Below, in pieces: positions 1 to 64,000 of a stretch of DNA of 64,000 nucleotides (the stretch's first letter is position 1; each line of letters begins with the position of its first letter). A program made the translations under genes and the position numbers. The stretch is from an uncultured Acidobacteriota bacterium (GTDB taxonomy: Bacteria > Acidobacteriota > Thermoanaerobaculia > Thermoanaerobaculales > Sulfomarinibacteraceae), in contig CAVPHA010000025.1 in the NCBI GenBank assembly GCA_963704125.1, forward strand, positions 21,481 through 85,480. The letters are read 5' to 3'. Below the pieces are notes generated by a model. The model did not search any database. It was not told the origin of the DNA and saw nothing but the letters and a program-made list of their open reading frames with translations.

Positions 1-34
1 GCCCGATGAGCCCGAAATCCGCTTTGTCAGTCAT
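1..34 (-). CDS. gnd: N-terminus of 6-phosphogluconate dehydrogenase (runs off window edge)
   Basis: Reverse strand reads GGAGGAAG RBS then ATG at 34 encoding MTDKADFGLIG, like the Gnd N-terminal motif ADxGLIGLAVMG. Lies downstream of uxaE/SDR/LarA as in Thermotoga. Only 11 codons visible. Confidence 0.6.
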   Translation of the reverse strand, partial: MTDKADFGLIG

Positions 35-122
35 TCGCTCTTCCTCCATTGAAATCGATATATGTACTCTGATCGAGCGAGACCGCGACGCGTCGAGGCG
101 TCTCCCCGACAGCAGCCTGGTC

Positions 123-196
123 GGGAGGGTGTAAAACCCTCCGCCTACGGTTCTTTCATTGATGGGGTATCCTTAGGCGGCGGGTCTACGCCCGCC
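123..196. repeat. GTAG-type REP doublet
   Basis: GGGAGGGTGTAAAACCCTCCGCCTAC (123-148) and inverted TAGGCGGCGGGTCTACGCCCGCC (174-196). The first is nearly the reverse complement of the REP inside the MITE at 29.5/63.5 kb. Confidence 0.7.
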
Positions 197-226
197 TCGC
201 GGAATGACCGATCAGGGACGGCGAGT

Positions 227-1505
227 TCAGACCGCATCGTCCTCGCCCCGCACCCGATACAACTGTTCACCGGCTCGTCGCACGAGGAGGATCCCCTCAT
301 CCTCTCGGTCCGCCCAGGCTTCCGGATCGATGGACGCCGGGTCGAGATAGCCGAGACCGATGCGTTCGCAGCGCTCCTTTGGAATCCCCGTGGCGAGAGT
401 CACATCGATGCGAGCCCTCTCGACTCCGTCGACAAACGTCCCCGCGCCGCGCACGTGGGTGGAGTGCGCGACGATCCCCCACGGGAAACGGGAGAACCTG
501 TCCCACTGGGCGGTGAAATAGTCGCGGACGTGGTAGCCGATCTCGTCGATGATCCGCCCGTGGACATAGGAGACCTCGGTGATGTGGGGAGCGTAGATCA
601 CGACCTCGCCGCCATCGGCGATGGCCGGCTCGAGCTTGTACATCCCTTTGGCGCCGGTCCACAGATCGTCGTACATTTCGGGGACCATTGAAAGCACCCG
701 CCGGTACGGCCGATCAACCCAGACGATGTCGAGCTTGGCCGACAGCTCGGTCGCCGCGCGCCAGGTCTCGTCCATCTCGCCGACAAAGAGGCCCGCGAAG
801 ATCCATGCCGTGCATGACCATGGCGATGAGCGAGCTCGGGGTCGGGATGAAGGATGCGGCACGGTTGATGAGGCGCCGCATGGGGGTGTCGGCGACACCA
901 ATGATCTCCTTGCTCGTCAGCAGTGCGCCGAGCCAGTGGGTGACATCGATGACCTCCTGCCCCGACACCCCGGGTACGAAGTACTTGTTGCCGCCGGAGA
1001 ACCCGGCGACCTCGTGCGGGAAGACCGGTCCGCAGACCAGGAGTTCGTCGTAGGGGCGTTCACCGTTGGGGTCGCCGACCAGCCTGTTGAGCCGGACCGG
1101 CACGTCGAGATCCATCCGCCCGTCACTGGCGTCGCGCATCTCCGACGCGGGTATCACTCCCACGGTCACGAATGTCTCTTCGAGATCCCAACGGTGATTG
1201 AATATCATCGAATCCCCGGTGGATCCGTCGCGGACCTCGACGCCGACCAATCGACCGAGGGCCTCGTCGCTCATGGGGGGGTGGGTACCGAGGGCCACCA
1301 GGAAATCGAGAGCCTCGACCCGTGGGCCGAGGACCTGATGCAGGAGGTAGTACATCAGCGGGATAGGCGCGGTCCGGGTGCTGTCCGGAATGACGACCAA
1401 CACCTTCTTGCCGTCGTACCTCGCGCCTTCCAGTCCCTTGGTGAGGATCCGGCGCACCTCGGAGAGAACGAGGGAACGGTCGGAGTGGCTCTCGTAGACG
1501 ACCAC
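227..1505 (-). CDS. LarA-family nickel-pincer hydroxyacid epimerase, probable D-mannonate/D-gluconate 2-epimerase (GntE-like); frameshift near 790
   Basis: ORFs 714-1505 and 227-901 join. Motifs IPDSTRT, ALGTHPPM and HEVAGFSGGNKYFVPG are typical of LarA. Syntenic with uxaE-SDR-gnd. Confidence 0.8.
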
Positions 1506-1512
1506 AACGCCC

Positions 1513-2296
1513 TCAGATGGTCATGGCGGTGAAACCGCCATCGACGCGAATCAGCGTACCGGTCACAAAACTCGACGCGGGCTCCGCCGCCAACCACACC
1601 ACCGCGCCGGCAAGCTCCTCGGCTTCACCGAATCGGCCCATGGGGGTGTGACCCAAAATCGACGCCGTTCGTTCCTCGGTGAGCAGCTTGCGGTTCTGCT
1701 CGGCGGGGAAAAAACCGGGCGCCACGGCGTTGACCCGCACCTTATCCGGCGCCCACTCGCGGGCGAGGAACTGGGTCATGTTGTTGATCCCGGCCTTGGT
1801 GATGGAGTAGGTGAAGACCTTGGAAAGCGGTGGTCCCGATGAGGCCGAGGAGACATTGATGATCGACCCGCCGTCGCCCTGCTCGACCATCCGACGACCG
1901 AAGATCTGACTGGCGAGAAAATAGCTCGTCAGATTGACGGCGAGGATCTTGTCCCACTCGTCGCGGGTGATCTCGAAGATCGGGGTCCCCGAGTTGATCC
2001 CCGGCGCGTTGAGCAGGATGTCGACCCGGCCCCACTTTTCGACGATCCGATCGAGGGCGGATTTGAGCTCGTCTGCGTTGGTGGCGTCGACCCCGATTCC
2101 CATGGCGTCGACCCCGGCCGCTCCATAGATCATATTGGCCTGCGCCACCGCCGCCTCCTCGATGAGATCGAGGACCGCGACGCGCGCACCGGCCCGGCCC
2201 AAGCGCCGTGGCCATGGCGCCGCCGAGGACGCCGCCGGCGCCGATGGTGACCGCGACCTTTCCATCCAACGAAAACAGATCTTCGAGATAGCTCAT
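1513..2296 (-). CDS. SDR oxidoreductase, probable fructuronate reductase / mannonate oxidoreductase (UxuB-like); frameshift near 2205
   Basis: LFSLDGKVAVTIGAGGVLG in one frame continues into a frame with YSITK catalytic motif and VRVNAVAPGFFPAEQNRKLL. Abuts the uxaE stop. Confidence 0.8.
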
Positions 2297-3856
2297 CAGA
2301 CCCTCCCGAAAGGTTTGGTGTGGCGCTTGAAGTGCGTCACCAAATTACTGAAGTGGACATCCTCGTTCTCTCTGAGGCAGGCCATGATCCGATCCTTGAA
2401 GAGCGTCCTGCCATCCGGGTCACGCTCGGTGAGCACCCGGCCGAAGGTGACGTGGAGCACCTGCCGCGCATCCTCGTCGTCGAGCAGCCGGACCAGGGCT
2501 TCGTCATCGAGCGTGGTCGCCGCGGGCACCCGTTCGAGCTCGCCCGAGACGTGGTACGTCCGCCGCTCGTGCTCATAAAGCGAGCGCGCAAAGTCGAGGA
2601 TCTCGCGGAAGAGCCCGGGGTCGCAGACGGCGATCGCACGCAGCGCCTCGAGGTAGCTGGTCCCCGCGGTCTTGACGTGGACGCCACCCGATCCGATCTC
2701 GCCGATGGTGCGATAGACCCCGAACTTGTCGCTGCCCGAGTGAATGCTGATCTTGTACGGGCCGAAGGCTTCGGCGATGGCGAGGTGTTTGAGGTACTCG
2801 GTTTTGAAAACACCGAGATCGCCGCGATAGTCGATCCCCTTTTCGAAGTCGCCGACGAATCGCGGCGCCAGACCGACCCACTTCACCCCCAACCGTTTGA
2901 GCTCCGAGGCCACCAGCCAGTGTTCGAAGGGGCTCGTGACCGAGGCGGTTTCGTCCACCGAGACTTCAACCTCGAACGGTCGCTCCCCCATCACCTCGAC
3001 GATGTGGCGGTACATGGTGGCGACGTGGGCCAGCGCTGCGCCGTACTTGACCAGCCCTCGGAGGACATCTTCGGTCGTGGGCTCGAGCACCAGCTCCGAT
3101 CCGATCTCGAACCGCTGTCCGGCAAATCGCGAAAGGACGCCATCGAGACTCTCACCGAGCGTCGCCCACGGCAGATCCGCGGCCGCAGCGTGGAGCTCGG
3201 CGACCGACATCTCATCGGCGGCGTCGACCACGTGGTCGCCGGGATCGATGGTGAACATGGTGAAACCGGCATCAGCCATGAGCTCGACATCGGCCGGGGT
3301 CTTGAGGTGATCGGCGTCGGCGCCGTAGCCCGAGCGCCAGCCCTCCTGAAAGACCGCCCAGGTGGCGGCGTCCATGACCTCGTCGGGGGTCCGCTCGGTG
3401 CGTTCGAGCTCGCGGATGGACTGCTGGGCGAGCACCACTTCGAAACCGCTGCCGTCCATGGCACGGAGGTGGGCAGGTCCGGCAATCCCGAGCCGGTCGC
3501 CGAGCCCGAAGCTGTCGGCCAGACCCAGGACCCGCGGCCGAGTCCACTCGAGGAGTTCCCGCAACACAGCGGCGTTGCCCGCGGTGAGGCGGCAGCGCCG
3601 AACCTGATCCTCGGTGTCGAAGGCCCACTTCAGGCAGGTGCCCTCGAAACGCTCCGACACCGGATCGTTCGGCGGCGCCACGATGTAGAGTCGGCGACCG
3701 GGCGTGCCTCGACCCATGAAAAGCAGCGCCTCGCCGATGGCGATGGACCGAGTGCGGGTAGATCTCCAACGACCGGTCGGCCATGGCGATGGGCACTCGA
3801 TCCGGACCTTCCGGCGGCGATTCGATGATTCTCAGCAGATCCTCACGGAGGTTCAT
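2296..3856 (-). CDS. uxaE: Tagaturonate/fructuronate epimerase; frameshift near 3735
   Basis: Motifs SFGLGDRLG, AQQSIRELERT, GADADHLKT, EVSVDET, FEKGIDY, KISIHSGSDKF, HVKTAGTSYLEALR, RQVLHVTFG. Confidence 0.9.
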
Positions 3857-3957
3857 ACCGGCTCCTTGACCTCTTGGGTCATGATTCGAGTCCGTCCCGC
3901 ACTCCTCGACCGCTCGACGTCGACATTCTTTTCATGGACAACAACAACTCAGCGCGG

Positions 3958-5144
3958 TCAATTCAGCACCACCGTGTGCATCAGGGTGTACGGCCCACCG
4001 TGGGCGTCATCCCGGTAGACCTCGACTACGGGGCTGTCACCACCGACGATCACCCTGAAAAACGAGCTTCTCGTCTGCCCGCGACCCTCGATCTGCGCCT
4101 CGTAGTAGCGGTCGCGAGCGGTCGGATCGCTGCCGTACTCGGTGTAGAACTGGGCCAGGGTCTGGGTGACCGGCTGACCCGTCAAACCGAGGTACTTGAA
4201 CCAGTAATCGACGTGGTATTCATCATCTCGATAGAGTTGTCTGATCGAATTCGCCTCGCCGACGCCCTTCGCCTTGCCTTCCTCGATGGCGCGATGGACA
4301 GCCGCGTACATCTGATCGGCGTACGAGGCCTCCTCGAGACCGCGGGCGTGGCCCGGATCGAGCTGCCACAGCCCGTTGATCTTGCCGACGGAGGTGTTGT
4401 GGGTGTGGCCGCAGACATAGGCGTCGACGTCGTACTTCCGCAGCAGCTGGTGGAAGGCAAAGGCGGTTTCCGGGTCTTCATCGAGGGAGTCGCCCTGGTG
4501 TCGAAGCCGCCCGTTGTCCATGTCCGGCATCGGGAGTAGGGGTTCGTGGCCGAAGACAAAGATGTGTTCCTTGTCGGTGGCCTCGAGGTCCGCCGCCAAC
4601 CACGCCATGAGTTCGGGCACGAGCGCGCCTTCGAGACCCCAGTCCTTGACCCCGTCGAAGTACTGGTTGAGCACGACGAAGTGGGTGTTCGCCCAGTCGA
4701 AGGAAAAGGTCGTTTCCTCGCATCCCGCCGGACCGCGGTTGACGACATTGGGCACCGTCACGCTGTACTCGCGAAGGTACTCCATGCTCGAGGGCGACTC
4801 GGGGTCGTGGTTGCCGAGCACGGGATACCACGGGTAGTCCTCGCCGATGGTCCGGTCGATCATGTCCCGCACCGCGGACGGCGGATCGACATCGAGATCG
4901 CCGGGGCTGATCATGAAGGACCCGGCGCCGACCGCCGCGATGGCCTTGCAGGCGCCCGAAAAGTGCTCGGATTCTTCACCCGCCGCCGCGAAATTCCTCA
5001 TATCGGCCGCGATGATGAAGACCAGGTCTTCGTCCGACGGCCTCGACCCCGAACACCGGGGCCGATGCCTCCGACGAGAACCACGATGAGCAAGAGCTTG
5101 ATCAGACCGGTTGGATGGACGCGATGCACGGTTTCGCATGGCAT
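3958..5144 (-). CDS. Secreted calcineurin-like metallophosphoesterase; frameshift near the signal peptide (~5040)
   Basis: Motifs AADMR, PGDLD, GNHD, GHEP, CGHTH. Hydrophobic leader LIKLLLIVVLVGG lies in the adjacent frame from ATG 5144, after RBS GAGGAGG. Confidence 0.8.
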
Positions 5145-5159
5145 CCCCTCCTCGACTCC

Positions 5160-5545
5160 TTGCGGGCGGGACGCCCGCACCACAATGGCGCATTTCACCC
5201 CGAGTGAACGAGTCGGACGAGTGAGTAGAAGGGTCCCCCGTGGGCTGGGAGAGCCTTTCTCCACTCAACTTCGCCCCGATCTTCGGGGGATTCTCCGACT
5301 CGCTTCGCTCGCTCCCTTTGACAAAGACCCCTGTCACCCTGAGCGGAGCAGCCTCCGAGGCTGCGCAGTCGAAGGGTCCCCCGAGGGTAGGAAGACCACT
5401 CCTGTTGGCTCGTCCCACCGACCCTCGGGGGATTCTTCGACTCACTCGCGGACTCGTTCGCTCAGAATGACAGGTATTGGTTGCTCCGCCATTCCTGGAG
5501 CAGGCGTCGCCTCGCGGCGTGGCGGTGCTCAGAATGACAGGTGCT
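5160..5545. repeat. Composite cluster of REP-like hairpin repeats (CTGTCAYYCTGAGC family plus a GTGG-type REP)
   Basis: CCTGTCACCCTGAGCG...GTCGAAGGGTCCCCCGAGGGTAGG and inverted GACTCACTCGCGGACTCGTTCGCTCAGAATGACAGG. The same modules recur at 37.5-38.0 kb and 63.86-63.92 kb. Confidence 0.75.
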
Positions 5546-5582
5546 TTCACCGCTGGAGCCGTCCGCCTGCGTGTTGGTTCGC

Positions 5583-5617
5583 AATTCATAATTCATAATT
5601 CAAAATTCATAATTTGA
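5583..5617. repeat. AT-rich heptamer tandem repeat (AATTCAT/AATTCAA, 5 units)
   Basis: aattcat aattcat aattcaa aattcat aatttga immediately after the phoD stop. Confidence 0.85.
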
Positions 5618-5620
5618 GAT

Positions 5621-7069
5621 TCAGTCATCAACCGAGATCTCGTAGTATCCCTCGCCGGCGTCGTAGTGCTCCTGCCGCTGCTCTCGGAACCTCCTCGACC
5701 TTGTCGGGCCAGGAGGTGACGCCGTTGACGAGCTCGGAGGCCTTGACCTCGAACGGACCGCGGACGACCCGGCCGAAGGTGTCGACCAGCCGATACCTCA
5801 AGGTCGGATCATCACCCATCTTGAAGTCGATGAGGCCGAAGTTGCTCCCTTGGAAGTAGACCGGCCAGATTCGTTGTTCGGGCCGGCGTTCGAGCCAGCT
5901 GTCGGGGATGACCTGGGCCAGCGGTGAGCTGACCATGTCGTAGATGTCGTAGCCGCCGTGCTCGGACCACGGGATGACGTTGAGCTCGCCGACGTGGGTG
6001 TCACCGGAGATCCCGACCACCCCGGTGATCTCGTGATCGCGGATGAAGTCGAAGAGCCGATTGCGCTCGTGCAGGAACGCGGCCCAGGAGTCGCCGCCCA
6101 CGACCCTTGTTCTTGCTCCAGCCGCTGCCCGAGACCAGGACCTTGAAGACCGCGGTGCTCGCCTCGAGCTGCTCGGTGAGCCACGTGTACTGGGCGGCGA
6201 CCGAGCATGGTCTTCTCGGGCGTGTCCGGATCCTCGTCGGGATCGCGGTACCAGCGACCGTCGATGACGAAGAACTCCACCTGACCCCAGGTGTAGGTGT
6301 AGAAGATCCCCTTGACATCGGGCAGGCCGAACGAGGGATTCGGCCAGTACTCGAGAAAGACCTCGTAGGCGCCCGTCTTTCACCGGGTTGGTGCGATCGT
6401 GGTTGTTGAGCCCGAAGTCGTGGTCGTCCCACACCGCGAGGTTGGAGATGTTCTGGATCACCGGTTGCAGACCCGCGATCTCGCGCTGACGTCGGTACTC
6501 CTCGCGCAGGATGTCGGGATCGAGGGCGTCGGCGTAGATGTTGTCGCCGATCCAGAAGAAGATGTCGGGCTCGTAGTGAACCACCCACGGCCAGATCGGC
6601 TGGATGCGGTCGTCCTGCCACTTGGGGCAGGAACCGAAGGCGATCCGCAGATCTTCGGGTTCGCCCGCCGGCGGAGCGGTGTGGAAGCTGAAGGGCTCGA
6701 GCTTCTCGAGATAGCGGTCCCTGATTCCATCGACCCTGAGCTCGTAGAAGTACTCGGTGGACGGTTCGAGATCGGCGAGGTGATCATCGCGGTGTAGTCG
6801 TCGACCTTCTCGACCATCACCGGCTCGGTTTGCGTCGGCGATGTGAAGTCGGGAGTCACGTCGTAGACGACGGCGACGTTAAAGGCGCCGCTCGTCCGCA
6901 CCCAGATCCTGGCGTCGGTGTCGGTCACGGCGCCGACCATGGGTCCCTGCATCAGGCGGGGATAGCCGGTGGATGAAGCTTTGGCGGCAAACGCCGCCGA
7001 AACGCCGAGGAGGGAAACGAGGACCCCGACGAGGACCACGCGGCGCAGATGTTCGAGGATGATCATCAT
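5621..7069 (-). CDS. phoD: Alkaline phosphatase D family protein (secreted); several frameshifts
   Basis: Signal peptide and RLMQGPMVGAVTDTDARIWVRT, then WIGDNIYAD, WDDHDFGLNN, IDGRWYRD, ISGDTHVG across ORFs 6458-7084, 5628-6584 and 5798-6280. Confidence 0.85.
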
Positions 7070-7080
7070 CGTACCTTCTT

Positions 7081-9172
7081 TCAAAAGACCCAGGACAGTT
7101 TGGTGAAGACGGTGTCGTCCTGCTCGGACACCGCCCCGATCTCCGACGTCCCCTTCTGATAGGCGATCTGCAGCGAGCCGAACGGCGGCAGGAACCTCCA
7201 GACCCCGAGCAGCTGGACATTCTCCTTGCTGATCACGGAGTTGGTCTGGACGAAGAGACTGAGAAACAGGTTGTTGGTGAAGTAATAGCTCGATCTAAAA
7301 ACGTGGATCCAGGTGCTCTCGTGCTCGGGGTCCGGGTCGAGCTCGAGCCGGGTCGCCTCGTAGGAGAGATCCCATGCTTTCGACAGCCGGAACTCCAGCT
7401 CGATGGTCGCGAGCGTGAGATCGCTGTCGAAGTTTCTGCCCGTGCCCACGCCGACGTTGATCGCTCTCCCGGCGCGGTTGTCGTAGCCGACCTCCAGGCT
7501 GGTGATCGAGTTGCGGAATTCACTTTCGAAAACCTCGAGCCCGTCGTCGTACGACAGCTCGAACTGCCAACCGCTCGTCAGCACGAGCTCGATGTCGGTT
7601 TCGAGCTCCCAACTTCTGAGATCGCCGGCCTGGCTGTCGAAACGGTTGTAGTTGATCTTGCCTTCGACTCTCTCGAATGCGCTGTCCTGGAACCAGATCT
7701 GGTGGGTTGCCTCGGCGTCCCACTCCTTCCGGTCGTCGTCGGCGAGAAAGCCGACGGCGTTGACGTTGTCCTTCAGCCCCGCGTCGAGCGACGTGTAACG
7801 GATGTGGAAGTGGGTGTTGGCCGAGTCGTACGCCGGTCGCAGGAACCAGCCCATCGTGCCGTCGTTGGTCGGCCCGTGCGAACGCAGGAACTGGCCCGTC
7901 ATCCCGATGGTCTCGGTGAAAAAGAGGGTGGCATCGAAACCGATCGAGCCCATGTTCTCCCCCTCGGCCCGCCGGTTGCCCGCGAGCAGACCAATCGTTG
8001 AAGGCCCGAACACCCCCCGCTGCACCCGCAGGATGGTGTAGTCCGCGTCCGTCGTCTCCGGCGATCCCGTCACTTCGTTGTCGATGTGGAGATCGGCGCG
8101 CGTCGCGATGGCCGAGATATCGAAACCGCCGAGCTCGCCGACGAGCTTGCCGCCGGCGGTGATGTCGCCGATGCGCCGGCTGTAGAACTGGAGGATCCGC
8201 TGCTCGTACATCGCGATGCCCTCGAGAAAGAACGGCCTCTTCTCGGGCACGAAGAGCTCGTAGCGGGTGAGGTTGACCTCCTCGACATCGGCCTCGATGA
8301 GGGCGAAGTCCGGGTTGATGGTCAGATCGCCGCTCAGGTTGTTGGTGATCCTGAACCTGAGATCGGCGCCGAACTTGGTGAAGATCTCCTCGCCCTTTTC
8401 GGCCGCGATGAGCGTATAGGGGATGAACGCGAGCTTCTTGAAATCGGTCGCCCTCACGGTGAGGCCGTCCAGCTTGCCGAACTCCGACACCCGCCACTGC
8501 GACTCGCCCGGCCCCGACCACACCGATGTCTCGAGCCGCCGCGGCACCCGCCGTTGGAAGTTGATTCCCCAGGTGATCTTGTCGCCACCCGTGAAACGGA
8601 GCATCCGGAAGGGGATCGCAAACTCGACGGCCCAGCCGGCAGCGGTTCGGCTCGAGGCGCACTTCCAGGTCCCGTCCCACTCGGTCTCGACGGTGCGGCC
8701 GTTGTCCGCCACCGTGCCGTCGGTCTGCACGCCGAGACTGTTGGTGGCAAAGAAGTAGGCCGTTCTCCCGTTGTGAAGGGTGTCGATGAGGACCGTGACC
8801 GAGTCATCCCGATCGAGGTCGCCATCGCGGGAGGTCACCGCGGCCGCGATCCTCCCGGGATCGGGGTCGAAGTTTCGAAAGGCGACATAGAGCGTGTCCG
8901 AGGTCACACCGATCAACACCACCGTTCGGAACGGCGACGGTGCTACCGAACTCGGGTTCAAACTGGATGAAACCCTCGACCTCGGAGGCGCCGGTCCATA
9001 TCTCGTCATCGAGCACGCCGTCGATCACCGGTCCCTGGTCAAAGACCGCCGCATCAAATCGCAAATCCGTGGCGCCGACACCCAGGGACAGCAAGACAAG
9101 GACCACGGTCAAGGCGCCGACCCGCTCCGCGCTGATCGTTTTCACTCTCTGGGTTTGCCGGTTGCCCTTCAC
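7081..9172 (-). CDS. CBM9-like sugar-binding domain plus DUF5916 outer-membrane beta-barrel protein; frameshift near 8945
   Basis: PVIDGVLDDEIW, WAVEFAIPF, WGINFQR, LTINPDFALIEAD, ELFVPEKRPFFLEG, FYSRRIG. C-terminal aromatic residue (KLSWVF). Confidence 0.8.
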
Positions 9173-9193
9173 CCTTGCCCGTCCATCGCGTAA

Positions 9194-10000
9194 TCAGGTC
9201 ACAGACTTCAGATGAGCGATGCCCCTCTCGGCAGCGACGTCGGGATCGGGCAGGGGCATGAACTCGCCGGACACAAAACCCTCATACCCGGTTTCGACCA
9301 GCACCTCCAGAATCCTGCCGAAATCGAGGTGACCGGCGCCGGGGTACCACCGATTCGAGTCGGCCACGTGGAAGTGGAAGATGCGATCGCCGACGGCGCG
9401 GATGCTGTCCTCGATCTCGGCCTCTTCGATGTTCATGTGGAAGGTGTCGAGCAGGAGGCCGAAGTTGTCCGCACCGACCCGTTCGATGAGCTCCAGCCCC
9501 TGGGTCGCGGAGTGGATGAGATCGGTCTCGTAGCGGTTCATGGGCTCGAGGGCGAAGCGGACTCCGGTGCCCGCGGCCGCCGCCGCGCACGCCCGGATCG
9601 CCTCGACCAGGTACTCCATGGACCGTTCGTGGGTCTGCCCCTCGGGAGTGATCCCACGAATGAGACCGAGGATGACGATGGCGTCGAGATGGGCGGCCAG
9701 CGGGATGTGGCTCGAGATCCGCTCGATGGCCGCGGCGCGCACCTTCTCGTCGTCGCTGGTAAAGGACAGCCCCTCCTCGCCCCACGCCTGGCCGGTCCCG
9801 ATGGCGGGCACGACCAGGTTGTGCGACGAGACGACGCGCTCGAGCTCGCCGGCGTTCACCAACTTCGGATCCCGCACGGCGAGCTCGACACCGTCATAAC
9901 CCCAACCGGCGATCTTGGCCACGTTGGCCTCGAAATCGCCCTTGAACGCCACCGCCTGGAAGGCGGCGGCGTGGGTCGACAGCACGACGCTGAGTTTCAT
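9194..10000 (-). CDS. iolO: Xylose-isomerase-like TIM-barrel epimerase, probable 5-keto-L-gluconate epimerase
   Basis: Start MKLSVVLS at 10000. Motifs GYDGVELAVRDP, AIGTGQAW, LEPMNRYET, LDTFHMNIEE, HFHVADSNRWYPGAGH. Follows iolN. Confidence 0.8.
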   Translation of the reverse strand: MKLSVVLSTHAAAFQAVAFKGDFEANVAKIAGWGYDGVELAVRDPKLVNAGELERVVSSHNLVVPAIGTGQAWGEEGLSFTSDDEKVRAAAIERISSHIPLAAHLDAIVILGLIRGITPEGQTHERSMEYLVEAIRACAAAAAGTGVRFALEPMNRYETDLIHSATQGLELIERVGADNFGLLLDTFHMNIEEAEIEDSIRAVGDRIFHFHVADSNRWYPGAGHLDFGRILEVLVETGYEGFVSGEFMPLPDPDVAAERGIAHLKSVT

Positions 10001-10008
10001 CCGGTCAC

Positions 10009-11133
10009 CTACGAGTTCGAACCCTGACCGATCCGCGGCAGTGCGTAGACCGGCTTCCAACCCTCGCTCAGAGGTTCGCGGAGATAGGGCTCCATCTCGG
10101 CCTCGGTGCGCAGCGTGACCATCTCGACCGGAGGCACGGTCCCGGCCGGCCAGACTTCCAGAGTCTGGTCGTTGAGCAGGGTGAGGTACTTCAGAATGGC
10201 GGCAACCGGACGCTTGGCCTTCTCGGCGGTGCCCTGGGTGGCCTTGCCGACAACGCCTTCGGGGGTCGCGGCGATCTCGATGGCGAAGTGACCCTCGCCC
10301 TCGGACCAGCGGCTCGGCCGGCTGAACGGATCCACCGACTTGTCGAAGTGACCGTCGGGAAGCCAGCCGATGCCTTCGGTGTCGACCGCATAGTCCATGT
10401 CCACCATGTCGGGGTGGAGCAGCAGACCGAGGGAGGTCTCCGACTCGTCCGCGTGGACGAAATTGGTGTCCATCTTGCCGCCCTTGGGCTCGGTCCGGAA
10501 GAACTCGCGGACCGCACGGTGCCAGTCGATGACGCGGAAGACGCCCGGCAGCTGGTAGCGCTTCTGGAACTGCTGGATGGCCGACTCGAGCATCCACAGA
10601 TGACCGTGGTTGTTGATCAGGATCTGCTTGCGGAAACCGTCGTTCCACAGACCCAGCATCACGTCGATGAGAAACTCGCGCGCGATGTTCTCGCGGATGA
10701 TGACGGTGCCCGGCATCCCGAGGTGGTGGTACGGGTGCGACCCGTAGTTGAGCGGCGGCAGCGCGAGACTCACCGGCGCGCCCCGTTTGGCGGTGAACCG
10801 CCGCACGCCCTCGAGGATCTGGCTGACATAGAGCGTGTCCGACGCGCTCGGCAGGTGGCGGCCGTGGAGCTCGGTGCAGCCGATGGGAATGAAGACGATG
10901 TCGTTGTTCCGACGCTCGGCCTCGACCTGGTGGCGCACGGTGGTCTGGATATAGGACCCGGCCTTGCCCCACTCGCAGGGCGAGGGAATCCCGTAGTCGG
11001 CGAGGATTGCATCGATCTCGGCGTCGCTCGCGTCCCACACTTCCTTCTTGCACCGTCCGACGGTGTTGTCCTCGAAAAACAGATCCGGTTGATCGGTGGC
11101 CAGCAACCGGGGATCTTCTGGATTTTTCGACAT
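10009..11133 (-). CDS. iolN: Creatininase-family 3-dehydro-scyllo-inosose hydrolase
   Basis: PIGCTELHG, YGSHPYHHLGMPGT, INNHGH, FVHADESETS. Context between iolM and iolO. Confidence 0.8.
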   Translation of the reverse strand: MSKNPEDPRLLATDQPDLFFEDNTVGRCKKEVWDASDAEIDAILADYGIPSPCEWGKAGSYIQTTVRHQVEAERRNNDIVFIPIGCTELHGRHLPSASDTLYVSQILEGVRRFTAKRGAPVSLALPPLNYGSHPYHHLGMPGTVIIRENIAREFLIDVMLGLWNDGFRKQILINNHGHLWMLESAIQQFQKRYQLPGVFRVIDWHRAVREFFRTEPKGGKMDTNFVHADESETSLGLLLHPDMVDMDYAVDTEGIGWLPDGHFDKSVDPFSRPSRWSEGEGHFAIEIAATPEGVVGKATQGTAEKAKRPVAAILKYLTLLNDQTLEVWPAGTVPPVEMVTLRTEAEMEPYLREPLSEGWKPVYALPRIGQGSNS

Positions 11134-11164
11134 GTGATTCTCCTTGTCTCGTTTCGTTCACTCG

Positions 11165-12217
11165 TCAACTCTGTTGTGGGTCGCCGGTCGGCGACCCGGT
11201 AGTTGATGTGTCTCGACCTCGACGGGCTGCCCGGTCTGAATCGACCGGCGACCCGGCGAGGGCCACCGCCAGCGTCGCCGCCCCGTCCCGGTCGGTGACC
11301 GGCGGCGGGGTGTCGTCGACGACACAATCGACAAATGCCTGCAGCATGGTCACGAAGGCGTCGCCCATGCGTTCGGGCGTCGTGTGGACCGCATCGTGGT
11401 GGGCGCCCCTGCGATCCAGCACTCGGATCGGGGTCCGGCGAAGACGGCCGATCTGGACCGCCCCCTCGTCGCCGATCACCTCACCGCGGAGATCGTGGCC
11501 GTAACGGGTGGTCCGACTGGCCGTGAGAGAGCCCATGGCGCCGCCGGCAAACCGTGCGGTGACCACCGCGTTGTCGACATCGCCCACCGTCGCGATGGAT
11601 TTGTCGATGAGGGCGCCGCCCTCGCCGTAGACCCGAACGATCTCGTCGCCCAACAACCAGCGACCGAGATAGATGTCGTGGTACATGGAGTCGAGGATGA
11701 GCCCGCCGCTGACCCCGAGATCGGCGAACGAGACCGGCGGTGGGTTCATATCGCCGCTGATCGACCGGTAGAGGACGGGTTGCCCGATCCCACCCGCCTC
11801 GATGACGCGTTTGGCTTCGATATAGCCCGCATCGAAACGTCGGGTGTGACCGAGCATGAGCTTGACGCCCGCGGCGCGAGCCGCCGCCCCCGCACGGTCA
11901 CACTCCTCGAGACTCAGACCGAGCGGTTTCTCGCACAGGATGTGCAGACCGGCCGCGGCGCAGTCTTCGACATTGGCCACGTGGGCCGAGGTGCTGCTCG
12001 CGATCACGACCGCGTCCAGGCTCTCGGCCTCGAGCAACGAATCGAGATCGTCATAGACGGACACGGCGCCGCAGCGCCGGCGGACCTCGGCGGCCCGCTC
12101 GGCACTGGACGTCGTCACGGCGACGAGGTGCGCACCCCGAATGCGGGAATGGAGATTCTCCGCATGGGTCAGACCCATCCGGCCCACTCCCACCACGGCC
12201 ATGCGCAGATCGTTCAC
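11165..12217 (-). CDS. Gfo/Idh/MocA inositol dehydrogenase-like oxidoreductase (C-terminus possibly frameshifted)
   Basis: VVGVGRMG, ILCEKP, GHTRRFD, SGGLILDSMYHDIY, GDVDNAVVT. Confidence 0.85.
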   Translation of the reverse strand: MNDLRMAVVGVGRMGLTHAENLHSRIRGAHLVAVTTSSAERAAEVRRRCGAVSVYDDLDSLLEAESLDAVVIASSTSAHVANVEDCAAAGLHILCEKPLGLSLEECDRAGAAARAAGVKLMLGHTRRFDAGYIEAKRVIEAGGIGQPVLYRSISGDMNPPPVSFADLGVSGGLILDSMYHDIYLGRWLLGDEIVRVYGEGGALIDKSIATVGDVDNAVVTARFAGGAMGSLTASRTTRYGHDLRGEVIGDEGAVQIGRLRRTPIRVLDRRGAHHDAVHTTPERMGDAFVTMLQAFVDCVVDDTPPPVTDRDGAATLAVALAGSPVDSDRAARRGRDTSTTGSPTGDPQQS

Positions 12218-12245
12218 CGTTCTTGCTCTCCAAATCTCGTCAAAC

Positions 12246-13404
12246 TCAGTTGGGTTTGACGAGGATCTTGCCGTCGGTCCGGTCGGTCGACTTGGCGATG
12301 GCCGCCACCGTGTCGTCGAGACCGTACCTGGCGGTGATGATCGGGCTCAGGTCGACGCGGCCCGACGGCGACCAGGCGGATGACGTTGGGGAAGGTCTCG
12401 TGACCCGAGTGGCCCTGGGCGCCGAAGGCCTGGGCGCGGCGGACCTGGAAGGCCTCGAGGTACATGGGCACCCGCTTGGCGGCGCGGCCGATCTGGATGA
12501 CCTTGCTGTTGATGGCGAGGGCCTTTTCCATCTCCGGGATCGTCAGGTGGGGAACACCGGCGGCCTCGACGTGGAAGTCGAACCCGGCGCCGCCGCTGAG
12601 CTCCATGAGCACCTCACTCGGAGCTGACCTCGCGCGGGTCGTAGACATAGTCCGCGCCGACCGCTTGGCGAGCTCCATCCGAGGCTTCGAGACCTCGAAG
12701 GCGACGATCTTGCCCGCGCCCCCCGCCTTGGCGAGGCCGATGGCCGCCAGGCCGATGGAACCCGCACCGAATACGGTGACGAAGTGACCCGGGCGGAAAC
12801 CGCCGCCGCGCTCGAACATCCCGTTGTAGGCAACGCAGGTCGGCTCGGTGAGAGCGGCGACCTCGTAGGCCTTTTCCTCGCTGCCGAACCTCTCGGCGAT
12901 GGCGTCGATCTTCCAGCAGAACTTCTCGTCCACCGCGATGTAGTTGGCGAAGGCGCCCGGGATGGTGAACCCGATCTCCTCGAGATTGGTGCAGTGGTTG
13001 GGATAGCCGTTGCGGCACGGAATGCAGCGGCCGCACCAGATCATCTCCTCCACGGTCACCATGTCGCCGGGGGTGAGCAGGGTGACATCCTTGCCGATCT
13101 CGACAACCTTGGCCGAGAACTCGTGGCCGAGGATGGTGGCGAACTTGGTCAGTCCCGGGTAGAGGATGTAGTTGTCATCATCGGTTTCGTAGAAGTGCAT
13201 GTCCGAACCGCAGACGCCGCACGCCTGGATCTCGAGCAGGACTTCCTGCGGACCCGGTTTCGGATCGGGCCAGGATCTGACCTCGAGAGTCGGGTTTCTC
13301 CAGATTTCGTTGCCGCTGATGGCCTTGCCGGTCTTCTTTTCCCAATCCGAAACCGTGTAGGTCGGTCTGGGGTCCCACTTCGCATCAAGAACGAGTCCTT
13401 TCAT
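12246..13404 (-). CDS. iolM: Zn-dependent scyllo-inosose 3-dehydrogenase; frameshifts near 12660-12620 and 12365
   Basis: MKGLVLDAKWDPRP start, ACGVCGSDMH, YILYPGLTKF, LGHEFS, WCGRCIPCRNGYPNHC, GAQGHSGH. Ends GKILVKPN-stop at 12246. Confidence 0.8.
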
Positions 13405-13466
13405 CACAAACCTCCGTTGATTTTCTTCGGTGCCGGAACGACGTCTCGACACCGTGTTTTTCGCTC

Positions 13467-14378
13467 CTAAACCGAGAGAGCCGCCCCCCGGTACTTCTTG
13501 TCCACGAAATCGACGATCTCCTGATAACTCCTGTGAATCGGCCCCGGGACCGAGACCTTCATGCTTGTCACCGCCGCCGACCACCGAAGCGCCTCCTCGG
13601 GTGGGTGCTCCAGACGGGCCGCGACATAGGAACCGACACAGGTGTCGCCCCGACCGCTCCGTCCGAGCATGGACTCGGCGTGAAAATCGGCCTCGAGCAT
13701 CTGCCCGTCCGCGAGAAGCACGATCCCGTCGCGGTGGGTGATGATGACCTCCCGCGGGCCCTGCGCCGCCAGAAGCTCGGCGGCCCGCTTGATGTCGGCT
13801 TCGCCGGTCATGGCCTCGGCTTCGACCACATCGGCCTTGAGAATGTCGATGAGACCCAGAACCTCTTCCTGTTCCGGCCAGGGCAGGTGTTCGAGTCGGC
13901 CGTCGGGGTGACGGACCCGGATGAACCCCTGGGCATCGGCGCTGATCATGGCGTCCTTCTCCCGCAGCGCGCGGATGGTTTCGATGGGCATCTCACCCCG
14001 AAATGAAGGACTGATGATGAACGCCGCGGCATCGACGGCCCGCACCTGGTCCGGCGTGAAGGAACCCGCGTGGTCCGCCACGGTCAGTGTTCGTTCGTCG
14101 GGGTTGTCGGTCGGGTACTCGAGGCGCATGAGGGTCGAGCTCGGCGTTGCGGTGGCGAAGACGGTGATCCCGGCATCCTCGAGGGCCCGAACCACGTGGA
14201 AGTCCTCGGCGGCCAGCCGCATGATCGCCGCGACCTTGCGGCCGAGAGCGAGCGCCGCGTTGGCCGAGTAGTTGACCCCACCACCGTCGGCGTAGCTGGT
14301 GCCCGCCGCGGTGACGATGGTGTCCTTGGTGAAGTTGCCGATGGTTGCGACGTCGAATCGAGCGTCTTTGATGGTCAT
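13467..14378 (-). CDS. PfkB-family kinase resembling Thermotoga myo-inositol kinase (TM0415/IolK)
   Basis: SADAQGFIRV, an atypical GRSGRGDTC anion-hole motif and AAVTSMKVSVPGP, all as I recall them in TM0415. Located in the iol operon. Confidence 0.75.
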   Translation of the reverse strand: MTIKDARFDVATIGNFTKDTIVTAAGTSYADGGGVNYSANAALALGRKVAAIMRLAAEDFHVVRALEDAGITVFATATPSSTLMRLEYPTDNPDERTLTVADHAGSFTPDQVRAVDAAAFIISPSFRGEMPIETIRALREKDAMISADAQGFIRVRHPDGRLEHLPWPEQEEVLGLIDILKADVVEAEAMTGEADIKRAAELLAAQGPREVIITHRDGIVLLADGQMLEADFHAESMLGRSGRGDTCVGSYVAARLEHPPEEALRWSAAVTSMKVSVPGPIHRSYQEIVDFVDKKYRGAALSV

Positions 14379-14391
14379 GTATGCCTCAATC

Positions 14392-15744
14392 TCAGTCTCT
14401 GACGTGAACCCGCCACAGCGAGGTGGCCAATACGAACGAGAGGACCGACGAACCGACCCAGAACCAGATCACCGTGGAGAAGTCGTAGTGGCGCACGCCC
14501 TCGATGATGGTGACCCCACGCTCGATCAGGTGACCGCTGATCTGGTCCTGGAGAGCCGCACCGATATACGAGAAAACTCCGATAAAGCCCATGGCCGCGC
14601 CGGCCGCCCGTTTGGGGGCGATGTCGAGGGCGAAAAGGCCCCCGAGCGAGGTCACGAGTCCGGTCAGACCGAAGCCGTAGATAAAGAACGCCACGGTCAT
14701 GAAGAGCGGTTTGCCGGGAGGTCCGAAGAAGACCATGAGCAAGCCCGACGATCTCCATGACGGCGAAGATCACATTGGTCGGTGGGCGACGGGCGTTGAA
14801 GATCTTGTCCGAGGCATAGCCGAAAGCCAACGCGCCGAGAATCCCGGAGATGGTGTTGACCGAGATGACGCTTCCGGCCTGCATCAGGGTGTAGCCCTTG
14901 GCCTCCTGGAGATAGAGTACGCCCCAGCTGTTGATGGCGTAGCGGGTTACGTAGATCGACGCGCTCGCCATCGCCAGCACCCAGATCGCCGGGATTTTGA
15001 GGATCGTCCGCTGGACGGCCCAGGTGCTCTCATCGACGACCTTCTTGGCGGCTGTCCTCGCCGCTGTGGTCGTTCCTCCAGTCGGCGATGGGCGGGAGCC
15101 CCATGGTCTGCGGCCGGTCCTGCATGTAGATGTAGAGGACACCCGCAACCACGATGCAGAGCACACCCGGTCCCCAGAACCCGGCGCGCCAGCCCCACAG
15201 GGTGACGAGACCGGCGACTCCGACAAAGGTGAGCCCCTCGCCGATGGCGTGGGCCGTGCTCCAGATCCCGTACATCCGCCCCCGCTCGTTGTTGGAGAAC
15301 CAGTTGGCCAGGGTCACGGCGCCGGTTGGCGCGCCGAACCCCTGGAACCAGCCGTTGAGACCCCAGAGGACGACTGAGAGCACGAGAATCGTGGAGAACC
15401 CCATCCCGATATTGAGGAGCGCCGAGATCACGACCCCAAAGGCGAAGAAGATCTTGAGGTTCATGTGGTCGGCGAGGAAATCCGTTGGTGAGCTTGCCGA
15501 AGGCGTAGGTGTAGAACAGCGCCGAACCGATGATTCCGAGCTCGACCGGGGTGAAGATCCCGCCGTCGATGAGCGGCTTCTTGACCATGGACAGCGCCAA
15601 ACGGCAGGTGTAGACCACCCCGTAGCCGATGGTGATCGCCAACATGATCCGCATTCGATGGCGTTTGTAGAGCGCGTCGATCTGCGCCTTGTCGGTCAGC
15701 GGCGACCGGTTCTCACCGGTCCGGAAAATACTGGCGAAGCTCAC
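14392..15744 (-). CDS. MFS organophosphate:Pi antiporter (GlpT/UhpC/PgtP family); several frameshifts
   Basis: GYGVVYTCRL, WGLNGWFQGFG, NWFSNNERGRMYGIWSTAH, YVTRYAINSWGVLYLQEAKG, ALDIAPKRAAGAAMGFIGVFSY across four ORF pieces. Confidence 0.85.
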
Positions 15745-16739
15745 GGCGTCTCCACCCGGACCGGTCGGTTCTCGGCCAGCGAGCGCCCCGCTGCGAGACC
15801 GATCAGCACCGACATGAGTCCGTCATGACCGCCGACGGGTGTCGGCGCATCGTCGCGAATGCACGAAAAGAAGGCCTCGAGCTCGGCGACAAACGACGCC
15901 TGGTAGCGTTCGAGGAAGAAGTAGAGGGGTTTATCGGAGCGAACACCGGCGCCGGTGCTCACCGTCACCCGGTTGGGGGTTTCGTTTGCCGCCTCGGCGC
16001 TGCCGCCCGTGCCGAAGACCTCGACCCGCTGGTCATAGCCGTAGATCGCCTGGCGGCTGTTCTCGATCACCGCGATCGCGCCGTTGGCCATCTTGAGGGT
16101 GGTGACCGCAGTGTCGACATCGCCCGCCTCGCCGATGGCCGGGTCGATGAGCACCGCGCCACAGGCGAAGACCTCCTCGACCTCGCTGCCGGTGAGGAAG
16201 CGGACCATGTCGAAGTCGTGGATGGTCATGTCGAGGAAGATGCCGCCCGAGGTCTTGACATAGGCCACCGGAGGCGCCTCCGGATCCCGCGAGGTGATCT
16301 TGACGAGGTGGATCTCACCGATCTCGCCGTCGGTCACTGCCTGCCGCACTCGAGCGAACGTGGGGTCAAAGCGTCGATTGAAGCCGACCTGAAGCTTGAC
16401 CCCGCTGTCGGTGACGACCCCGAGGGTGCGGCGGATGCGCTCGGGATCGAGATCGATGGGTTTCTCGCAGAAGACGTGCTTGCCCGCCCGCGCCGCCCGT
16501 TCGGTGAGATCGGCATGGGTCGGGGTCGGCGAGCACACGAGCACCGCCTCGATCTCGTCGTCCTCGAGAATCAGCTCCGGGTCCTTCCCGGTGGCGACGG
16601 TCGACGGCGGCCACGACGTGAAGTCGACATAGGGATCGGTGACCGCCTTGAGCTTGATTCCCGGCATCCGCAGGAGATTGTTCCCGTGGACCTGGCCGAT
16701 TCTCCCGGCGCCGAGGATTCCCACCGTGATCTGTTTCAT
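15741..16739 (-). CDS. iolG: myo-inositol 2-dehydrogenase
   Basis: GILGAGRIG, VFCEKPI, QVGFNRRFD, ITSRDP, SGGIFLDMTIHDFD, YGYDQRVEVFG, FFLERY. Confidence 0.9.
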   Translation of the reverse strand: MKQITVGILGAGRIGQVHGNNLLRMPGIKLKAVTDPYVDFTSWPPSTVATGKDPELILEDDEIEAVLVCSPTPTHADLTERAARAGKHVFCEKPIDLDPERIRRTLGVVTDSGVKLQVGFNRRFDPTFARVRQAVTDGEIGEIHLVKITSRDPEAPPVAYVKTSGGIFLDMTIHDFDMVRFLTGSEVEEVFACGAVLIDPAIGEAGDVDTAVTTLKMANGAIAVIENSRQAIYGYDQRVEVFGTGGSAEAANETPNRVTVSTGAGVRSDKPLYFFLERYQASFVAELEAFFSCIRDDAPTPVGGHDGLMSVLIGLAAGRSLAENRPVRVETP

Positions 16740-16790
16740 GGGGCTGGTCCTTCTGTATCAATAACTGTTCTCGATGTTGATCGGGACGGG

Positions 16791-16839
16791 CCGGAGGCTG
16801 GATCCCTCCAAAGGGGGAAGGAGGGAATCCAGACTCCGG
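16791..16839 (-). terminator. Long GC-rich hairpin between the TBDR and iolG (terminator or mRNA-stabilising stem)
   Basis: CCGGAGGCTGGATCCCTCC...GGAGGGAATCCAGACTCCGG imperfect inverted repeat; no clear U-tract. Confidence 0.45.
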
Positions 16840-16873
16840 ACTTGCCCGCCGGTAATAAAACTCTACGTTAGGT

Positions 16874-19573
16874 CTAGAGATCGAACCTCACACCCAGGGT
16901 CGCCCACCAGTCGTAGTACTCCTGCTGGCGGATCCGGTCCGGGGTGTTTTCGTATGCCGTGTAGGGCTCGTTGGTGATGTTGATGAACTCGAGAACGAAG
17001 CTCCACTTCTTGGTCGCCTGGACCCGGAAGAGGAAATCGAGCTGGCCGTGGTCATCGACCCAGATGTCCTCCTCGATATCGCCGCCGACCTCGATGAGCT
17101 TCTTGCCGTTGTAGTTATAGGCAAGCCGGGCCGTGATGCCGTACTTCTCGTAGACCAGGGCCGCGTTGCCGACGTGCTCGGACTGCCCGGGGAGCGCGGT
17201 GGCGTCGCGGTCGGGGTAGTTCGCTTCGGAGTCGACATAGGTGTAGTTGAGGTAGAGGCCGAGGCCTCCCCAACCACCCTTCAGGTTGGTGAACTGGTTT
17301 TGGAAGGCCAACTCGAGACCGGCGATCGTGGCCTTGTCGCCGTTTCGGGGTTGGGTGACCTCGACATCTTCGCCGTCGATGACCTCATCGGCCTGGAAGA
17401 TGTAGATGTAGTCGGTCAGATCCTTGTAGAAGACACCGGCCGAGATGATTCCAATGGGCTCCAGGTATTTCTCCCACATGAGATCGACGTTCCAGGCGGT
17501 GGTGACGTTGAGATCGGGGTTGCCGAGCTCGGCCTCGCGGTCTTCGAGGTTGACGAAGCGCCACGGCGCCATGTCCTCGAAGTTGGGCCGCGCCAGGGTG
17601 CGGGTGAGCGCCGCGCGCAATTGAGAGTCATTGCCGGTCTTGTAGACGAGGTGGAACTGGGGCAGCCACTCGGTGTAGCTCTTGTCGTCGGTGACCGGGG
17701 ACAGATCGATGGGGTCGCCCTCCTCATCGAGCACGAGCTGATAGGCCACATAGTCGTCCTTGGTGCTCTCGACACGGACGCCGCCCATGAAGGTGACGTT
17801 GGCGCCGAACATGAACTCGCCCAGGGCGTACCCGGCAAGAGTGTCCTCGTTGACCTCGAAGTCGGCCAGGTCTTCTTCGAGATTTCGCTCGGATTCCAGT
17901 AGGCCGCTCTGCGCGAGCTGCCGCATGAGACCGGGATCCTGGAAGGGGACGATCTGGTTGCCGTAGATCCCACCGAAGAACGGGGTTTCCGGCGCCCAGT
18001 TGCTCAGATAGTCGACCAGATTCAGATCCTCGTCCGACTCGAGATCATACACGTCGTAGTTCTGCGTCCGGCTCTTGGTCCGGTATTTCGCGCCGACCTT
18101 CCACAGCCCGGAGAAACCGGCGTTCTTGTAGAAACCCTTGGTCAGGTTGACGGCGCCGACCCAGTCCTCCTCCTCCGATTTCTTGGAGAGATCTTCAATG
18201 CCGTCGAACCAGTAGTCATCGACCTGCTCGTTGAGCGGATTGGCCTGGATGTTGTCCGGGTCGATGAAGTCGGGGCTGACGTTCGGGTCGAAAACCACGT
18301 CCTCCATGACGAACGCGGAGGTGTACTGATTCGGCGTCTCCTCGGACGACTTGTTGTACATGAGGAGGTAGTCCAGAACAAAGGACTCGCCGATGTTGTT
18401 CTCTCCACCGAAGGAGATCGAATTGATATAGGACGTCTGCGTCCTGTCCTTGAGGCCCCGCTCGAGTTCGTCGTCCGAGACCACGTTGTTCTTTGCGCGC
18501 CGGATCTCGGTGTCGATGTACTCGGTCCACAGACCCCGCAGGAAGTAGTTGGATCGCTGGGAAGCCCGGTAATCGAGATCGAAGGTCACGCCGTACCGTT
18601 CTCGTTCGGTGGTGTAATCACGCATCTCGAGTTCGTCGAGATCGCCGTCGTCGTAGGCCGGCTCGATGTCGTCGGCGCCCCGCTTGGTGTCGCTGCCGCT
18701 CGCCGACACCAACAGTCCCCAGTCTTTCGACTCGCCGAACCGGGTGCCGAAGGTCACGGCCCCGTTCGGGGCGGTCTCTTCCATGAGCGCGCTGTAACCC
18801 AAACCCAGCGCGGCCGAGAGCCGGAGCTGATCGGGCGCCCGCTGGGTCACCAGATTGACGGTACCGCCGATGGAGTCGCCGTCCATGTCCGGCCGCAGGG
18901 CCTTGGAAACCTGAATCGAACCCAGGAGATCGGCCGGGATGGTATCGAGGGCAACGTTGCGAACCCCCGCCTCCGGTGACGGCAGTCGCTCGCCGTTGAT
19001 CGTCGTCGAGTTGAGTCGCGCCTCGGTGCCGCGGATGATGATGTAGCGGCCCTCACCCATGTCGCGGTTCATGCTGACGCCGGGAACCCGTTGGGTTGCT
19101 TCGGCCGCGTTCTTGTCCGGAAAACGGCCGATCTGGTCGGCCGCGACGATGTTGGTGATGTTGACGAGGTTTTTCTGGGTGTTGAGCGCCTGGGCCTGGC
19201 CTTCAAGGAGTGGCGATCCCCGAACCTCGATCTCGCCGCCGTAGGCGAGCGTCATGTCCTGGGTCACCGGCTCACCGCTCACCACCGTGATATCAGCGGT
19301 CGCGCTCAACATCGCGAGATAGCTGAAGGTCAGCGTCTGCGCGCCGACCGGGACCGGCGCGATCCGGTATCTCCCGTCCAGGCCGGTCTGAACGGTGAGG
19401 TTGGTTCCGTCGACACTGACGCTGACTTCGGAAATCACATTGCCCGAAGGTCCGGTCACCGTTCCCTGGATGACACCGGTGCCATCCTGGGCGGAAACAA
19501 TGCCTGGCGCCACCGCCACCGAGATAAACAGAGCCAAAAGAGCCAAATACCTGAGTGTCTTCATGGACGCCAT
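16874..19573 (-). CDS. TonB-dependent receptor with N-terminal carboxypeptidase-regulatory-like domain
   Basis: Signal peptide, plug motifs IGRFPDKNAAEATQRVPGV and GEGRYIIIRG, DMDGDSIGGTVNL, GNPDL. C-terminal LGVRFDL. Intact 899-aa ORF. Confidence 0.95.
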   Translation of the reverse strand: MASMKTLRYLALLALFISVAVAPGIVSAQDGTGVIQGTVTGPSGNVISEVSVSVDGTNLTVQTGLDGRYRIAPVPVGAQTLTFSYLAMLSATADITVVSGEPVTQDMTLAYGGEIEVRGSPLLEGQAQALNTQKNLVNITNIVAADQIGRFPDKNAAEATQRVPGVSMNRDMGEGRYIIIRGTEARLNSTTINGERLPSPEAGVRNVALDTIPADLLGSIQVSKALRPDMDGDSIGGTVNLVTQRAPDQLRLSAALGLGYSALMEETAPNGAVTFGTRFGESKDWGLLVSASGSDTKRGADDIEPAYDDGDLDELEMRDYTTERERYGVTFDLDYRASQRSNYFLRGLWTEYIDTEIRRAKNNVVSDDELERGLKDRTQTSYINSISFGGENNIGESFVLDYLLMYNKSSEETPNQYTSAFVMEDVVFDPNVSPDFIDPDNIQANPLNEQVDDYWFDGIEDLSKKSEEEDWVGAVNLTKGFYKNAGFSGLWKVGAKYRTKSRTQNYDVYDLESDEDLNLVDYLSNWAPETPFFGGIYGNQIVPFQDPGLMRQLAQSGLLESERNLEEDLADFEVNEDTLAGYALGEFMFGANVTFMGGVRVESTKDDYVAYQLVLDEEGDPIDLSPVTDDKSYTEWLPQFHLVYKTGNDSQLRAALTRTLARPNFEDMAPWRFVNLEDREAELGNPDLNVTTAWNVDLMWEKYLEPIGIISAGVFYKDLTDYIYIFQADEVIDGEDVEVTQPRNGDKATIAGLELAFQNQFTNLKGGWGGLGLYLNYTYVDSEANYPDRDATALPGQSEHVGNAALVYEKYGITARLAYNYNGKKLIEVGGDIEEDIWVDDHGQLDFLFRVQATKKWSFVLEFINITNEPYTAYENTPDRIRQQEYYDWWATLGVRFDL

Positions 19574-19786
19574 TGCTTCCCCCTCATCTGGATTCGGTCA
19601 GAAATGGTAAATCGAATAAACCCCGCCAACGGGCCTCCCCCCCGGGTGCGGAAAAATTCAGAATCGCTGTCAAAGATCGGGCAAACCCGAAGTACTCACT
19701 AATGTTGTTCCACGCTCGGCGTGAACTTCGGGTGAACACGGCAGATTTTCGCGTTTGCGGTTGCGGTTGCATCGGTCTCCAAATTT

Positions 19787-19845
19787 TGGAACGTTCCAGG
19801 TTGCAATTCCGCGTTCCAAGCGCTATATTCTGGAACGTTCCAGAA
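19787..19845. promoter_or_regulatory. Two LacI-type operators flanking a sigma70-like promoter
   Basis: TGGAACGTTCCA at 19787-19798 and perfect 18-bp palindrome TTCTGGAACGTTCCAGAA at 19828-19845 (central CG, 44 bp apart). TTGCAA(19801)-17 bp-TATATT(19824) lies on the + strand between them, with the -10 overlapping the second operator. Confidence 0.75.
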
Positions 19846-19915
19846 GGAACATATAACCCGGATCGGCGGAAGTCAAGTGGCACCACGAGGAAACATCAGC
19901 GCCGGATCGCAGTCG

Positions 19916-20923
19916 ATGCCGACAATCCTCGATGTCGCCCGGAGAGCCGGTGTATCAAAATCACTGGTCTCCATGGTGACCCGCGGAGAGGCTGGGGTCA
20001 GCGACGAAAAACGCCGGGCGATCCTCGAGGCCATCGACGAACTCGACTACCGGCCCAACGCCATGGCGCAGGGACTCGTCATGCGCCAGACCCGGATCCT
20101 CGGAGTCATGGTTTCGGATCTCCAGAACCCGTTCTTTGCCGCGGTGATCTCCGGGATCCAGGAACGCGCGAAGGACCGCGGTTTCCGGATTCTCATCACC
20201 ACCGGCGACCGCACGCCGAGCATCGAGGAAAGCGCCATCGAGAATCTGCTCGAACTCAGGGTCGGTGGTCTGATTCTCGCCTCGCCCCGGGTCGATGACG
20301 AGGTCATCGCCCGGGCAGGACGAGCCGTTCCCGTGGTCGTTCTCAACCGCGACACCAACGACGACAACAGCGACAGCGTGACCAACGACAACATCGCCGG
20401 CGCCCATCTCGCCGTCGAGCATCTCGTCAGCTTTGGTCATCGCCGCATCGGCTTCATCGAGGGCGGCTCCGGAGCCGGCGCCCGAATCCGCCATCAGGGC
20501 TATCTCAGCGCGATGCACGACTTCGGCCTCGAAGACGAAATCCTGACCGTCGAAGGCCAACATACCGAGGAGGGCGGGTACCGCGGGGCCATGGAACTCC
20601 TCAAACTGAGGGTCCTCCCGACCGCGGTCTTCGCCTCCAACGACCTTTGCGCCATCGGCGCCATGAACGCCTTTGAAGAAGCCGGGCTGAGCATCCCCGA
20701 CGATCTTTCGCTGATCGGATACGACAACAACCGCATGGCGGCGCTGCGGCACATCTCCCTGACCACCATCGACCAGCCCGGAGACGACATGGGTCGCTCG
20801 GCGGTCGAGCGCCTGGCGGAACGGATCGACGGGGACCGGGCTGAACCGAGCCACGACGTGGTGACGCCCAGTCTCGTCGTGCGATCAACGACAGGTCCTC
20901 CACGTTTTGAACCTAAGTCATGA
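19916..20923 (+). CDS. LacI-family transcriptional regulator
   Basis: PTILDVARRAGVSKSLVS HTH, YRPNAMAQGL hinge, PTAVFASNDLCAIG, LTTIDQP. Confidence 0.95.
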   Translation: MPTILDVARRAGVSKSLVSMVTRGEAGVSDEKRRAILEAIDELDYRPNAMAQGLVMRQTRILGVMVSDLQNPFFAAVISGIQERAKDRGFRILITTGDRTPSIEESAIENLLELRVGGLILASPRVDDEVIARAGRAVPVVVLNRDTNDDNSDSVTNDNIAGAHLAVEHLVSFGHRRIGFIEGGSGAGARIRHQGYLSAMHDFGLEDEILTVEGQHTEEGGYRGAMELLKLRVLPTAVFASNDLCAIGAMNAFEEAGLSIPDDLSLIGYDNNRMAALRHISLTTIDQPGDDMGRSAVERLAERIDGDRAEPSHDVVTPSLVVRSTTGPPRFEPKS

Positions 20924-20988
20924 ATATTTGATTTACACCAATTGATAGCATCAGGCATCTCTTCGTGCAGTGAGAATGAAAAGGAGAC

Positions 20989-22142
20989 ATGATGAAAACG
21001 AGCACCGCATCGCCGACCCTCAACCCAATCCTGCTCTCAACCGCGATCCTTTCGATCGCGTGCCTGATCGCGTGCTCGGGATCGGACGCCCCGCCGGCAG
21101 CACCGACGGACACCCCCGAGGCCTCCGCGGTCGCCGCCGGCGCCATCGCCCCCATCCTCATCACCGAACCCACCGCCGTTGACACCGACGATCCCGCCAT
21201 TTGGATCAATCCGGACGACCCCGCCGGGAGCCTCATCCTCGGCACCGACAAGGGCGGCTCGATCTATGTCTTCGACCTCGACGGCAAGATCATCCCGGAG
21301 AAAACGGTCGCCGGCATGGGTCGGATGAACAACATTGACGTGGCCTACGGATTCTCCCTCGACGGGGAGACCATCGATATCGCCGCTCGCCACCGACCGC
21401 AATGAGGAACTCATCCGGGTCTTCAGGCTCCCGGAGATGACGCCGATCGACAACGGCGGTATCCCGGCCTTTGTGGGTGAAACGGATGACCGCCGACCAA
21501 TGGGTCTCGCGATGTACACGCGGCCTTCAGACGGCGCCATCTTCGCCATCGTCAGCCGCAAGTTCGGGCCCTCGGGCGCCTATCTCTGGCAGTACCTTCT
21601 CGAAGACGCCGGCGACGGAACCATCAAAGCCACCAAGGTTCGGGCGTTCGGCGACTTCATCGGCGGCAAGGAGATCGAAGCCCTCGCGGTCGACAACGAG
21701 CTCGGCTATGTCTACTACTCGGATGAGATGGCGGGGGTTCACAAGTACCACGCGGACCCCGACGCCCCCGGCGCCAACGAGGAACTCGCCTTCTTCGGCA
21801 CCGACGGGTTCGCTCAGGATCACGAGGGCATCTCGATCTACAAGATCGACGACGGGACCGGCTACATCCTGGTCTCGGACCAGCAGGCCAACGCCTTCCG
21901 CATCTTCAAACGCGAGGGTGAGCCCGGCGATCCCGCACAACCACCAACTCGTCAAGGTCGTTCAGGTTTCGACCAACGAGAGCGACGGTTCGGATGTCAC
22001 GAGCACCGTTCTCGATCCCCGCTTTCCATCGGGTCTCTTTGTCGCCATGTCCGACAACCGGACCTTCCACTTTTACTCGTGGGACGACATCGCCGGCGAC
22101 GATCTCACCAAGGCGCCCGACGGGGCACAGCCGACTCCGTGA
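20989..22142 (+). CDS. Beta-propeller phytase (3-phytase), predicted lipoprotein; frameshifts near 21388 and 21937
   Basis: Lipobox LIAC. Beta-propeller phytase signatures DTDDPAIW and NNIDV, then EIEALAVD, DHEGISIY, ESDGSDVT, FPSGLFVAM. Confidence 0.9.
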
Positions 22143-22783
22143 CCTTGCCCGACCATCGCCCATTCGACGTTCTTCTCTTCGATCTCGGCGGAGTGCTGAT
22201 GGACTTCGTGGGGTTCGACGAACTGGCGCAGTTCATGTCGGGAGCCCCCGGCCGGTCCGAGATCCGTGACCGGTGGATCCGATGCGAGGCGGTCCGACGA
22301 TTCGAACGAGGCGAGATCGCCCGCGATGAGTTCGCCACCAGCGTGCTCGAGGAGCTGGAAATCGATCTCTTGCCATCGGACTTCCTGAGGTATTTCGTCG
22401 ATTGGGCGCGGGAGCCGTCGCCGGAGGCGGTCTCCCTTCTCAGGAGGCTGGGAAGGGACTATCGAATCGCCGCGCTGAGCAACGCCAACGAGCTCCACAC
22501 ACCGCTCCACCGCCGACGTTTCGAGCACGTCATCGGCACCTTCTATTTCTCGGACGAGATCGGAATTGTCAAACCGGATCGCGAGATCTTCGAACACGTC
22601 ATCCGCGACCTCGGTGTTCCACCGCACCGGATTGCGTTCTTCGATGACACGCCGGTCAACGTCGAGGCAGCGCGCGAAGCCGGACTCATCGCTTGTGCCG
22701 TGGACGGAATCGCTGAGCTGACAACCCAACTCAAACGCCTCGGCGTCGTTGATCACACATTCGGTGAAGGCGCTCGAGGGTAG
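22139..22783 (+). CDS. HAD-family phosphatase (YihX-like)
   Basis: GTG start overlaps the phytase stop. Motifs LLFDLGGVL, ALSNAN, KPDREIF, FFDDTPVNVEAAR. Confidence 0.85.
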   Translation: MTLPDHRPFDVLLFDLGGVLMDFVGFDELAQFMSGAPGRSEIRDRWIRCEAVRRFERGEIARDEFATSVLEELEIDLLPSDFLRYFVDWAREPSPEAVSLLRRLGRDYRIAALSNANELHTPLHRRRFEHVIGTFYFSDEIGIVKPDREIFEHVIRDLGVPPHRIAFFDDTPVNVEAAREAGLIACAVDGIAELTTQLKRLGVVDHTFGEGARG

Positions 22784-22789
22784 CCAGCC

Positions 22790-23040
22790 CGAACTTCTCA
22801 CCAGGTGTTCGTCCGGGGACGACGATCACCGGTCCTACAACCGCGAGGGCGCCGCCTTCGATCGAGGAGAGACCTTTTCGGGTGTCGATTTCGAGCTCGG
22901 TCTCAGAGCCGTCGACGAGCTTCGGGATCTCTGCCCCCCGGGGATGTCCTTGGCCCAATTCGCACTTCGCTGGGTCCTGATGTTTCCGGAGATCACCTGC
23001 GCGATCCCAGCAGCCAGACGACCGGAACCGCGACCCCAGG
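22790..23040 (+). pseudogene. C-terminal fragment of an aldo/keto reductase
   Basis: DDHRSYNREGAAFDRGETFSGVDFELGLRAVDEL...LAQFALRWVLMFPEITCAIPAARRPE, with no N-terminal catalytic half. Confidence 0.65.
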
Positions 23041-23086
23041 AGCCAGACGACCGGAACAGGTCGAGCAGAACACCGCCGCCGCCGAT

Positions 23087-23443
23087 CTACTCGGCCTCAA
23101 CCAATACGGTTATTGCAGCGCACAGCTCTGCAAGGCAGTCCGCTTCCAGACGTCCCATTTTGTTCTTGAACCGCTCGATTGAGACGCAGCGGATTTGGAG
23201 TGAGTCAGCGGCAGACTCCTTGGTCAACCCGTTCAACGTGCTCGGCTTGACGGCGAGACGCCAATGGAACTGCTGGTGCTTGCGCTTCCATTCAGTCAAT
23301 GGGACCACAAGCCGGACCGGGAGGCTCGAAACCGCGTCAATACTCACGACGACGGCCGGCCTCACCTTGGCGGTCTCTGAGCCACGAGTCGGATCGAGGT
23401 CAACCCACCAGATTTGCCCACGGAGCGGGTTGGGATCATTCAT
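23087..23443 (-). CDS. PemK/MazF-family endoribonuclease toxin
   Basis: RGQIWWVDLDPTRGSETAKVRPAVVVS, VVPLT, NGLTKESAADSLQIRCVSIERF. Confidence 0.9.
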   Translation of the reverse strand: MNDPNPLRGQIWWVDLDPTRGSETAKVRPAVVVSIDAVSSLPVRLVVPLTEWKRKHQQFHWRLAVKPSTLNGLTKESAADSLQIRCVSIERFKNKMGRLEADCLAELCAAITVLVEAE

Positions 23444-24624
23444 CAGGTAGGAGATCTCCGCCCAGGAGCGATATCCACTCGTCGTCTTCGAGGTAGTGGT
23501 TCCTCGCACGCTGGGCTTCGATGGTCAGGAGGCGCCTGCGCTCGGCCGGCGGTAATTTCAAGAGGTCACGCCGAGCTGTGGATCCGTCCTTGACCGGTTC
23601 TTCGAATCTCACGCCCATGATCTGTTCTGCTTTCTCGCGGGTCAGAGCGCCTTCGGCAACAGCGCGAAGAGCGGCACGCCGAGACCATTGGGGATCTTCC
23701 GCTTCCAGCGCCCATGGCTCCTTCTTCTTCCACCCAAGCGCATTAATCTGCTTCCAGAGCAGTGTTGCCTGATGATTGCCGATGATGTCCAGATCCGTGA
23801 GCCGGTAGATGAGGGCTTGAGATACTCATTCCGTACTTCTTCTTGAGCAACCCCAGCTCGACGAGCGAGATCTTCCTCCTCTTGGCGCCGACATCCTTGC
23901 GGACGAGGTCTGCGGGGGCCAGAAACGCCGCCCCGAATCGAAACGCCGCCTTTTCCTCGTCAACATGCTTCGTCTTGGTCATCACCAAATGGCCCAGCTC
24001 GTGACTCAGGTTCAACCGTTGGCGTTCACCGTCCACACCTTTCCTGCTCACGACACCGACGGCCTTGATGCCCTCGCTCTCATCTCGAGCGATCACCGCC
24101 AGACCGTCGAAATTCGCCTCGGTCTCGATCACCATCACGTGGATGTGGCGCTCCTCGAGAACGTCGGTCACGCATGCGATCGGATCCGCCCCCAACGACC
24201 ACTTCCTCCGAATGTCCTCGGCGATCTCTTCACATTCGTCGAGCGCCTTTGGCGAGTACTCGGCCAAGGGAATGCTGCTTCCATCGGTCTGCCCGGAAGC
24301 TTCTTGAAGAACAACCCGTTGTTCGAGCAATCGCGCCACCAGGCTTTCGACGCGGTTCTGTTCTTTCTTCGCCAGTCGACTCGTTCGGCGGTAGGCGAGC
24401 ACTTCGAAATGCACCGAAGGGGATGCGAGCAGCTCTGACGCCTTCACCCCGAAGACTCGAGCCAACGTTTTCAGGACGAGCGGCGAAGGCGACATCAGCC
24501 CCCGCTCGTACTTCGAGATGGCTTGCTTCGTGACCCGTCCGCTCGTGGCCGCGGCCAACTCGTCGAGCGACATAGCCCGAGACAACCGAAACATCCTGAG
24601 TCGATCCCCAACCTTTCCATCCAT
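23436..24624 (-). CDS. XRE-HTH plus ImmA/IrrE metallopeptidase fusion with a C-terminal extension; frameshift near 23815
   Basis: GDRLRMFRLSRAMSLDELA...KQAISKYERG HTH and RQRLNLSHELGH (HExxH). After the shift it reads LIYRLTDLDII...LEDDEWISLLGGDLLPDE, overlapping the MazF ATG. Confidence 0.8.
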
Positions 24625-24635
24625 GCTCCCCTCCT

Positions 24636-24674
24636 GGTTGACAAATATCGCAGCAGGATATAATTTTGTCAACC
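24636..24674. promoter_or_regulatory. Inverted-repeat operator and overlapping promoters upstream of the XRE-ImmA gene
   Basis: GGTTGACAAA (24636-45) and TTTGTCAACC (24665-74) form a 10-bp inverted repeat with TTGACA in each arm. Minus strand: TTGACA-17-GATATT; plus strand: TTGACA-15-TATAAT. Confidence 0.6.
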
Positions 24675-25197
24675 TAAGGAGTTGTCCCACTTCGGGCAGA
24701 CTCCCCGGAAACGATTGCAGGAGTCCTTACCCGCCTCACCCTGCCACCCGGCCTCGGCGGCAGGATCCACCCAGCATTTCGCGTACGAGACTGACTTGGC
24801 AGAGGGTGACTTTGTCGAGCTGTGGTTGTGGCAGGCATTCGGATCACCGATCCACTGTGACATCCACTTCCTGGTGCGGCGGGTCGGCAGCTGACCAATC
24901 TGAACCCGAACATCCCGCAGAGGGTTTTCCCCTCCTCGGTTTTCTTTGAATCCGACGATGCTTCGTTCGACTCGAATCCTCGTTGGCGATCCGATGTTCA
25001 GGCGGATTGTGACGGCAGGTCGACGGGAACATGAAGAACCGGGCTTTTGAGCCTTAGAATGTTCACGGCAGCCAACTTCCCAGCTTCCAAAAGCACCGCA
25101 CCTGGGGCTTTCTAACCGCCCAACCGCCGAACCAACCGCTCAACCGCCGGAAGCCCCGCTTGACCGCTGAATCGACCGGAAGCCGTACACTGGATTC

Positions 25198-25548
25198 ATG
25201 GTTGTTCTCGAAGACCGCATCCTGCTGCACCTGCAGGACGGGCGCCGCATTCCCGTTGATCCGCAGGATATCTACTTTCTCGAGGCCGAAGGCGGCGAAA
25301 CCCTGGTGCGGACACGACATGCACAGCCCCTCGCCGATGTCCGCCAGCTCAGTGAGCTCATTGGTGTTTTCGAGCCCCTCGGCTTTGCCCAGATCCACCG
25401 AGGTTGGGCGGTCAATCTCCGCCGCGTACGGGAGATCCGGCCGGCCTCCGACGGGGGCTGGGAGGTCAAGCTCGACCCACCGGTCAACCGGGTCCTGCCC
25501 GTCAGTCGCCGCCGCATCTCAGCCCTCTGGGACCGTTTCGGTGAGTAG
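25198..25548 (+). CDS. Stand-alone LytTR DNA-binding domain protein
   Basis: DIYFLEAEG, FAQIHRGWAVNLRRVREI, LPVSRRR; no receiver domain. Confidence 0.85.
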   Translation: MVVLEDRILLHLQDGRRIPVDPQDIYFLEAEGGETLVRTRHAQPLADVRQLSELIGVFEPLGFAQIHRGWAVNLRRVREIRPASDGGWEVKLDPPVNRVLPVSRRRISALWDRFGE

Positions 25549-25799
25549 GGGCATAAGCGTCGTCGGTGCTGACTCCGACGCGCTGGGGGGATGCCAGAGG
25601 CGAACCACGAACAACTGTGGCGGGATGGCGTAAACCATTCTTCATTCCTCATCGGAAAGATGATTGTGACAACTTGGTGGAGAGGGTCGGGAGAGGCTGG
25701 CCCGTCCACTTTGTTTACTTTGTTTCACCTGGCACGGATGCGGATGGACCCGTCTCCCTTTTGCTATCCTGCTTTCCCGGGCCACAGGGAGGTCGTGCA

Positions 25800-26390
25800 A
25801 TGGATATCGTCAGCGAGTTGGAGGAGCTTCGGCGGACCATGGAGCAGCTCGAGTCGGGCGAGGTGGGAGCAGAGGCCTGTTTTACCGTACATCAGCGGCT
25901 CGACGGGCTTCGAACCCTGTTTCGAGAGGTGCCGGAGCAGGTGGAACCGCATCTGGATGTTCTGAAGGCGATCTCCGGCGATTTCGCCCTCTACAAGAAA
26001 ACCCACGCCGCCGAGCTGGCGGACCAGTTTCACAACTTGGGAGAGGCCATCCGGACCTTGCAGAACGAGAAACAGTACTTCAGGCAAGTACTGATCCAGG
26101 TCGCACTGGAGCAGAACGGCAGCGCCATCACGGGCCGGCGAGCGCGCGTCATGGTCAAGGAGCTCGCTTCAGCCAAGCTGCCGCCGGCCAATTCGTCTGA
26201 GCGAAAGCGCCTGGAGCAGGCCTTGCTGGAGTCGGGCCACTGGAGCGAGGTGAGCCATCTCTCCGCGGCCAAGCTGTCCGCCGCTCTCGCGCGGGGGCTC
26301 TTTGACGCCAGCACGCAGGAGGAGTTGGAAGCCATGTTGTCGCGGGAGCCCTCGTATCAGGTGCTGAGCAGGCCACTGGTTGGGTCGTAA
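25800..26390 (+). CDS. Hypothetical helical/coiled-coil protein
   Basis: RBS GGAGG before ATG 25800; 196-aa open frame with coding-like codon use. Confidence 0.6.
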   Translation: MDIVSELEELRRTMEQLESGEVGAEACFTVHQRLDGLRTLFREVPEQVEPHLDVLKAISGDFALYKKTHAAELADQFHNLGEAIRTLQNEKQYFRQVLIQVALEQNGSAITGRRARVMVKELASAKLPPANSSERKRLEQALLESGHWSEVSHLSAAKLSAALARGLFDASTQEELEAMLSREPSYQVLSRPLVGS

Positions 26391-26461
26391 CCGTGCCAGG
26401 CTTCGCCTGGCGCACACCCGGCACCCATGATCAAGATTGGAAAGGTTTGCAGACCTGATGC

Positions 26462-26836
26462 TTACCCGCGGGCAATATAGTTCACGCCATCGAGACCCTC
26501 GAAGTCGGAATCCTGGGTCCAGATAAGGGCGTTCGATGCCCGCGCGGTTGCCAGGATGACCGCGTCTGCGAGGGGGAGCTTGTAGCGGAGTCCGAGAGTA
26601 GCGGCATCGAGCGCGAGAGATGCGTCGAGAGAGATGACCTTGCCCTGCTGCATAGCACTGGCCACCTCCAGAGCCTCGGTGCGGGCCCGGTGCCGCAGAA
26701 TCTTCTTTGTGACTTCGAGAATGCAGATCGACGGCACGATGAGGAATTCGACTTCTTCCAGGGGTTCGGCGAAGAAGGATGCGTTTGGGCCCTCTGCCAG
26801 ATACTCGAGCCATCCGCACGAGTCGACGAGATTCAC
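26462..26836 (-). CDS. VapC PIN-domain toxin
   Basis: NLVDSCGWLEY, PSICILEV, KLPLADAVILATA, WTQDSDF. GTG overlaps the antitoxin stop. Confidence 0.9.
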   Translation of the reverse strand: MNLVDSCGWLEYLAEGPNASFFAEPLEEVEFLIVPSICILEVTKKILRHRARTEALEVASAMQQGKVISLDASLALDAATLGLRYKLPLADAVILATARASNALIWTQDSDFEGLDGVNYIARG

Positions 26837-27039
26837 ACGCGGTCTCCTTCGCGCTCGATGCGTGTGTCGAGTCCGGCGAGGGACCCCCGCAGCTCCTCCG
26901 GCCGCCGCACCGGAACCAGCTCGATCCGGCCCTCGATAACCAGGACCTGCAATCGTTGCCCGGGTACGAGCACCAATGCCTCGCGTACCGCCTTGGGAAT
27001 GACCACCTGGAATTTGGGCGAAACGGTGACCGTGTTCAT
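26833..27039 (-). CDS. AbrB/MazE/SpoVT-family antitoxin
   Basis: VTVSPKFQVVIPKAVREAL...GRIELVP. Confidence 0.9.
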   Translation of the reverse strand: MNTVTVSPKFQVVIPKAVREALVLVPGQRLQVLVIEGRIELVPVRRPEELRGSLAGLDTRIEREGDRV

Positions 27040-27178
27040 GAAGACCTCCGATATCGATCGCTATTCTATCATACGGTTGGCTCATCGATCTGTTTTTGGT
27101 CTGCGGACATCAGACGCGAAATGGTCTCTACGCGGATGAGTTGGCGTTGGATCGAATGAGCTGTCTTTCGCTGCTTTC

Positions 27179-27598
27179 TCAGCGGGAGAGAAAGGTCCGC
27201 GGCGTGACCACCGACGCCCAGTCCGGGGGATTATCCACAAGATCCTGATCGCCGGTGACGAGGATTGCCCCGGGGCGGGCTGCAAGCAGGGCACATAGGT
27301 GAAGATCGCCGTGATCCGGGGGAAAAGACGGTGGATTCGCGGGTTCGCAGATGACGGCGTTCTCCGCGATGGCCGTCAGGATGGTGTCGATCTGAACCTC
27401 ATCGAGCCCGTGGCGTGATCGAATCTTCTTGCGAAGCAGGACCGATCTGTACTCCGCGAGCAGTTCTATGGAAAGGGCGAACCGCAGCGAACCGGAAAGC
27501 ATGGAGTCGAGGATTCTCGATGTGGGAGCGTCGATACCCGAGGTCAAGATCCCGCTCACGACCACATTGGTGTCGACCACGGCGACACGCGCCGTCAT
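27179..27598 (-). CDS. PIN-family putative TA toxin (PIN_3 type)
   Basis: VVDTNVVVSG, ELLAEYRSVL, DHGDLHL, ILVTGDQDL, VVTPRTFL. Confidence 0.85.
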   Translation of the reverse strand: MTARVAVVDTNVVVSGILTSGIDAPTSRILDSMLSGSLRFALSIELLAEYRSVLLRKKIRSRHGLDEVQIDTILTAIAENAVICEPANPPSFPPDHGDLHLCALLAARPGAILVTGDQDLVDNPPDWASVVTPRTFLSR

Positions 27599-27831
27599 CG
27601 GACTCGTTCGCCGGTGGTCTCTTTCACTGCGAGCGCGAGAGCATCGCGCTCGGACATGGCTGCGCACCGGCGGGCCTGAGCCACCAGGTCGGCGGCCTCC
27701 TCGGCGCTCTTGATGCCGTAGGAAGTGAGACTCTCCGCCACAAGCGAGCCGATGGTGCTTCCGCGTCTGGCCGCCGCAGCCTTGAGGGCTCGTTGCAGCT
27801 CGTCAGGCAGGTTGATGGTCACACGGGCCAT
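27595..27831 (-). CDS. Ribbon-helix-helix (CopG-like) antitoxin
   Basis: MARVTINLPDELQRALKAAAARRGSTIGSLVAESL; ATGA-coupled to the PIN gene. Confidence 0.8.
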   Translation of the reverse strand: MARVTINLPDELQRALKAAAARRGSTIGSLVAESLTSYGIKSAEEAADLVAQARRCAAMSERDALALAVKETTGERVR

Positions 27832-28212
27832 AGCCGCTCTCCCTTTTCGTTCTTACACATATGCACTAAAACATCAAAACATATTATCGCACATCTGTCG
27901 GGAAAATGCGCGGTCGAGGTGTCGGATACCGATTTCTGGTACTGTCAGTGCAAATTCGAGGGGAGCCAGGCACCTATCCCGCGTTCAGTTGAGGGTTAGC
28001 GATAGGGGCCTCGAACGAACTGCCGTCTCAAATCGTTGTTGGGAAGGAGCGCCTCGCCGAACGCAACGCACTTCGGGCCCAACAACATTGAGGGGGCACT
28101 CTCGGCCACCCGCGACGAGTGCATCAATCTCAGAGGCGCGCTACCGGGTGGCAGGCTGATGATCAGGCCGAATTTTCAGCGCGACAGGGCTGACACCCAA
28201 CTTCCCAACTTC

Positions 28213-28852
28213 CTAAAGCCCGAAAGGCAACAGCTCTGAGACCCAGGTCAACAGGTCGTTTTTTACTTGGTCCCACCGAAGATCGAGAAGCATCCTCGGT
28301 TGTGGTTCTTCGTCCGCATCGTCAAAAAAACTCAGACTTCGAACAACGTGACCGATATCCCGCATCTGAAACTTGGCACGAAAGAGGTCCAGATACTCCG
28401 GCAACGATCGATGTCTCGAGACCAGAAGCCAGAGGTCGATAAAGTCCTTTCGGCTGCCGCGTGACGCGATGGCGGCCAGTTTCATGGCAGCGATGTCGTC
28501 ACGGTGCGCCAAAGGCAGAAGACCGCCGCCGGGATCGATAACCGGTTGGAGCTGTGGGTAGTCGTATCCGAAGAAGCTGACCTGAACGCCCTGGATTGTG
28601 ACGTAAAGAGTTCGGGTACTCGTCGATGTCACCTCGAAAACCATCGACGATTCTCGTAGTGTGTCGATGAGCTGCTCAGGGTGGGAAAAGGTCCTGGACA
28701 TCAGATCGAGATCAATCGAGATCCGGTGGCCCTCCTGCAGCGCGAGAGCGGTGCCCCCCAGCCAGATAGAAATCGGACTTGGGCAGCGCCGGCGAGAGCA
28801 ACCGGAAGACCTCCGCCAGAACCGGCTCGGTCGCATCCCATCGCAGGCTCAA
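28213..28852 (-). CDS. AbiEii/AbiGii nucleotidyltransferase toxin; frameshift in a G run near 28755
   Basis: FYL(A)GGTALALQEGHRISIDLDL, DIAAMKLAAIASRGSRKDFIDL. Confidence 0.85.
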
Positions 28853-29154
28853 ACCCGCCACACCGGTTCTCTCTTTCGTGCGCTTTGCACCCAGGATGTG
28901 GTGGTTGGTTCAGGAACCCCGGACGCCCAGGCCCAGAATCTGAGCTCTCGTGCGGGCAACACACGACGGCCGCGCTTTTCGAGGAATGCGCGCAGGTCGG
29001 CACGGTCAAAGGACTCAAGGAGCCAGCGCATGGCTTCCCAGCCGCCACGCTCCATGACTCTTTCGACGAGGACTCGATCCAATCGACTCACGATCTCCGG
29101 ATCGTCAAGGTCGTACTCCCACAGGAGCTCGCGAACGAAAGGTGGAATCAACAT
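28849..29154 (-). CDS. DUF6922-like partner (putative antitoxin) of AbiEii
   Basis: LLWEYDLDD...VLVERVMERGGWEAMRWL...LPARELRFWAW; overlaps the toxin start. Confidence 0.7.
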   Translation of the reverse strand: MLIPPFVRELLWEYDLDDPEIVSRLDRVLVERVMERGGWEAMRWLLESFDRADLRAFLEKRGRRVLPARELRFWAWASGVPEPTTTSWVQSARKREPVWRV

Positions 29155-29449
29155 TAAATCATTATACCAGAGAGACTTGTGGCGCCGAGGTCAGGTGCGA
29201 AAAGCGACGGTCGTTGTCTTGCCGAGTCCCCGACGCCAAACCATAATTCCCCGCTCATCAGCGATTTGCGGGAAATGAATTGGTGGGGGCGGTCGCGGAG
29301 AATTCGAACCGCTGCAACTGTCCAACTCGATGTGCCCATCCTGAAAACCCAACAGCCACCAGTTTATCAGCCGATCGCAGGCAACCCGAACCACCTCAGC
29401 TTCGGTGCAGCTTCGGTGCCAGGCCCGCAGTTCCGCGGTTACGGGCTCA

Positions 29450-29602
29450 GCCTCTTGCAAAATTCAATACCGCTACAAGGGCGGGTATAAAACCCGCCCC
29501 TACGATTTTGTGGAAACTACCGTAGGGGAGGGTTTTACACCCTCCCCACCAAGACAGCTGAGGGTTCAACTGACCAACCGGCACGGTTTTTTTGCAAGAG
29601 GC
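29450..29602. mobile_element. 153-bp MITE (copy 1) with 13-bp TIRs and an internal REP doublet
   Basis: GCCTCTTGCAAAA...TTTTGCAAGAGGC ends; differs from the copy at 63463-63615 by one substitution. Confidence 0.8.
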
Positions 29603-29689
29603 TCGGCTGACAACTACGGGACTGCGGACCCATGGAGAAAGCCCCGGGTTTCATAGTTCTGCAAAGCGGTGCCTGGTGCACGTTTAACG

Positions 29690-29931
29690 TTTACGTTCTG
29701 ATCGGTCTCCAAGCGCTGGATCTGGTGCCGAAAAAGGCGGCGGGCACCGCCGCCGGTCTGACCGGTCTTTTCGGTTACTTCGGTGGCGCCTTCGCCGCCG
29801 ACATCGCCATCGGCGCCGCAGTCGACCGTTTCGGATGGGATGGCGGTTTCTGGTTGCTCTTCGGCAGCTGCCTGGCCTCGGTCATCCTTTTCGCTGTGGT
29901 GTGGTGGAAGGAAGGATCTCCAGCGGATTGA
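29690..29931 (+). pseudogene. C-terminal fragment of a GlpT-type MFS transporter
   Basis: LIGLQALDLVPKKAAGTAAGLTGLFGYFGG...GWDGGFWLL matches the last GlpT helices; no upstream remainder. Confidence 0.75.
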
Positions 29932-30029
29932 CATGGGATTCAGCCCTTCGGACCCGTCAAATCCGATCCCTATTTACCCTGTTATTCTCTCGTTGACACG
30001 AGGGACGTTGGTCTCTCCGAGGGGGTCAG

Positions 30030-31562
30030 TTGATGAGATCCAACGGTGCCGTCGCCTTCGACAACGAACGCTATCTCGCCGAGCAGAGCGAGGCCATCCT
30101 CGAGCGGATGCGCCAGGTGGGCGGCAAGCTCCACCTCGAGTTCGGCGGCAAGCTGCTCTATGACTACCACGCCTCCCGCGTGCTGCCGGGTTTCGATCCC
30201 GAACGTCAAGATGCGGCTGCTTCAGCAGCTCGCCGGCCACACCGAGATCATCCTCTGCGTCTACGCCGGCGACATCGATCGCCGAAAGGTGCGGGCGGAT
30301 TTCGGCATCACCTACGACGCCGACACCTTCAAACTCATCGACGATCTGCGCGAGCGCGGGCTCGAGGTCCGCGGGGTCGTGATCACCCGGTACGAAGACC
30401 AACCCGCCGCCGAGACCTTCGCCAACAAGCTCGATCGCCGCGGGGTCACGGTCTACACCCACCGCTCGATCCCCGGGCTACCCGGCCGATGTCGCACGCA
30501 TCGTCAGTGACGACGGCTTCGGCGCCAACCCCTACATCGAAACCGACGCGCCACTGGTAGTGGTCAACGCCCCCGGACCCAACAGCGGCAAGATGGCGAC
30601 CTGTCTGTCGCAGGTCTACCACGAGCACCGTCGCGGCGTGCGCGCCGGTTATGCCAAGTTCGAGACCTTTCCGATCTGGAATCTGCCGCTTCGCCACCCG
30701 GTCAATGCCGCCTACGAGGCCGCCACTGCCGAGCTGCGCGACGTCAACCTGATCGACCCGTTCCACCTCGAGGCCTACGATGAGCGGTCGGTCAACTACA
30801 ACCGCGATGTCGAGGCGTTTCCGCTGCTCAGGCGCATCCTCGAGAAGATCACCGGCGAGTCCATGTACCAGTCGCCCACCGACATGGGAGTCAACCGCGC
30901 CGGTTTCGCCATCATCGACGACGATATCGCGCGAGGAGGCCGGGCAAACGCGAAATCATCCGCCGCTACTTCCGCTACGCCTGCGACGAGGTCCTCGGCC
31001 TCGAGGACGGCGACCACGGTCCGTCGAATCGAAGCGTCTGATGGAGGAGTTCGACCTCAAACCCGAGCACCGTTCAGTGGTCATGCCGGCCCGCGACGCC
31101 GCCGAAGCCGCCGAGAACGAGGCCGACAAGGGCCACCGCGGGGTCTTCTCCGGCGCGCGGTCGAGCTGCCGACCGGCGAGATCGTCACCGGCCACAACAG
31201 TCCCCTGATGCACGCATCGTCGGCGTTGGTCCTCAACGCCATCAAGGTCATGGCGGGGATCCCCAAGCACCTCGACCTGATCAGTCCGGCGGTCATCGAG
31301 TCCATCGGCACGCTGCGCAAGGACCTCCTCGGCCGGGACTCCATCAGCCTCAATCTCGAGGAGACCCTGATCGCCCTGAGCATCAGCTCGACGACCAACC
31401 CGACCGCTCTACCAGGCCATGCAGCAACTGCCCAAGCTCTCGGGTTGCGAGCTTCATCTGACCCACCTGCCGACTCCGGGAGACGAGCGCGGGCTCCGCC
31501 GTCTCGGGGTCAACCTGACCTGCGACCCCAAGTTCGCGACCAACAAGCTGTTCATGTCCTAG
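30030..31562 (+). CDS. DUF1846 (UPF0371) protein; several frameshifts
   Basis: [69 protein letters not shown]. Confidence 0.85.
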
Positions 31563-31662
31563 GAGCTTGTGCCGAAGAGACCCTCGGCAGAAACCCCACC
31601 CGTAACCCCATGGCTCTCACCGAGGGTCTATTCGTTGCAAGCTCCTAGTTCTCGTCCGCAAT

Positions 31663-33159
31663 TCACGCGGTGAATTGCAGCGCGAGCTCCATGATCCGCT
31701 CCTGGGTCGCCTCGGCTCTCGGCAGGATGCCCTGGAGCACGCCTTCGTGCATCACCGCGACCCGATCGGACAGGCCCAGGAGCTCGGGCATCTCGCTGGA
31801 GATCAGGAGGATGGCGACCCCGTGCTCGACGAGCTCGCCGATGAGCTCGTAGATCTCGGCCTTGGCGCCGACATCGATGCCCCGGGTCGGCTCGTCGAAG
31901 AGCAGGACCCGGCACCGCGCCGCGAGCCAGCGGGCGAGCACGACCTTCTGCTGATTGCCCCCCGACAGATTGACGAGCTCCTGATCGAGGGAGGCGACGC
32001 GGATGCGGAGCCGGTCGACCTCCTTCTGCGCCAGCTCGGTCTCGGCGCCGAGATCGATCACCCCGGCGCGGGAAATCTCGTCGAGGCTGGTGAGGCTGAT
32101 GTTCTCGGTCACCGAACACTGGAGGACCAGCCCCTGTTGCTTGCGATCCTCGGTCAGAAAACCCATCCCCGCCGCAATGGACTCGGCGGGTCCGTGGCCC
32201 GAGAGTCTGCGCCCGGCGACGGCGACGGTACCGGCATCGACGGGATCGGCCCCGAAGATGGCCCGCGCCAGCGCCGTCCGGCGGGAGCCCATGAGACCGG
32301 CGACACCCAAAATCTCCCCCTCCCGCAGCGCGAGATCGACGGGGCCGGGGAGCTCCGGTCCGGAGAGACCCGAGATCTCGAGTACGACCTCGCCAAGGGC
32401 CACATCGTGCTTCGGAACACGGTCGGCGATGGTCCGACCCACCATGAGACGGATGAGCTCGGCGACATCCGTCGCGCTCACGTCCATGGTCCCCACCGTG
32501 CGGCCGTCGCGCATGACGGTGACCCGGTCGCCGATGGCGAAGATCTCGGGCATCCGGTGCGAGATGTAGATCACCGGCACTCCACCGGCGACGAGGTCGC
32601 GAATCACCCCGAAGAGGGCGTCGATCTCGGTCTCGGAAAGCGCGGCCGATGGCTCGTCCATGACAAGCAAACGGGCTTTTCGTTGCAGCGCCCGCGCGAT
32701 CTCAACGAGTTGTTGTTCGGCCACCGAAAGTCGGGAAACCGGGGTGTCGGGATCAACCGCGCACTTGAGCCTCCGGAGCAGATCGCGGGCGCCATCGGAC
32801 ATGGCCCGATCACCGATGAGACCGGCGGTGGTCGGCTCGTGCCCGAGATAGATGTTCTCGGCGGCGGTGAGCCCCGGCACCAGATTGAGCTCCTGGTGGA
32901 TCATGACCAGCCCGAGACGCTCGGCATCGAGGGGCCCCGTCGGCTGAATCACCGATCCTTCAAAGACCACCTCTCCGGCATCGGGTGCGTACTGACCGCA
33001 GAGGATCTTCATCAGGGTGCTCTTGCCGGCGCCGTTCTCGCCGAGAAGCACGTGGACCTCGCCGGGTCGGACCTCGAGATCGGCGTCGGAGAGCGCCTGG
33101 ACTCCAGGGAAGTGTTTGTCGATGGCCGACATGCGGAGCAGAGGCTGGAGTCCGCTCAC
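31663..33159 (-). CDS. Sugar ABC transporter ATP-binding protein (RbsA/CUT2 type)
   Basis: GENGAGKST, LVMDEPSA, LSGGNQQKVVLARWL, LFDEPTRGIDVGAK. Confidence 0.95.
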   Translation of the reverse strand: MSGLQPLLRMSAIDKHFPGVQALSDADLEVRPGEVHVLLGENGAGKSTLMKILCGQYAPDAGEVVFEGSVIQPTGPLDAERLGLVMIHQELNLVPGLTAAENIYLGHEPTTAGLIGDRAMSDGARDLLRRLKCAVDPDTPVSRLSVAEQQLVEIARALQRKARLLVMDEPSAALSETEIDALFGVIRDLVAGGVPVIYISHRMPEIFAIGDRVTVMRDGRTVGTMDVSATDVAELIRLMVGRTIADRVPKHDVALGEVVLEISGLSGPELPGPVDLALREGEILGVAGLMGSRRTALARAIFGADPVDAGTVAVAGRRLSGHGPAESIAAGMGFLTEDRKQQGLVLQCSVTENISLTSLDEISRAGVIDLGAETELAQKEVDRLRIRVASLDQELVNLSGGNQQKVVLARWLAARCRVLLFDEPTRGIDVGAKAEIYELIGELVEHGVAILLISSEMPELLGLSDRVAVMHEGVLQGILPRAEATQERIMELALQFTA

Positions 33160-35111
33160 GGTTGGTCCGCCGTCGCCGCTGCATCGTCCGCCGGAGCGAA
33201 ATCGTCGACGTTGAGCCTGTCGATGAGCTCAACCCGGGTGAGGACCTCGGCCGGCGGCGCCGTCCCCTCCCGCACCAGCTCCACCGCGTGCTTGACGCCC
33301 AACCGGCCCATCTCGCTGGGGAACTGGGCGACCGAACCGAGCATCCGGCCCGATCGGATGTTGGCCAACGCATCCGGGATCGCATCGAAGCCGATGACGA
33401 CGATCTCATCCATCCGGCCCGCGGCATCGATGGCCTCGATGGCCCCGAGAGCCATCTCGTCGTTGGCGGCGAAGACCGCCGCAAGGTCGGGGTGGGCCTG
33501 GAGCAGGTTCTCGGCCACGGTGTAGGCGCGGGCCCGCTCCCAGTTTGCGCTCTGGCTCGCCACGACCCGGATCCCCGGTGAGCTCTCGAGCCCGGAGAGA
33601 AAGCCGAGGCGGCGCTGGTCGGCGGTCTCGTGGCCCGAGATCCCCTCGATGACGGCGATCTCACCAGCGCCACCCAGCTCGGCGGCCAGATACCGTCCGG
33701 CCACCGCGCCGCCTTCGAAGTTGTCCGACCCGATATAGGTCAGCACCTTCGCTCCCACCGAGGCCGCGGCTTCTTCGTCGATCCGGGTGTCGAGCAGCAA
33801 CACCGGAATCCCGGCTTGATTGGCCTTGAGGATCGCCGGCACGAGTTCCTTGGATCCCGACGGCGCCAGCAGGATGGCGTCCACCCTCTGCTGGATCAGA
33901 TTCTCGATGATCTGGAACTGGCGCTCGACATCGGTCTCGCGATCGGCGGCGAGCGAGACCAGATTCACCCCGAGGGCGGCGGCCTCTTTCTCGCCGGCCT
34001 CCTGCATCTGTCCCCAGAACGGTGAGTTCAGCGCCTTGGGAACAAACGCGACGGTGAGGGTCTCGTCCTGCCCGGCAGCTCCAGAATTGAGTCGGATGCC
34101 CACCGCCGAGGCCGCCGACACCGCAGCCAGCAAGGCGATCACCACGAGCTTGCGGTGCTTCCGCCAGCCGGTGGTCGCGGTCTTGACCTCACCTCGGTGC
34201 CGGGCGCGATCGAGGACCACCGCCGCCACCAGCACCACCCCGACGACCATGCCTTCCAGCGCCGAGGGAACGTTCAGCGCGTTGAGGCCGTTGCGCAGAG
34301 TGCCCATGATCAGGGCGCCGATGAGGGTCCCGACGATCCGGCCTTCACCGCCCATGAGGCTCACCCCGCCGATCACCGCCGCCGCGATGGCGTAGAGCTC
34401 GTACATGTCGCCGGTGAGCGGCGAGGCCGCGTTGAGACGAGAGGTCATGAGCACCGCCGCAACCCCCGCCATGAGCCCCGACAAACCATAGATCGCGATC
34501 TTGTAGCGGCCGACCGGGACTCCCGAGAGCCAGGCCGCCTGCTCGTTGCCGCCGATGGCGTAGGTGTAGCGCCCGAGCTTGGTCCGGGTGAGGACGAGAT
34601 GGGCGAGAACATAGAGCGCTCCGACCATGATGACGAAGACCGGGATTCCGACGATGTCACCGGAGAGGGCGCGAAAACTCTCGGGCAACCCGCTGATGGG
34701 TTTGGAGTCGGAGTAGATCTTGGCCGCGCTGCGGGCGACGAGCATCATCCCGAGAGTGGCGATGAACGGCGGGATCCTGCCGAGGGTGGTGACCAACCCG
34801 CTGATGAGACCGCAGAAAAGACCCACCGCCACCCCACCGAGGATGGCCACCGGCACCGATGAACCCGTCACCAGCAGATCGGCGGTGACCAGACCGCAGA
34901 GGGCCAGGATCGAACCCACCGAGAGATCGATCCCGCCGGAGATGATCACAAAGGTCAGCCCGATCCCGAGGATGGCGTTGATGGCCGATTGCTGCATGAC
35001 GTTGAGGAGATTGTCGGTGCTCAGGAAGTGCGGCGACGCGATCCCGAAGAGCACCACCAGACCGACGAGAACGAAGAGTGTTTGCAGTCGGGCGGAGAGG
35101 TTTCGGACCAC
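33156..35111 (-). CDS. Fused sugar ABC permease (RbsC-like) and periplasmic binding protein (RbsB-like)
   Basis: GTG 35111. Permease motifs GGIDLSVGS, PPFIATLG, GRYTYAIGGNEQAA, ELYAIAAAVIGG run in frame through a TM linker into KALNSPFW, YIGSDNFEGG, FAANDEMALGA, VIGFDA. Confidence 0.85.
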   Translation of the reverse strand: MVRNLSARLQTLFVLVGLVVLFGIASPHFLSTDNLLNVMQQSAINAILGIGLTFVIISGGIDLSVGSILALCGLVTADLLVTGSSVPVAILGGVAVGLFCGLISGLVTTLGRIPPFIATLGMMLVARSAAKIYSDSKPISGLPESFRALSGDIVGIPVFVIMVGALYVLAHLVLTRTKLGRYTYAIGGNEQAAWLSGVPVGRYKIAIYGLSGLMAGVAAVLMTSRLNAASPLTGDMYELYAIAAAVIGGVSLMGGEGRIVGTLIGALIMGTLRNGLNALNVPSALEGMVVGVVLVAAVVLDRARHRGEVKTATTGWRKHRKLVVIALLAAVSAASAVGIRLNSGAAGQDETLTVAFVPKALNSPFWGQMQEAGEKEAAALGVNLVSLAADRETDVERQFQIIENLIQQRVDAILLAPSGSKELVPAILKANQAGIPVLLLDTRIDEEAAASVGAKVLTYIGSDNFEGGAVAGRYLAAELGGAGEIAVIEGISGHETADQRRLGFLSGLESSPGIRVVASQSANWERARAYTVAENLLQAHPDLAAVFAANDEMALGAIEAIDAAGRMDEIVVIGFDAIPDALANIRSGRMLGSVAQFPSEMGRLGVKHAVELVREGTAPPAEVLTRVELIDRLNVDDFAPADDAAATADQP

Positions 35112-35113
35112 TG

Positions 35114-36249
35114 CTATTCTCCCATCGCCAAGACGCGCCCCACGCTTCTTGCCGTGGTCGCCAGATTCTCCCGTGCCGTGCGCCAGCGCCTCTTCCAGCG
35201 AATCGACATCCTGAACTGCGGCGAAGACGGCGTCGAAGAGATTGTTGACCTCGCCGAGATCGCCGTGCAGGGCGCCCGAGATGAGGATGGTCTTCGCTCC
35301 CGCGGCTCGCGCCTTGGCAGCGAGCACGGCGCAGAGCTTGCCGTCGGCGGTCTGCTCGTCGGTCCTGCCCTCGCCGGTCACGAGGATGTCCGCGGTCCGA
35401 ATCTCCTCGTCGAACCCGGTGATCTCGGCCACCAGATCGGCGCCGGATAAGATCTCCGCATTGCAGAAAGCGCGCAGGGCGGCGCCGAGTCCGCCGGCGG
35501 CGCCGTCGCCGGGACGCTCGACCGAGTCGGAGCATCCCGTGCGCTCTTCCAGACCTCGCCCAAATGGGCGAGGCCCAGTTCGAGGCGTTCGACCATCTCC
35601 GGCGTCGCGCCCTTCTGGGGGCCGAAGACCCGGGCGGCGCCGCGCTCGCCGAGGAGCGGGTTGGTGACATCGCAGGCGACGCCGAATCCGGCAATCGGAC
35701 GAACGCCGGCAGAACACCATCGGAGTCGATTGTCTCGATGGTCGCGAGAGCACCGCCGCCACGACCGCACTCGTTTCCGTCGGCGGTCAGCAGCCGGAAA
35801 CCCAGCGCCTGTGCCATCCCGATCCCGCCGTCGACGGTGGCGCTGCCGCCGATCCCGAGGATGAGGTTGCGGACACCATCCTCGATGGCCGCACGGATGA
35901 GCTCGCCGGTGCCGCAGGTCGTCGCCTTCATGGGATCCAGCCCGCCGGGCGGCACGAGCTCGATCCCGCTGGCCGAGGCCATCTCCATGACCGCGGTGCG
36001 GCCGTCGGGAAGCAAGCCATACGACGCGACCACCGGCTCGCCCAGGGGGCCCGTCACCGTCACCGAACGCAGCTCGCCGCCGGTGGCGCGGACCACCGCA
36101 TCGGTGGTGCCCTCGCCGCCATCGGCCATCGGGATCACGATGATCTCGGCGTCACTCAGGCTCTCGTGGAGCGCATCGGCGATGATCTTGCCCGCTTCGT
36201 CGCTCCTCATACTGCCCTTGAAACTGTCGGCGGCCACGACGATCTTCAT
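35114..36249 (-). CDS. Glycerate kinase (GlxK/GarK family); several frameshifts
   Basis: [76 protein letters not shown]. Confidence 0.85.
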
Positions 36250-36361
36250 CTTGATCCATCCCGATCGGAGTGAGGCCGGCGTTCGAAGACCCGGACCTCG
36301 ATTCACAGATTCCCGGTGACCAACTATTGTAGTCCGACGATCGCAACTGGAGGACGCCCGA

Positions 36362-37540
36362 ATGAAGACTGAATTTCCCGAAATCAACCCGGCCGAACGC
36401 ATCCTCATGGGCCCCGGCCCGAGCGATGTCAGCGCCCGCGTCCTCGCCGCCCTGGCCAAACCCACTCTCGGCCACCTCGACCCCGAGTATCTGGCCATCA
36501 TGGATGACACCCGGACCATGCTCCAATACGTCTTCCAGACCACCAATGAGCTCACCCTCGCCATGCCGGGCACCGGCAGCGCCGGGATGGAGACCTGCGT
36601 CGCCAACCTGATCGAGCCGGGCGATGAGGTGGTGATCGGGGTCTGCGGCTACTTCGGCGCCCGCATGGTCGAGATGGCCGAACGCCACGGCGCCATGGTC
36701 CACCGGGTCGAGGCGCCGTGGGGCGAGATCATCGATCCCGCGACGATCGCCGCAGCGCTCGCCGATCACCCGGCGACAAAGGTGGTGGGCGTGGTTCAGG
36801 CCGAGACTTCGACCGGCGCCCACCAGCCGCTGGAAGAGATCTCTCAACTGACGCACGCCGCGGGAGCGTTGCTGATGGTCGATGCCGTCACCTCGCTCGG
36901 GTGTGTCGAGCTTCGGCTCGACGACTGGGCCATCGATGCGTGCTACAGCTGCACCCAGAAGGGTCTCTCGTCCCCACCGGGTCTGGCGCCCGTGAGCTTC
37001 TCTCCGGCTGCGGCGGAGAAGATTCGGGGTCGCAAGAGCAAGGTCAGGAGCTGGTATCTCGATCTCTCCCTGGTTTCGCAGTACTGGAGTTCGGACCGGG
37101 TCTACCACCACACCGCGTCCAGCAATCTCGGTTACGCCCTCTACGAGGGGCTGCGAATGGTCGTCGAGGAGGGTCTCGAGGCGCGCCACGCCCGCCATCT
37201 CCTCCACCACCGCGCGCTTCGGGCCGGGCTCGAGGCGCTGGGTTTGAGCTACATCCCCAAGCACTCACTTCCCAACCTCAACGCGATCCACGTCGCCGAG
37301 GGCGCCGACGATGTCGTGATGCGCAAACGGCTGCTCAACGAGTACGGCATCGAGATCGGCGCCGGCCTCGGTCCTTTCAAGGGCAAGGCCTGGCGGATCG
37401 GCATCATGGGCAGCTCCTGCACCCAACGCAACGTCATCCTGGTGCTCGGGGCGCTGGAATCGATTCTCGGCGACATGGGCGTGTCGGTTCCGAAGGGCGC
37501 CGCCATCGCCGCGGCTTCCGAGGTCTTCGCCTCACATTGA
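36362..37540 (+). CDS. Alanine/serine--glyoxylate aminotransferase (class V PLP)
   Basis: ILMGPGPS, GTGSAGME, QAETSTG, VDAVTSLG, SCTQKGLSSPPG, SWYLD, YHHTA. Confidence 0.9.
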   Translation: MKTEFPEINPAERILMGPGPSDVSARVLAALAKPTLGHLDPEYLAIMDDTRTMLQYVFQTTNELTLAMPGTGSAGMETCVANLIEPGDEVVIGVCGYFGARMVEMAERHGAMVHRVEAPWGEIIDPATIAAALADHPATKVVGVVQAETSTGAHQPLEEISQLTHAAGALLMVDAVTSLGCVELRLDDWAIDACYSCTQKGLSSPPGLAPVSFSPAAAEKIRGRKSKVRSWYLDLSLVSQYWSSDRVYHHTASSNLGYALYEGLRMVVEEGLEARHARHLLHHRALRAGLEALGLSYIPKHSLPNLNAIHVAEGADDVVMRKRLLNEYGIEIGAGLGPFKGKAWRIGIMGSSCTQRNVILVLGALESILGDMGVSVPKGAAIAAASEVFASH

Positions 37541-37544
37541 ATCA

Positions 37545-38036
37545 ACCCTGTCACCCTGAGCACCGCCAGCGCCGCCGGAATGCGGCGCCTCGTGCATCGG
37601 AACGACAGGGGCCATGAAGGCCAATGTCGAGGATGCACCCTGAGTCGAGCGAAGCGAGTCGAAGGGATCGCCCGAAGCTTCAGATTGCCGTACGTTGTGG
37701 AGCATGAAGCACGGAGACGACGAATCCGAACCCGGAGGCTCAGGACCCTTCCGACTCGGACTCACTCGCGGACTCGTTCGCTCCCAAAGAACAAACCTCT
37801 CCCGTTTCGTTCACTCAGCTGAACGGTTATCGCTCCGGTGACGGATTGGTCGCAGGCCCTAAAGGACCTGCCTACAGAATATTGAGCGACACGAACTTCA
37901 AGAGCGCTACGGTAGGCGCATCCTTCAGGGTGCGCGACCAAACCGATACTGAGTACCCTCTAACACCGGCAGACCACTGATGTTCTTTCGAAGAGTAGAC
38001 GCCGCCTGGCGGCGTGGCGGTGCTCAAGGCGACAGT
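37545..38036. repeat. Composite REP cluster (CTGTCACCCTGAGC family arms plus a GTAG doublet at 37846-37941)
   Basis: CCCTGTCACCCTGAGCACCGCC, GACTCACTCGCGGACTCGTTCGCTC, TTGGTCGCAGG...CCTGCCTAC / GTAGGCGCA...TGCGCGACCAA and GGCGTGGCGGTGCTCAAGGCGACAG; arms shared with the 5.2-5.5 kb cluster. Confidence 0.75.
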
Positions 38037-38122
38037 GGGTCTGCCATCGGAAGCGGCGACATCCCGACACCACTGGACGCCGGCCCAACGGGACGCCGGC
38101 GCTTGACAGGGGCGCGGCCGGC

Positions 38123-39094
38123 CTACTGGAGATAGTCGAGCAGCGACTGTGCAGTCGCCGCATCGGGGCCGTCAGGCGCGAGCTCGAGATAGCGGGCGAG
38201 CGCCGCTTTCGCGCACGCGCTGTCGCCGAGCATGTTGCAGGTCAGCCCGAGTTGGAGTTGGGCTTCGGCAAGATCCGGCTCGCTTTCGATGATGATCTCG
38301 AGGAGTGATCGAGATCCCGCGAGTTCCTCGTTGTCGAAAAGCACCCGGGCGTGTTGCAGCATCTCGTTCGAGACGACCTCGGGGCTGGTATCGGCAAGTC
38401 GTCTGGCCGAAGGAATCAACCGCTGCATGTCACCGATCATGAGCTCGGCAAAATACGCCGTACTGATCGCGGTGATGTCGTCGGGCTTGAGCCGGACGAG
38501 GTTTTCCGCAGCGTCGGCGGCGGTGGCGTAGTCCTCGAGCTCCATGGCGATCGCCGCGGTGGCGTTGGCCGCCGCAATAAAGTCCGGATCGATCTCGGAC
38601 GCCTGTTTGAACTTCTCGAGCGCCGCCGCTTTGTCTCCTGCTTCGAGGATCGCGACGCCTTCGTTGAAGACCGGGATGGCCTGCTCCCTTTGCTCGGTCA
38701 GATTCGCCAAGGCCAGAATGACATCGAGCGGGTTGAGTTCCTCCGATCCTGGAATGAACTCGACCGATCCCGGTTCAAAATCCTCTTTCGTGAACGTGAG
38801 CTTGTACAGCAGGTCGAAGTCGTCGAGCTTGATCGAAAACTGGCCGTTTTTCTTTGTCTCGGCCGAGATCGGTTTGTCGCTGCCCTCGGCGATCGCCGAC
38901 ACCTCGACATTGCGGAGCGGATTCCCGTTGATGTCCGTCACCGTTCCTTTGACCTCGACGGGACCACCGGCCATGGCATTTGCCGCGAGCAATCCGAGCG
39001 CGAGCGTTTCAACCATGAATATCCTTGCGGCAACCAGACCAGGTTTTTTGAGCACTCCAACCTCTTCCTCGCCGATCTCAACATCGACGGTCAT
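38123..39094 (-). CDS. Secreted TPR protein with carboxypeptidase-regulatory-like domain (start uncertain)
   Basis: VKGTVTDINGNPL...TKKNGQFSI domain, TPR helices and YLELAPDGPDAATA terminus. Confidence 0.8.
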   Translation of the reverse strand: MTVDVEIGEEEVGVLKKPGLVAARIFMVETLALGLLAANAMAGGPVEVKGTVTDINGNPLRNVEVSAIAEGSDKPISAETKKNGQFSIKLDDFDLLYKLTFTKEDFEPGSVEFIPGSEELNPLDVILALANLTEQREQAIPVFNEGVAILEAGDKAAALEKFKQASEIDPDFIAAANATAAIAMELEDYATAADAAENLVRLKPDDITAISTAYFAELMIGDMQRLIPSARRLADTSPEVVSNEMLQHARVLFDNEELAGSRSLLEIIIESEPDLAEAQLQLGLTCNMLGDSACAKAALARYLELAPDGPDAATAQSLLDYLQ

Positions 39095-39202
39095 CGGCGG
39101 CGAGTATGCCAGCCCCACCGCCCCCGCGCAACGCGGGCCCCGGTCCATCGGCACCACAGCACAGAATTTGCTATCGTCTCACCAACGAGGAGGAGTACCA
39201 CA

Positions 39203-41114
<1,912 letters not shown>

Positions 41115-41224
41115 GCGATCCGGGGGACACGGGGAGGGGTGCCAGGCACCTTTTCGCGGCGAAAAGCGAGCCAGGCACCCGTCCCGCGTTCTGTCAACAA
41201 CACCCATAATCGGAGGAGGACAGC

Positions 41225-42066
41225 GTGAACATATCCAGGCAATTCGAGGGGAAGATCGCGATCGTCACCGGCAGCACCCAGGGGCTGGGGGAAGCGACCG
41301 CCCGGTTGTTTGCCGAGCGCGGCGCTGCGGGCATCGTCATCACCGGGCGAGACCAGGCACGAGGCGAGGCCGTCGCCGCCAGCCTCAACGACGCCTCCTG
41401 TCGGGCGATCTTCATTCGTGCGGACATGGCCAGCGTGGATGACTGCCGCGCGCTGGTGGCCGCAGCCGATGCAGGCGTTCGGCACGGTTCACGTGCTGGT
41501 CAACTCGGCCGGGGCCACCACCCGCGGGTCCATCCTGAACACGACCCCGGAGGTCTACGATCAGGTCATGGCCGTCAACGTGCGCGCGCCCTTCTTTTTG
41601 GTGCAGGAAACCGCCAAGATCATGGTCCGCGACGGTGTCGCCGGTTCCATGGTCAACATCGGCAGCGTCTCGGCGTACGGCGGCATGCCCTTCCTCTCGC
41701 CCTACTCGATCTCCAAAGGGGCCCTCGCCGTGTTGACCAAGAACGCCGCCTACGCGCTCATGCGCCACCGCATCCGGGTCAACGCGCTCAACATCGGCTG
41801 GATGGACACCCCCGGCGAGGACACGATCCAACGCACCGTCCACGGCAGCGACGAGAACTGGCTCGACGGCGGTGGAGGCGAGACAGCCGTTCGGGCGATT
41901 GCTCAAGGCGAGTGAGGTCGCCAAGGCCATCGCATTCCTGGCCTCCGACGAGTCGGGGATGATGACCGGCGCGGCCGTGGAGTTCGATCAGTCGGTCCAG
42001 GGCGCGGGTCCCCAGCCCATTCCGCCGGCGCTCGATGAGTGGGACGACCTCGGCTGGAATGTATAG
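41225..42066 (+). CDS. SDR oxidoreductase; frameshifts near 41470 and 41870
   Basis: [50 protein letters not shown]. Confidence 0.85.
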
Positions 42067-42074
42067 GAGCTTGG

Positions 42075-43796
42075 ATGAATCGCCTCGGGTTGCTTCTTCT
42101 CGCGTTCTCGATCACCGTCGCGTGCCAGCAAGGGCCGACCGACAGTCTTCAGATCGTCGCCGATGACTATCTCGACGGATGGGCGGACTTCTACCCCTCC
42201 CGGGCGCTGTCGGCAGGACTGACCGAGGCGGCGCCTCGGCTCGAGGACTTCGACCAGAACCGAGTCGAGGGCTGGCTGGCCTTCAACCAGCAGGCCCTCG
42301 GGCGGATGCAGGTTCTGGCCAAGTCCTCGACCCTCGATGAAGATCGACCGGCACCTCCTCGAGGCGCAGATCAACCGCGAACTCTTCACCAATGGGGAGA
42401 GGCGCGAGATCCACCGGACGGACCCCCAGACCTACTCCGAACTCATCAACCACGCCCTGACCGCGGTCCTCGTCAGGAGCAATCTCACTGCCGAGATGAA
42501 ACTCGAAGCCGCCCTGCACCGGCTCGGGGGTCTCGAAAGCCTGTCCGCGACAGCGATGACCCAGCTGACGGACGGACGGCCCTCGGCCACCGCAGCATCG
42601 ATCCGCGACATCCGTTCGACGGCGGCCTTCATCGAGGGCAATCTCGTATCGGCGCTCGGTGTCGGCGACGACAACCCACGACGCGAAGCTCTCTCGACGA
42701 GCTCCGTTCAGACCGCGTCTGCCCTCAACGAGCTCGCGGACTGGCTGGAGAGCGATCTGGAGCTCGGTCTGGGCGACGCCTATGGCGAAGACCTCTACGC
42801 CCGCAAACTCGCGCTGGCCTATGGCGGACATCTGACACCGGAAATCTTGGAACAGATCGCCATGGCCGAAATCGAGACGGTCAGGACGCTCATGGAAGAC
42901 CTGGCCCGGGAGAATTGGGCCATCGATCCGTCAACCGATTTCAACGACCGCCATCGAGCCGATCATGGCGGAGATGGAGAGCCACCGCGCCTCGAATCAG
43001 AGCGAATTCCTCCAGGAGTTTCTCGATCTCATCGATCGCTCGAGGATCTTTCTCGACGAGACCGACCTCATTGATCTCCCGGAGCACGAGACCCTCTTCA
43101 CCGCGCTTTCGCCCAGCCACTTCGCCGGTGCGGCGGTCGGCGGGGTCTACAGCGCCGGTCCCTTCGACCCCGAGGCCGAAACCCTATTCTATCTGCCGAC
43201 CGTGCCGGACACCGCCCCCCAGGTGGTCAAAGACGGTTTCTACCGCTCCTTCAACAGCCACTTCAACACCATGATCATCACCCACGAGATTTATCCGGGG
43301 CACTACTTACAGCTCAAGGCCGCCGCCTCCAACCCGAGCCGGGTCCGATCGCTCTTCGCCGGCGACGACTTCACCGAGGGTTGGGCCTCTTTCTGTCGAG
43401 CAGATGACCCTGGACGCCGGCTGGGATGACGACCAACCGCTCACGCGGATGGCCCATCTGCGCAAACGCCTCGAAAACGCCGTCCGGGCCTATGTCAGCG
43501 TCCAGGTCCACTGCCGCGGCTGGAGCCAGGATCAACTCAGCGTCTTCGCCGTCGAAACCGGGCTCCTGCCGCCCCAGTTCGCCGAGAATCTCTGGCAGCG
43601 CGCGCTGCTCTCCCCGATCCAGCTGCCGTCCTACTTCATCGGGTTCAGGGTCTTCGACGACGTCTACCGCAAGGAGCAGGCGCGGCTCGGTGAGTCCTTC
43701 AGCACCAAGGCGTTCAACAACACCGTGATCGGCTCCGGCGGCATTCCCATGGAGATGGTCGCTGAGTATCTCGCGACCGAGCTCGGCCAGCAGTGA
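42075..43796 (+). CDS. DUF885-family lipoprotein (putative M2-like metallopeptidase); several frameshifts
   Basis: Lipobox TVAC, THEIYPGHYLQ, FTEGWA, PIQLPSYFIG, FNNTVIGSG. Confidence 0.8.
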
Positions 43797-43943
43797 GGCT
43801 TCGGTCGTCGCTTCCGACCACAAGAGGTGATTGGCGGCACGTTCTGTCGCGTTGAGACAGGTTTCTGTCGCTTCCATCCATCGTATCCCTCGGATTGGCG
43901 CGTTATCTTGATCTCAGATTCGACGACCGAGGGAGGCAGAACG

Positions 43944-45297
43944 ATGAAAATCAGGAAGCTCGACACAATGGTTGTTCTCCTTGCCGCCATGGTGCTCACG
44001 GTAGGCCACGCCAGGGCCGAGGTCATCGACGTGTATCCGTCTCAGGAAGCGCTGGTCATCATCGACGAGGATGGCTTCCCGGTCGATTTCCAGGCGATCG
44101 CCGGGGTGGGAGACAGCACCGACGGCAGGCACATCCGCGCCCTGACCACCTTCGATTTGTCGTTTCTTCCTCCCGGCGCCGTCGTTTCCTCGGCCGTGAT
44201 CCACACCCGGGTCGAGCGCGGTCTACGGCGACCCGGCATCTTTGGGGCCCCTGATGGCCGCCCGGATCGCCGAGACCAGGGGGGCGCCGAGCATCGACAT
44301 TCAGGCGCCGTGGGGGATGCTGACCGAGTTCATCGCTCCGGTTCCGGTCACCGGGACGATCGCCACGGGTTCCGATCTGACGGCTGACCTCACGGCTCAG
44401 TTCCAAGGGTCCTTCCCCTCCCCTGAGTGGAATCTCGACCCGGGACGAGCGGTCATCCGCTTTCAGTTCAGCGTTCAGAACAACGGCAGTGACATCGACG
44501 ACTTCCTCTATCTCCAGCGAACCCGTCTCGAACTCGATATCGACCTTCCGGACCCGATCACCGAACGGCCCGTCGGTCGCCACCTCAAATACTGCATCCC
44601 GGTGGTGGCATCGCTGCCCGGAGCAGCCGGGACACGGTGGACCACCGAGATGCACATCACCGCACGGCACGACAGCTCGGTGTGGCTCTACTACACCGAA
44701 ACCGAGACCGATGGCACCGCCGAATTTCAGGTCCGCCGCGTGGATCTCGGGATGTGGCAGACCGTCGGCTACGACGATGTCCTGCCCGATCTCTTCGGCG
44801 TCGAGGCAACCAAAGGCTGGATCGAGGTCTTTTCCACTGATCCGGAGATCGCGATCAATGCCCGGGTGGCGAACGTCGGCGGCGAGGGATCCTACGGCCA
44901 GACCGTTCCCGTGATCGACGAGTCGAAGATGCTCCGCAGCAGCGAGATTCGTTTTGGCGACAGCTACCGACGCCTGGCCAACCTGATCATGATGGACGCC
45001 GATAACCGGACCAACATCGGCCTCGTCAATCTCGGGCCGGATGAAGTCACGGTCGACATCACCGCCATCCCGCCCGATGGGCCGTTCATCGGGAGCATCA
45101 CGGTCGCGCTGGGCCCGTTCGAACACCGCCAGATCGATCGCCTCGAAACCGTCATTCCCGACACCGCCGGCGCGGGCCTCATCTCGCTTTCGTTCGGGAT
45201 CGACGCGGACGCGGCGCCGGTCTATCGCCAGGGGGTTGCGGTCTATCTGAGCCGGGTGGACAACACCACCGGTGATGCGGTCTTCATTCTGCCGTGA
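43944..45297 (+). CDS. Hypothetical secreted protein; frameshift near 44220
   Basis: Signal peptide; C-terminal domain IPVVASLPGAAGTRWTT...RTNIGLVN...YLSRVDNTTGDA of the kind common in Thermoanaerobaculia. Confidence 0.7.
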
Positions 45298-45308
45298 GCA
45301 CCGTGAGC

Positions 45309-47447
45309 CTACGGCGCGACCCGGCCTGACGGCTGGCGCGGAGCCGCGGCCCGCTGAACGGCCCCGACGGCAACCAGCGCGAAGTCCTGCGCCGGCGCCG
45401 GGATGGCGTGGGGGTTGACCTCGATGGTCCAGACGCCCTTCTCGGCCCTGGGGAGAACCACCACTTCGACATTGTTCAGCCGGTCGGGATCACCGCCCGG
45501 AACCGAGACCCCGCCAAAGAAGCTGTTGCCCGGGAACGACCCACCGGGGCCGTCGACTCTGAGATCGAGATCGTTGACCAGGTTGATGGTGGCGAGCGAC
45601 GACGACGGCGCATCGGTCCAGACCAGCACGACCTTCAGGGGGCTGGGTTCGAAGACCTCGAACTCGATCGTCACCGGTTCGTCGGCGGGCGAGGCAAAGC
45701 CGTCGCGGTGATCGTCCACCACGAGACGATGGCCGTCACCAGGGAAAGCGAGGGCCGTATCGAGCTGGATCAGACCCCAGCCCTGATCGCGGGACGGGAT
45801 GGGCTCGCCCGGGCAGCCAATGGTGCTCAGATCCACCGCCGATGCGATGAGCACCGCCTTGACCAGGGCGGCCGTCGGTTCGAAGGCGTCGCTCGGCCGG
45901 GCGGAACCGCCAGGATAGAACCCATCGCTGAAGTACTGGCGCACAAGAGCGCCGAGCCCGGCCGCGGTGGGCGCCGCCATGGAAGTGCCCGACTTCGTGG
46001 CGTTGTCGCACGAAGGGTCCGGCACGACGTAATTCGTCGCCGCCGAAACCACCCAGGTCCCGGGCGCCAGGACATCGGGTTTGATCCGCCCGTCCCGGGT
46101 CCATCCCCGGGACGAGAACTCCACCGCGCAGGGCCCCGGGAAGTCGCCATGCAAGGTCGCCCCGACCGCGACCACGTTCTTTCCCGTCGCCGGCGAGATG
46201 ACCGTGTCCCAGGCCGGGCCGGAGTTCCCGGCCGCGAAGAACACCAGGGTGTCCTTGGAGTTCCACATGAATCGATCGATATCGGCGGTGCGCTCGGTGT
46301 AACGCCCGAAGGGCAGGAAGTTCTCCTCATCGCCCCACGAGTTTGTGTGGATTCTCGCGCCTTGAGCCCGAGCCTGTTCGAGGACCGGCTCGAGGGGTTT
46401 GACCGGGCACCCGAGCCCCGGCAGATCGGCGCAGTCATCGGTCCATGCGCCTCCGTCCTGGATCACGAGCTTCGCCGCCGGCGCCATTCCATCGACGCCG
46501 TCGTAGGCGCCGTTGCCGTTCACATCACCGGCCGCGCTGCCGGCGACGTGGGTGCCGTGACCCTGGTCATCCCAGCTGCCGGGCTGCGGCGGCCAGTCCG
46601 CGTCCCAGTGGAAGTCCACCGCCAAGACCTTGCGGTGATCGAGATCGACCGTGGTCCCGACCGCCGCGTTGAGAGCGGGCAGACCCGCCACCGGGTCATC
46701 GAAGCGACACTCATCGATGTCGATTCCGGTGTCCATGATGCCGATCACCTGGCCCTCGCCGCGGAGACCGCGGTCGAAGACCGAAGTTCGGCCGGGTAGA
46801 CCGGATTGGCAGCGCCAGACCGAGTCCGAGTTCAACAGTCGAACCGGCGCCTGCGGCTCGGCCCAGACGAGATCGGGCGTGCGATCGAGGAGTTCCACGA
46901 CCTCGCGCATCCGCGACCGAAGAACCGAGAAACCGAACTGCGGCGCCGGACGGGCCGATTCGTCCAGCCAGCTCAGGTCCGCACCGATGCCCGCGAATCG
47001 TTCGGCCGTGGCCGAAACATCGCTCCCCGGCGCCAGGGCGGCGACCACGAACACCACGCCATCACTCGTGTCCTTTGTCGGCGCGCCGAGGGACCGGAGT
47101 TCCGCCCGGACGCCTTCGGCGGAACGCCACCCTCGGCTCGAGATCACACCGGGGGCGGCTGCGACGACGGCCGGATTGCCGGCGACCAGCCACCGGTGAG
47201 GAGCGAGGTGGGCGATCACCGTCGCCCCGGCCTCAACGAGCGCGCCACGAGTCACCGCGGCAGACTCGGGTCGACAGCTGATGACCGTGAGCGATGCTGA
47301 GACGTAACCCGTCGGCCGCGGTCGCGACGGCTGTTCCGCCTCGCCTGGATTGGGTGCCGCCATCAGCACGAGCGCCGCCACAGTCAAGAAGAGGAATCTC
47401 GCTGGTCTCGGTCTCGGGTCGGGTCGACGATTATCCACGAGGACCAT
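45309..47447 (-). CDS. S8 subtilisin-like serine protease (KP-43 type)
   Basis: Catalytic triad IMDTG, GHGTHVAG, SGTSMAAP; HTNSWG, IKPDVLAPG, LVNDLDL, NNVEVV. Confidence 0.92.
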   Translation of the reverse strand: MVLVDNRRPDPRPRPARFLFLTVAALVLMAAPNPGEAEQPSRPRPTGYVSASLTVISCRPESAAVTRGALVEAGATVIAHLAPHRWLVAGNPAVVAAAPGVISSRGWRSAEGVRAELRSLGAPTKDTSDGVVFVVAALAPGSDVSATAERFAGIGADLSWLDESARPAPQFGFSVLRSRMREVVELLDRTPDLVWAEPQAPVRLLNSDSVWRCQSGLPGRTSVFDRGLRGEGQVIGIMDTGIDIDECRFDDPVAGLPALNAAVGTTVDLDHRKVLAVDFHWDADWPPQPGSWDDQGHGTHVAGSAAGDVNGNGAYDGVDGMAPAAKLVIQDGGAWTDDCADLPGLGCPVKPLEPVLEQARAQGARIHTNSWGDEENFLPFGRYTERTADIDRFMWNSKDTLVFFAAGNSGPAWDTVISPATGKNVVAVGATLHGDFPGPCAVEFSSRGWTRDGRIKPDVLAPGTWVVSAATNYVVPDPSCDNATKSGTSMAAPTAAGLGALVRQYFSDGFYPGGSARPSDAFEPTAALVKAVLIASAVDLSTIGCPGEPIPSRDQGWGLIQLDTALAFPGDGHRLVVDDHRDGFASPADEPVTIEFEVFEPSPLKVVLVWTDAPSSSLATINLVNDLDLRVDGPGGSFPGNSFFGGVSVPGGDPDRLNNVEVVVLPRAEKGVWTIEVNPHAIPAPAQDFALVAVGAVQRAAAPRQPSGRVAP

Positions 47448-47585
47448 GGTACGGCATCGGCGGGTGGAACCGGCCCTGTGTCAAAACCGTGTGAAAACGA
47501 GGCTGAGGCCGGGTGCGCCGCCGGCAGGTCGTATAATGGCAACGACTCTCGGGGAAGCGATCGGAAGGAACGGGTAAACCGGCAG

Positions 47586-49025
47586 ATGGCCAATCCAGAT
47601 CATGTCGCACAACTTCGCACCGGCCGGTGGAACGAGTGGCGGACGGCCAACCCGAGCCTGGCCCCGGACCTCATCGACGTCGATCTCTCGGGCATGGATC
47701 TGCGCGGCGTAGATTTCAGCAAGGCCCACCTCCGCGGCGCCAACCTATCAGGGTCGAACCTCGACCAGGCCGATTTCACCCGCGCGATCATCGAGGCCGC
47801 CAATGTCCGCGGCGCCAGCATGGTCGGGGCCCGGCTCGACCACGTCCGTTTCGAGTTTCTCGACATGACCGAAATCGACCTCAGCAACGCCTCGCTCCGA
47901 GAGGCGACCTTTCGCGGCACCAACCTCACCAAAGCGGTGCTGCGTCGCGCCGATCTCACGCGCGCCAACCTCGAAAGCGCCATCCTCGACAACGCGGACC
48001 TCTCCGGCGCCATCCTCGTCTCCGCCTCGCTTCGCGGCGCCCGCTTCGAGCGCTCGATCCTCCGCGGCATCGATGCCGAGACGGCGGTCATGGAGGGGGT
48101 CGAGTTCTCCGACCTGAGCATGGAGGGCGCCAACTTCCGCAAAGTGCAGGGCGACAACGCCCAGTTCAAGAACTCGCGTCTGGCCCGAGTCGATTTTCGC
48201 GGCGCTGCGCTGCGCAACACCAACTTTCACAGCTGCAGCCTCACCGAAGCTCTGTTCAACGATGCGCAGTGCGAGGGCGCGACTCTCGCGTACGCCGATC
48301 TCGAGAAGACCTCCTTCGTCAAGACCAACCTTTCCGGCGCCGACCTGCGGGGTTCGAGCCTGATCGGGGCGGTCTTCGATGGCTGCGATCTCCACAGCGC
48401 CAATCTCGCCGAGCTCGATTTCCGGTCGCCGAGCCTGGGCCGGGTTTCCTTCGCATCGGCCAATCTCAAGAAGGCGATCTTCACCCGCTGCGAACTCCGC
48501 ACCGTCAACTTTCGTGACGCCAACCTCGAGCAGGCGGATTTTCGCCACGCCCACCTCGAAGGAGCCAACTTCCGCGGCGCCAAGCTCATCGACGCCACGT
48601 TCCGTCATGCGGATCTCAAACAGGCGGATCTCAGCGACTGCAGCGGCGGCGGCGCCGATCTGTCCGGCACCAGCCTGATTCTGGTTTCGGCGCCGCGGGC
48701 CAAGCTGACCGGCGCCGATCTGCGCTTTGCCGACGCGGTCGGCATCGACCTCGACAAGGCCGACCTGCGCTGGTCCGATCTTCGCAACGCGGACTTCACC
48801 AAGGCGAGCATCGCCACTGCGCGCCTGTGGGGCTGCAAGGTCAAGAGCACCAAGCTTCCGCCCAATATGGGTCACTGGACTGTGCTGCTCAAGATCAGCC
48901 AGGGCTTCCAGATGGTCAGCCGCCGGGCCGACAAGATGAAGGAGGCGCGGGAACGACGACGCATCCGCCAGGTCGCGGAACTCGTACGCGAGCGGGAGAA
49001 GGCTCGCAAGCGACGCGCGAGGTGA
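47586..49025 (+). CDS. Long pentapeptide-repeat protein
   Basis: About 400 residues of A(D/N)(L/F)xx repeats after the WNEWR cap; basic helical C-terminus. Confidence 0.92.
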   Translation: MANPDHVAQLRTGRWNEWRTANPSLAPDLIDVDLSGMDLRGVDFSKAHLRGANLSGSNLDQADFTRAIIEAANVRGASMVGARLDHVRFEFLDMTEIDLSNASLREATFRGTNLTKAVLRRADLTRANLESAILDNADLSGAILVSASLRGARFERSILRGIDAETAVMEGVEFSDLSMEGANFRKVQGDNAQFKNSRLARVDFRGAALRNTNFHSCSLTEALFNDAQCEGATLAYADLEKTSFVKTNLSGADLRGSSLIGAVFDGCDLHSANLAELDFRSPSLGRVSFASANLKKAIFTRCELRTVNFRDANLEQADFRHAHLEGANFRGAKLIDATFRHADLKQADLSDCSGGGADLSGTSLILVSAPRAKLTGADLRFADAVGIDLDKADLRWSDLRNADFTKASIATARLWGCKVKSTKLPPNMGHWTVLLKISQGFQMVSRRADKMKEARERRRIRQVAELVREREKARKRRAR

Positions 49026-50662
49026 GACGGGGCCGCCTTCCGACCCAGTCTGCTCAGGATCACTCCCAGACCCGTTCGCGCCGTCGCCGCTTGCCTTGTT
49101 TTCGCCTCGACGGCGACCGCCCCCGTCCGTGTCCGTGCAGCCGAAGACACCGATCTCGACGGCCGGACCATCGTACGAATCGTCTTCGAGCGCTATGACA
49201 TCTTCGACACCTCCGACCCCAAGACATCGACATGGCCCTACCGCGCCGCCAACGCGGTCCACATCCGATCGCGAGAAGCGGTTCATCCGATCAATGCTGC
49301 TCTTCGGCGAGGGCGATGCCTACAGCACCGCCGATGCCGCCGAGAGCGCCCGGCTGCTGCGCTCGCTCGGCATCATGAACCCCGTAGAGATCACCGCCCG
49401 CGAGATCGAAGGCGGCGTTGAGGTCACCGTGGAGACCCACGACCAGTGGAGCTTCCAGATCGGCGCCGACGCCGGCCTGTCGGGCAATCGCGGCACCTGG
49501 GGCGTCCAGATCCAGGAGGAGAACCTCGCCGGTTTGGGAAAGGAACTCAGCCTCGGGTTCGACTCGAATGTCGAGCGCGACAGTTGGAGCTACGGCTACA
49601 TCGATCCGAACATCTTCGGCACCCGCTGGACCACCGAGTTGGTCTACCAGAATCGCACCGACGGGAATCTCAAGCGAATCCGGGTCCAGCGCCCGTTCTT
49701 TTCCCTCGACACGCAAACGAGGCTGGGGCGCGTGGTGGGAGGACGGAGGCGCTCACCGAACATCTCTATTCCGCCAACGAGTCGGTGGTCGAGGGGCGGC
49801 GAAACATCCGAGAGTCTTCGCGCCTGGTACGGGATCCTCCTCGGCAATCCCGGACGCATCACCCGGCGGCTCTCCCTCGGGTGGGACGCCCGACAGACGA
49901 CCTATGACGACTGGCAGTGGATCGAGACTGGAGAGCCCTATCCCACCCCGCAAGCGCTCGATGTCTCGGGCGTTCGCGTCGGCTACGAGCAGATCGCGAA
50001 CAACTACGAGGTCGCTTTACGGGTTCCGGGCCTGGTCCACCCAGGAGGACATCGGTCTCGGCCCCAACTTTTCAGCCGGAATCACGCTCTCGGCGCCCGC
50101 CCTCGGCGGCGACATGAACCAGGTCCTCTACGACGGTCTCTTCTCCATCGCCCGGCATCGCGGTTCGTGGCTCATGATGGGCGATGCCTGGCTCACCGGC
50201 CGTTTCGATGGCGATCAACCGGAAAACGTCGTCTTCGGAATCCAGCTCGCCGCCTCCCAGATCGGTCAACGGGGCTTTCAGTTCCGCGTCCTTTTCGAGG
50301 CCTCGCATGAACTCGAGCTCAACCGCCAGCTCACCCTCGGCGCAGATATCGGCCTGCGCGGCTGGGACCCGGACTACTTCGACGGCACCGGCCGCGCTCT
50401 GGTCAATGCTCAGTGGCGAACCATCGTGTTTCGCGATGTCCTCAACCTCTTTTCCGTCGGGGTCGTCGTCTTCGCCGATGCCGGCGAGACCTGGGATCCT
50501 CGGGTCGGGCCCGACACCGGTGGCGTCCGTGTCGATGCCGGCGCCGGGTTGCTCTTCGATCTGTCGCGCTATGCCTTGAGCAACGTGCTCAGAGTCGAGG
50601 TCGCCTGGCCCGATGATCGGTCGGGACCGGTGCTGACGCTCACCGGGTCGGCGCTTTTTTAG
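49022..50662 (+). CDS. Omp85/BamA-TamA-like outer-membrane protein with POTRA-like domain; several frameshifts
   Basis: IRSMLLFGEGD...ESARLLRSL, ETHDQWS, EENLAGLG, LRGW, VFADAG, LRVEVAWP; C-terminal Phe. Confidence 0.75.
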
Positions 50663-50780
50663 CCGACCATTCGCTCCGGCTACGCGATGAAAAGGCAGGC
50701 GGGCACCCGTTCCTCGTTCTGTGGTGGACACAACCCCTCGGTCAGGCTAGGGTGCAGGACTGCATGGACTGGAGACATCG

Positions 50781-52625
50781 ATGAACGACAGCAGCGGCCT
50801 CAAGCCGACGACCCGCGACCGCGCCGCGATTCCGGATCGCTTCAAGTGGAACCTCGACGAGATCTTCGCCGACTGGGATACCTGGGAAGCGGGCCTCGGC
50901 GAGCTCGAGGGACTCATGGAACGCTACAAGGGCTTCGAAGGCACCCTGGCCGAGGGACCCGAGCGCATTCTGGCCGCCTCTCTCCTTTCCGACGAACTCG
51001 GCCAGCTTCTCTACAAGGTCTACCAATACCCGGGCCTGATGCGATCCGAGGACACCCGAAACAACGATGTCCAGGCTCGCCTCGAACGGGTCAAGATCGT
51101 CCTCGCCCGGTTCCGGCAGGCAACCGCCTGGTACCAGCCCGAGCTGTTGCGGATCCCAGAGGTCACGATGCAGGAGTGGCTCGACGCCACCCCCGCCCTT
51201 GCCCCCTACCGCTTCGGCATTGAAGAGTGCTACCGGCAACAGCGGCACGTTCTCGACGAGAAAGGCGAGCGCCTGCTCGCCTACTCTTCGAGCTTCAACT
51301 CGACGCCGGCCACGACCTACAGCATGATGGCCGACGCCGACGTCGACTTTCCCACCGTGACCCTCTCCACCGGCGAGGAGGTCGTCGCCAGCCATGCAAA
51401 CTTCATGCAGGGCCTCTTTTCCCGACGCAACCAAGATGACCGTGAGACGCTCTTCAGGGGCCACTTCTCGGTCTACGACGCATTTCCCAACTCGTACGCC
51501 TCGATCTACAACGGCGTTCTCCAGCGCGACTGGTACCTCACCCAGGCGCGCCAATACAGCTCCTGCCTCGAGGCCGATCTCGACGAAGACAACATCCCCA
51601 CTTCGGTTGTGGAAGGACTCATCACCACCGCCAAGAACGGCGCCGGTCCGCTGCAGCGCTATCACCGCCTCCGCCGCCGCGCACTCGGCCTCGATCGGTA
51701 TCGCTACTTCGACGCGTACCTGCCGCTGGTCGATGTCGAGTGGACCCTTGCCTACGATCAGGTGCAACCGTTGATCGTGGAATCGGTGGCGGTTTATGGC
51801 GCCGACTATCAGGCGATGGTCGATCGCGCCTTCAATGATCGTTGGATCGACGTCTACGAGAGTGAGGGCAAACGATCCGGCGCCTTCTCGGCCGGGGTCT
51901 ACGGCGTCCACCCCTACATGCTGCTCAACTACGCCGACACCATGAACGACGCCTTCACGGTGGCGCACGAGATGGGTCACACCATGCACACCGTGCTGTC
52001 AAACGAGGTCCAGCCCTTCGCGACCTCGTCGTATTCGATCTTTGTCGCCGAGGTCGCCTCCATGACCAATGAGGATTTCTTCCTCGACCTCCTGCTCGAG
52101 CGGGAGACCGACCCGCTGCGACGGATCGCGCTGCTCCAGCACGCCATCGACGACATCGCCGCGGGTTTCTATCGCCAGGCCATGTTCGCCGATTTCGAGC
52201 TCCAGGCCCACCGCGAGGTCGAGGCCGGCAAACCCATCACGGCGGAGGTTTTGCAACGCCTCTATCTCGGCATTCTCGCCGAGTTCTTCGGCACGACCCT
52301 CGACGACCAGGAGTGGTATCGCAACACCTGGGCGCGGATCCCGCACTTCTTCGGCTCACCCTTCTACGTCTTCCAGTACGCCACCTCGAAGGCGGCGGCC
52401 AGCCTGGTCCAGAAGCGGATGACCGAGGGCGACGAGGCGGACCGCCGGGCGGCGGTCGCAAACTATCTCGAACTCCTCCGATCCGGCGGTTCGGACCACC
52501 CCATCGCCCTGATGCAGAAGGCGGGAGTCGATTTCGACACCTCCGAACCGGTGGACGCGCTCGTCGCCACCATGGAGCGACTCGTCGGCGAACTCGAGCG
52601 GGAGCTCGACACTCTCAATTCTTAA
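50781..52625 (+). CDS. pepF: Oligoendopeptidase F (M3B)
   Basis: WIDVYESEGKRSGAFS, HPYMLLNY, AHEMGH (HExxH), FVAEVAS, WARIPHF, FYVFQYA. Confidence 0.95.
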   Translation: MNDSSGLKPTTRDRAAIPDRFKWNLDEIFADWDTWEAGLGELEGLMERYKGFEGTLAEGPERILAASLLSDELGQLLYKVYQYPGLMRSEDTRNNDVQARLERVKIVLARFRQATAWYQPELLRIPEVTMQEWLDATPALAPYRFGIEECYRQQRHVLDEKGERLLAYSSSFNSTPATTYSMMADADVDFPTVTLSTGEEVVASHANFMQGLFSRRNQDDRETLFRGHFSVYDAFPNSYASIYNGVLQRDWYLTQARQYSSCLEADLDEDNIPTSVVEGLITTAKNGAGPLQRYHRLRRRALGLDRYRYFDAYLPLVDVEWTLAYDQVQPLIVESVAVYGADYQAMVDRAFNDRWIDVYESEGKRSGAFSAGVYGVHPYMLLNYADTMNDAFTVAHEMGHTMHTVLSNEVQPFATSSYSIFVAEVASMTNEDFFLDLLLERETDPLRRIALLQHAIDDIAAGFYRQAMFADFELQAHREVEAGKPITAEVLQRLYLGILAEFFGTTLDDQEWYRNTWARIPHFFGSPFYVFQYATSKAAASLVQKRMTEGDEADRRAAVANYLELLRSGGSDHPIALMQKAGVDFDTSEPVDALVATMERLVGELERELDTLNS

Positions 52626-52716
52626 TTCTTAATTCTCAATTCTTAATTACCATCGCACAGCCTCCAGAAACGGCTGCGATGCAATTCAAAATTAAAAATT
52701 GAAAATTTAGAATTTT
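52613..52716. repeat. Heptamer-armed palindromic element (copy A)
   Basis: Five TCT(C/T)AAT units, core CATCGCACAGCCTCCAGAAACGGCTGCGATG, then AATTNAA-type units. Confidence 0.85.
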
Positions 52717-52728
52717 GCGACGTCGAAT

Positions 52729-53913
52729 CTACGTTTCGCTCTCCTGAGCAGGTTGGTGCTTCCGGCTGCCCTCATAGAGCTCGTACTTGAGCAGGCGGCA
52801 CTCGATGGGGCCGTTGAAGAGCGGGATCCGGCGTTTGGCCTTGAGACCGATCTGGTTGGCGAGCTCGCGGTTGCCGACCAGCAGCCAGGCGGTGGCGCCG
52901 TGGGCGTGTTGCTTCAGCCGATCACCGAAGTTCTTGTAGAAATTGCCCAACCGGTCGACATCGCCGACTCGCTTGCCATAGGGCGGGTTGGCAACGATGA
53001 CGCCACCCTCGGACCACGGCAACTCGAGATCGAGGGCATCGCACCGTTCCACCTCGACCCAACGGTCCATCCACGCCGCCTTGAGGTTGCGTCGGGTCGC
53101 CTGGACCGCTCGTTCATCACGGTCGCGGGCGACAATGGGCGCCGGCGCGTCGCGGTGGTCGTGTTTTGCCGCTCGCGTGACCTCCTGGAAGAGTTGCTGG
53201 TCGTGCATGGCCCACCGCTGGAATGCGAACTCGCGCCGGAGGCCGGGAGGCGTCCTGGTGGCGATCATTGCCGCCTCGACGGCGAAGGTCCCGGTGCCGC
53301 AGAGCGGATCGAGCAGCGGTTGGGAACCGTCGTAACCCGCCAGCAGGAGGACCCCGGCAGCCAGGGTCTCGGCGAGCGGAGCGGGGCCGCCTCGCGGCCG
53401 ATACCCGCGGTGGGACAGCTGCTCGCCGGTGCTGTCGAGGCTGAGAGTCGTCACGCCGTCCGAGAGGTGAAGGTGGAGGCGCATGTCGGGCTCGGAGCGG
53501 TCCACCGACGGTCGCCACCCCTGGCGGCTGCGAATCGTGTCGACCACCGCATCCTTGAATACCTGGGCGGCGAAGTTGGTGTTTTGGAAGACGTGTGATC
53601 TCCCGGCCACATCGATGCCGATGGTCTGTCCCCGTTGGACGATCTTCTGCCAGGGCACCGTTGCCGCGAGATCGTAGAGATCGTCTTTTCCCTTGACCTG
53701 GCCCCGGGCCACCGGGATCACAACCCGAGCAGCCGTGCGAAGCCGGAGATTGGCCTCGTAGACCGCTCGCAGACCACCGGTGAAACCGACGAATCCCCGA
53801 CCCGCCGCGACGCCCTTGACGTCGAGCGCACGCAGCTCGTCGGCGAGCACCTCTTCGAGACCGCGGCTGCAGGTGGCCACGAGTGGCTGCGGAGGCGACT
53901 TCGCGTCGATCAT
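52729..53913 (-). CDS. THUMP-domain 23S rRNA m2G methyltransferase (RlmL-like)
   Basis: GLEEVLADEL, SLDSTGEQLSHRGYR, APLAETLAA, LDPLCGTGT, VANPPYG, LFNGPIEC. Confidence 0.9.
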   Translation of the reverse strand: MIDAKSPPQPLVATCSRGLEEVLADELRALDVKGVAAGRGFVGFTGGLRAVYEANLRLRTAARVVIPVARGQVKGKDDLYDLAATVPWQKIVQRGQTIGIDVAGRSHVFQNTNFAAQVFKDAVVDTIRSRQGWRPSVDRSEPDMRLHLHLSDGVTTLSLDSTGEQLSHRGYRPRGGPAPLAETLAAGVLLLAGYDGSQPLLDPLCGTGTFAVEAAMIATRTPPGLRREFAFQRWAMHDQQLFQEVTRAAKHDHRDAPAPIVARDRDERAVQATRRNLKAAWMDRWVEVERCDALDLELPWSEGGVIVANPPYGKRVGDVDRLGNFYKNFGDRLKQHAHGATAWLLVGNRELANQIGLKAKRRIPLFNGPIECRLLKYELYEGSRKHQPAQESET

Positions 53914-53958
53914 TCGTGCACGCTACACCGCTCGCCATCGGGGAGCAACCGCGAGACG

Positions 53959-54342
53959 CTAGTTTTTCTCGATGAACTCGATGGCATAGCCGTCGGGATC
54001 CTTGGCGAAGGCGATGACCGTGGTCCCGTGCTTCATCGGCCCTGGCTCCCGGGTCACCTCGCCGCCGTACTCGCGGACGCGGTCGCAGGCGCCAACGATG
54101 TCGTCGGTGCCGAGCGCGATGTGGCCGAAGCCGTTGCCGAGGTCATAGCTCGAGGTGTCCCAGTTGTGGGTCAGCTCGATGACCGCGGAGGACGCCTCGT
54201 CGCCATAGCCGAGAAATGCGAGAGTGAACTTGCCCTCGGGATAGTCGTGCCGGCGCATCAGCGTCATCCCCAGCGCTTCGGTGTAAAACGCAATCGACTT
54301 CTCGAGATCGCCGACCCTGATCATGGTATGCAGCACTCGCAT
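53959..54342 (-). CDS. gloA: Lactoylglutathione lyase (glyoxalase I)
   Basis: [42 protein letters not shown]. Confidence 0.95.
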
Positions 54343-54369
54343 GGCTCTCGTTCCTTTCAGGACTATGAC

Positions 54370-54471
54370 AATTTTTAATTCTTAATTTTTAATTCTTAAT
54401 TATTCATCGCAGCCGTTTCTGGAGGCCGCGCGATGGATAATTAAAAATTGAGAATTCAAAATTAAGAATTA
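54370..54471. repeat. Heptamer-armed palindromic element (copy B, inverted relative to A)
   Basis: Core CATCGCAGCCGTTTCTGGAGGCCGCGCGATG is the reverse complement of the copy A core with 2 mismatches; AATT(C/T)TT arms. Confidence 0.85.
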
Positions 54472-55674
54472 GTAGTCCGACGTCATGATAAAGACCGGTG
54501 CGCCCTCGAAGCGCTCGTACGTTGGCCGCAACCGCTCCTTGTTGTAGAACTTCTTGACATCGACGGTTTTCTTGCGGCTCGTGACCACCTCGATGGGAAC
54601 GTTGTCGTAGCGGCCGTTGCGGATGTTGACCAACCGGCCCGAGGTGCCCTGGAGGATGAGGTCCATGGCGAGATTGCCGAAGGCCATGGGCACGATCGAA
54701 TCCATGGCGTCGGGGTCTCCGCAGCGGACGAGATATCCGAGCCGCTGGTTGATCACGTCGACCCGGTGACCATTGTTGTAGTTGGGCGAGATCTCTTTGA
54801 GGGCCCGGGCCACGCGGTCGCCGACCCCACCGAGTTTCTTGTGGCCGAACATGTCGGTTTCCTGGTCTTCGAAGACCATTTCGTCGGCGCCGGTGAAGGT
54901 TGCACCTTCGGAGACGAGCACCACGCTGTATTTCGACGGGTTCTTGTCGCGGTCGAAGGTGAGCAACTCGCAGAGATTATCGATATCGAACGGGTGTTCC
55001 GGGATGACGCAGCGGTTGGCGGCGCCGGCCAGGGTCGGCAGCAGGGCGGTGAACCCCGCGTAGCGGCCGAAGACCTCGAGGACGAGGAAGCGCTCATGGC
55101 TTCCCGCCGAGGTTCGCAGAGCGTGGGTCATGGCGATGGTCCGCGTGACACAGGTGGAGAACCCGATGCAGTAGTCGGTGCCCGGGACATCGTTGTCCAT
55201 GGTCTTGGGAATGGCGATGACCGGCACCCCCTTACTGTGGAGGTGGACACCGTAGGACAGCGTGTCATCGCCGCCGATGGGGATGAGGATGTCGATGTCG
55301 AGGTGTTCGAGGTTGGCGAGCACCTCTTTTGTCAGATCGTTTGCCTCATCGGTGTAGGCCTCCCGAAGATGGACTGGAACCGAGGTCGGCGGGACGTGGC
55401 TCGGGCGGGTCCGCGACGTGTGGAGGAAGGTGCCGCCGGTGCGACCGACCTTGTTGACCACATTTTCGGTGAGATCCACGACCAGATCGGTCGAGGTCTC
55501 CTCGTCACGGTTGAGTTCGATGAGCCCGGCCCAACCGCGGCGGATTCCCAGCACCCGATACCCCTCACGCAGGGCGCGGACGGTGACCCCGCGGATCGCC
55601 GGGTTGAGACCGGGGACATCACCGCCTCCGGTCAGGATCCCAATGGTGCCCTTGTGCTTCTTCACGTTCGCCAT
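54469..55674 (-). CDS. 6-phosphofructokinase (PfkA/Pfp family)
   Basis: ILTGGGDVPGLN, GGTFLHTSR, IGGDDT, IPKTMDND, EVFGRYAG, RLGYLVRCG. GGDD plus PKTMDND suggests possible PPi use. Confidence 0.92.
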   Translation of the reverse strand: MANVKKHKGTIGILTGGGDVPGLNPAIRGVTVRALREGYRVLGIRRGWAGLIELNRDEETSTDLVVDLTENVVNKVGRTGGTFLHTSRTRPSHVPPTSVPVHLREAYTDEANDLTKEVLANLEHLDIDILIPIGGDDTLSYGVHLHSKGVPVIAIPKTMDNDVPGTDYCIGFSTCVTRTIAMTHALRTSAGSHERFLVLEVFGRYAGFTALLPTLAGAANRCVIPEHPFDIDNLCELLTFDRDKNPSKYSVVLVSEGATFTGADEMVFEDQETDMFGHKKLGGVGDRVARALKEISPNYNNGHRVDVINQRLGYLVRCGDPDAMDSIVPMAFGNLAMDLILQGTSGRLVNIRNGRYDNVPIEVVTSRKKTVDVKKFYNKERLRPTYERFEGAPVFIMTSDY

Positions 55675-55689
55675 GCAAACCCCACTTCC

Positions 55690-55800
55690 TAATTCTCAAT
55701 TCTCAATTCTTAATTCTTAATTTCATCGCAGCATAATCCGGGACGTCATGCGATAGAAAATTGAGAATTCAAAATTAAGAATTCAAAATAAAAATTCTCA
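55690..55800. repeat. Heptamer-armed palindromic element (copy C, divergent core)
   Basis: AATTCTC/AATTCTT arm, core CATCGCAGC...TGCGAT, then AATTGAG AATTCAA AATTAAG arm. Confidence 0.8.
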
Positions 55801-55805
55801 GCTTC

Positions 55806-56841
55806 TCATTCAACCAGTTCAACTCGCCATTTGATTTCCTGACCAGCGCGCAGCGGAACGACCACATCATCACCGAAAGGGTAGCCCGCAGGCGCCGACC
55901 ACGGGTCTTCGACCAAGCGGACCTGGCGCCGGTTGCGCGGCAGACCGTAGAAATCAGCGCCGTGGAAGGAGGCAAAGGCCTCCAGACGTTCCAAAGCCCC
56001 GGCACCCTCGAAGGCCTCGGCATACAGAGCCAGCGCGGCGTGAGCCGTGAAACAACCCGCGCAGCCGCATTGACTCTCCTTCATCGACCGCCCGTGAGGC
56101 GCGCTGTCGGTGCCGAGAAAGAAACGCGGATCGCCGCCGGTCGCGGCGGCCAACCAGCGCCCGGCGGTGGATCTCTCGTTTGAGCACCGGCAGGCAGTAG
56201 TGGTGGGGTTTCACTCCCCCGACCAGAAGATCGTTGCGGTTGAGCAACAGGTGCTGCGGCGTGATGGTCGCACCGATTCGAGGCGGCGACGATTGGACGA
56301 AGTCCACGGCGTCTTTGGTGGTGACATGCTCGAAGACGACCTTGAGACCCGGGCTGCGACGAATCAGCGGCTCGAGAACGGAGTCGATAAAGGCCTTCTC
56401 TCGATCGAAGATGTCGACGCCGGGATCGGTGAGCTCGCCGTGGACCGAGAGGACCATCCCGCGCTCTGCCATCGCTTCGATGGTGGCCGCGATGCGGTCG
56501 ATGTCGGTCACCCCGGCGTCGGAGTTGGTCGTCGCGCCGGCCGGGTAGAGTTTGAAGGCGACGATCCCGGCCTCGCCCGCGCGCCGCACCTCTTCGGGTG
56601 GAGTGAGATCGGTGAGGTAGAGCGTCATGAGCGGCGTGAACCCGCTCGCCGCCGGCAGCGCGTCGAGGATCCTCCGGCGATAGGCCATCGCCGCCTCGGT
56701 GGTGGTCACCGGCGGACTCAGATTGGGCATCACCACCGCACGGCCGAAGACGGCGGCGGTGGCGCCGACCACATCCGCCATGGCGACACCGTCGCGCAGG
56801 TGAAGATGCCAGTCGTCGGGCTGGGTGAGGGTGAGGTTCAT
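55806..56841 (-). CDS. pyrC: Dihydroorotase (type II); frameshift near 56150
   Basis: [60 protein letters not shown]. Confidence 0.92.
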
Positions 56842-57042
56842 GCTCAGACTCCGCGCCCATGATCGCATGGATGCTGACTGCTGGATGCTGGATCGGCACA
56901 TCGCACCATCGCAGGGTTCATCGCGGCGTCGCAAACACGAAGACGCGAAGACGCGAAGGGGTCACAGAGTCATCGCAATGGAGAGTGGGGCGACCGTGCC
57001 GGATGCTGTCGCTGCCGCTACGTCGGACGTGGACTCAGGTGA

Positions 57043-57120
57043 TTGTAGCGCCCACCTCCAGGTGGGCGTCGGTGCCCCCCGAGAAGGGCCATGACGCCGA
57101 TCTCGAGATCGGCGCTACAA
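57043..57120. repeat. GTAG-type REP doublet
   Basis: TTGTAGCGCCCACCTCCAGGTGGGCGTC and inverted GACGCCGATCTCGAGATCGGCGCTACAA. Confidence 0.75.
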
Positions 57121-57145
57121 GACCCAGCGACTCTGGGTTGAATCG

Positions 57146-57499
57146 TCAGCTGGTTGGGTACAGCAGCCGCCAGGTCAAGGCCCGGACTTCGTCGAAGAGG
57201 CCAATTGCGTTTCCGGCTTGTGAGCGGTCAACGGCGCAAGCATGTGCAAGCAAGCGCAGGTGGCAGTCGACCTCTTTCGCAGAGGCATATGCAATCCGCC
57301 AGTGGTGGATTCTATCTCTCCCAAACCGCCGATGCCGCTCTGCAAGGTTTGCGGCCACCGAGGACGCTGATCGGACTACTTGATCCGCGATCGCCCTGAG
57401 GGGAGCAGGCACTCGCTTCACCAGAGCGATCGCTGCAGCCGCTGCATCGATGGCCTTCTCGGTGGCGATGAGGTTCGATTTCGGGAGCGCGTTGTTCAT
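57146..57499 (-). CDS. Four-helix-bundle protein (23S rRNA-IVP / Avd-like family)
   Basis: RBS GGAGGT, ATG 57499; IADQVVRSASSVAANLAE...WRIAYASAKEVDCHL signature. Confidence 0.85.
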   Translation of the reverse strand: MNNALPKSNLIATEKAIDAAAAAIALVKRVPAPLRAIADQVVRSASSVAANLAERHRRFGRDRIHHWRIAYASAKEVDCHLRLLAHACAVDRSQAGNAIGLFDEVRALTWRLLYPTS

Positions 57500-57648
57500 G
57501 GTCACCTCCAGGTCGTTCACGCTCCCCCCCACAGTCGATGTGAAGTCCGATTTCAAGGGTCGCCTCCGAGGCGATTCGTCATGCCCTTGAAATCGGACTT
57601 CACATCGACTACATGCCCTCAAGGACGACCCGGAGGTGACCATGAACA
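57493..57648. repeat. 156-bp nested inverted repeat covering the four-helix-bundle RBS and start
   Basis: Perfect 27-bp arms 57533-57559/57584-57610 and 24-bp arms 57493-57516/57625-57648 (1 mismatch). Confidence 0.9.
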
Positions 57649-57834
57649 TCGGGTCCAGGAGGGCGTACCGGTCGCTGAAGGCTCAAGGCTGAAGGCTGGT
57701 CGCTGATCACTGTCGCTGTCGCTGTCGACTGCCGCTGATTGCTGCCGGCTGTCGCTGTCGACTGCCCCTGCCCCTGCCCCTGAATCCCGATCCACCGCGC
57801 CGCGAATCGGCTAAGGTGGTAGCGGGAGGCATCT

Positions 57835-58137
57835 GTGACCACCCCCGATCAACTTCGACACATCGTGGAGTTTCTTGAGAACCGCATTCACCTGGTCGTC
57901 GAGGGCGAGGGCACCATCGCCTTTTCTCCGCCCACCGCCGAGGAGATGGCGGCCGCCGGTCTCGATCGAACGACCGCGACTCGCCTGACCTCAACTTCCT
58001 GGTGGCCCGAAATGGTTGACGATATTATTGAGACTCCGGAGTTCGCCGAGCCGGAAGCGAGCCCGGAGGTGGTGCTCGGCTACGCCAGAGACGTGATTCG
58101 GGAGTACATTGGCAAACGATTCTCGCTCGACGAGTGA
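57835..58137 (+). CDS. Hypothetical protein
   Basis: 100-aa ORF with coding-like composition (WWPEMVDDIIETPEF...YARDVIREYIGKRF). Confidence 0.65.
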   Translation: MTTPDQLRHIVEFLENRIHLVVEGEGTIAFSPPTAEEMAAAGLDRTTATRLTSTSWWPEMVDDIIETPEFAEPEASPEVVLGYARDVIREYIGKRFSLDE

Positions 58138-58188
58138 ATCGAGGCGGTTGGGCTAGAATTCTGGGGAGCAGGAAAGGCGAAGCCATCC

Positions 58189-58998
58189 ATGTCGAAAAAG
58201 GCCCTGGTCGAAAAACTCGCAAAGGCGAATCGAGACGTCAAGAAACTCAGTGAGTTTTTTGCCGCCAGGAAGGGGTGGCTGCTCGCGCCCGATGCAGGCG
58301 AGTCGGCGCGAGATCTCATCCACGCCGCGTCCACCATCGACGAGCGCCTCAAAGCTCTGATCGAAAAGAGTGGCTCTCAACCGACCATACTCAACCACCC
58401 GGAGGTGATCCTCCTGCCCGTGGGAACGCTCGACCACGGTCGGTTGCAGCGCTTCGCGACCTTCCTGCGAGACCTCGACACCTGGTTCGCAGCCCAGACC
58501 TTTGGCGGGGAGTCTCCCGAGGACATCGCCGAGTTTCAGAAGATGGAGGGCAATCTGGCCTTCATCATCGACCTGGTCGAATCCCTATCCGCCATCCCGG
58601 AACCACCGGCCACCGCGGAATCCGACACCGATGGCGCGACTCCGGCGGCGGCCCCCGCCGGCAACACCATCGCGACCATTCCCGAGGGCGCACCGTTCCA
58701 GCTTGTGCTCGACGACACCGATGAGACACCCCTCGTACAGAAATTCCGGGACATCAAGGAACTGACCGCTGACTGCCAGAAAGCGGTGGATGACTTCCTG
58801 GCCGCATGGGGCATCGAGTTGAGCTATTACAACCGCAAAAAACTCCTCGAGCGAACGCTGCGCTGGATCTCCTCGGCCCCCGAGGGTCATGTTCTGGTGA
58901 TGAAGATGAAGACCGCGGAAGAACCATTCGAACCGTACCCGAGCTATATCTCGCGCGATGTTCTCGCCGGCAAACCGCCAAGGCAGGATCCCTGGTAA
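58189..58998 (+). CDS. Hypothetical protein (two domains joined by a Pro/Ala linker)
   Basis: 269-aa intact ORF with coding-like composition; family not recognised. Confidence 0.7.
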   Translation: MSKKALVEKLAKANRDVKKLSEFFAARKGWLLAPDAGESARDLIHAASTIDERLKALIEKSGSQPTILNHPEVILLPVGTLDHGRLQRFATFLRDLDTWFAAQTFGGESPEDIAEFQKMEGNLAFIIDLVESLSAIPEPPATAESDTDGATPAAAPAGNTIATIPEGAPFQLVLDDTDETPLVQKFRDIKELTADCQKAVDDFLAAWGIELSYYNRKKLLERTLRWISSAPEGHVLVMKMKTAEEPFEPYPSYISRDVLAGKPPRQDPW

Positions 58999-59035
58999 TG
59001 GCGCCCTGGGCATTCCCACTCCTCTGAGGAAGAAA

Positions 59036-59284
59036 ATGCAACGTCCGACTTCTCCCGTCGCTGCACTGATCACCCGGTTGATCCCGGGTATCCGCTACCC
59101 GTGGCTCTTCGCAATCCTCGCCGGACTCTTGGCCATCGATCTGGTCGTTCCGGACCCGGTTCCGTTTCTCGACGAAACCGTACTCGCGGTGCTCACATTC
59201 CTCGCCGCATCGTGGCGAATCCGCAGCCGGGAAAGCGATAACCCACCGCCGCGAGACGTCACGCCACGCGACGAGTTCGACTGA
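59036..59284 (+). CDS. Small membrane protein (DUF6116-like)
   Basis: RYPWLFAILAGLLAIDLVVPDPVPFLDETVL; RBS GAGGAAG. Confidence 0.7.
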   Translation: MQRPTSPVAALITRLIPGIRYPWLFAILAGLLAIDLVVPDPVPFLDETVLAVLTFLAASWRIRSRESDNPPPRDVTPRDEFD

Positions 59285-59291
59285 GAGCGGG

Positions 59292-59882
59292 TCAGTCCCA
59301 GACGATTTCGGGTGCGGAAACTCTAAAACCGACGTCTGCTGCGGCCGGATTGACCTGGAACGAGAGTTCGAACCAGCCCGCGTGATCGGCGAGGAAGTGG
59401 CGGAAGCGGCCCTTGGCTTTCTTTTTCGCGTCCAACGTCTTGCGACACATATAGTCGACTCCGTGGCGGCTGGCGACTCGAGCCAGCACCAGATCACAGC
59501 GCGCACCGGCCCGGCGTTTGCCGAAGCGGTACTCGAGCTTGACCCACGATCCGGCATCGGGCGCGCGGAATCGAATGACCAGGTTACCGGGAACGCGAAC
59601 CTCGAACCGACCCTCGGCAACCTCAACCAGAACCGTGCCATCGGGAGCGACCGCACGGGCGCCATCGGAGACGCCCACAGCAATCCCCTGGATCTCTGGC
59701 CCAGCGCCGTTCGCCGGCGTGAAGACCACCTCCAGGCCGTCCTCCTCGATGAGGTTGCGGTAGTTTCCGTAAAGAACGATCACCACCGCGTCGGCCAGAA
59801 CCATCATCGCGAAGAGCGAAAAGACCACCGCCGGAAGCCACCGGCTGCGGCGCGGCTCGGGCCTCGGGGATTCGCCGGTCAT
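59292..59882 (-). CDS. Hypothetical membrane-anchored protein
   Basis: ATG overlaps the GH13 stop; single N-terminal TM helix. Confidence 0.6.
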   Translation of the reverse strand: MTGESPRPEPRRSRWLPAVVFSLFAMMVLADAVVIVLYGNYRNLIEEDGLEVVFTPANGAGPEIQGIAVGVSDGARAVAPDGTVLVEVAEGRFEVRVPGNLVIRFRAPDAGSWVKLEYRFGKRRAGARCDLVLARVASRHGVDYMCRKTLDAKKKAKGRFRHFLADHAGWFELSFQVNPAAADVGFRVSAPEIVWD

Positions 59883-62800
59883 GGCCCCGCCAACGATTCC
59901 AAGAGCCCGGACACCCGGCAACCACAGGCCGCGCCGGCCGCGTCCAACCGCTCCAAGGCGACCTCGGCCGCTTCCATGGCCCCGGGATCATCCCAGGTTT
60001 CGAGCATTGCCACGAGCCGGAGCCACCGCACCAACTCATCGAAGGCCTCGGCCCGATACCAGAGCACCCCGTCCCAGCGGTTGACGCCGAGATGGGTTCT
60101 GCCCGGATCATGCGCCACCAGCTCCGCCACGACCGGAGCGAGATCGACGATCTCGTCATCGTCGGTCGCCCACCAGCCTTGGACGGCGAGGAGCAGTCGA
60201 ATCGTGTCCACCACCTTGCGCGCTTCGGTCGATTCGAGGCCGAGTCCGCACAGCTGCCGTTCGATGACCCGGCCGAACAGCCACTCGTCGAACCAGTCGA
60301 TCACGGGCAGCCGCGGATCCCTCCGATCCACGACCTCCCCGAGGCGGCGGATGAGCAACCATGCAAACACGCTCGCCCACCAGCCCTGGTCGAGCGGCGC
60401 TCCCTGGGCTGCATCAACGACGCCAGGAAGAAGCAGCGCCCGTTCGAGATCTCGGCGGAGCGCGAGGACGGTATCGCCCGGGTCGCTCCGCACACCCTCC
60501 CGAGCCGCCACCGCCGCCAGCAGATCGACGAAAAGCGGCAGCATCTCACCCACCGTCATCTCCCCGTCGGCGGCTGCCGCCGGGTCGGAAAGGCAGGTGG
60601 AGAGAGCCTTCAGGTTTTCAGCCGCCACCAGTTGCGAGAGCGGTTCAAGAACATCGCGGTGGTCGAGTTCGGCGAGCGCGAGGTCGATGCTGTCGACTCC
60701 GCGGCCCGCGAGCTCGGTTTCCAGCATCCGCAACCGACCGTCATCATCGTCCGCGAGCTCCCGGAAATCGAGAAAGACGTGACAGCGGTAGGCATCGAGC
60801 TCGACGTAGAGCCCGTCCTCTGCCAACCCACGACAGGGGCGCAGGTACTCGTTGCCATCCACGACATCCTTGAACGCCAGATAGCGTCCATCACCGCCCG
60901 CGACTCCGAGGCCCTGCGCCAGGCTGAAGCGCTCGAGGCGCTCCGACCCATCGGCCTCGCGCACGAGTTTGGCCGTCGAGCGACGCAGCCAGCCGCGGGT
61001 GTCGGCGAAGGTGTTGTGGAAGATCACCAGGCTGCGCTGGCCACCGACCTCGTTGGAATAGGCAAAGACGTTCTCGTTGACGCGGCCCTGATCGTCGGCA
61101 AAATCATAGAGCAGGAATCGATCGACCTCGGCGAAACTCCCCCGCCGGTGGAGCAGCGGGAAGAGTTGGCGCTCGTGCCGGCGAATCAGGTTCTCGTCGG
61201 GTTCTTCGACCCACCGCGGCCGACGGAACTCCATGCCGTACTTTTCCGCAAAGCCCTCGACCTGGCCATGGCCGAACATGGGCAGACCCGGAAGCGTCGC
61301 CATCAGGGTCGCCACACCGAAGTACTTGCCATCGGCGCCGAACTGATCGATCGCGGTCCGCTCATCCGGATTGGACATGAAGTTGACATACCGCTTGAGA
61401 ATCTGTGGATCAAACTCGAGGGTGCTCTTGATGAGCATCCGATAGTCGGCGTTTCGTTCGTCGCACAGCATATTCATGAAGGCCGAGTTGTAGACCCTGT
61501 GCATGCCGAGGGTGCGGACGAAATATCCCTCGAGCAGCCAGAAGGCCTCGGCAAGCAGAAGCGTGTCCGGAGCTTCGGCGGCGACCCGGTCCACCACCTC
61601 GCGCCAGAACTCCTCGGGCATCGCTCGGTCGAAGGCGGCGCGGGTCATGCCGTGCTCGGCGCGGGACGGAATATCGCCCCCCGTTCCGGGCGCCGGGAAC
61701 CAGAGCCGGTGGTAGTGCTGCTTGGCCAGGGTCATGGCGGCGTCGAAGCGGATGATGGGCGAGCGCCGCGCGACATGGAGAATGGTCTGGATCACCGCTT
61801 CGCGGACCTCGGCGAGGCGGTAGTCGAGCTGGGCGGTGTCGTTCCACGGCATGGTGGTGCCGTCATTGCCGTGGTAGATGAACCGCGCATCGCCGGTCCA
61901 GTGGTCGACCCGCTTGAAGACCACGGCGGCGTCGCTGCGGTCCCAGTATCGGTCCTCGAGGTAGATCCCGACCCGCTCGTCGTCCGAGAGATCCGGGCCG
62001 TTGAAGGTGTACGCCGGGAAGGGCGGCTGATCGAGCCCGATGAACCAGTCCGGGTGTTCGACGACCCACCGCGAGTCGATCCCCATGTGGTTCGGGACCA
62101 TGTCCGTTGAGAGCCGGATACCGCGCTCCCAGGCCCGGGTCTTGAGGTTGTCGTAGGCGGCCTCGCCGCCGAGATCGCCGGCGATGGCGTAGTCGGCGAG
62201 GGAGTAGGCCGAGGCCACCGCCTCGGTGTCGCCCATCATCCGCTTGATGCGTTCCGACGCCCGGCTCCGCTGCCAGACCCCGATGAGCCAGAGCCCGGTG
62301 AACCCCCAGCCGGCGAGCCGGTCGAGTTCATCATCGGGAATCAAATCGAGCGTCGTGATCGCGCGTCCGTATCGCTTGGAAAGCTGGTCGAGCCAGACGT
62401 GGACGTTCTTGGCGAGCAGAACCAACCGGGGCATCCAATCCCGGTCCGCCGAATAGCGCTCCGGCGCGTCGCCGAGATCGGCGTAATCGGGCGGCTCGAC
62501 CGGTCCCGGGCCGAAACCGAAGAACGGCTTCGACTCCTCGGCGACGAAGTCGAGGCTCGAGAGCACACGTAGGATCACGTCACCGAGATACTCGACCCAC
62601 ACCGCACGGATGTAGGCGAGCTGGCCCTCGAGGCTCGTCGGCGCCGCCCGCCTGGGGGCGATCAGAAGATCGAGAAGGGTCTGCCCGCCCTCGTCGAGAC
62701 CGGGTCTGCCGGCGAACGCCGCCTCGATCTTCTCGACACAGCTCGAGTAGGCGGTTTCGCGCTGCAACCGGCTGTCATCGAAAAGTTCGCGAAACGGCGC

Positions 62801-63308
62801 GAAAGCGGGGTTGGTGTTGGCGAGGCGCAGGATCGTCAGCTCCTCGATCGCGATCTCGCGGTTGGAAGTGCCGCCGGTCGCCCCCGCGAGGTAATCGTCG
62901 GCGCTGATTTCTCCACGATAAACCGCCAGTGGCGGGAACTCGTCGACAAAGGTCGCCAGAACCTCGGAGACCACCTCCAGCACCGAGATCGCTCTCGAGC
63001 TCCGCCAGGGTCTCAGCGATCACTCTCGGCCGCACCCGCTCGCGGTAGCGCGCGAGGATGACGTGGAGCATCTCGTCGATGAGTCCCATGGCGTTGATCT
63101 GACTCGCCTGGACCGCCTGGTCGGGATGGGCGCTGAGATCCCGTTGCTCGTTCATCCGATCGGCGAAGAGCCGCGCCGCCCGAAAATCGGCGAAAACGAC
63201 GTTTCCGGTCGAGCCGAAGAGACCGAGATCAAAGCCGTATCGTTCGCGCGCCCGTCGTGAGACGTGAAACTCGCAGCGGGGCGCCGGCCGGGAAGTGTTG
63301 CAGTTCAT
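59879..63308 (-). CDS. Large GH13 alpha-amylase-family glycoside hydrolase; frameshift near 62985
   Basis: GLWLIGVW, DMVPNH, PWNDTAQLDY; catalytic RFDAAM, LAEAFW and SNPDE. N-terminal part in ORF 62775-63308. Confidence 0.88.
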
Positions 63309-63462
63309 TCGGTCAGGATGATACCCCGGAAAAAGGCGCGACGGGGCTTGGGGGGCGAAGTCAGAAGGTTAGGAAGTTAGAAGGTGAGCACTCGCTTCGC
63401 TCGCTGGTCAGGGGGTCGGTGCTCCCGTCGGTCGCTGATTGGCGGTGGCTGCTCACAGCTCA

Positions 63463-63615
63463 GCCTCTTGCAAAATTCAATACCGCTACAAGGGCGGGTA
63501 TAAAACCCGCCCCTACGATTTTGTGGAAACTACCGTAGGGGAGGGTTTTACACCCTCCCCACCAAGACAGCTGAGGGTTCAACTGACCAACCGGCACGGT
63601 ATTTTTGCAAGAGGC
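63463..63615. mobile_element. 153-bp MITE (copy 2)
   Basis: Same TIRs as copy 1; flanked by TCA on both sides (candidate 3-bp target duplication). Confidence 0.8.
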
Positions 63616-63857
63616 TCATCTATTGACTCCATCGCACATGCTCGGGAGATGCAACGCCGAGTCCTGCGGTGGGGCTGACGGCTCAGTCTCCTGCAAGAAT
63701 CCAAGACCTGCCATTCTCAGCACCGCCAGGCCGCGGGGCGGCGCCTACTCATGGAAAGAACAAGGGATCGGTCTGGCAAGCCGGTGGCGCGCGAATTTGA
63801 AACACAAAGGACACAAGGGGCCACGAAGCTAGAGAGAGTTTGAGGAGGACGAGACCA

Positions 63858-63915
63858 CACCTACCCTCGGGGGACCCTTCGACTCACTCGTCGAACTCGT
63901 TCGCTCAGGGTGACA
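63858..63915. repeat. CTGTCACCCTGAGC-family REP-like repeat
   Basis: CCTACCCTCGGGGGACCCTTCGACTC...CGCTCAGGGTGACA is the reverse complement of the arms at ~5332-5392. Confidence 0.8.
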
Positions 63916-64000
63916 TCCCGGGGTGATTCTGTTTCCGTTAAAACTCTTTTATGTTGCAGGCGGCCCAGCATCCAACGCTTTAACCTTCTAACTTCCTCAC

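What the first reader, a model, noticed from the sequence alone, without database searches (positions are those of the whole stretch)
1..22783. Phytate-to-pentose-phosphate catabolic locus joining a TonB/phytase uptake module to the Thermotoga-type inositol pathway
Seen: one LacI-centred divergon. Leftward it encodes TBDR, iolG, an organophosphate MFS, an IolK-like kinase, iolM, a second Gfo/Idh, iolN, iolO, a CBM9/DUF5916 barrel, PhoD, a metallophosphoesterase, uxaE, an SDR, a LarA-family protein and the start of gnd. Rightward it encodes LacI, a lipoprotein phytase and a HAD. Known: T. maritima converts myo-inositol via IolG, IolM, IolN and IolO to D-tagaturonate, and its UxaE/reductase/GntE genes lead to gluconate; the canonical iolBCDE route is absent here. 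Inference: the locus strips InsP6 at the envelope, imports inositol phosphates and uses the ring as a carbon source via tagaturonate, fructuronate, mannonate, gluconate and 6-phosphogluconate. I do not know of this combined arrangement being described for an Acidobacteriota-like organism.
Basis: partly seen in the sequence, partly recalled or inferred. Interest (0 to 1): 0.85.

Follow-up and report, generated by a model that had tools for sequence, protein, structure and literature searches.

The report
Acidobacterial phytate-and-inositol catabolic regulon
A conserved gene cluster in sediment Acidobacteriota puts a phytase, other phosphatases, outer- and inner-membrane importers and a Thermotoga-type inositol breakdown pathway under one local repressor, which suggests these bacteria use phytate as a carbon source as well as a phosphorus source.

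Summary

- **Pathway identity:** IolG, IolM, IolN and IolO pass NCBIfam equivalog cut-offs. Each has the T. maritima protein as its outstanding PDB match where one is solved.
- **Conservation:** The arrangement recurs in 6 of 6 relatives checked in detail.
- **Phytase link:** In a 201-genome class sample, all 12 phytase-bearing genomes are among the 15 IolN-bearing ones. None of the 186 others has a phytase.
- **Regulation:** A perfect palindrome, TGGAACGTTCCA, occurs only twice in the 4.6 Mb genome. Both copies lie between lacI and the TonB receptor gene and bracket divergent promoters. It recurs in 33 of 115 fetched loci, including a sister family where it precedes an IolM–phytase–acid-phosphatase operon.
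- **Additions:** A PfkB kinase beyond gnd may replace the missing gluconate kinase. The organophosphate MFS and a PPi-type IolK form a fixed pair (27 loci with both, 0 with MFS alone).
- **Frameshifts:** About 20 single-base frameshifts in the window look like assembly errors.

Function is inferred; there is no expression or biochemical evidence. I found no published description. I rate it a new variant of known kinds.

The parts
1..34 (-). 5' end of gnd (6-phosphogluconate dehydrogenase). The gene continues left of the window and is followed there by a PfkB KDG-kinase-like gene (L002:17413-18495, minus strand).
   Evidence: ATG at 34-32 behind GGAGGA. The flank ORF has NAD_binding_2 and 6PGD domains. 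Intact orthologue L023:1924-3381 scores TIGR00873 766 bits against cut-off 426.7. The PfkB gene's best PDB hit is 2afb, 1.4e-48.
227..1505 (-). GntE-like LarA-family (nickel-pincer) hexonate epimerase candidate. One window-specific extra base lies near 794.
   Evidence: Lar_N domain. Intact orthologue against PDB: 4nar 3.4e-62, next hit 4e-6. 4nar is T. maritima GntE2 per PMC7583248. NCBIfam NPN_18_hexonate scores only 174 against cut-off 500. LarC is present in the genome.
1513..2295 (-). SDR, candidate fructuronate reductase / mannonate oxidoreductase (UxaD role). Frameshift near 2203.
   Evidence: adh_short_C2 domain. The orthologue's best NCBIfam hit is PRK08277 D-mannonate oxidoreductase, 265 against cut-off 281. 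PDB top hit is 4g81 'putative hexonate dehydrogenase'; 1vl8 ranks only 11th.
2296..3717 (-). UxaE tagaturonate/fructuronate epimerase.
   Evidence: PF16257 510.7 bits, E 4.8e-153. Single copy in the genome.
3958..5120 (-). Secreted metallophosphoesterase, purple-acid-phosphatase/GpdQ-like. N-terminus frameshifted in the window.
   Evidence: Metallophos domain. The orthologue has a signal peptide. GD/GNHD/GHTH motifs are invariant in 8 of 8 orthologues. The model is moderate (pLDDT 71). Best folds are purple acid phosphatases, Rv0805 and GpdQ.
5628..7084 (-). PhoD-like phosphatase/phosphodiesterase with DUF7800/PhoD_N domain and a signal peptide. Several window-specific 1-nt indels.
7081..9150 (-). 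Outer-membrane beta-barrel with an N-terminal CBM9-like domain (DUF5916). Frameshift near 9000. Accessory: absent from G002, G009, G010 and G011.
   Evidence: DUF5916 hit. Orthologue model has pLDDT 89.5 and pTM 0.85. CBM9 structures 1i82, 7nwn and 7nwo match at TMt 0.72-0.75. The barrel matches LptD, usher and TBDR barrels.
9194..10000 (-). IolO, 5-keto-L-gluconate epimerase.
   Evidence: NF041099 338.8 against cut-off 300. PDB 2zvr TM_0416 1.2e-67, next hit 2.5e-29.
10009..11133 (-). IolN, 3-dehydro-scyllo-inosose hydrolase (creatininase fold).
   Evidence: NF041098 305 against cut-off 245. PF02633.
11165..12217 (-). Second IolG-like Gfo/Idh/MocA dehydrogenase. Substrate unknown; possibly another inositol isomer.
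   Evidence: TIGR04380 302.9, below cut-off 355. PDB 3ezy 2.8e-63.
12214..13404 (-). IolM, scyllo-inosose 3-dehydrogenase. Extra base at 12366 and a missing base near 12663.
   Evidence: NF041097 482 against cut-off 450. PDB 3ip1 1.9e-93, next hit 6.7e-35.
13467..14378 (-). IolK, PPi-type ribokinase-family inositol kinase.
   Evidence: PDB TM0415 (1vk4, 5ysp) at 5e-43. Signature residues K171, F221, R229, R232 and D234 are kept; M266 is V. These are invariant in 34 of 34 sequences.
14375..15744 (-). Organophosphate:phosphate antiporter-family MFS. Frameshifts near 14748 and 15478. Always adjacent to IolK.
   Evidence: Orthologue scores: UhpC 293, PgtP 280, GlpT 254 bits, all below equivalog cut-offs.
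15741..16739 (-). IolG, myo-inositol 2-dehydrogenase.
   Evidence: TIGR04380 449 against cut-off 355. PDB 3ezy 1e-96 and 4hkt 4.7e-95.
16874..19573 (-). TonB-dependent receptor with CarboxypepD_reg N-domain.
   Evidence: Pfam Plug and barrel domains. TIGR01782 TonB-Xanth-Caul 509.8 against cut-off 310.
19787..19842 (.). Two copies of the perfect palindrome TGGAACGTTCCA (19787-19798 and 19831-19842), the presumed LacI operators. They bracket a + promoter-like site (19801-19829) and abut a - promoter-like site (19876-19848).
   Evidence: 2 matches against 0.11 expected. These are the only 2 perfect copies in the genome. The sites are conserved in 7 of 7 compared genomes and occur in 33 of 115 loci.
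19877..20923 (+). LacI-family repressor.
   Evidence: LacI HTH plus Peripla_BP_1/3 domains. No equivalog; best hit RbsR 229 against cut-off 382.
20989..22140 (+). Lipoprotein beta-propeller phytase homologue. Frameshifts near 21383, 21446 and 21932.
   Evidence: PF02333 in two pieces. Intact orthologue is 400 aa and scores 148.8 bits. This is the only PF02333 locus in the genome.
22140..22783 (+). HAD-IA phosphatase with no signal peptide. Fused to the phytase frame in the window by a frameshift; a separate 206-aa ORF in G010.
   Evidence: An HAD part was found in G002, G010 and G011 of 6 relatives.

Best explanation
This is a self-contained, LacI-repressed regulon for taking up inositol phosphates (phytate and its partial hydrolysis products) and burning the inositol ring.

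**Shown at sequence level**
- A lipoprotein beta-propeller phytase.
- Signal-peptide-bearing PhoD-like and purple-acid-phosphatase-like esterases.
- A carbohydrate-type TonB-dependent receptor.
- In some genomes, a CBM9-barrel outer-membrane protein.
- An organophosphate/Pi-antiporter-family MFS fixed next to a PPi-type inositol kinase homologue (IolK).
- A cytoplasmic HAD phosphatase.
- The full Thermotoga-type enzyme set: IolG, IolM, IolN, IolO, UxaE, an SDR reductase, a GntE-like LarA epimerase and Gnd.

**Inferred mechanism**
1. Phytate is partly dephosphorylated at the envelope.
2. It crosses the outer membrane through the TBDR.
3. It is trimmed in the periplasm.
4. A low inositol phosphate enters through the MFS in exchange for Pi.
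5. It is converted to myo-inositol by the HAD and/or IolK.
6. The ring is oxidised by this route: scyllo-inosose, 3-dehydro-scyllo-inosose, 5-keto-L-gluconate, D-tagaturonate, D-fructuronate, D-mannonate, D-gluconate.
7. The PfkB kinase next to gnd phosphorylates gluconate, and Gnd feeds ribulose-5-P into the pentose-phosphate pathway.

The LacI repressor binds two TGGAACGTTCCA operators over divergent promoters and is released by an unknown pathway metabolite. The frameshifts in this copy are assembly errors, not gene decay.
For: **Enzyme identities**
- NCBIfam equivalogs over cut-off: IolO 338.8/300, IolN 305/245, IolM 482/450, IolG 449/355.
- T. maritima structures are outstanding PDB hits.
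- UxaE scores 510.7 bits.
- The GntE-like protein matches 4nar at 3.4e-62, and LarC is present.
- gnd scores 766/426.7.

**No alternative routes found**
- iolD, iolE and iolB are not over cut-off in the own genome.
- UxuA is found in 0 of 12 genus genomes.
- Eda is found in 2 of 12.
- GntK TIGR01313 is over cut-off in 0 of 12.
- The FGGY gntK model scores only 142/648.
- The PfkB kinase is adjacent to gnd in 5 of 5 genus relatives. G001's copy is cut by the fetched stretch.
- It also sits with gnd and LarA in Chloroflexota loci.

**Phosphate side**
- The MFS is of the UhpC/PgtP/GlpT type.
- PF02333 phytase with a lipobox.
- Signal peptides on PhoD, the metallophosphoesterase and DUF5916, but none on the HAD.

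**Linkage**
- The whole locus is kept in 6 of 6 relatives examined.
- In 5 of 5 further genomes the single phytase hit lies just beyond the IolN locus.
- Class sample: IolN in 15 of 201 genomes and phytase in 12 of 201.
  - All 12 phytase genomes are IolN-positive.
  - 0 of 186 IolN-negative genomes has a phytase.
  - The two genes lie 10-17.5 kb apart on one contig in 7 genomes.
- A sister family (G213) has a different arrangement:
  - The beta-propeller phytase there is only 27% identical.
  - An AppA-family histidine acid phosphatase scores 295.6 bits as top hit.
  - Both lie in an operon with IolM behind the same operator.

**Regulon**
- The operator is genome-unique.
- It is conserved in 7 of 7 compared genomes.
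- It overlaps divergent promoter-like sites.

**Frameshifts as errors**
- About 20 window-specific 1-nt indels lie in genes otherwise 80-99% identical to relatives.
- Short-read contigs lack the extra base at 12366 (4 of 4 runs), 15481 (4 of 4) and 6198 (2 of 4).
- Completeness is 65.66% in a 32-contig assembly.
Against: - **No functional data:**
  - There is no biochemical or genetic evidence for any step.
  - There are no expression data of any kind.
- **Phytase is not universal:** 3 of 15 IolN-bearing genomes lack a phytase hit.
  - These are G027, G150, and G016, which has only fragments.
  - The core can therefore work without it.
- **Phytase assignment is family-level only:** The nearest NCBIfam model is a 'phytase-like phosphatase', at 120.7 against cut-off 440.
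- **Non-independent sample:**
  - The phytase-bearing genomes fall in only 4 genera of 2 families.
  - The perfect co-occurrence overstates independence.
- **Weak assignments:**
  - The SDR is below cut-off and not specifically like 1vl8.
  - The gluconate-kinase step rests on a KDG-kinase-like PfkB protein with no equivalog.
  - The MFS matches no equivalog, so its substrate is unknown.
- **IolK role is open:**
  - Its physiological role is unknown even in T. maritima.
  - T. maritima did not grow on inositol.
- **Contig test is not strain-matched:** The contigs come from related populations at 90-99% identity, not certainly the same strain. Real frameshifts in this strain are not excluded.
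Confidence: 0.68

Rival explanations
1. The locus catabolises free inositols (myo-, scyllo- or chiro-). The phytase and phosphatases are a loosely attached phosphorus-scavenging add-on. The TBDR and MFS carry inositol or an unrelated solute.
For: - The conserved core exists without a phytase hit in G027 and G150.
- Chloroflexota loci carry IolN, IolO, IolM and IolG without any TBDR, MFS or phosphatase. TBDR is found in 0 of the 52 loci lacking MFS and IolK.
- Two IolG-type dehydrogenases suggest several inositol isomers.
- A sugar-type LacI repressor, not a Pho regulator, controls the locus.
Against: - The MFS belongs to the organophosphate:Pi antiporter family, not the sugar-porter type.
- No IolN-negative genome of 186 has a phytase.
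- Phytase genes sit behind the same operator in two different arrangements.
- Up to four phosphatase classes are recruited to the locus across lineages.
Confidence: 0.13
2. The natural substrate is another inositol phosphodiester rather than phytate. Candidates are glycerophosphoinositol or lipid head groups, or di-myo-inositol phosphate. The diester would be cleaved by the PhoD-like and GpdQ-like esterases, and the MFS would import inositol-1-phosphate or glycerophosphoinositol.
For: - PhoD-type enzymes and GpdQ/Rv0805-like folds are phosphodiesterases.
- The MFS resembles GlpT and UhpC.
- PhoD is kept in G150, which has no phytase hit.
Against: - Beta-propeller phytase homologues are present in 12 of 15 IolN-bearing genomes.
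- An AppA-family acid phosphatase/phytase homologue joins the locus in G213.
- No glycerol-3-phosphate or lipid-related gene was seen in the locus.
Confidence: 0.12
3. In this particular organism the locus is a decaying pseudogene cluster, and the frameshifts are real.
For: - About 20 window-specific 1-nt indels hit at least 9 genes.
- They are mostly not in homopolymer runs (contexts).
Against: - There are no large deletions, and protein identity to relatives stays at 80-99% outside the shifts.
- The whole assembly scores only 65.66% complete despite having just 32 contigs, as expected from genome-wide indel error.
- Independent short-read contigs lack three of the extra bases.
- Relatives G001 and G016 show similar breaks in other genes.
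Confidence: 0.05

Closest known systems
Thermotoga maritima inositol operon (TM0411-TM0416: IolG, IolM, IolN, IolO, IolK) with the uxaE-uxaD-gntE-gntK-gnd genes of the UxaR regulon
   Same: - The enzyme families and inferred chemistry from myo-inositol to D-tagaturonate and on to 6-phosphogluconate are the same.
- IolM, IolN, IolO and IolG pass the NCBIfam equivalogs built for that pathway.
- TM_0416 and TM0415 are named PDB best hits.
- GntE2 (4nar) is the best hit of the LarA homologue.
- The gene names and operon are as given in PMC3750489 (passages).
   Different: - Here both halves lie in one locus.
- It is under a LacI-family repressor rather than ROK-family IolR and GntR-family UxaR.
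- Uptake is by a TBDR plus an organophosphate-type MFS rather than the InoEFGK ABC system.
- Phytase, PhoD, metallophosphoesterase and HAD phosphatases are added.
- GntK is missing, and a PfkB kinase sits by gnd.
- A second IolG paralogue is present.
- IolK has the acceptor-site residues of 'homologue No. 49' (L, L, S), not those of TM0415.
- The original papers (Rodionova 2012, 2013) were not held. I know them only from reference lists and recall.
Beta-propeller phytase genes paired with TonB-dependent receptor genes in Proteobacteria (recalled from Lim et al. 2007, ISME J; not retrieved in any call)
   Same: A beta-propeller phytase homologue is genetically linked to a TonB-dependent receptor of the Xanthomonas/Caulobacter carbohydrate type.
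   Different: - Those pairs are discussed as phosphorus-acquisition modules.
- Here the pair is embedded in a carbon-catabolic regulon with a sugar-type repressor, an organophosphate MFS and a full ring-cleavage pathway.
Canonical iolABCDEFGHIJ inositol catabolism (Bacillus subtilis type)
   Same: Both begin with IolG oxidation of myo-inositol.
   Different: - No iolD, iolE or iolB was found over cut-off in the genome.
- The ring is opened hydrolytically after a second oxidation (IolM, IolN) and ends in the pentose-phosphate pathway, rather than in DHAP plus acetyl-CoA.
Phytate use by cross-feeding between phytase producers and inositol degraders in gut communities (PMC12838507 and PMC12482443, passages read)
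   Same: The overall chemistry is the same: phytate to inositol to central metabolism.
   Different: - In those reports the two capacities are often in different organisms. For example, 7 of 18 phytate degraders lacked an inositol cluster.
- Here both are co-regulated in one locus of one organism.

Membership tests
Thermotoga-type inositol pathway | IolM scyllo-inosose 3-dehydrogenase (NF041097 equivalog) | tested here: met
   482 bits against cut-off 450 despite a frameshifted C-terminus. PDB 3ip1 1.9e-93 against next hit 6.7e-35.
Thermotoga-type inositol pathway | IolN 3-dehydro-scyllo-inosose hydrolase (NF041098 equivalog) | tested here: met
   305 bits against cut-off 245. In the 14 control genomes this model rings only in T. 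maritima.
Thermotoga-type inositol pathway | IolO 5-keto-L-gluconate epimerase (NF041099 equivalog) | tested here: met
   338.8 bits against cut-off 300. PDB TM_0416 1.2e-67.
Thermotoga-type inositol pathway | IolG inositol 2-dehydrogenase (TIGR04380) | tested here: met
   449 bits against cut-off 355.
Thermotoga-type inositol pathway | Enzyme activities that convert myo-inositol to D-tagaturonate | not testable with these tools
   This needs coupled in-vitro assays.
PPi-dependent ribokinase-family kinases (TM0415 group, PMC5931981) | Five donor-site signature residues: K171, F221, R229, R232, M266 | tested here: inconclusive
   K, F, R and R are kept. M266 is V in the window. In 34 sequences that position is V 14, M 13, I 5, L 2, and the other four residues are invariant. 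Four of five are met and the fifth is conservative. Some of the 34 sequences come from the same genomes fetched twice.
UxaE tagaturonate epimerase (PF16257) | Full-length match over the gathering score | tested here: met
   510.7 bits against cut-off 27.1, model positions 47-473 of 475.
GntE D-mannonate/D-gluconate 2-epimerase (LarA superfamily, NPN-dependent) | Specific similarity to characterised GntE, and presence of NPN cofactor biosynthesis | tested here: inconclusive
   Best PDB hit is 4nar (GntE2) at 3.4e-62, 214 bits. LarC is present at 425 bits. The only NCBIfam hexonate-epimerase model hit, NPN_18, scores 174 against cut-off 500. Catalytic and loop residues were not inspected.
UxaD / fructuronate reductase role | Specific similarity to a characterised mannonate/fructuronate oxidoreductase | tested here: inconclusive
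   PRK08277 scores 265 against cut-off 281. PDB hits are generic SDRs, and 1vl8 ranks 11th.
Gluconate kinase (GntK) | A TIGR01313 or TIGR01314 match over cut-off in the genome | tested here: not met
   TIGR01313 has no match in the own genome and is over cut-off in 0 of 12 genus genomes. TIGR01314's best score is 142 against cut-off 648. A PfkB KDG-kinase-like gene next to gnd is the candidate substitute.
Beta-propeller phytase (PF02333) | Family match over the gathering score | tested here: met
   The intact orthologue scores 148.8 bits against cut-off 21. The window pieces score 71.4 and 65.5 bits. Activity on phytate is not testable here.
Organophosphate:Pi antiporter family of MFS | Best matches are UhpC, PgtP, GlpT and UhpT | tested here: met
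   Scores are 293, 280, 254 and 158 bits, all below the equivalog or subfamily cut-offs. This shows family-level membership only, and the substrate is unknown.
LacI-family local repressor with palindromic operator | HTH_LacI plus a periplasmic-binding-protein fold, and a conserved CG-centred palindrome at its own promoter | tested here: met
   The palindrome occurs twice and is genome-unique. It is conserved in 7 of 7 genomes and in 33 of 115 loci. Binding itself is not testable here.
Canonical iolBCDE pathway | iolD, iolE and iolB equivalogs | tested here: not met
   iolD's best score is 42 against cut-off 715. iolE and iolB have no match. The genome is 65.66% complete by markers.
CBM9 + DUF5916 outer-membrane barrel | CBM9-like beta-sandwich followed by a large beta-barrel | tested here: met
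   The model has pLDDT 89.5. CBM9 structures match at TMt 0.72-0.75, and LptD, usher and TBDR barrels also match. Pfam CBM9 itself did not hit at E 0.001.

The most novel reading that the evidence does not exclude
**Proposal.** The fixed gene pair of organophosphate/Pi-antiporter MFS and PPi-type IolK is an energy-conserving entry step.
- An inositol monophosphate enters in exchange for Pi.
- IolK then runs in reverse (InsP + Pi gives myo-inositol + PPi). The phosphoester energy of phytate-derived InsP is saved as pyrophosphate instead of being lost to a phosphatase.
- This would give IolK the physiological role that has been missing since the T. maritima pathway was described.
- In addition, the KDG-kinase-like PfkB protein next to gnd would be a new type of gluconate kinase.

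**Basis.**
- MFS and IolK co-occur in 27 loci, with MFS alone in 0 and IolK alone in 1 (a 4-kb contig).
- The gap between them is 11-40 nt in 25 of 27 loci.
- PPi-binding residues are invariant in 34 of 34 sequences.

The direction of the reaction and the transported species are pure inference.
Probability: 0.2. Interest if true: 0.8.

Novelty: new variant of a known kind. Interest (0 to 1): 0.62.

Why it matters
- **Reframing of sediment phytases:**
  - Phytate and other inositol phosphates are a large organic phosphorus pool in soils and sediments.
  - A 2025 survey lists Thermoanaerobaculia among the main phytase carriers in marine sediments. It treats them purely as phosphorus mineralisers (PMC12406696, passages).
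  - This locus suggests the phytase there belongs to a substrate-induced carbon-catabolic regulon. That would change how phytase gene counts in sediments should be read.
- **Reach of the Thermotoga route:**
  - The locus extends the 'Thermotoga' inositol route to abundant mesophilic lineages.
  - IolN is 80-99% identical across Acidobacteriota and Chloroflexota MAGs.
- **One-organism counter-example:** It contrasts with the cross-feeding picture of phytate use.
- **Testable hypotheses:**
  - The operator sequence and its repressor.
  - A role for the PPi-dependent kinase IolK.
  - A substrate class for a new organophosphate MFS subfamily.
  - A candidate non-orthologous gluconate kinase.

Tried and rejected
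**Searches and tests that led nowhere**
- Rfam, gathering thresholds, on window 1-24000: 0 matches.
- Consensus fold of the ~215-nt TBDR leader in 7 genomes. Only -7.58 kcal/mol with a positive covariation term, so no leader structure is claimed.
- No RNA holder was listed for window 5601-15600, so expression could not be addressed.
- The 20 listed DNA holders share at most 0.29 of the words. Habitat labels of the small-share runs are not used as evidence.
- PDB comparison did not single out 1vl8 for the SDR.

**Ideas considered and rejected**
- I asked whether the ABC transporter at window 31663-35762 belongs to the locus.
  - It is 79% identical to the transporter embedded in G213's locus.
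  - It has no operator nearby.
  - In G010 the gene beyond the HAD is an unrelated two-component propeller protein.
  - I left it out of the parts.
- I considered a UxuA/KdgK/Eda route from mannonate. I set it aside because UxuA was found in 0 of 12 genus genomes and Eda in 2 of 12.

**Literature searches that found no description of this locus**
- Searches were poorly targeted. One search returned ophthalmology hits. In one search, none of the 15 listed papers held 'Sulfomarinibacter'.
- (inositol catabolic pathway / Thermotoga maritima / tagaturonate).
- (phytase + TonB-dependent receptor + inositol catabolism: 0 papers).
- (beta-propeller phytase / TonB / iolG: 11 papers, none relevant by title or abstract).
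- (the three enzyme names: 1 unrelated paper).
- (phytate, sole carbon source, inositol dehydrogenase, phytase).
- (Thermoanaerobaculia + phytase: 1 paper).
- (Sulfomarinibacter + inositol: 0 papers).

**Limits on what I could read**
- PMC9414882 and PMC5507952 held nothing relevant beyond reference lists.
- Supplementary tables were closed. Supplementary Table 2 of PMC5931981 would identify 'homologue No. 49'.
- The supplements of PMC12406696 could not be seen and may bear on the IolK and Thermoanaerobaculia statements.

Full report
**Where the window lies.**
- The window is G000:C25:21481-85480 of a 4.63 Mb, 32-contig assembly. It is rated 65.66% complete and 1.35% contaminated.
- The closest named relatives of its IolN locus are MAGs labelled Acidobacteriota, Thermoanaerobaculales, Thermoanaerobaculia, 'Holophagae' and Candidatus Sulfomarinibacteraceae.

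**Gene content (observation).**
- On the minus strand, from right to left:
  - TBDR 16874-19573. It has Plug, barrel and CarboxypepD_reg domains, and TIGR01782 'TonB-Xanth-Caul' scores 509.8/310.
  - IolG 15741-16739 (TIGR04380 449/355).
  - An MFS 14375-15744. Its intact orthologue is most like UhpC, PgtP and GlpT (293, 280 and 254 bits, all below equivalog cut-offs).
  - IolK 13467-14378.
  - IolM 12214-13404 (NF041097 482/450).
  - A second IolG-like dehydrogenase 11165-12217 (303/355).
  - IolN 10009-11133 (NF041098 305/245).
  - IolO 9194-10000 (NF041099 338.8/300).
  - DUF5916 7081-~9150.
  - PhoD-like 5628-7084.
  - A metallophosphoesterase 3958-~5120.
  - UxaE 2296-3717 (PF16257 510.7 bits).
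  - An SDR 1513-~2295.
  - A LarA homologue 227-1505.
  - The gnd start codon at 34-32.
- On the plus strand:
  - LacI 19877-20923.
  - A beta-propeller phytase 20989-~22140.
  - A HAD ~22140-22783.
- The left flank holds the rest of gnd.
  - It is followed by a PfkB kinase, an IS200-like Y1 transposase and a 2417-aa FG-GAP protein.

**Comparison with T. maritima.**
- Where structures exist, the T. maritima proteins stand far above other PDB entries:
  - IolO against 'TM_0416' (2zvr): 1.2e-67, next hit 2.5e-29.
  - IolM against 3ip1: 1.9e-93, next hit 6.7e-35.
  - IolK against 'TM0415' (1vk4, 5ysp): about 5e-43.
  - IolG against 3ezy: 1e-96.
- That 3ip1 and 3ezy are T. maritima entries is my recollection. 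The tool gives no organism.
- The intact orthologue of the LarA homologue matches 4nar at 3.4e-62, with lactate racemase next at 4e-6.
  - PMC7583248 (passages) states that 4NAR is GntE2 of T. maritima, a D-mannonate/D-gluconate 2-epimerase.
- The nickel-pincer cofactor enzyme LarC is encoded elsewhere in the genome (425 bits).
- The SDR is only generically assigned. D-mannonate oxidoreductase PRK08277 scores 265/281, and there is no specific link to 1vl8.
- The T. maritima gene set gnd, uxaE, uxaD, gntE, gntK and the ROK-family IolR are as described in PMC3750489 (passages).

**Missing and substituted steps.**
- The canonical route was not found. iolD's best score is 42/715, and iolE and iolB have no match.
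- The dehydratase route from mannonate is also not encoded.
  - UxuA is found in 0 of 12 genus genomes, 9 of which are at least 90% complete.
  - Eda is found in 2 of 12.
- No gluconate kinase was recognised.
  - TIGR01313 is over cut-off in 0 of 12 genomes.
  - TIGR01314 scores 142/648.
- The PfkB kinase lies directly beyond gnd. Its best PDB hit is 2afb '2-keto-3-deoxygluconate kinase' at 1.4e-48.
  - It is conserved at that place in the five genus relatives.
  - It travels with gnd and the LarA homologue in Chloroflexota loci.
  - I infer that it is the gluconate kinase. This is not shown.

**Localisation signals.**
- The window's phytase begins with a signal peptide and lipobox (…LIAC|S). 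G010's has …FAGC.
- PhoD, the metallophosphoesterase and DUF5916 orthologues have N-terminal signal-like segments. The HAD has none.
- The DUF5916 orthologue was modelled from a 40-sequence alignment, with pLDDT 89.5 and pTM 0.85.
  - It has a CBM9-like N-domain (1i82, 7nwn, 7nwo; TMt 0.72-0.75).
  - It also has a large beta-barrel resembling LptD, usher and TBDR barrels.
- The metallophosphoesterase keeps the GD, GNHD and GHTH motifs in 8 of 8 orthologues.
  - At moderate model confidence (pLDDT 71), it is nearest to purple acid phosphatases, Rv0805 and GpdQ.

**Conservation.**
- IolM over cut-off occurs in 10 of 41 relatives' genomes, G000 included, mostly in the same genus.
- Six relatives with the cluster were compared by tblastn: G001, G002, G009, G010, G011 (same genus) and G016 (same family).
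  - All 6 keep phytase(-HAD) <- LacI | TBDR-IolG-MFS-IolK-IolM-Gfo2-IolN-IolO-(DUF5916)-PhoD-(MPE).
  - The five genus members continue with UxaE-SDR-LarA-gnd-PfkB. In G016's fetched stretch a TBDR-like gene follows MPE, and no UxaE to PfkB was hit.
  - DUF5916 and the metallophosphoesterase are present only in G001 and G016.
  - PhoD is lacking in G002.
  - An HAD part was found in G002, G010 and G011.
- In five further genomes (G041-G045) the single PF02333 hit lies within about 1-2 kb of the end of the IolN±10 kb locus, in 5 of 5 cases.
- In a sample of 201 genomes of the class:
  - IolN is present in 15 and phytase in 12.
  - All 12 phytase genomes are IolN-positive.
  - None of the 186 IolN-negative genomes has a phytase.
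  - The two genes lie 10-17.5 kb apart on one contig in 7 genomes.
  - In G006 the phytase shares a contig with IolM.
  - In the remaining 4 genomes the two genes are on different contigs of fragmented assemblies.
- These genomes fall in 4 genera of 2 families, so they are not independent.
- IolN-positive genomes without a phytase hit are G027, G150 and G016. In G016, tblastn sees frameshifted pieces.

**An independent arrangement.**
- G213 (sister family) has [operator]-IolM'-beta-propeller phytase-MetA-like barrel-histidine acid phosphatase on one strand.
- It then has an ABC transporter, LacI, and [operator]-TBDR-[operator]-TBDR-IolG-IolG-MFS-IolK-IolN-IolO.
- Its phytase is only 27% identical to G010's.
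- The extra phosphatase has 'AppA family phytase/histidine-type acid phosphatase' as its top NCBIfam hit (295.6 bits, below the 585 cut-off).
- Recruitment of different phytase-class enzymes to the same regulon in two lineages is the strongest comparative argument that inositol phosphates are the substrate.

**Regulation.**
- The lacI-TBDR spacer holds two perfect copies of TGGAACGTTCCA, at 19787-19798 and 19831-19842. The chance expectation is 0.11.
- These are the only perfect copies in the 4.63 Mb genome.
- Between them lies TTGCAA-17-TATATT on the + strand.
- Next to the second copy lies TTGACT-17-TATGTT on the - strand.
- Both hexamer pairs and both palindromes are conserved in 7 of 7 genomes compared, while the spacers vary in G002 and G016.
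All 33 are Thermoanaerobaculia-type loci that include this spacer or a phytase flank. The other 82 loci have none.
- In G043 (locus L108) a fourth copy lies just upstream of the phytase gene.
- In the window's genus there is no operator in the 65-nt lacI-phytase spacer. Co-transcription of lacI, phytase and HAD is therefore likely, but this is inference.

**IolK and the MFS.**
- PMC5931981 (passages and section 9) shows three things:
  - TM0415 is a PPi-dependent myo-inositol kinase that makes Ins(1)P.
  - Its physiological role is open.
  - K171, F221, R229, R232 and M266 mark PPi dependence.
- In the HMMER alignment the window's IolK keeps K, F, R, R and the catalytic D234, with V at M266.
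- Its acceptor-site residues are L, L and S at positions N78, S89 and L116.
  - This is the same triple the paper reports for 'homologue No. 49'.
  - That homologue used PPi with myo-inositol but gave products other than Ins(1)P.
- All these residues are invariant in 34 of 34 IolK sequences from the loci. Position 266 is V, M, I or L. Some genomes are represented twice.
- Among the 80 IolN loci:
  - MFS and IolK occur together in 27, MFS alone in 0, IolK alone in 1 (a 4-kb contig), and neither in 52.
  - The gap between them is 11-40 nt in 25 of 27.
  - A TBDR is seen in 18 of the 27 and in 0 of the 52.
- The phosphate-handling module is thus specific to the Acidobacteriota version. The Chloroflexota-labelled loci carry only the ring-cleavage and downstream genes.

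**Frameshifts.**
- Alignment with four relatives shows about 20 single-base indels peculiar to the window. They fall in LarA, the SDR, PhoD, IolM, the MFS, the phytase and others.
- Short-read contigs from four runs (two samples, one study) lack the window's extra base at 12366 (4 of 4 runs), 15481 (4 of 4) and 6198 (2 of 4).
- The low marker completeness of a 32-contig assembly points the same way. I read the frameshifts as assembly error with roughly 85-90% confidence.
- The contigs are from related populations, so this is not proof.

**Literature.**
- I found no paper describing this locus.
- PMC12406696 (passages) lists Thermoanaerobaculia among the top phytase-bearing classes, exclusively in sediments. 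It frames phytases as a phosphorus source. It contains none of the terms TonB, iolG, inositol catabolism or carbon source.
- Gut studies describe phytate carbon use as cross-feeding between organisms (PMC12838507 and PMC12482443, passages).
- NCBI already names IolN homologues in Anaerolineae MAGs '3-dehydro-scyllo-inosose hydrolase'. The spread of the pathway beyond Thermotoga is thus implicit in annotation, though I found no discussion of it.

**Verdict.**
- It is a new combination of known modules, with three new elements worth testing:
  - the private LacI operator and regulon;
  - the MFS-IolK pair;
  - the PfkB kinase in place of GntK.
- Function, substrate range and induction remain to be shown.

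Noticed in passing
window 5190-5615: The spacer between the PhoD-like gene and the metallophosphoesterase gene is rich in repeats. It has GC-rich motifs repeated within it and an AATTCATAATTC-type simple repeat at 5586-5612. In the metagenomic contigs its summed depth is 308-415, against about 10-100 for the neighbouring bins, with many loose ends at 5583 and 5614. This suggests a widely dispersed REP/MITE-like element.
   Followed up: partly
L002:16033-17103 (G000:C25, about 3-4 kb left of the window): An IS200-like Y1 transposase (PF01797) lies just beyond the PfkB kinase, possibly a REP-associated tyrosine transposase. It is followed by a 2417-aa FG-GAP/PKD/beta-helix protein at L002:8687-15940.
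   Followed up: no
window 31663-35762 (minus strand): A ribose/allose-type ABC transporter with permease and substrate-binding protein in one frame. It runs on from a glycerate kinase frame. It is 79% identical over 635 residues to the transporter embedded in the LacI-controlled inositol locus of G213. No operator lies nearby in the window. It may be a free-inositol importer.
   Followed up: partly
window 10009-11133 and loci L028-L107: IolN is unusually conserved. All 80 best loci are 79-99% identical to the window's protein, across MAGs labelled Acidobacteriota, Chloroflexota (Anaerolineae, Ardenticatenales), Desulfobacterales, Gallionellaceae and others. In many of the same loci IolM is only about 40% identical. 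This suggests strong constraint and lateral transfer, and two IolM types.
   Followed up: partly
window 23743-24690 (minus strand): An XRE-type HTH fused to an IrrE/ImmA-like M78 peptidase domain lies right after the locus. The ORF at 22749-23450 has no family hit.
   Followed up: no
L113:6156-6947 (G213): A MetA-pathway (Phenol_MetA_deg) outer-membrane barrel gene lies between the beta-propeller phytase and the histidine acid phosphatase in the sister family's operon. This is a second kind of outer-membrane protein recruited to the system, besides the CBM9-DUF5916 barrel.
   Followed up: no
window 19618-19650 (TBDR leader): A G/C-rich segment (…CCGCACCCGGGGGGGAGGCCCG… on the minus strand) is conserved in the 5' leader of the TBDR operon within the genus. 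No convincing consensus structure and no Rfam match were found.
   Followed up: yes
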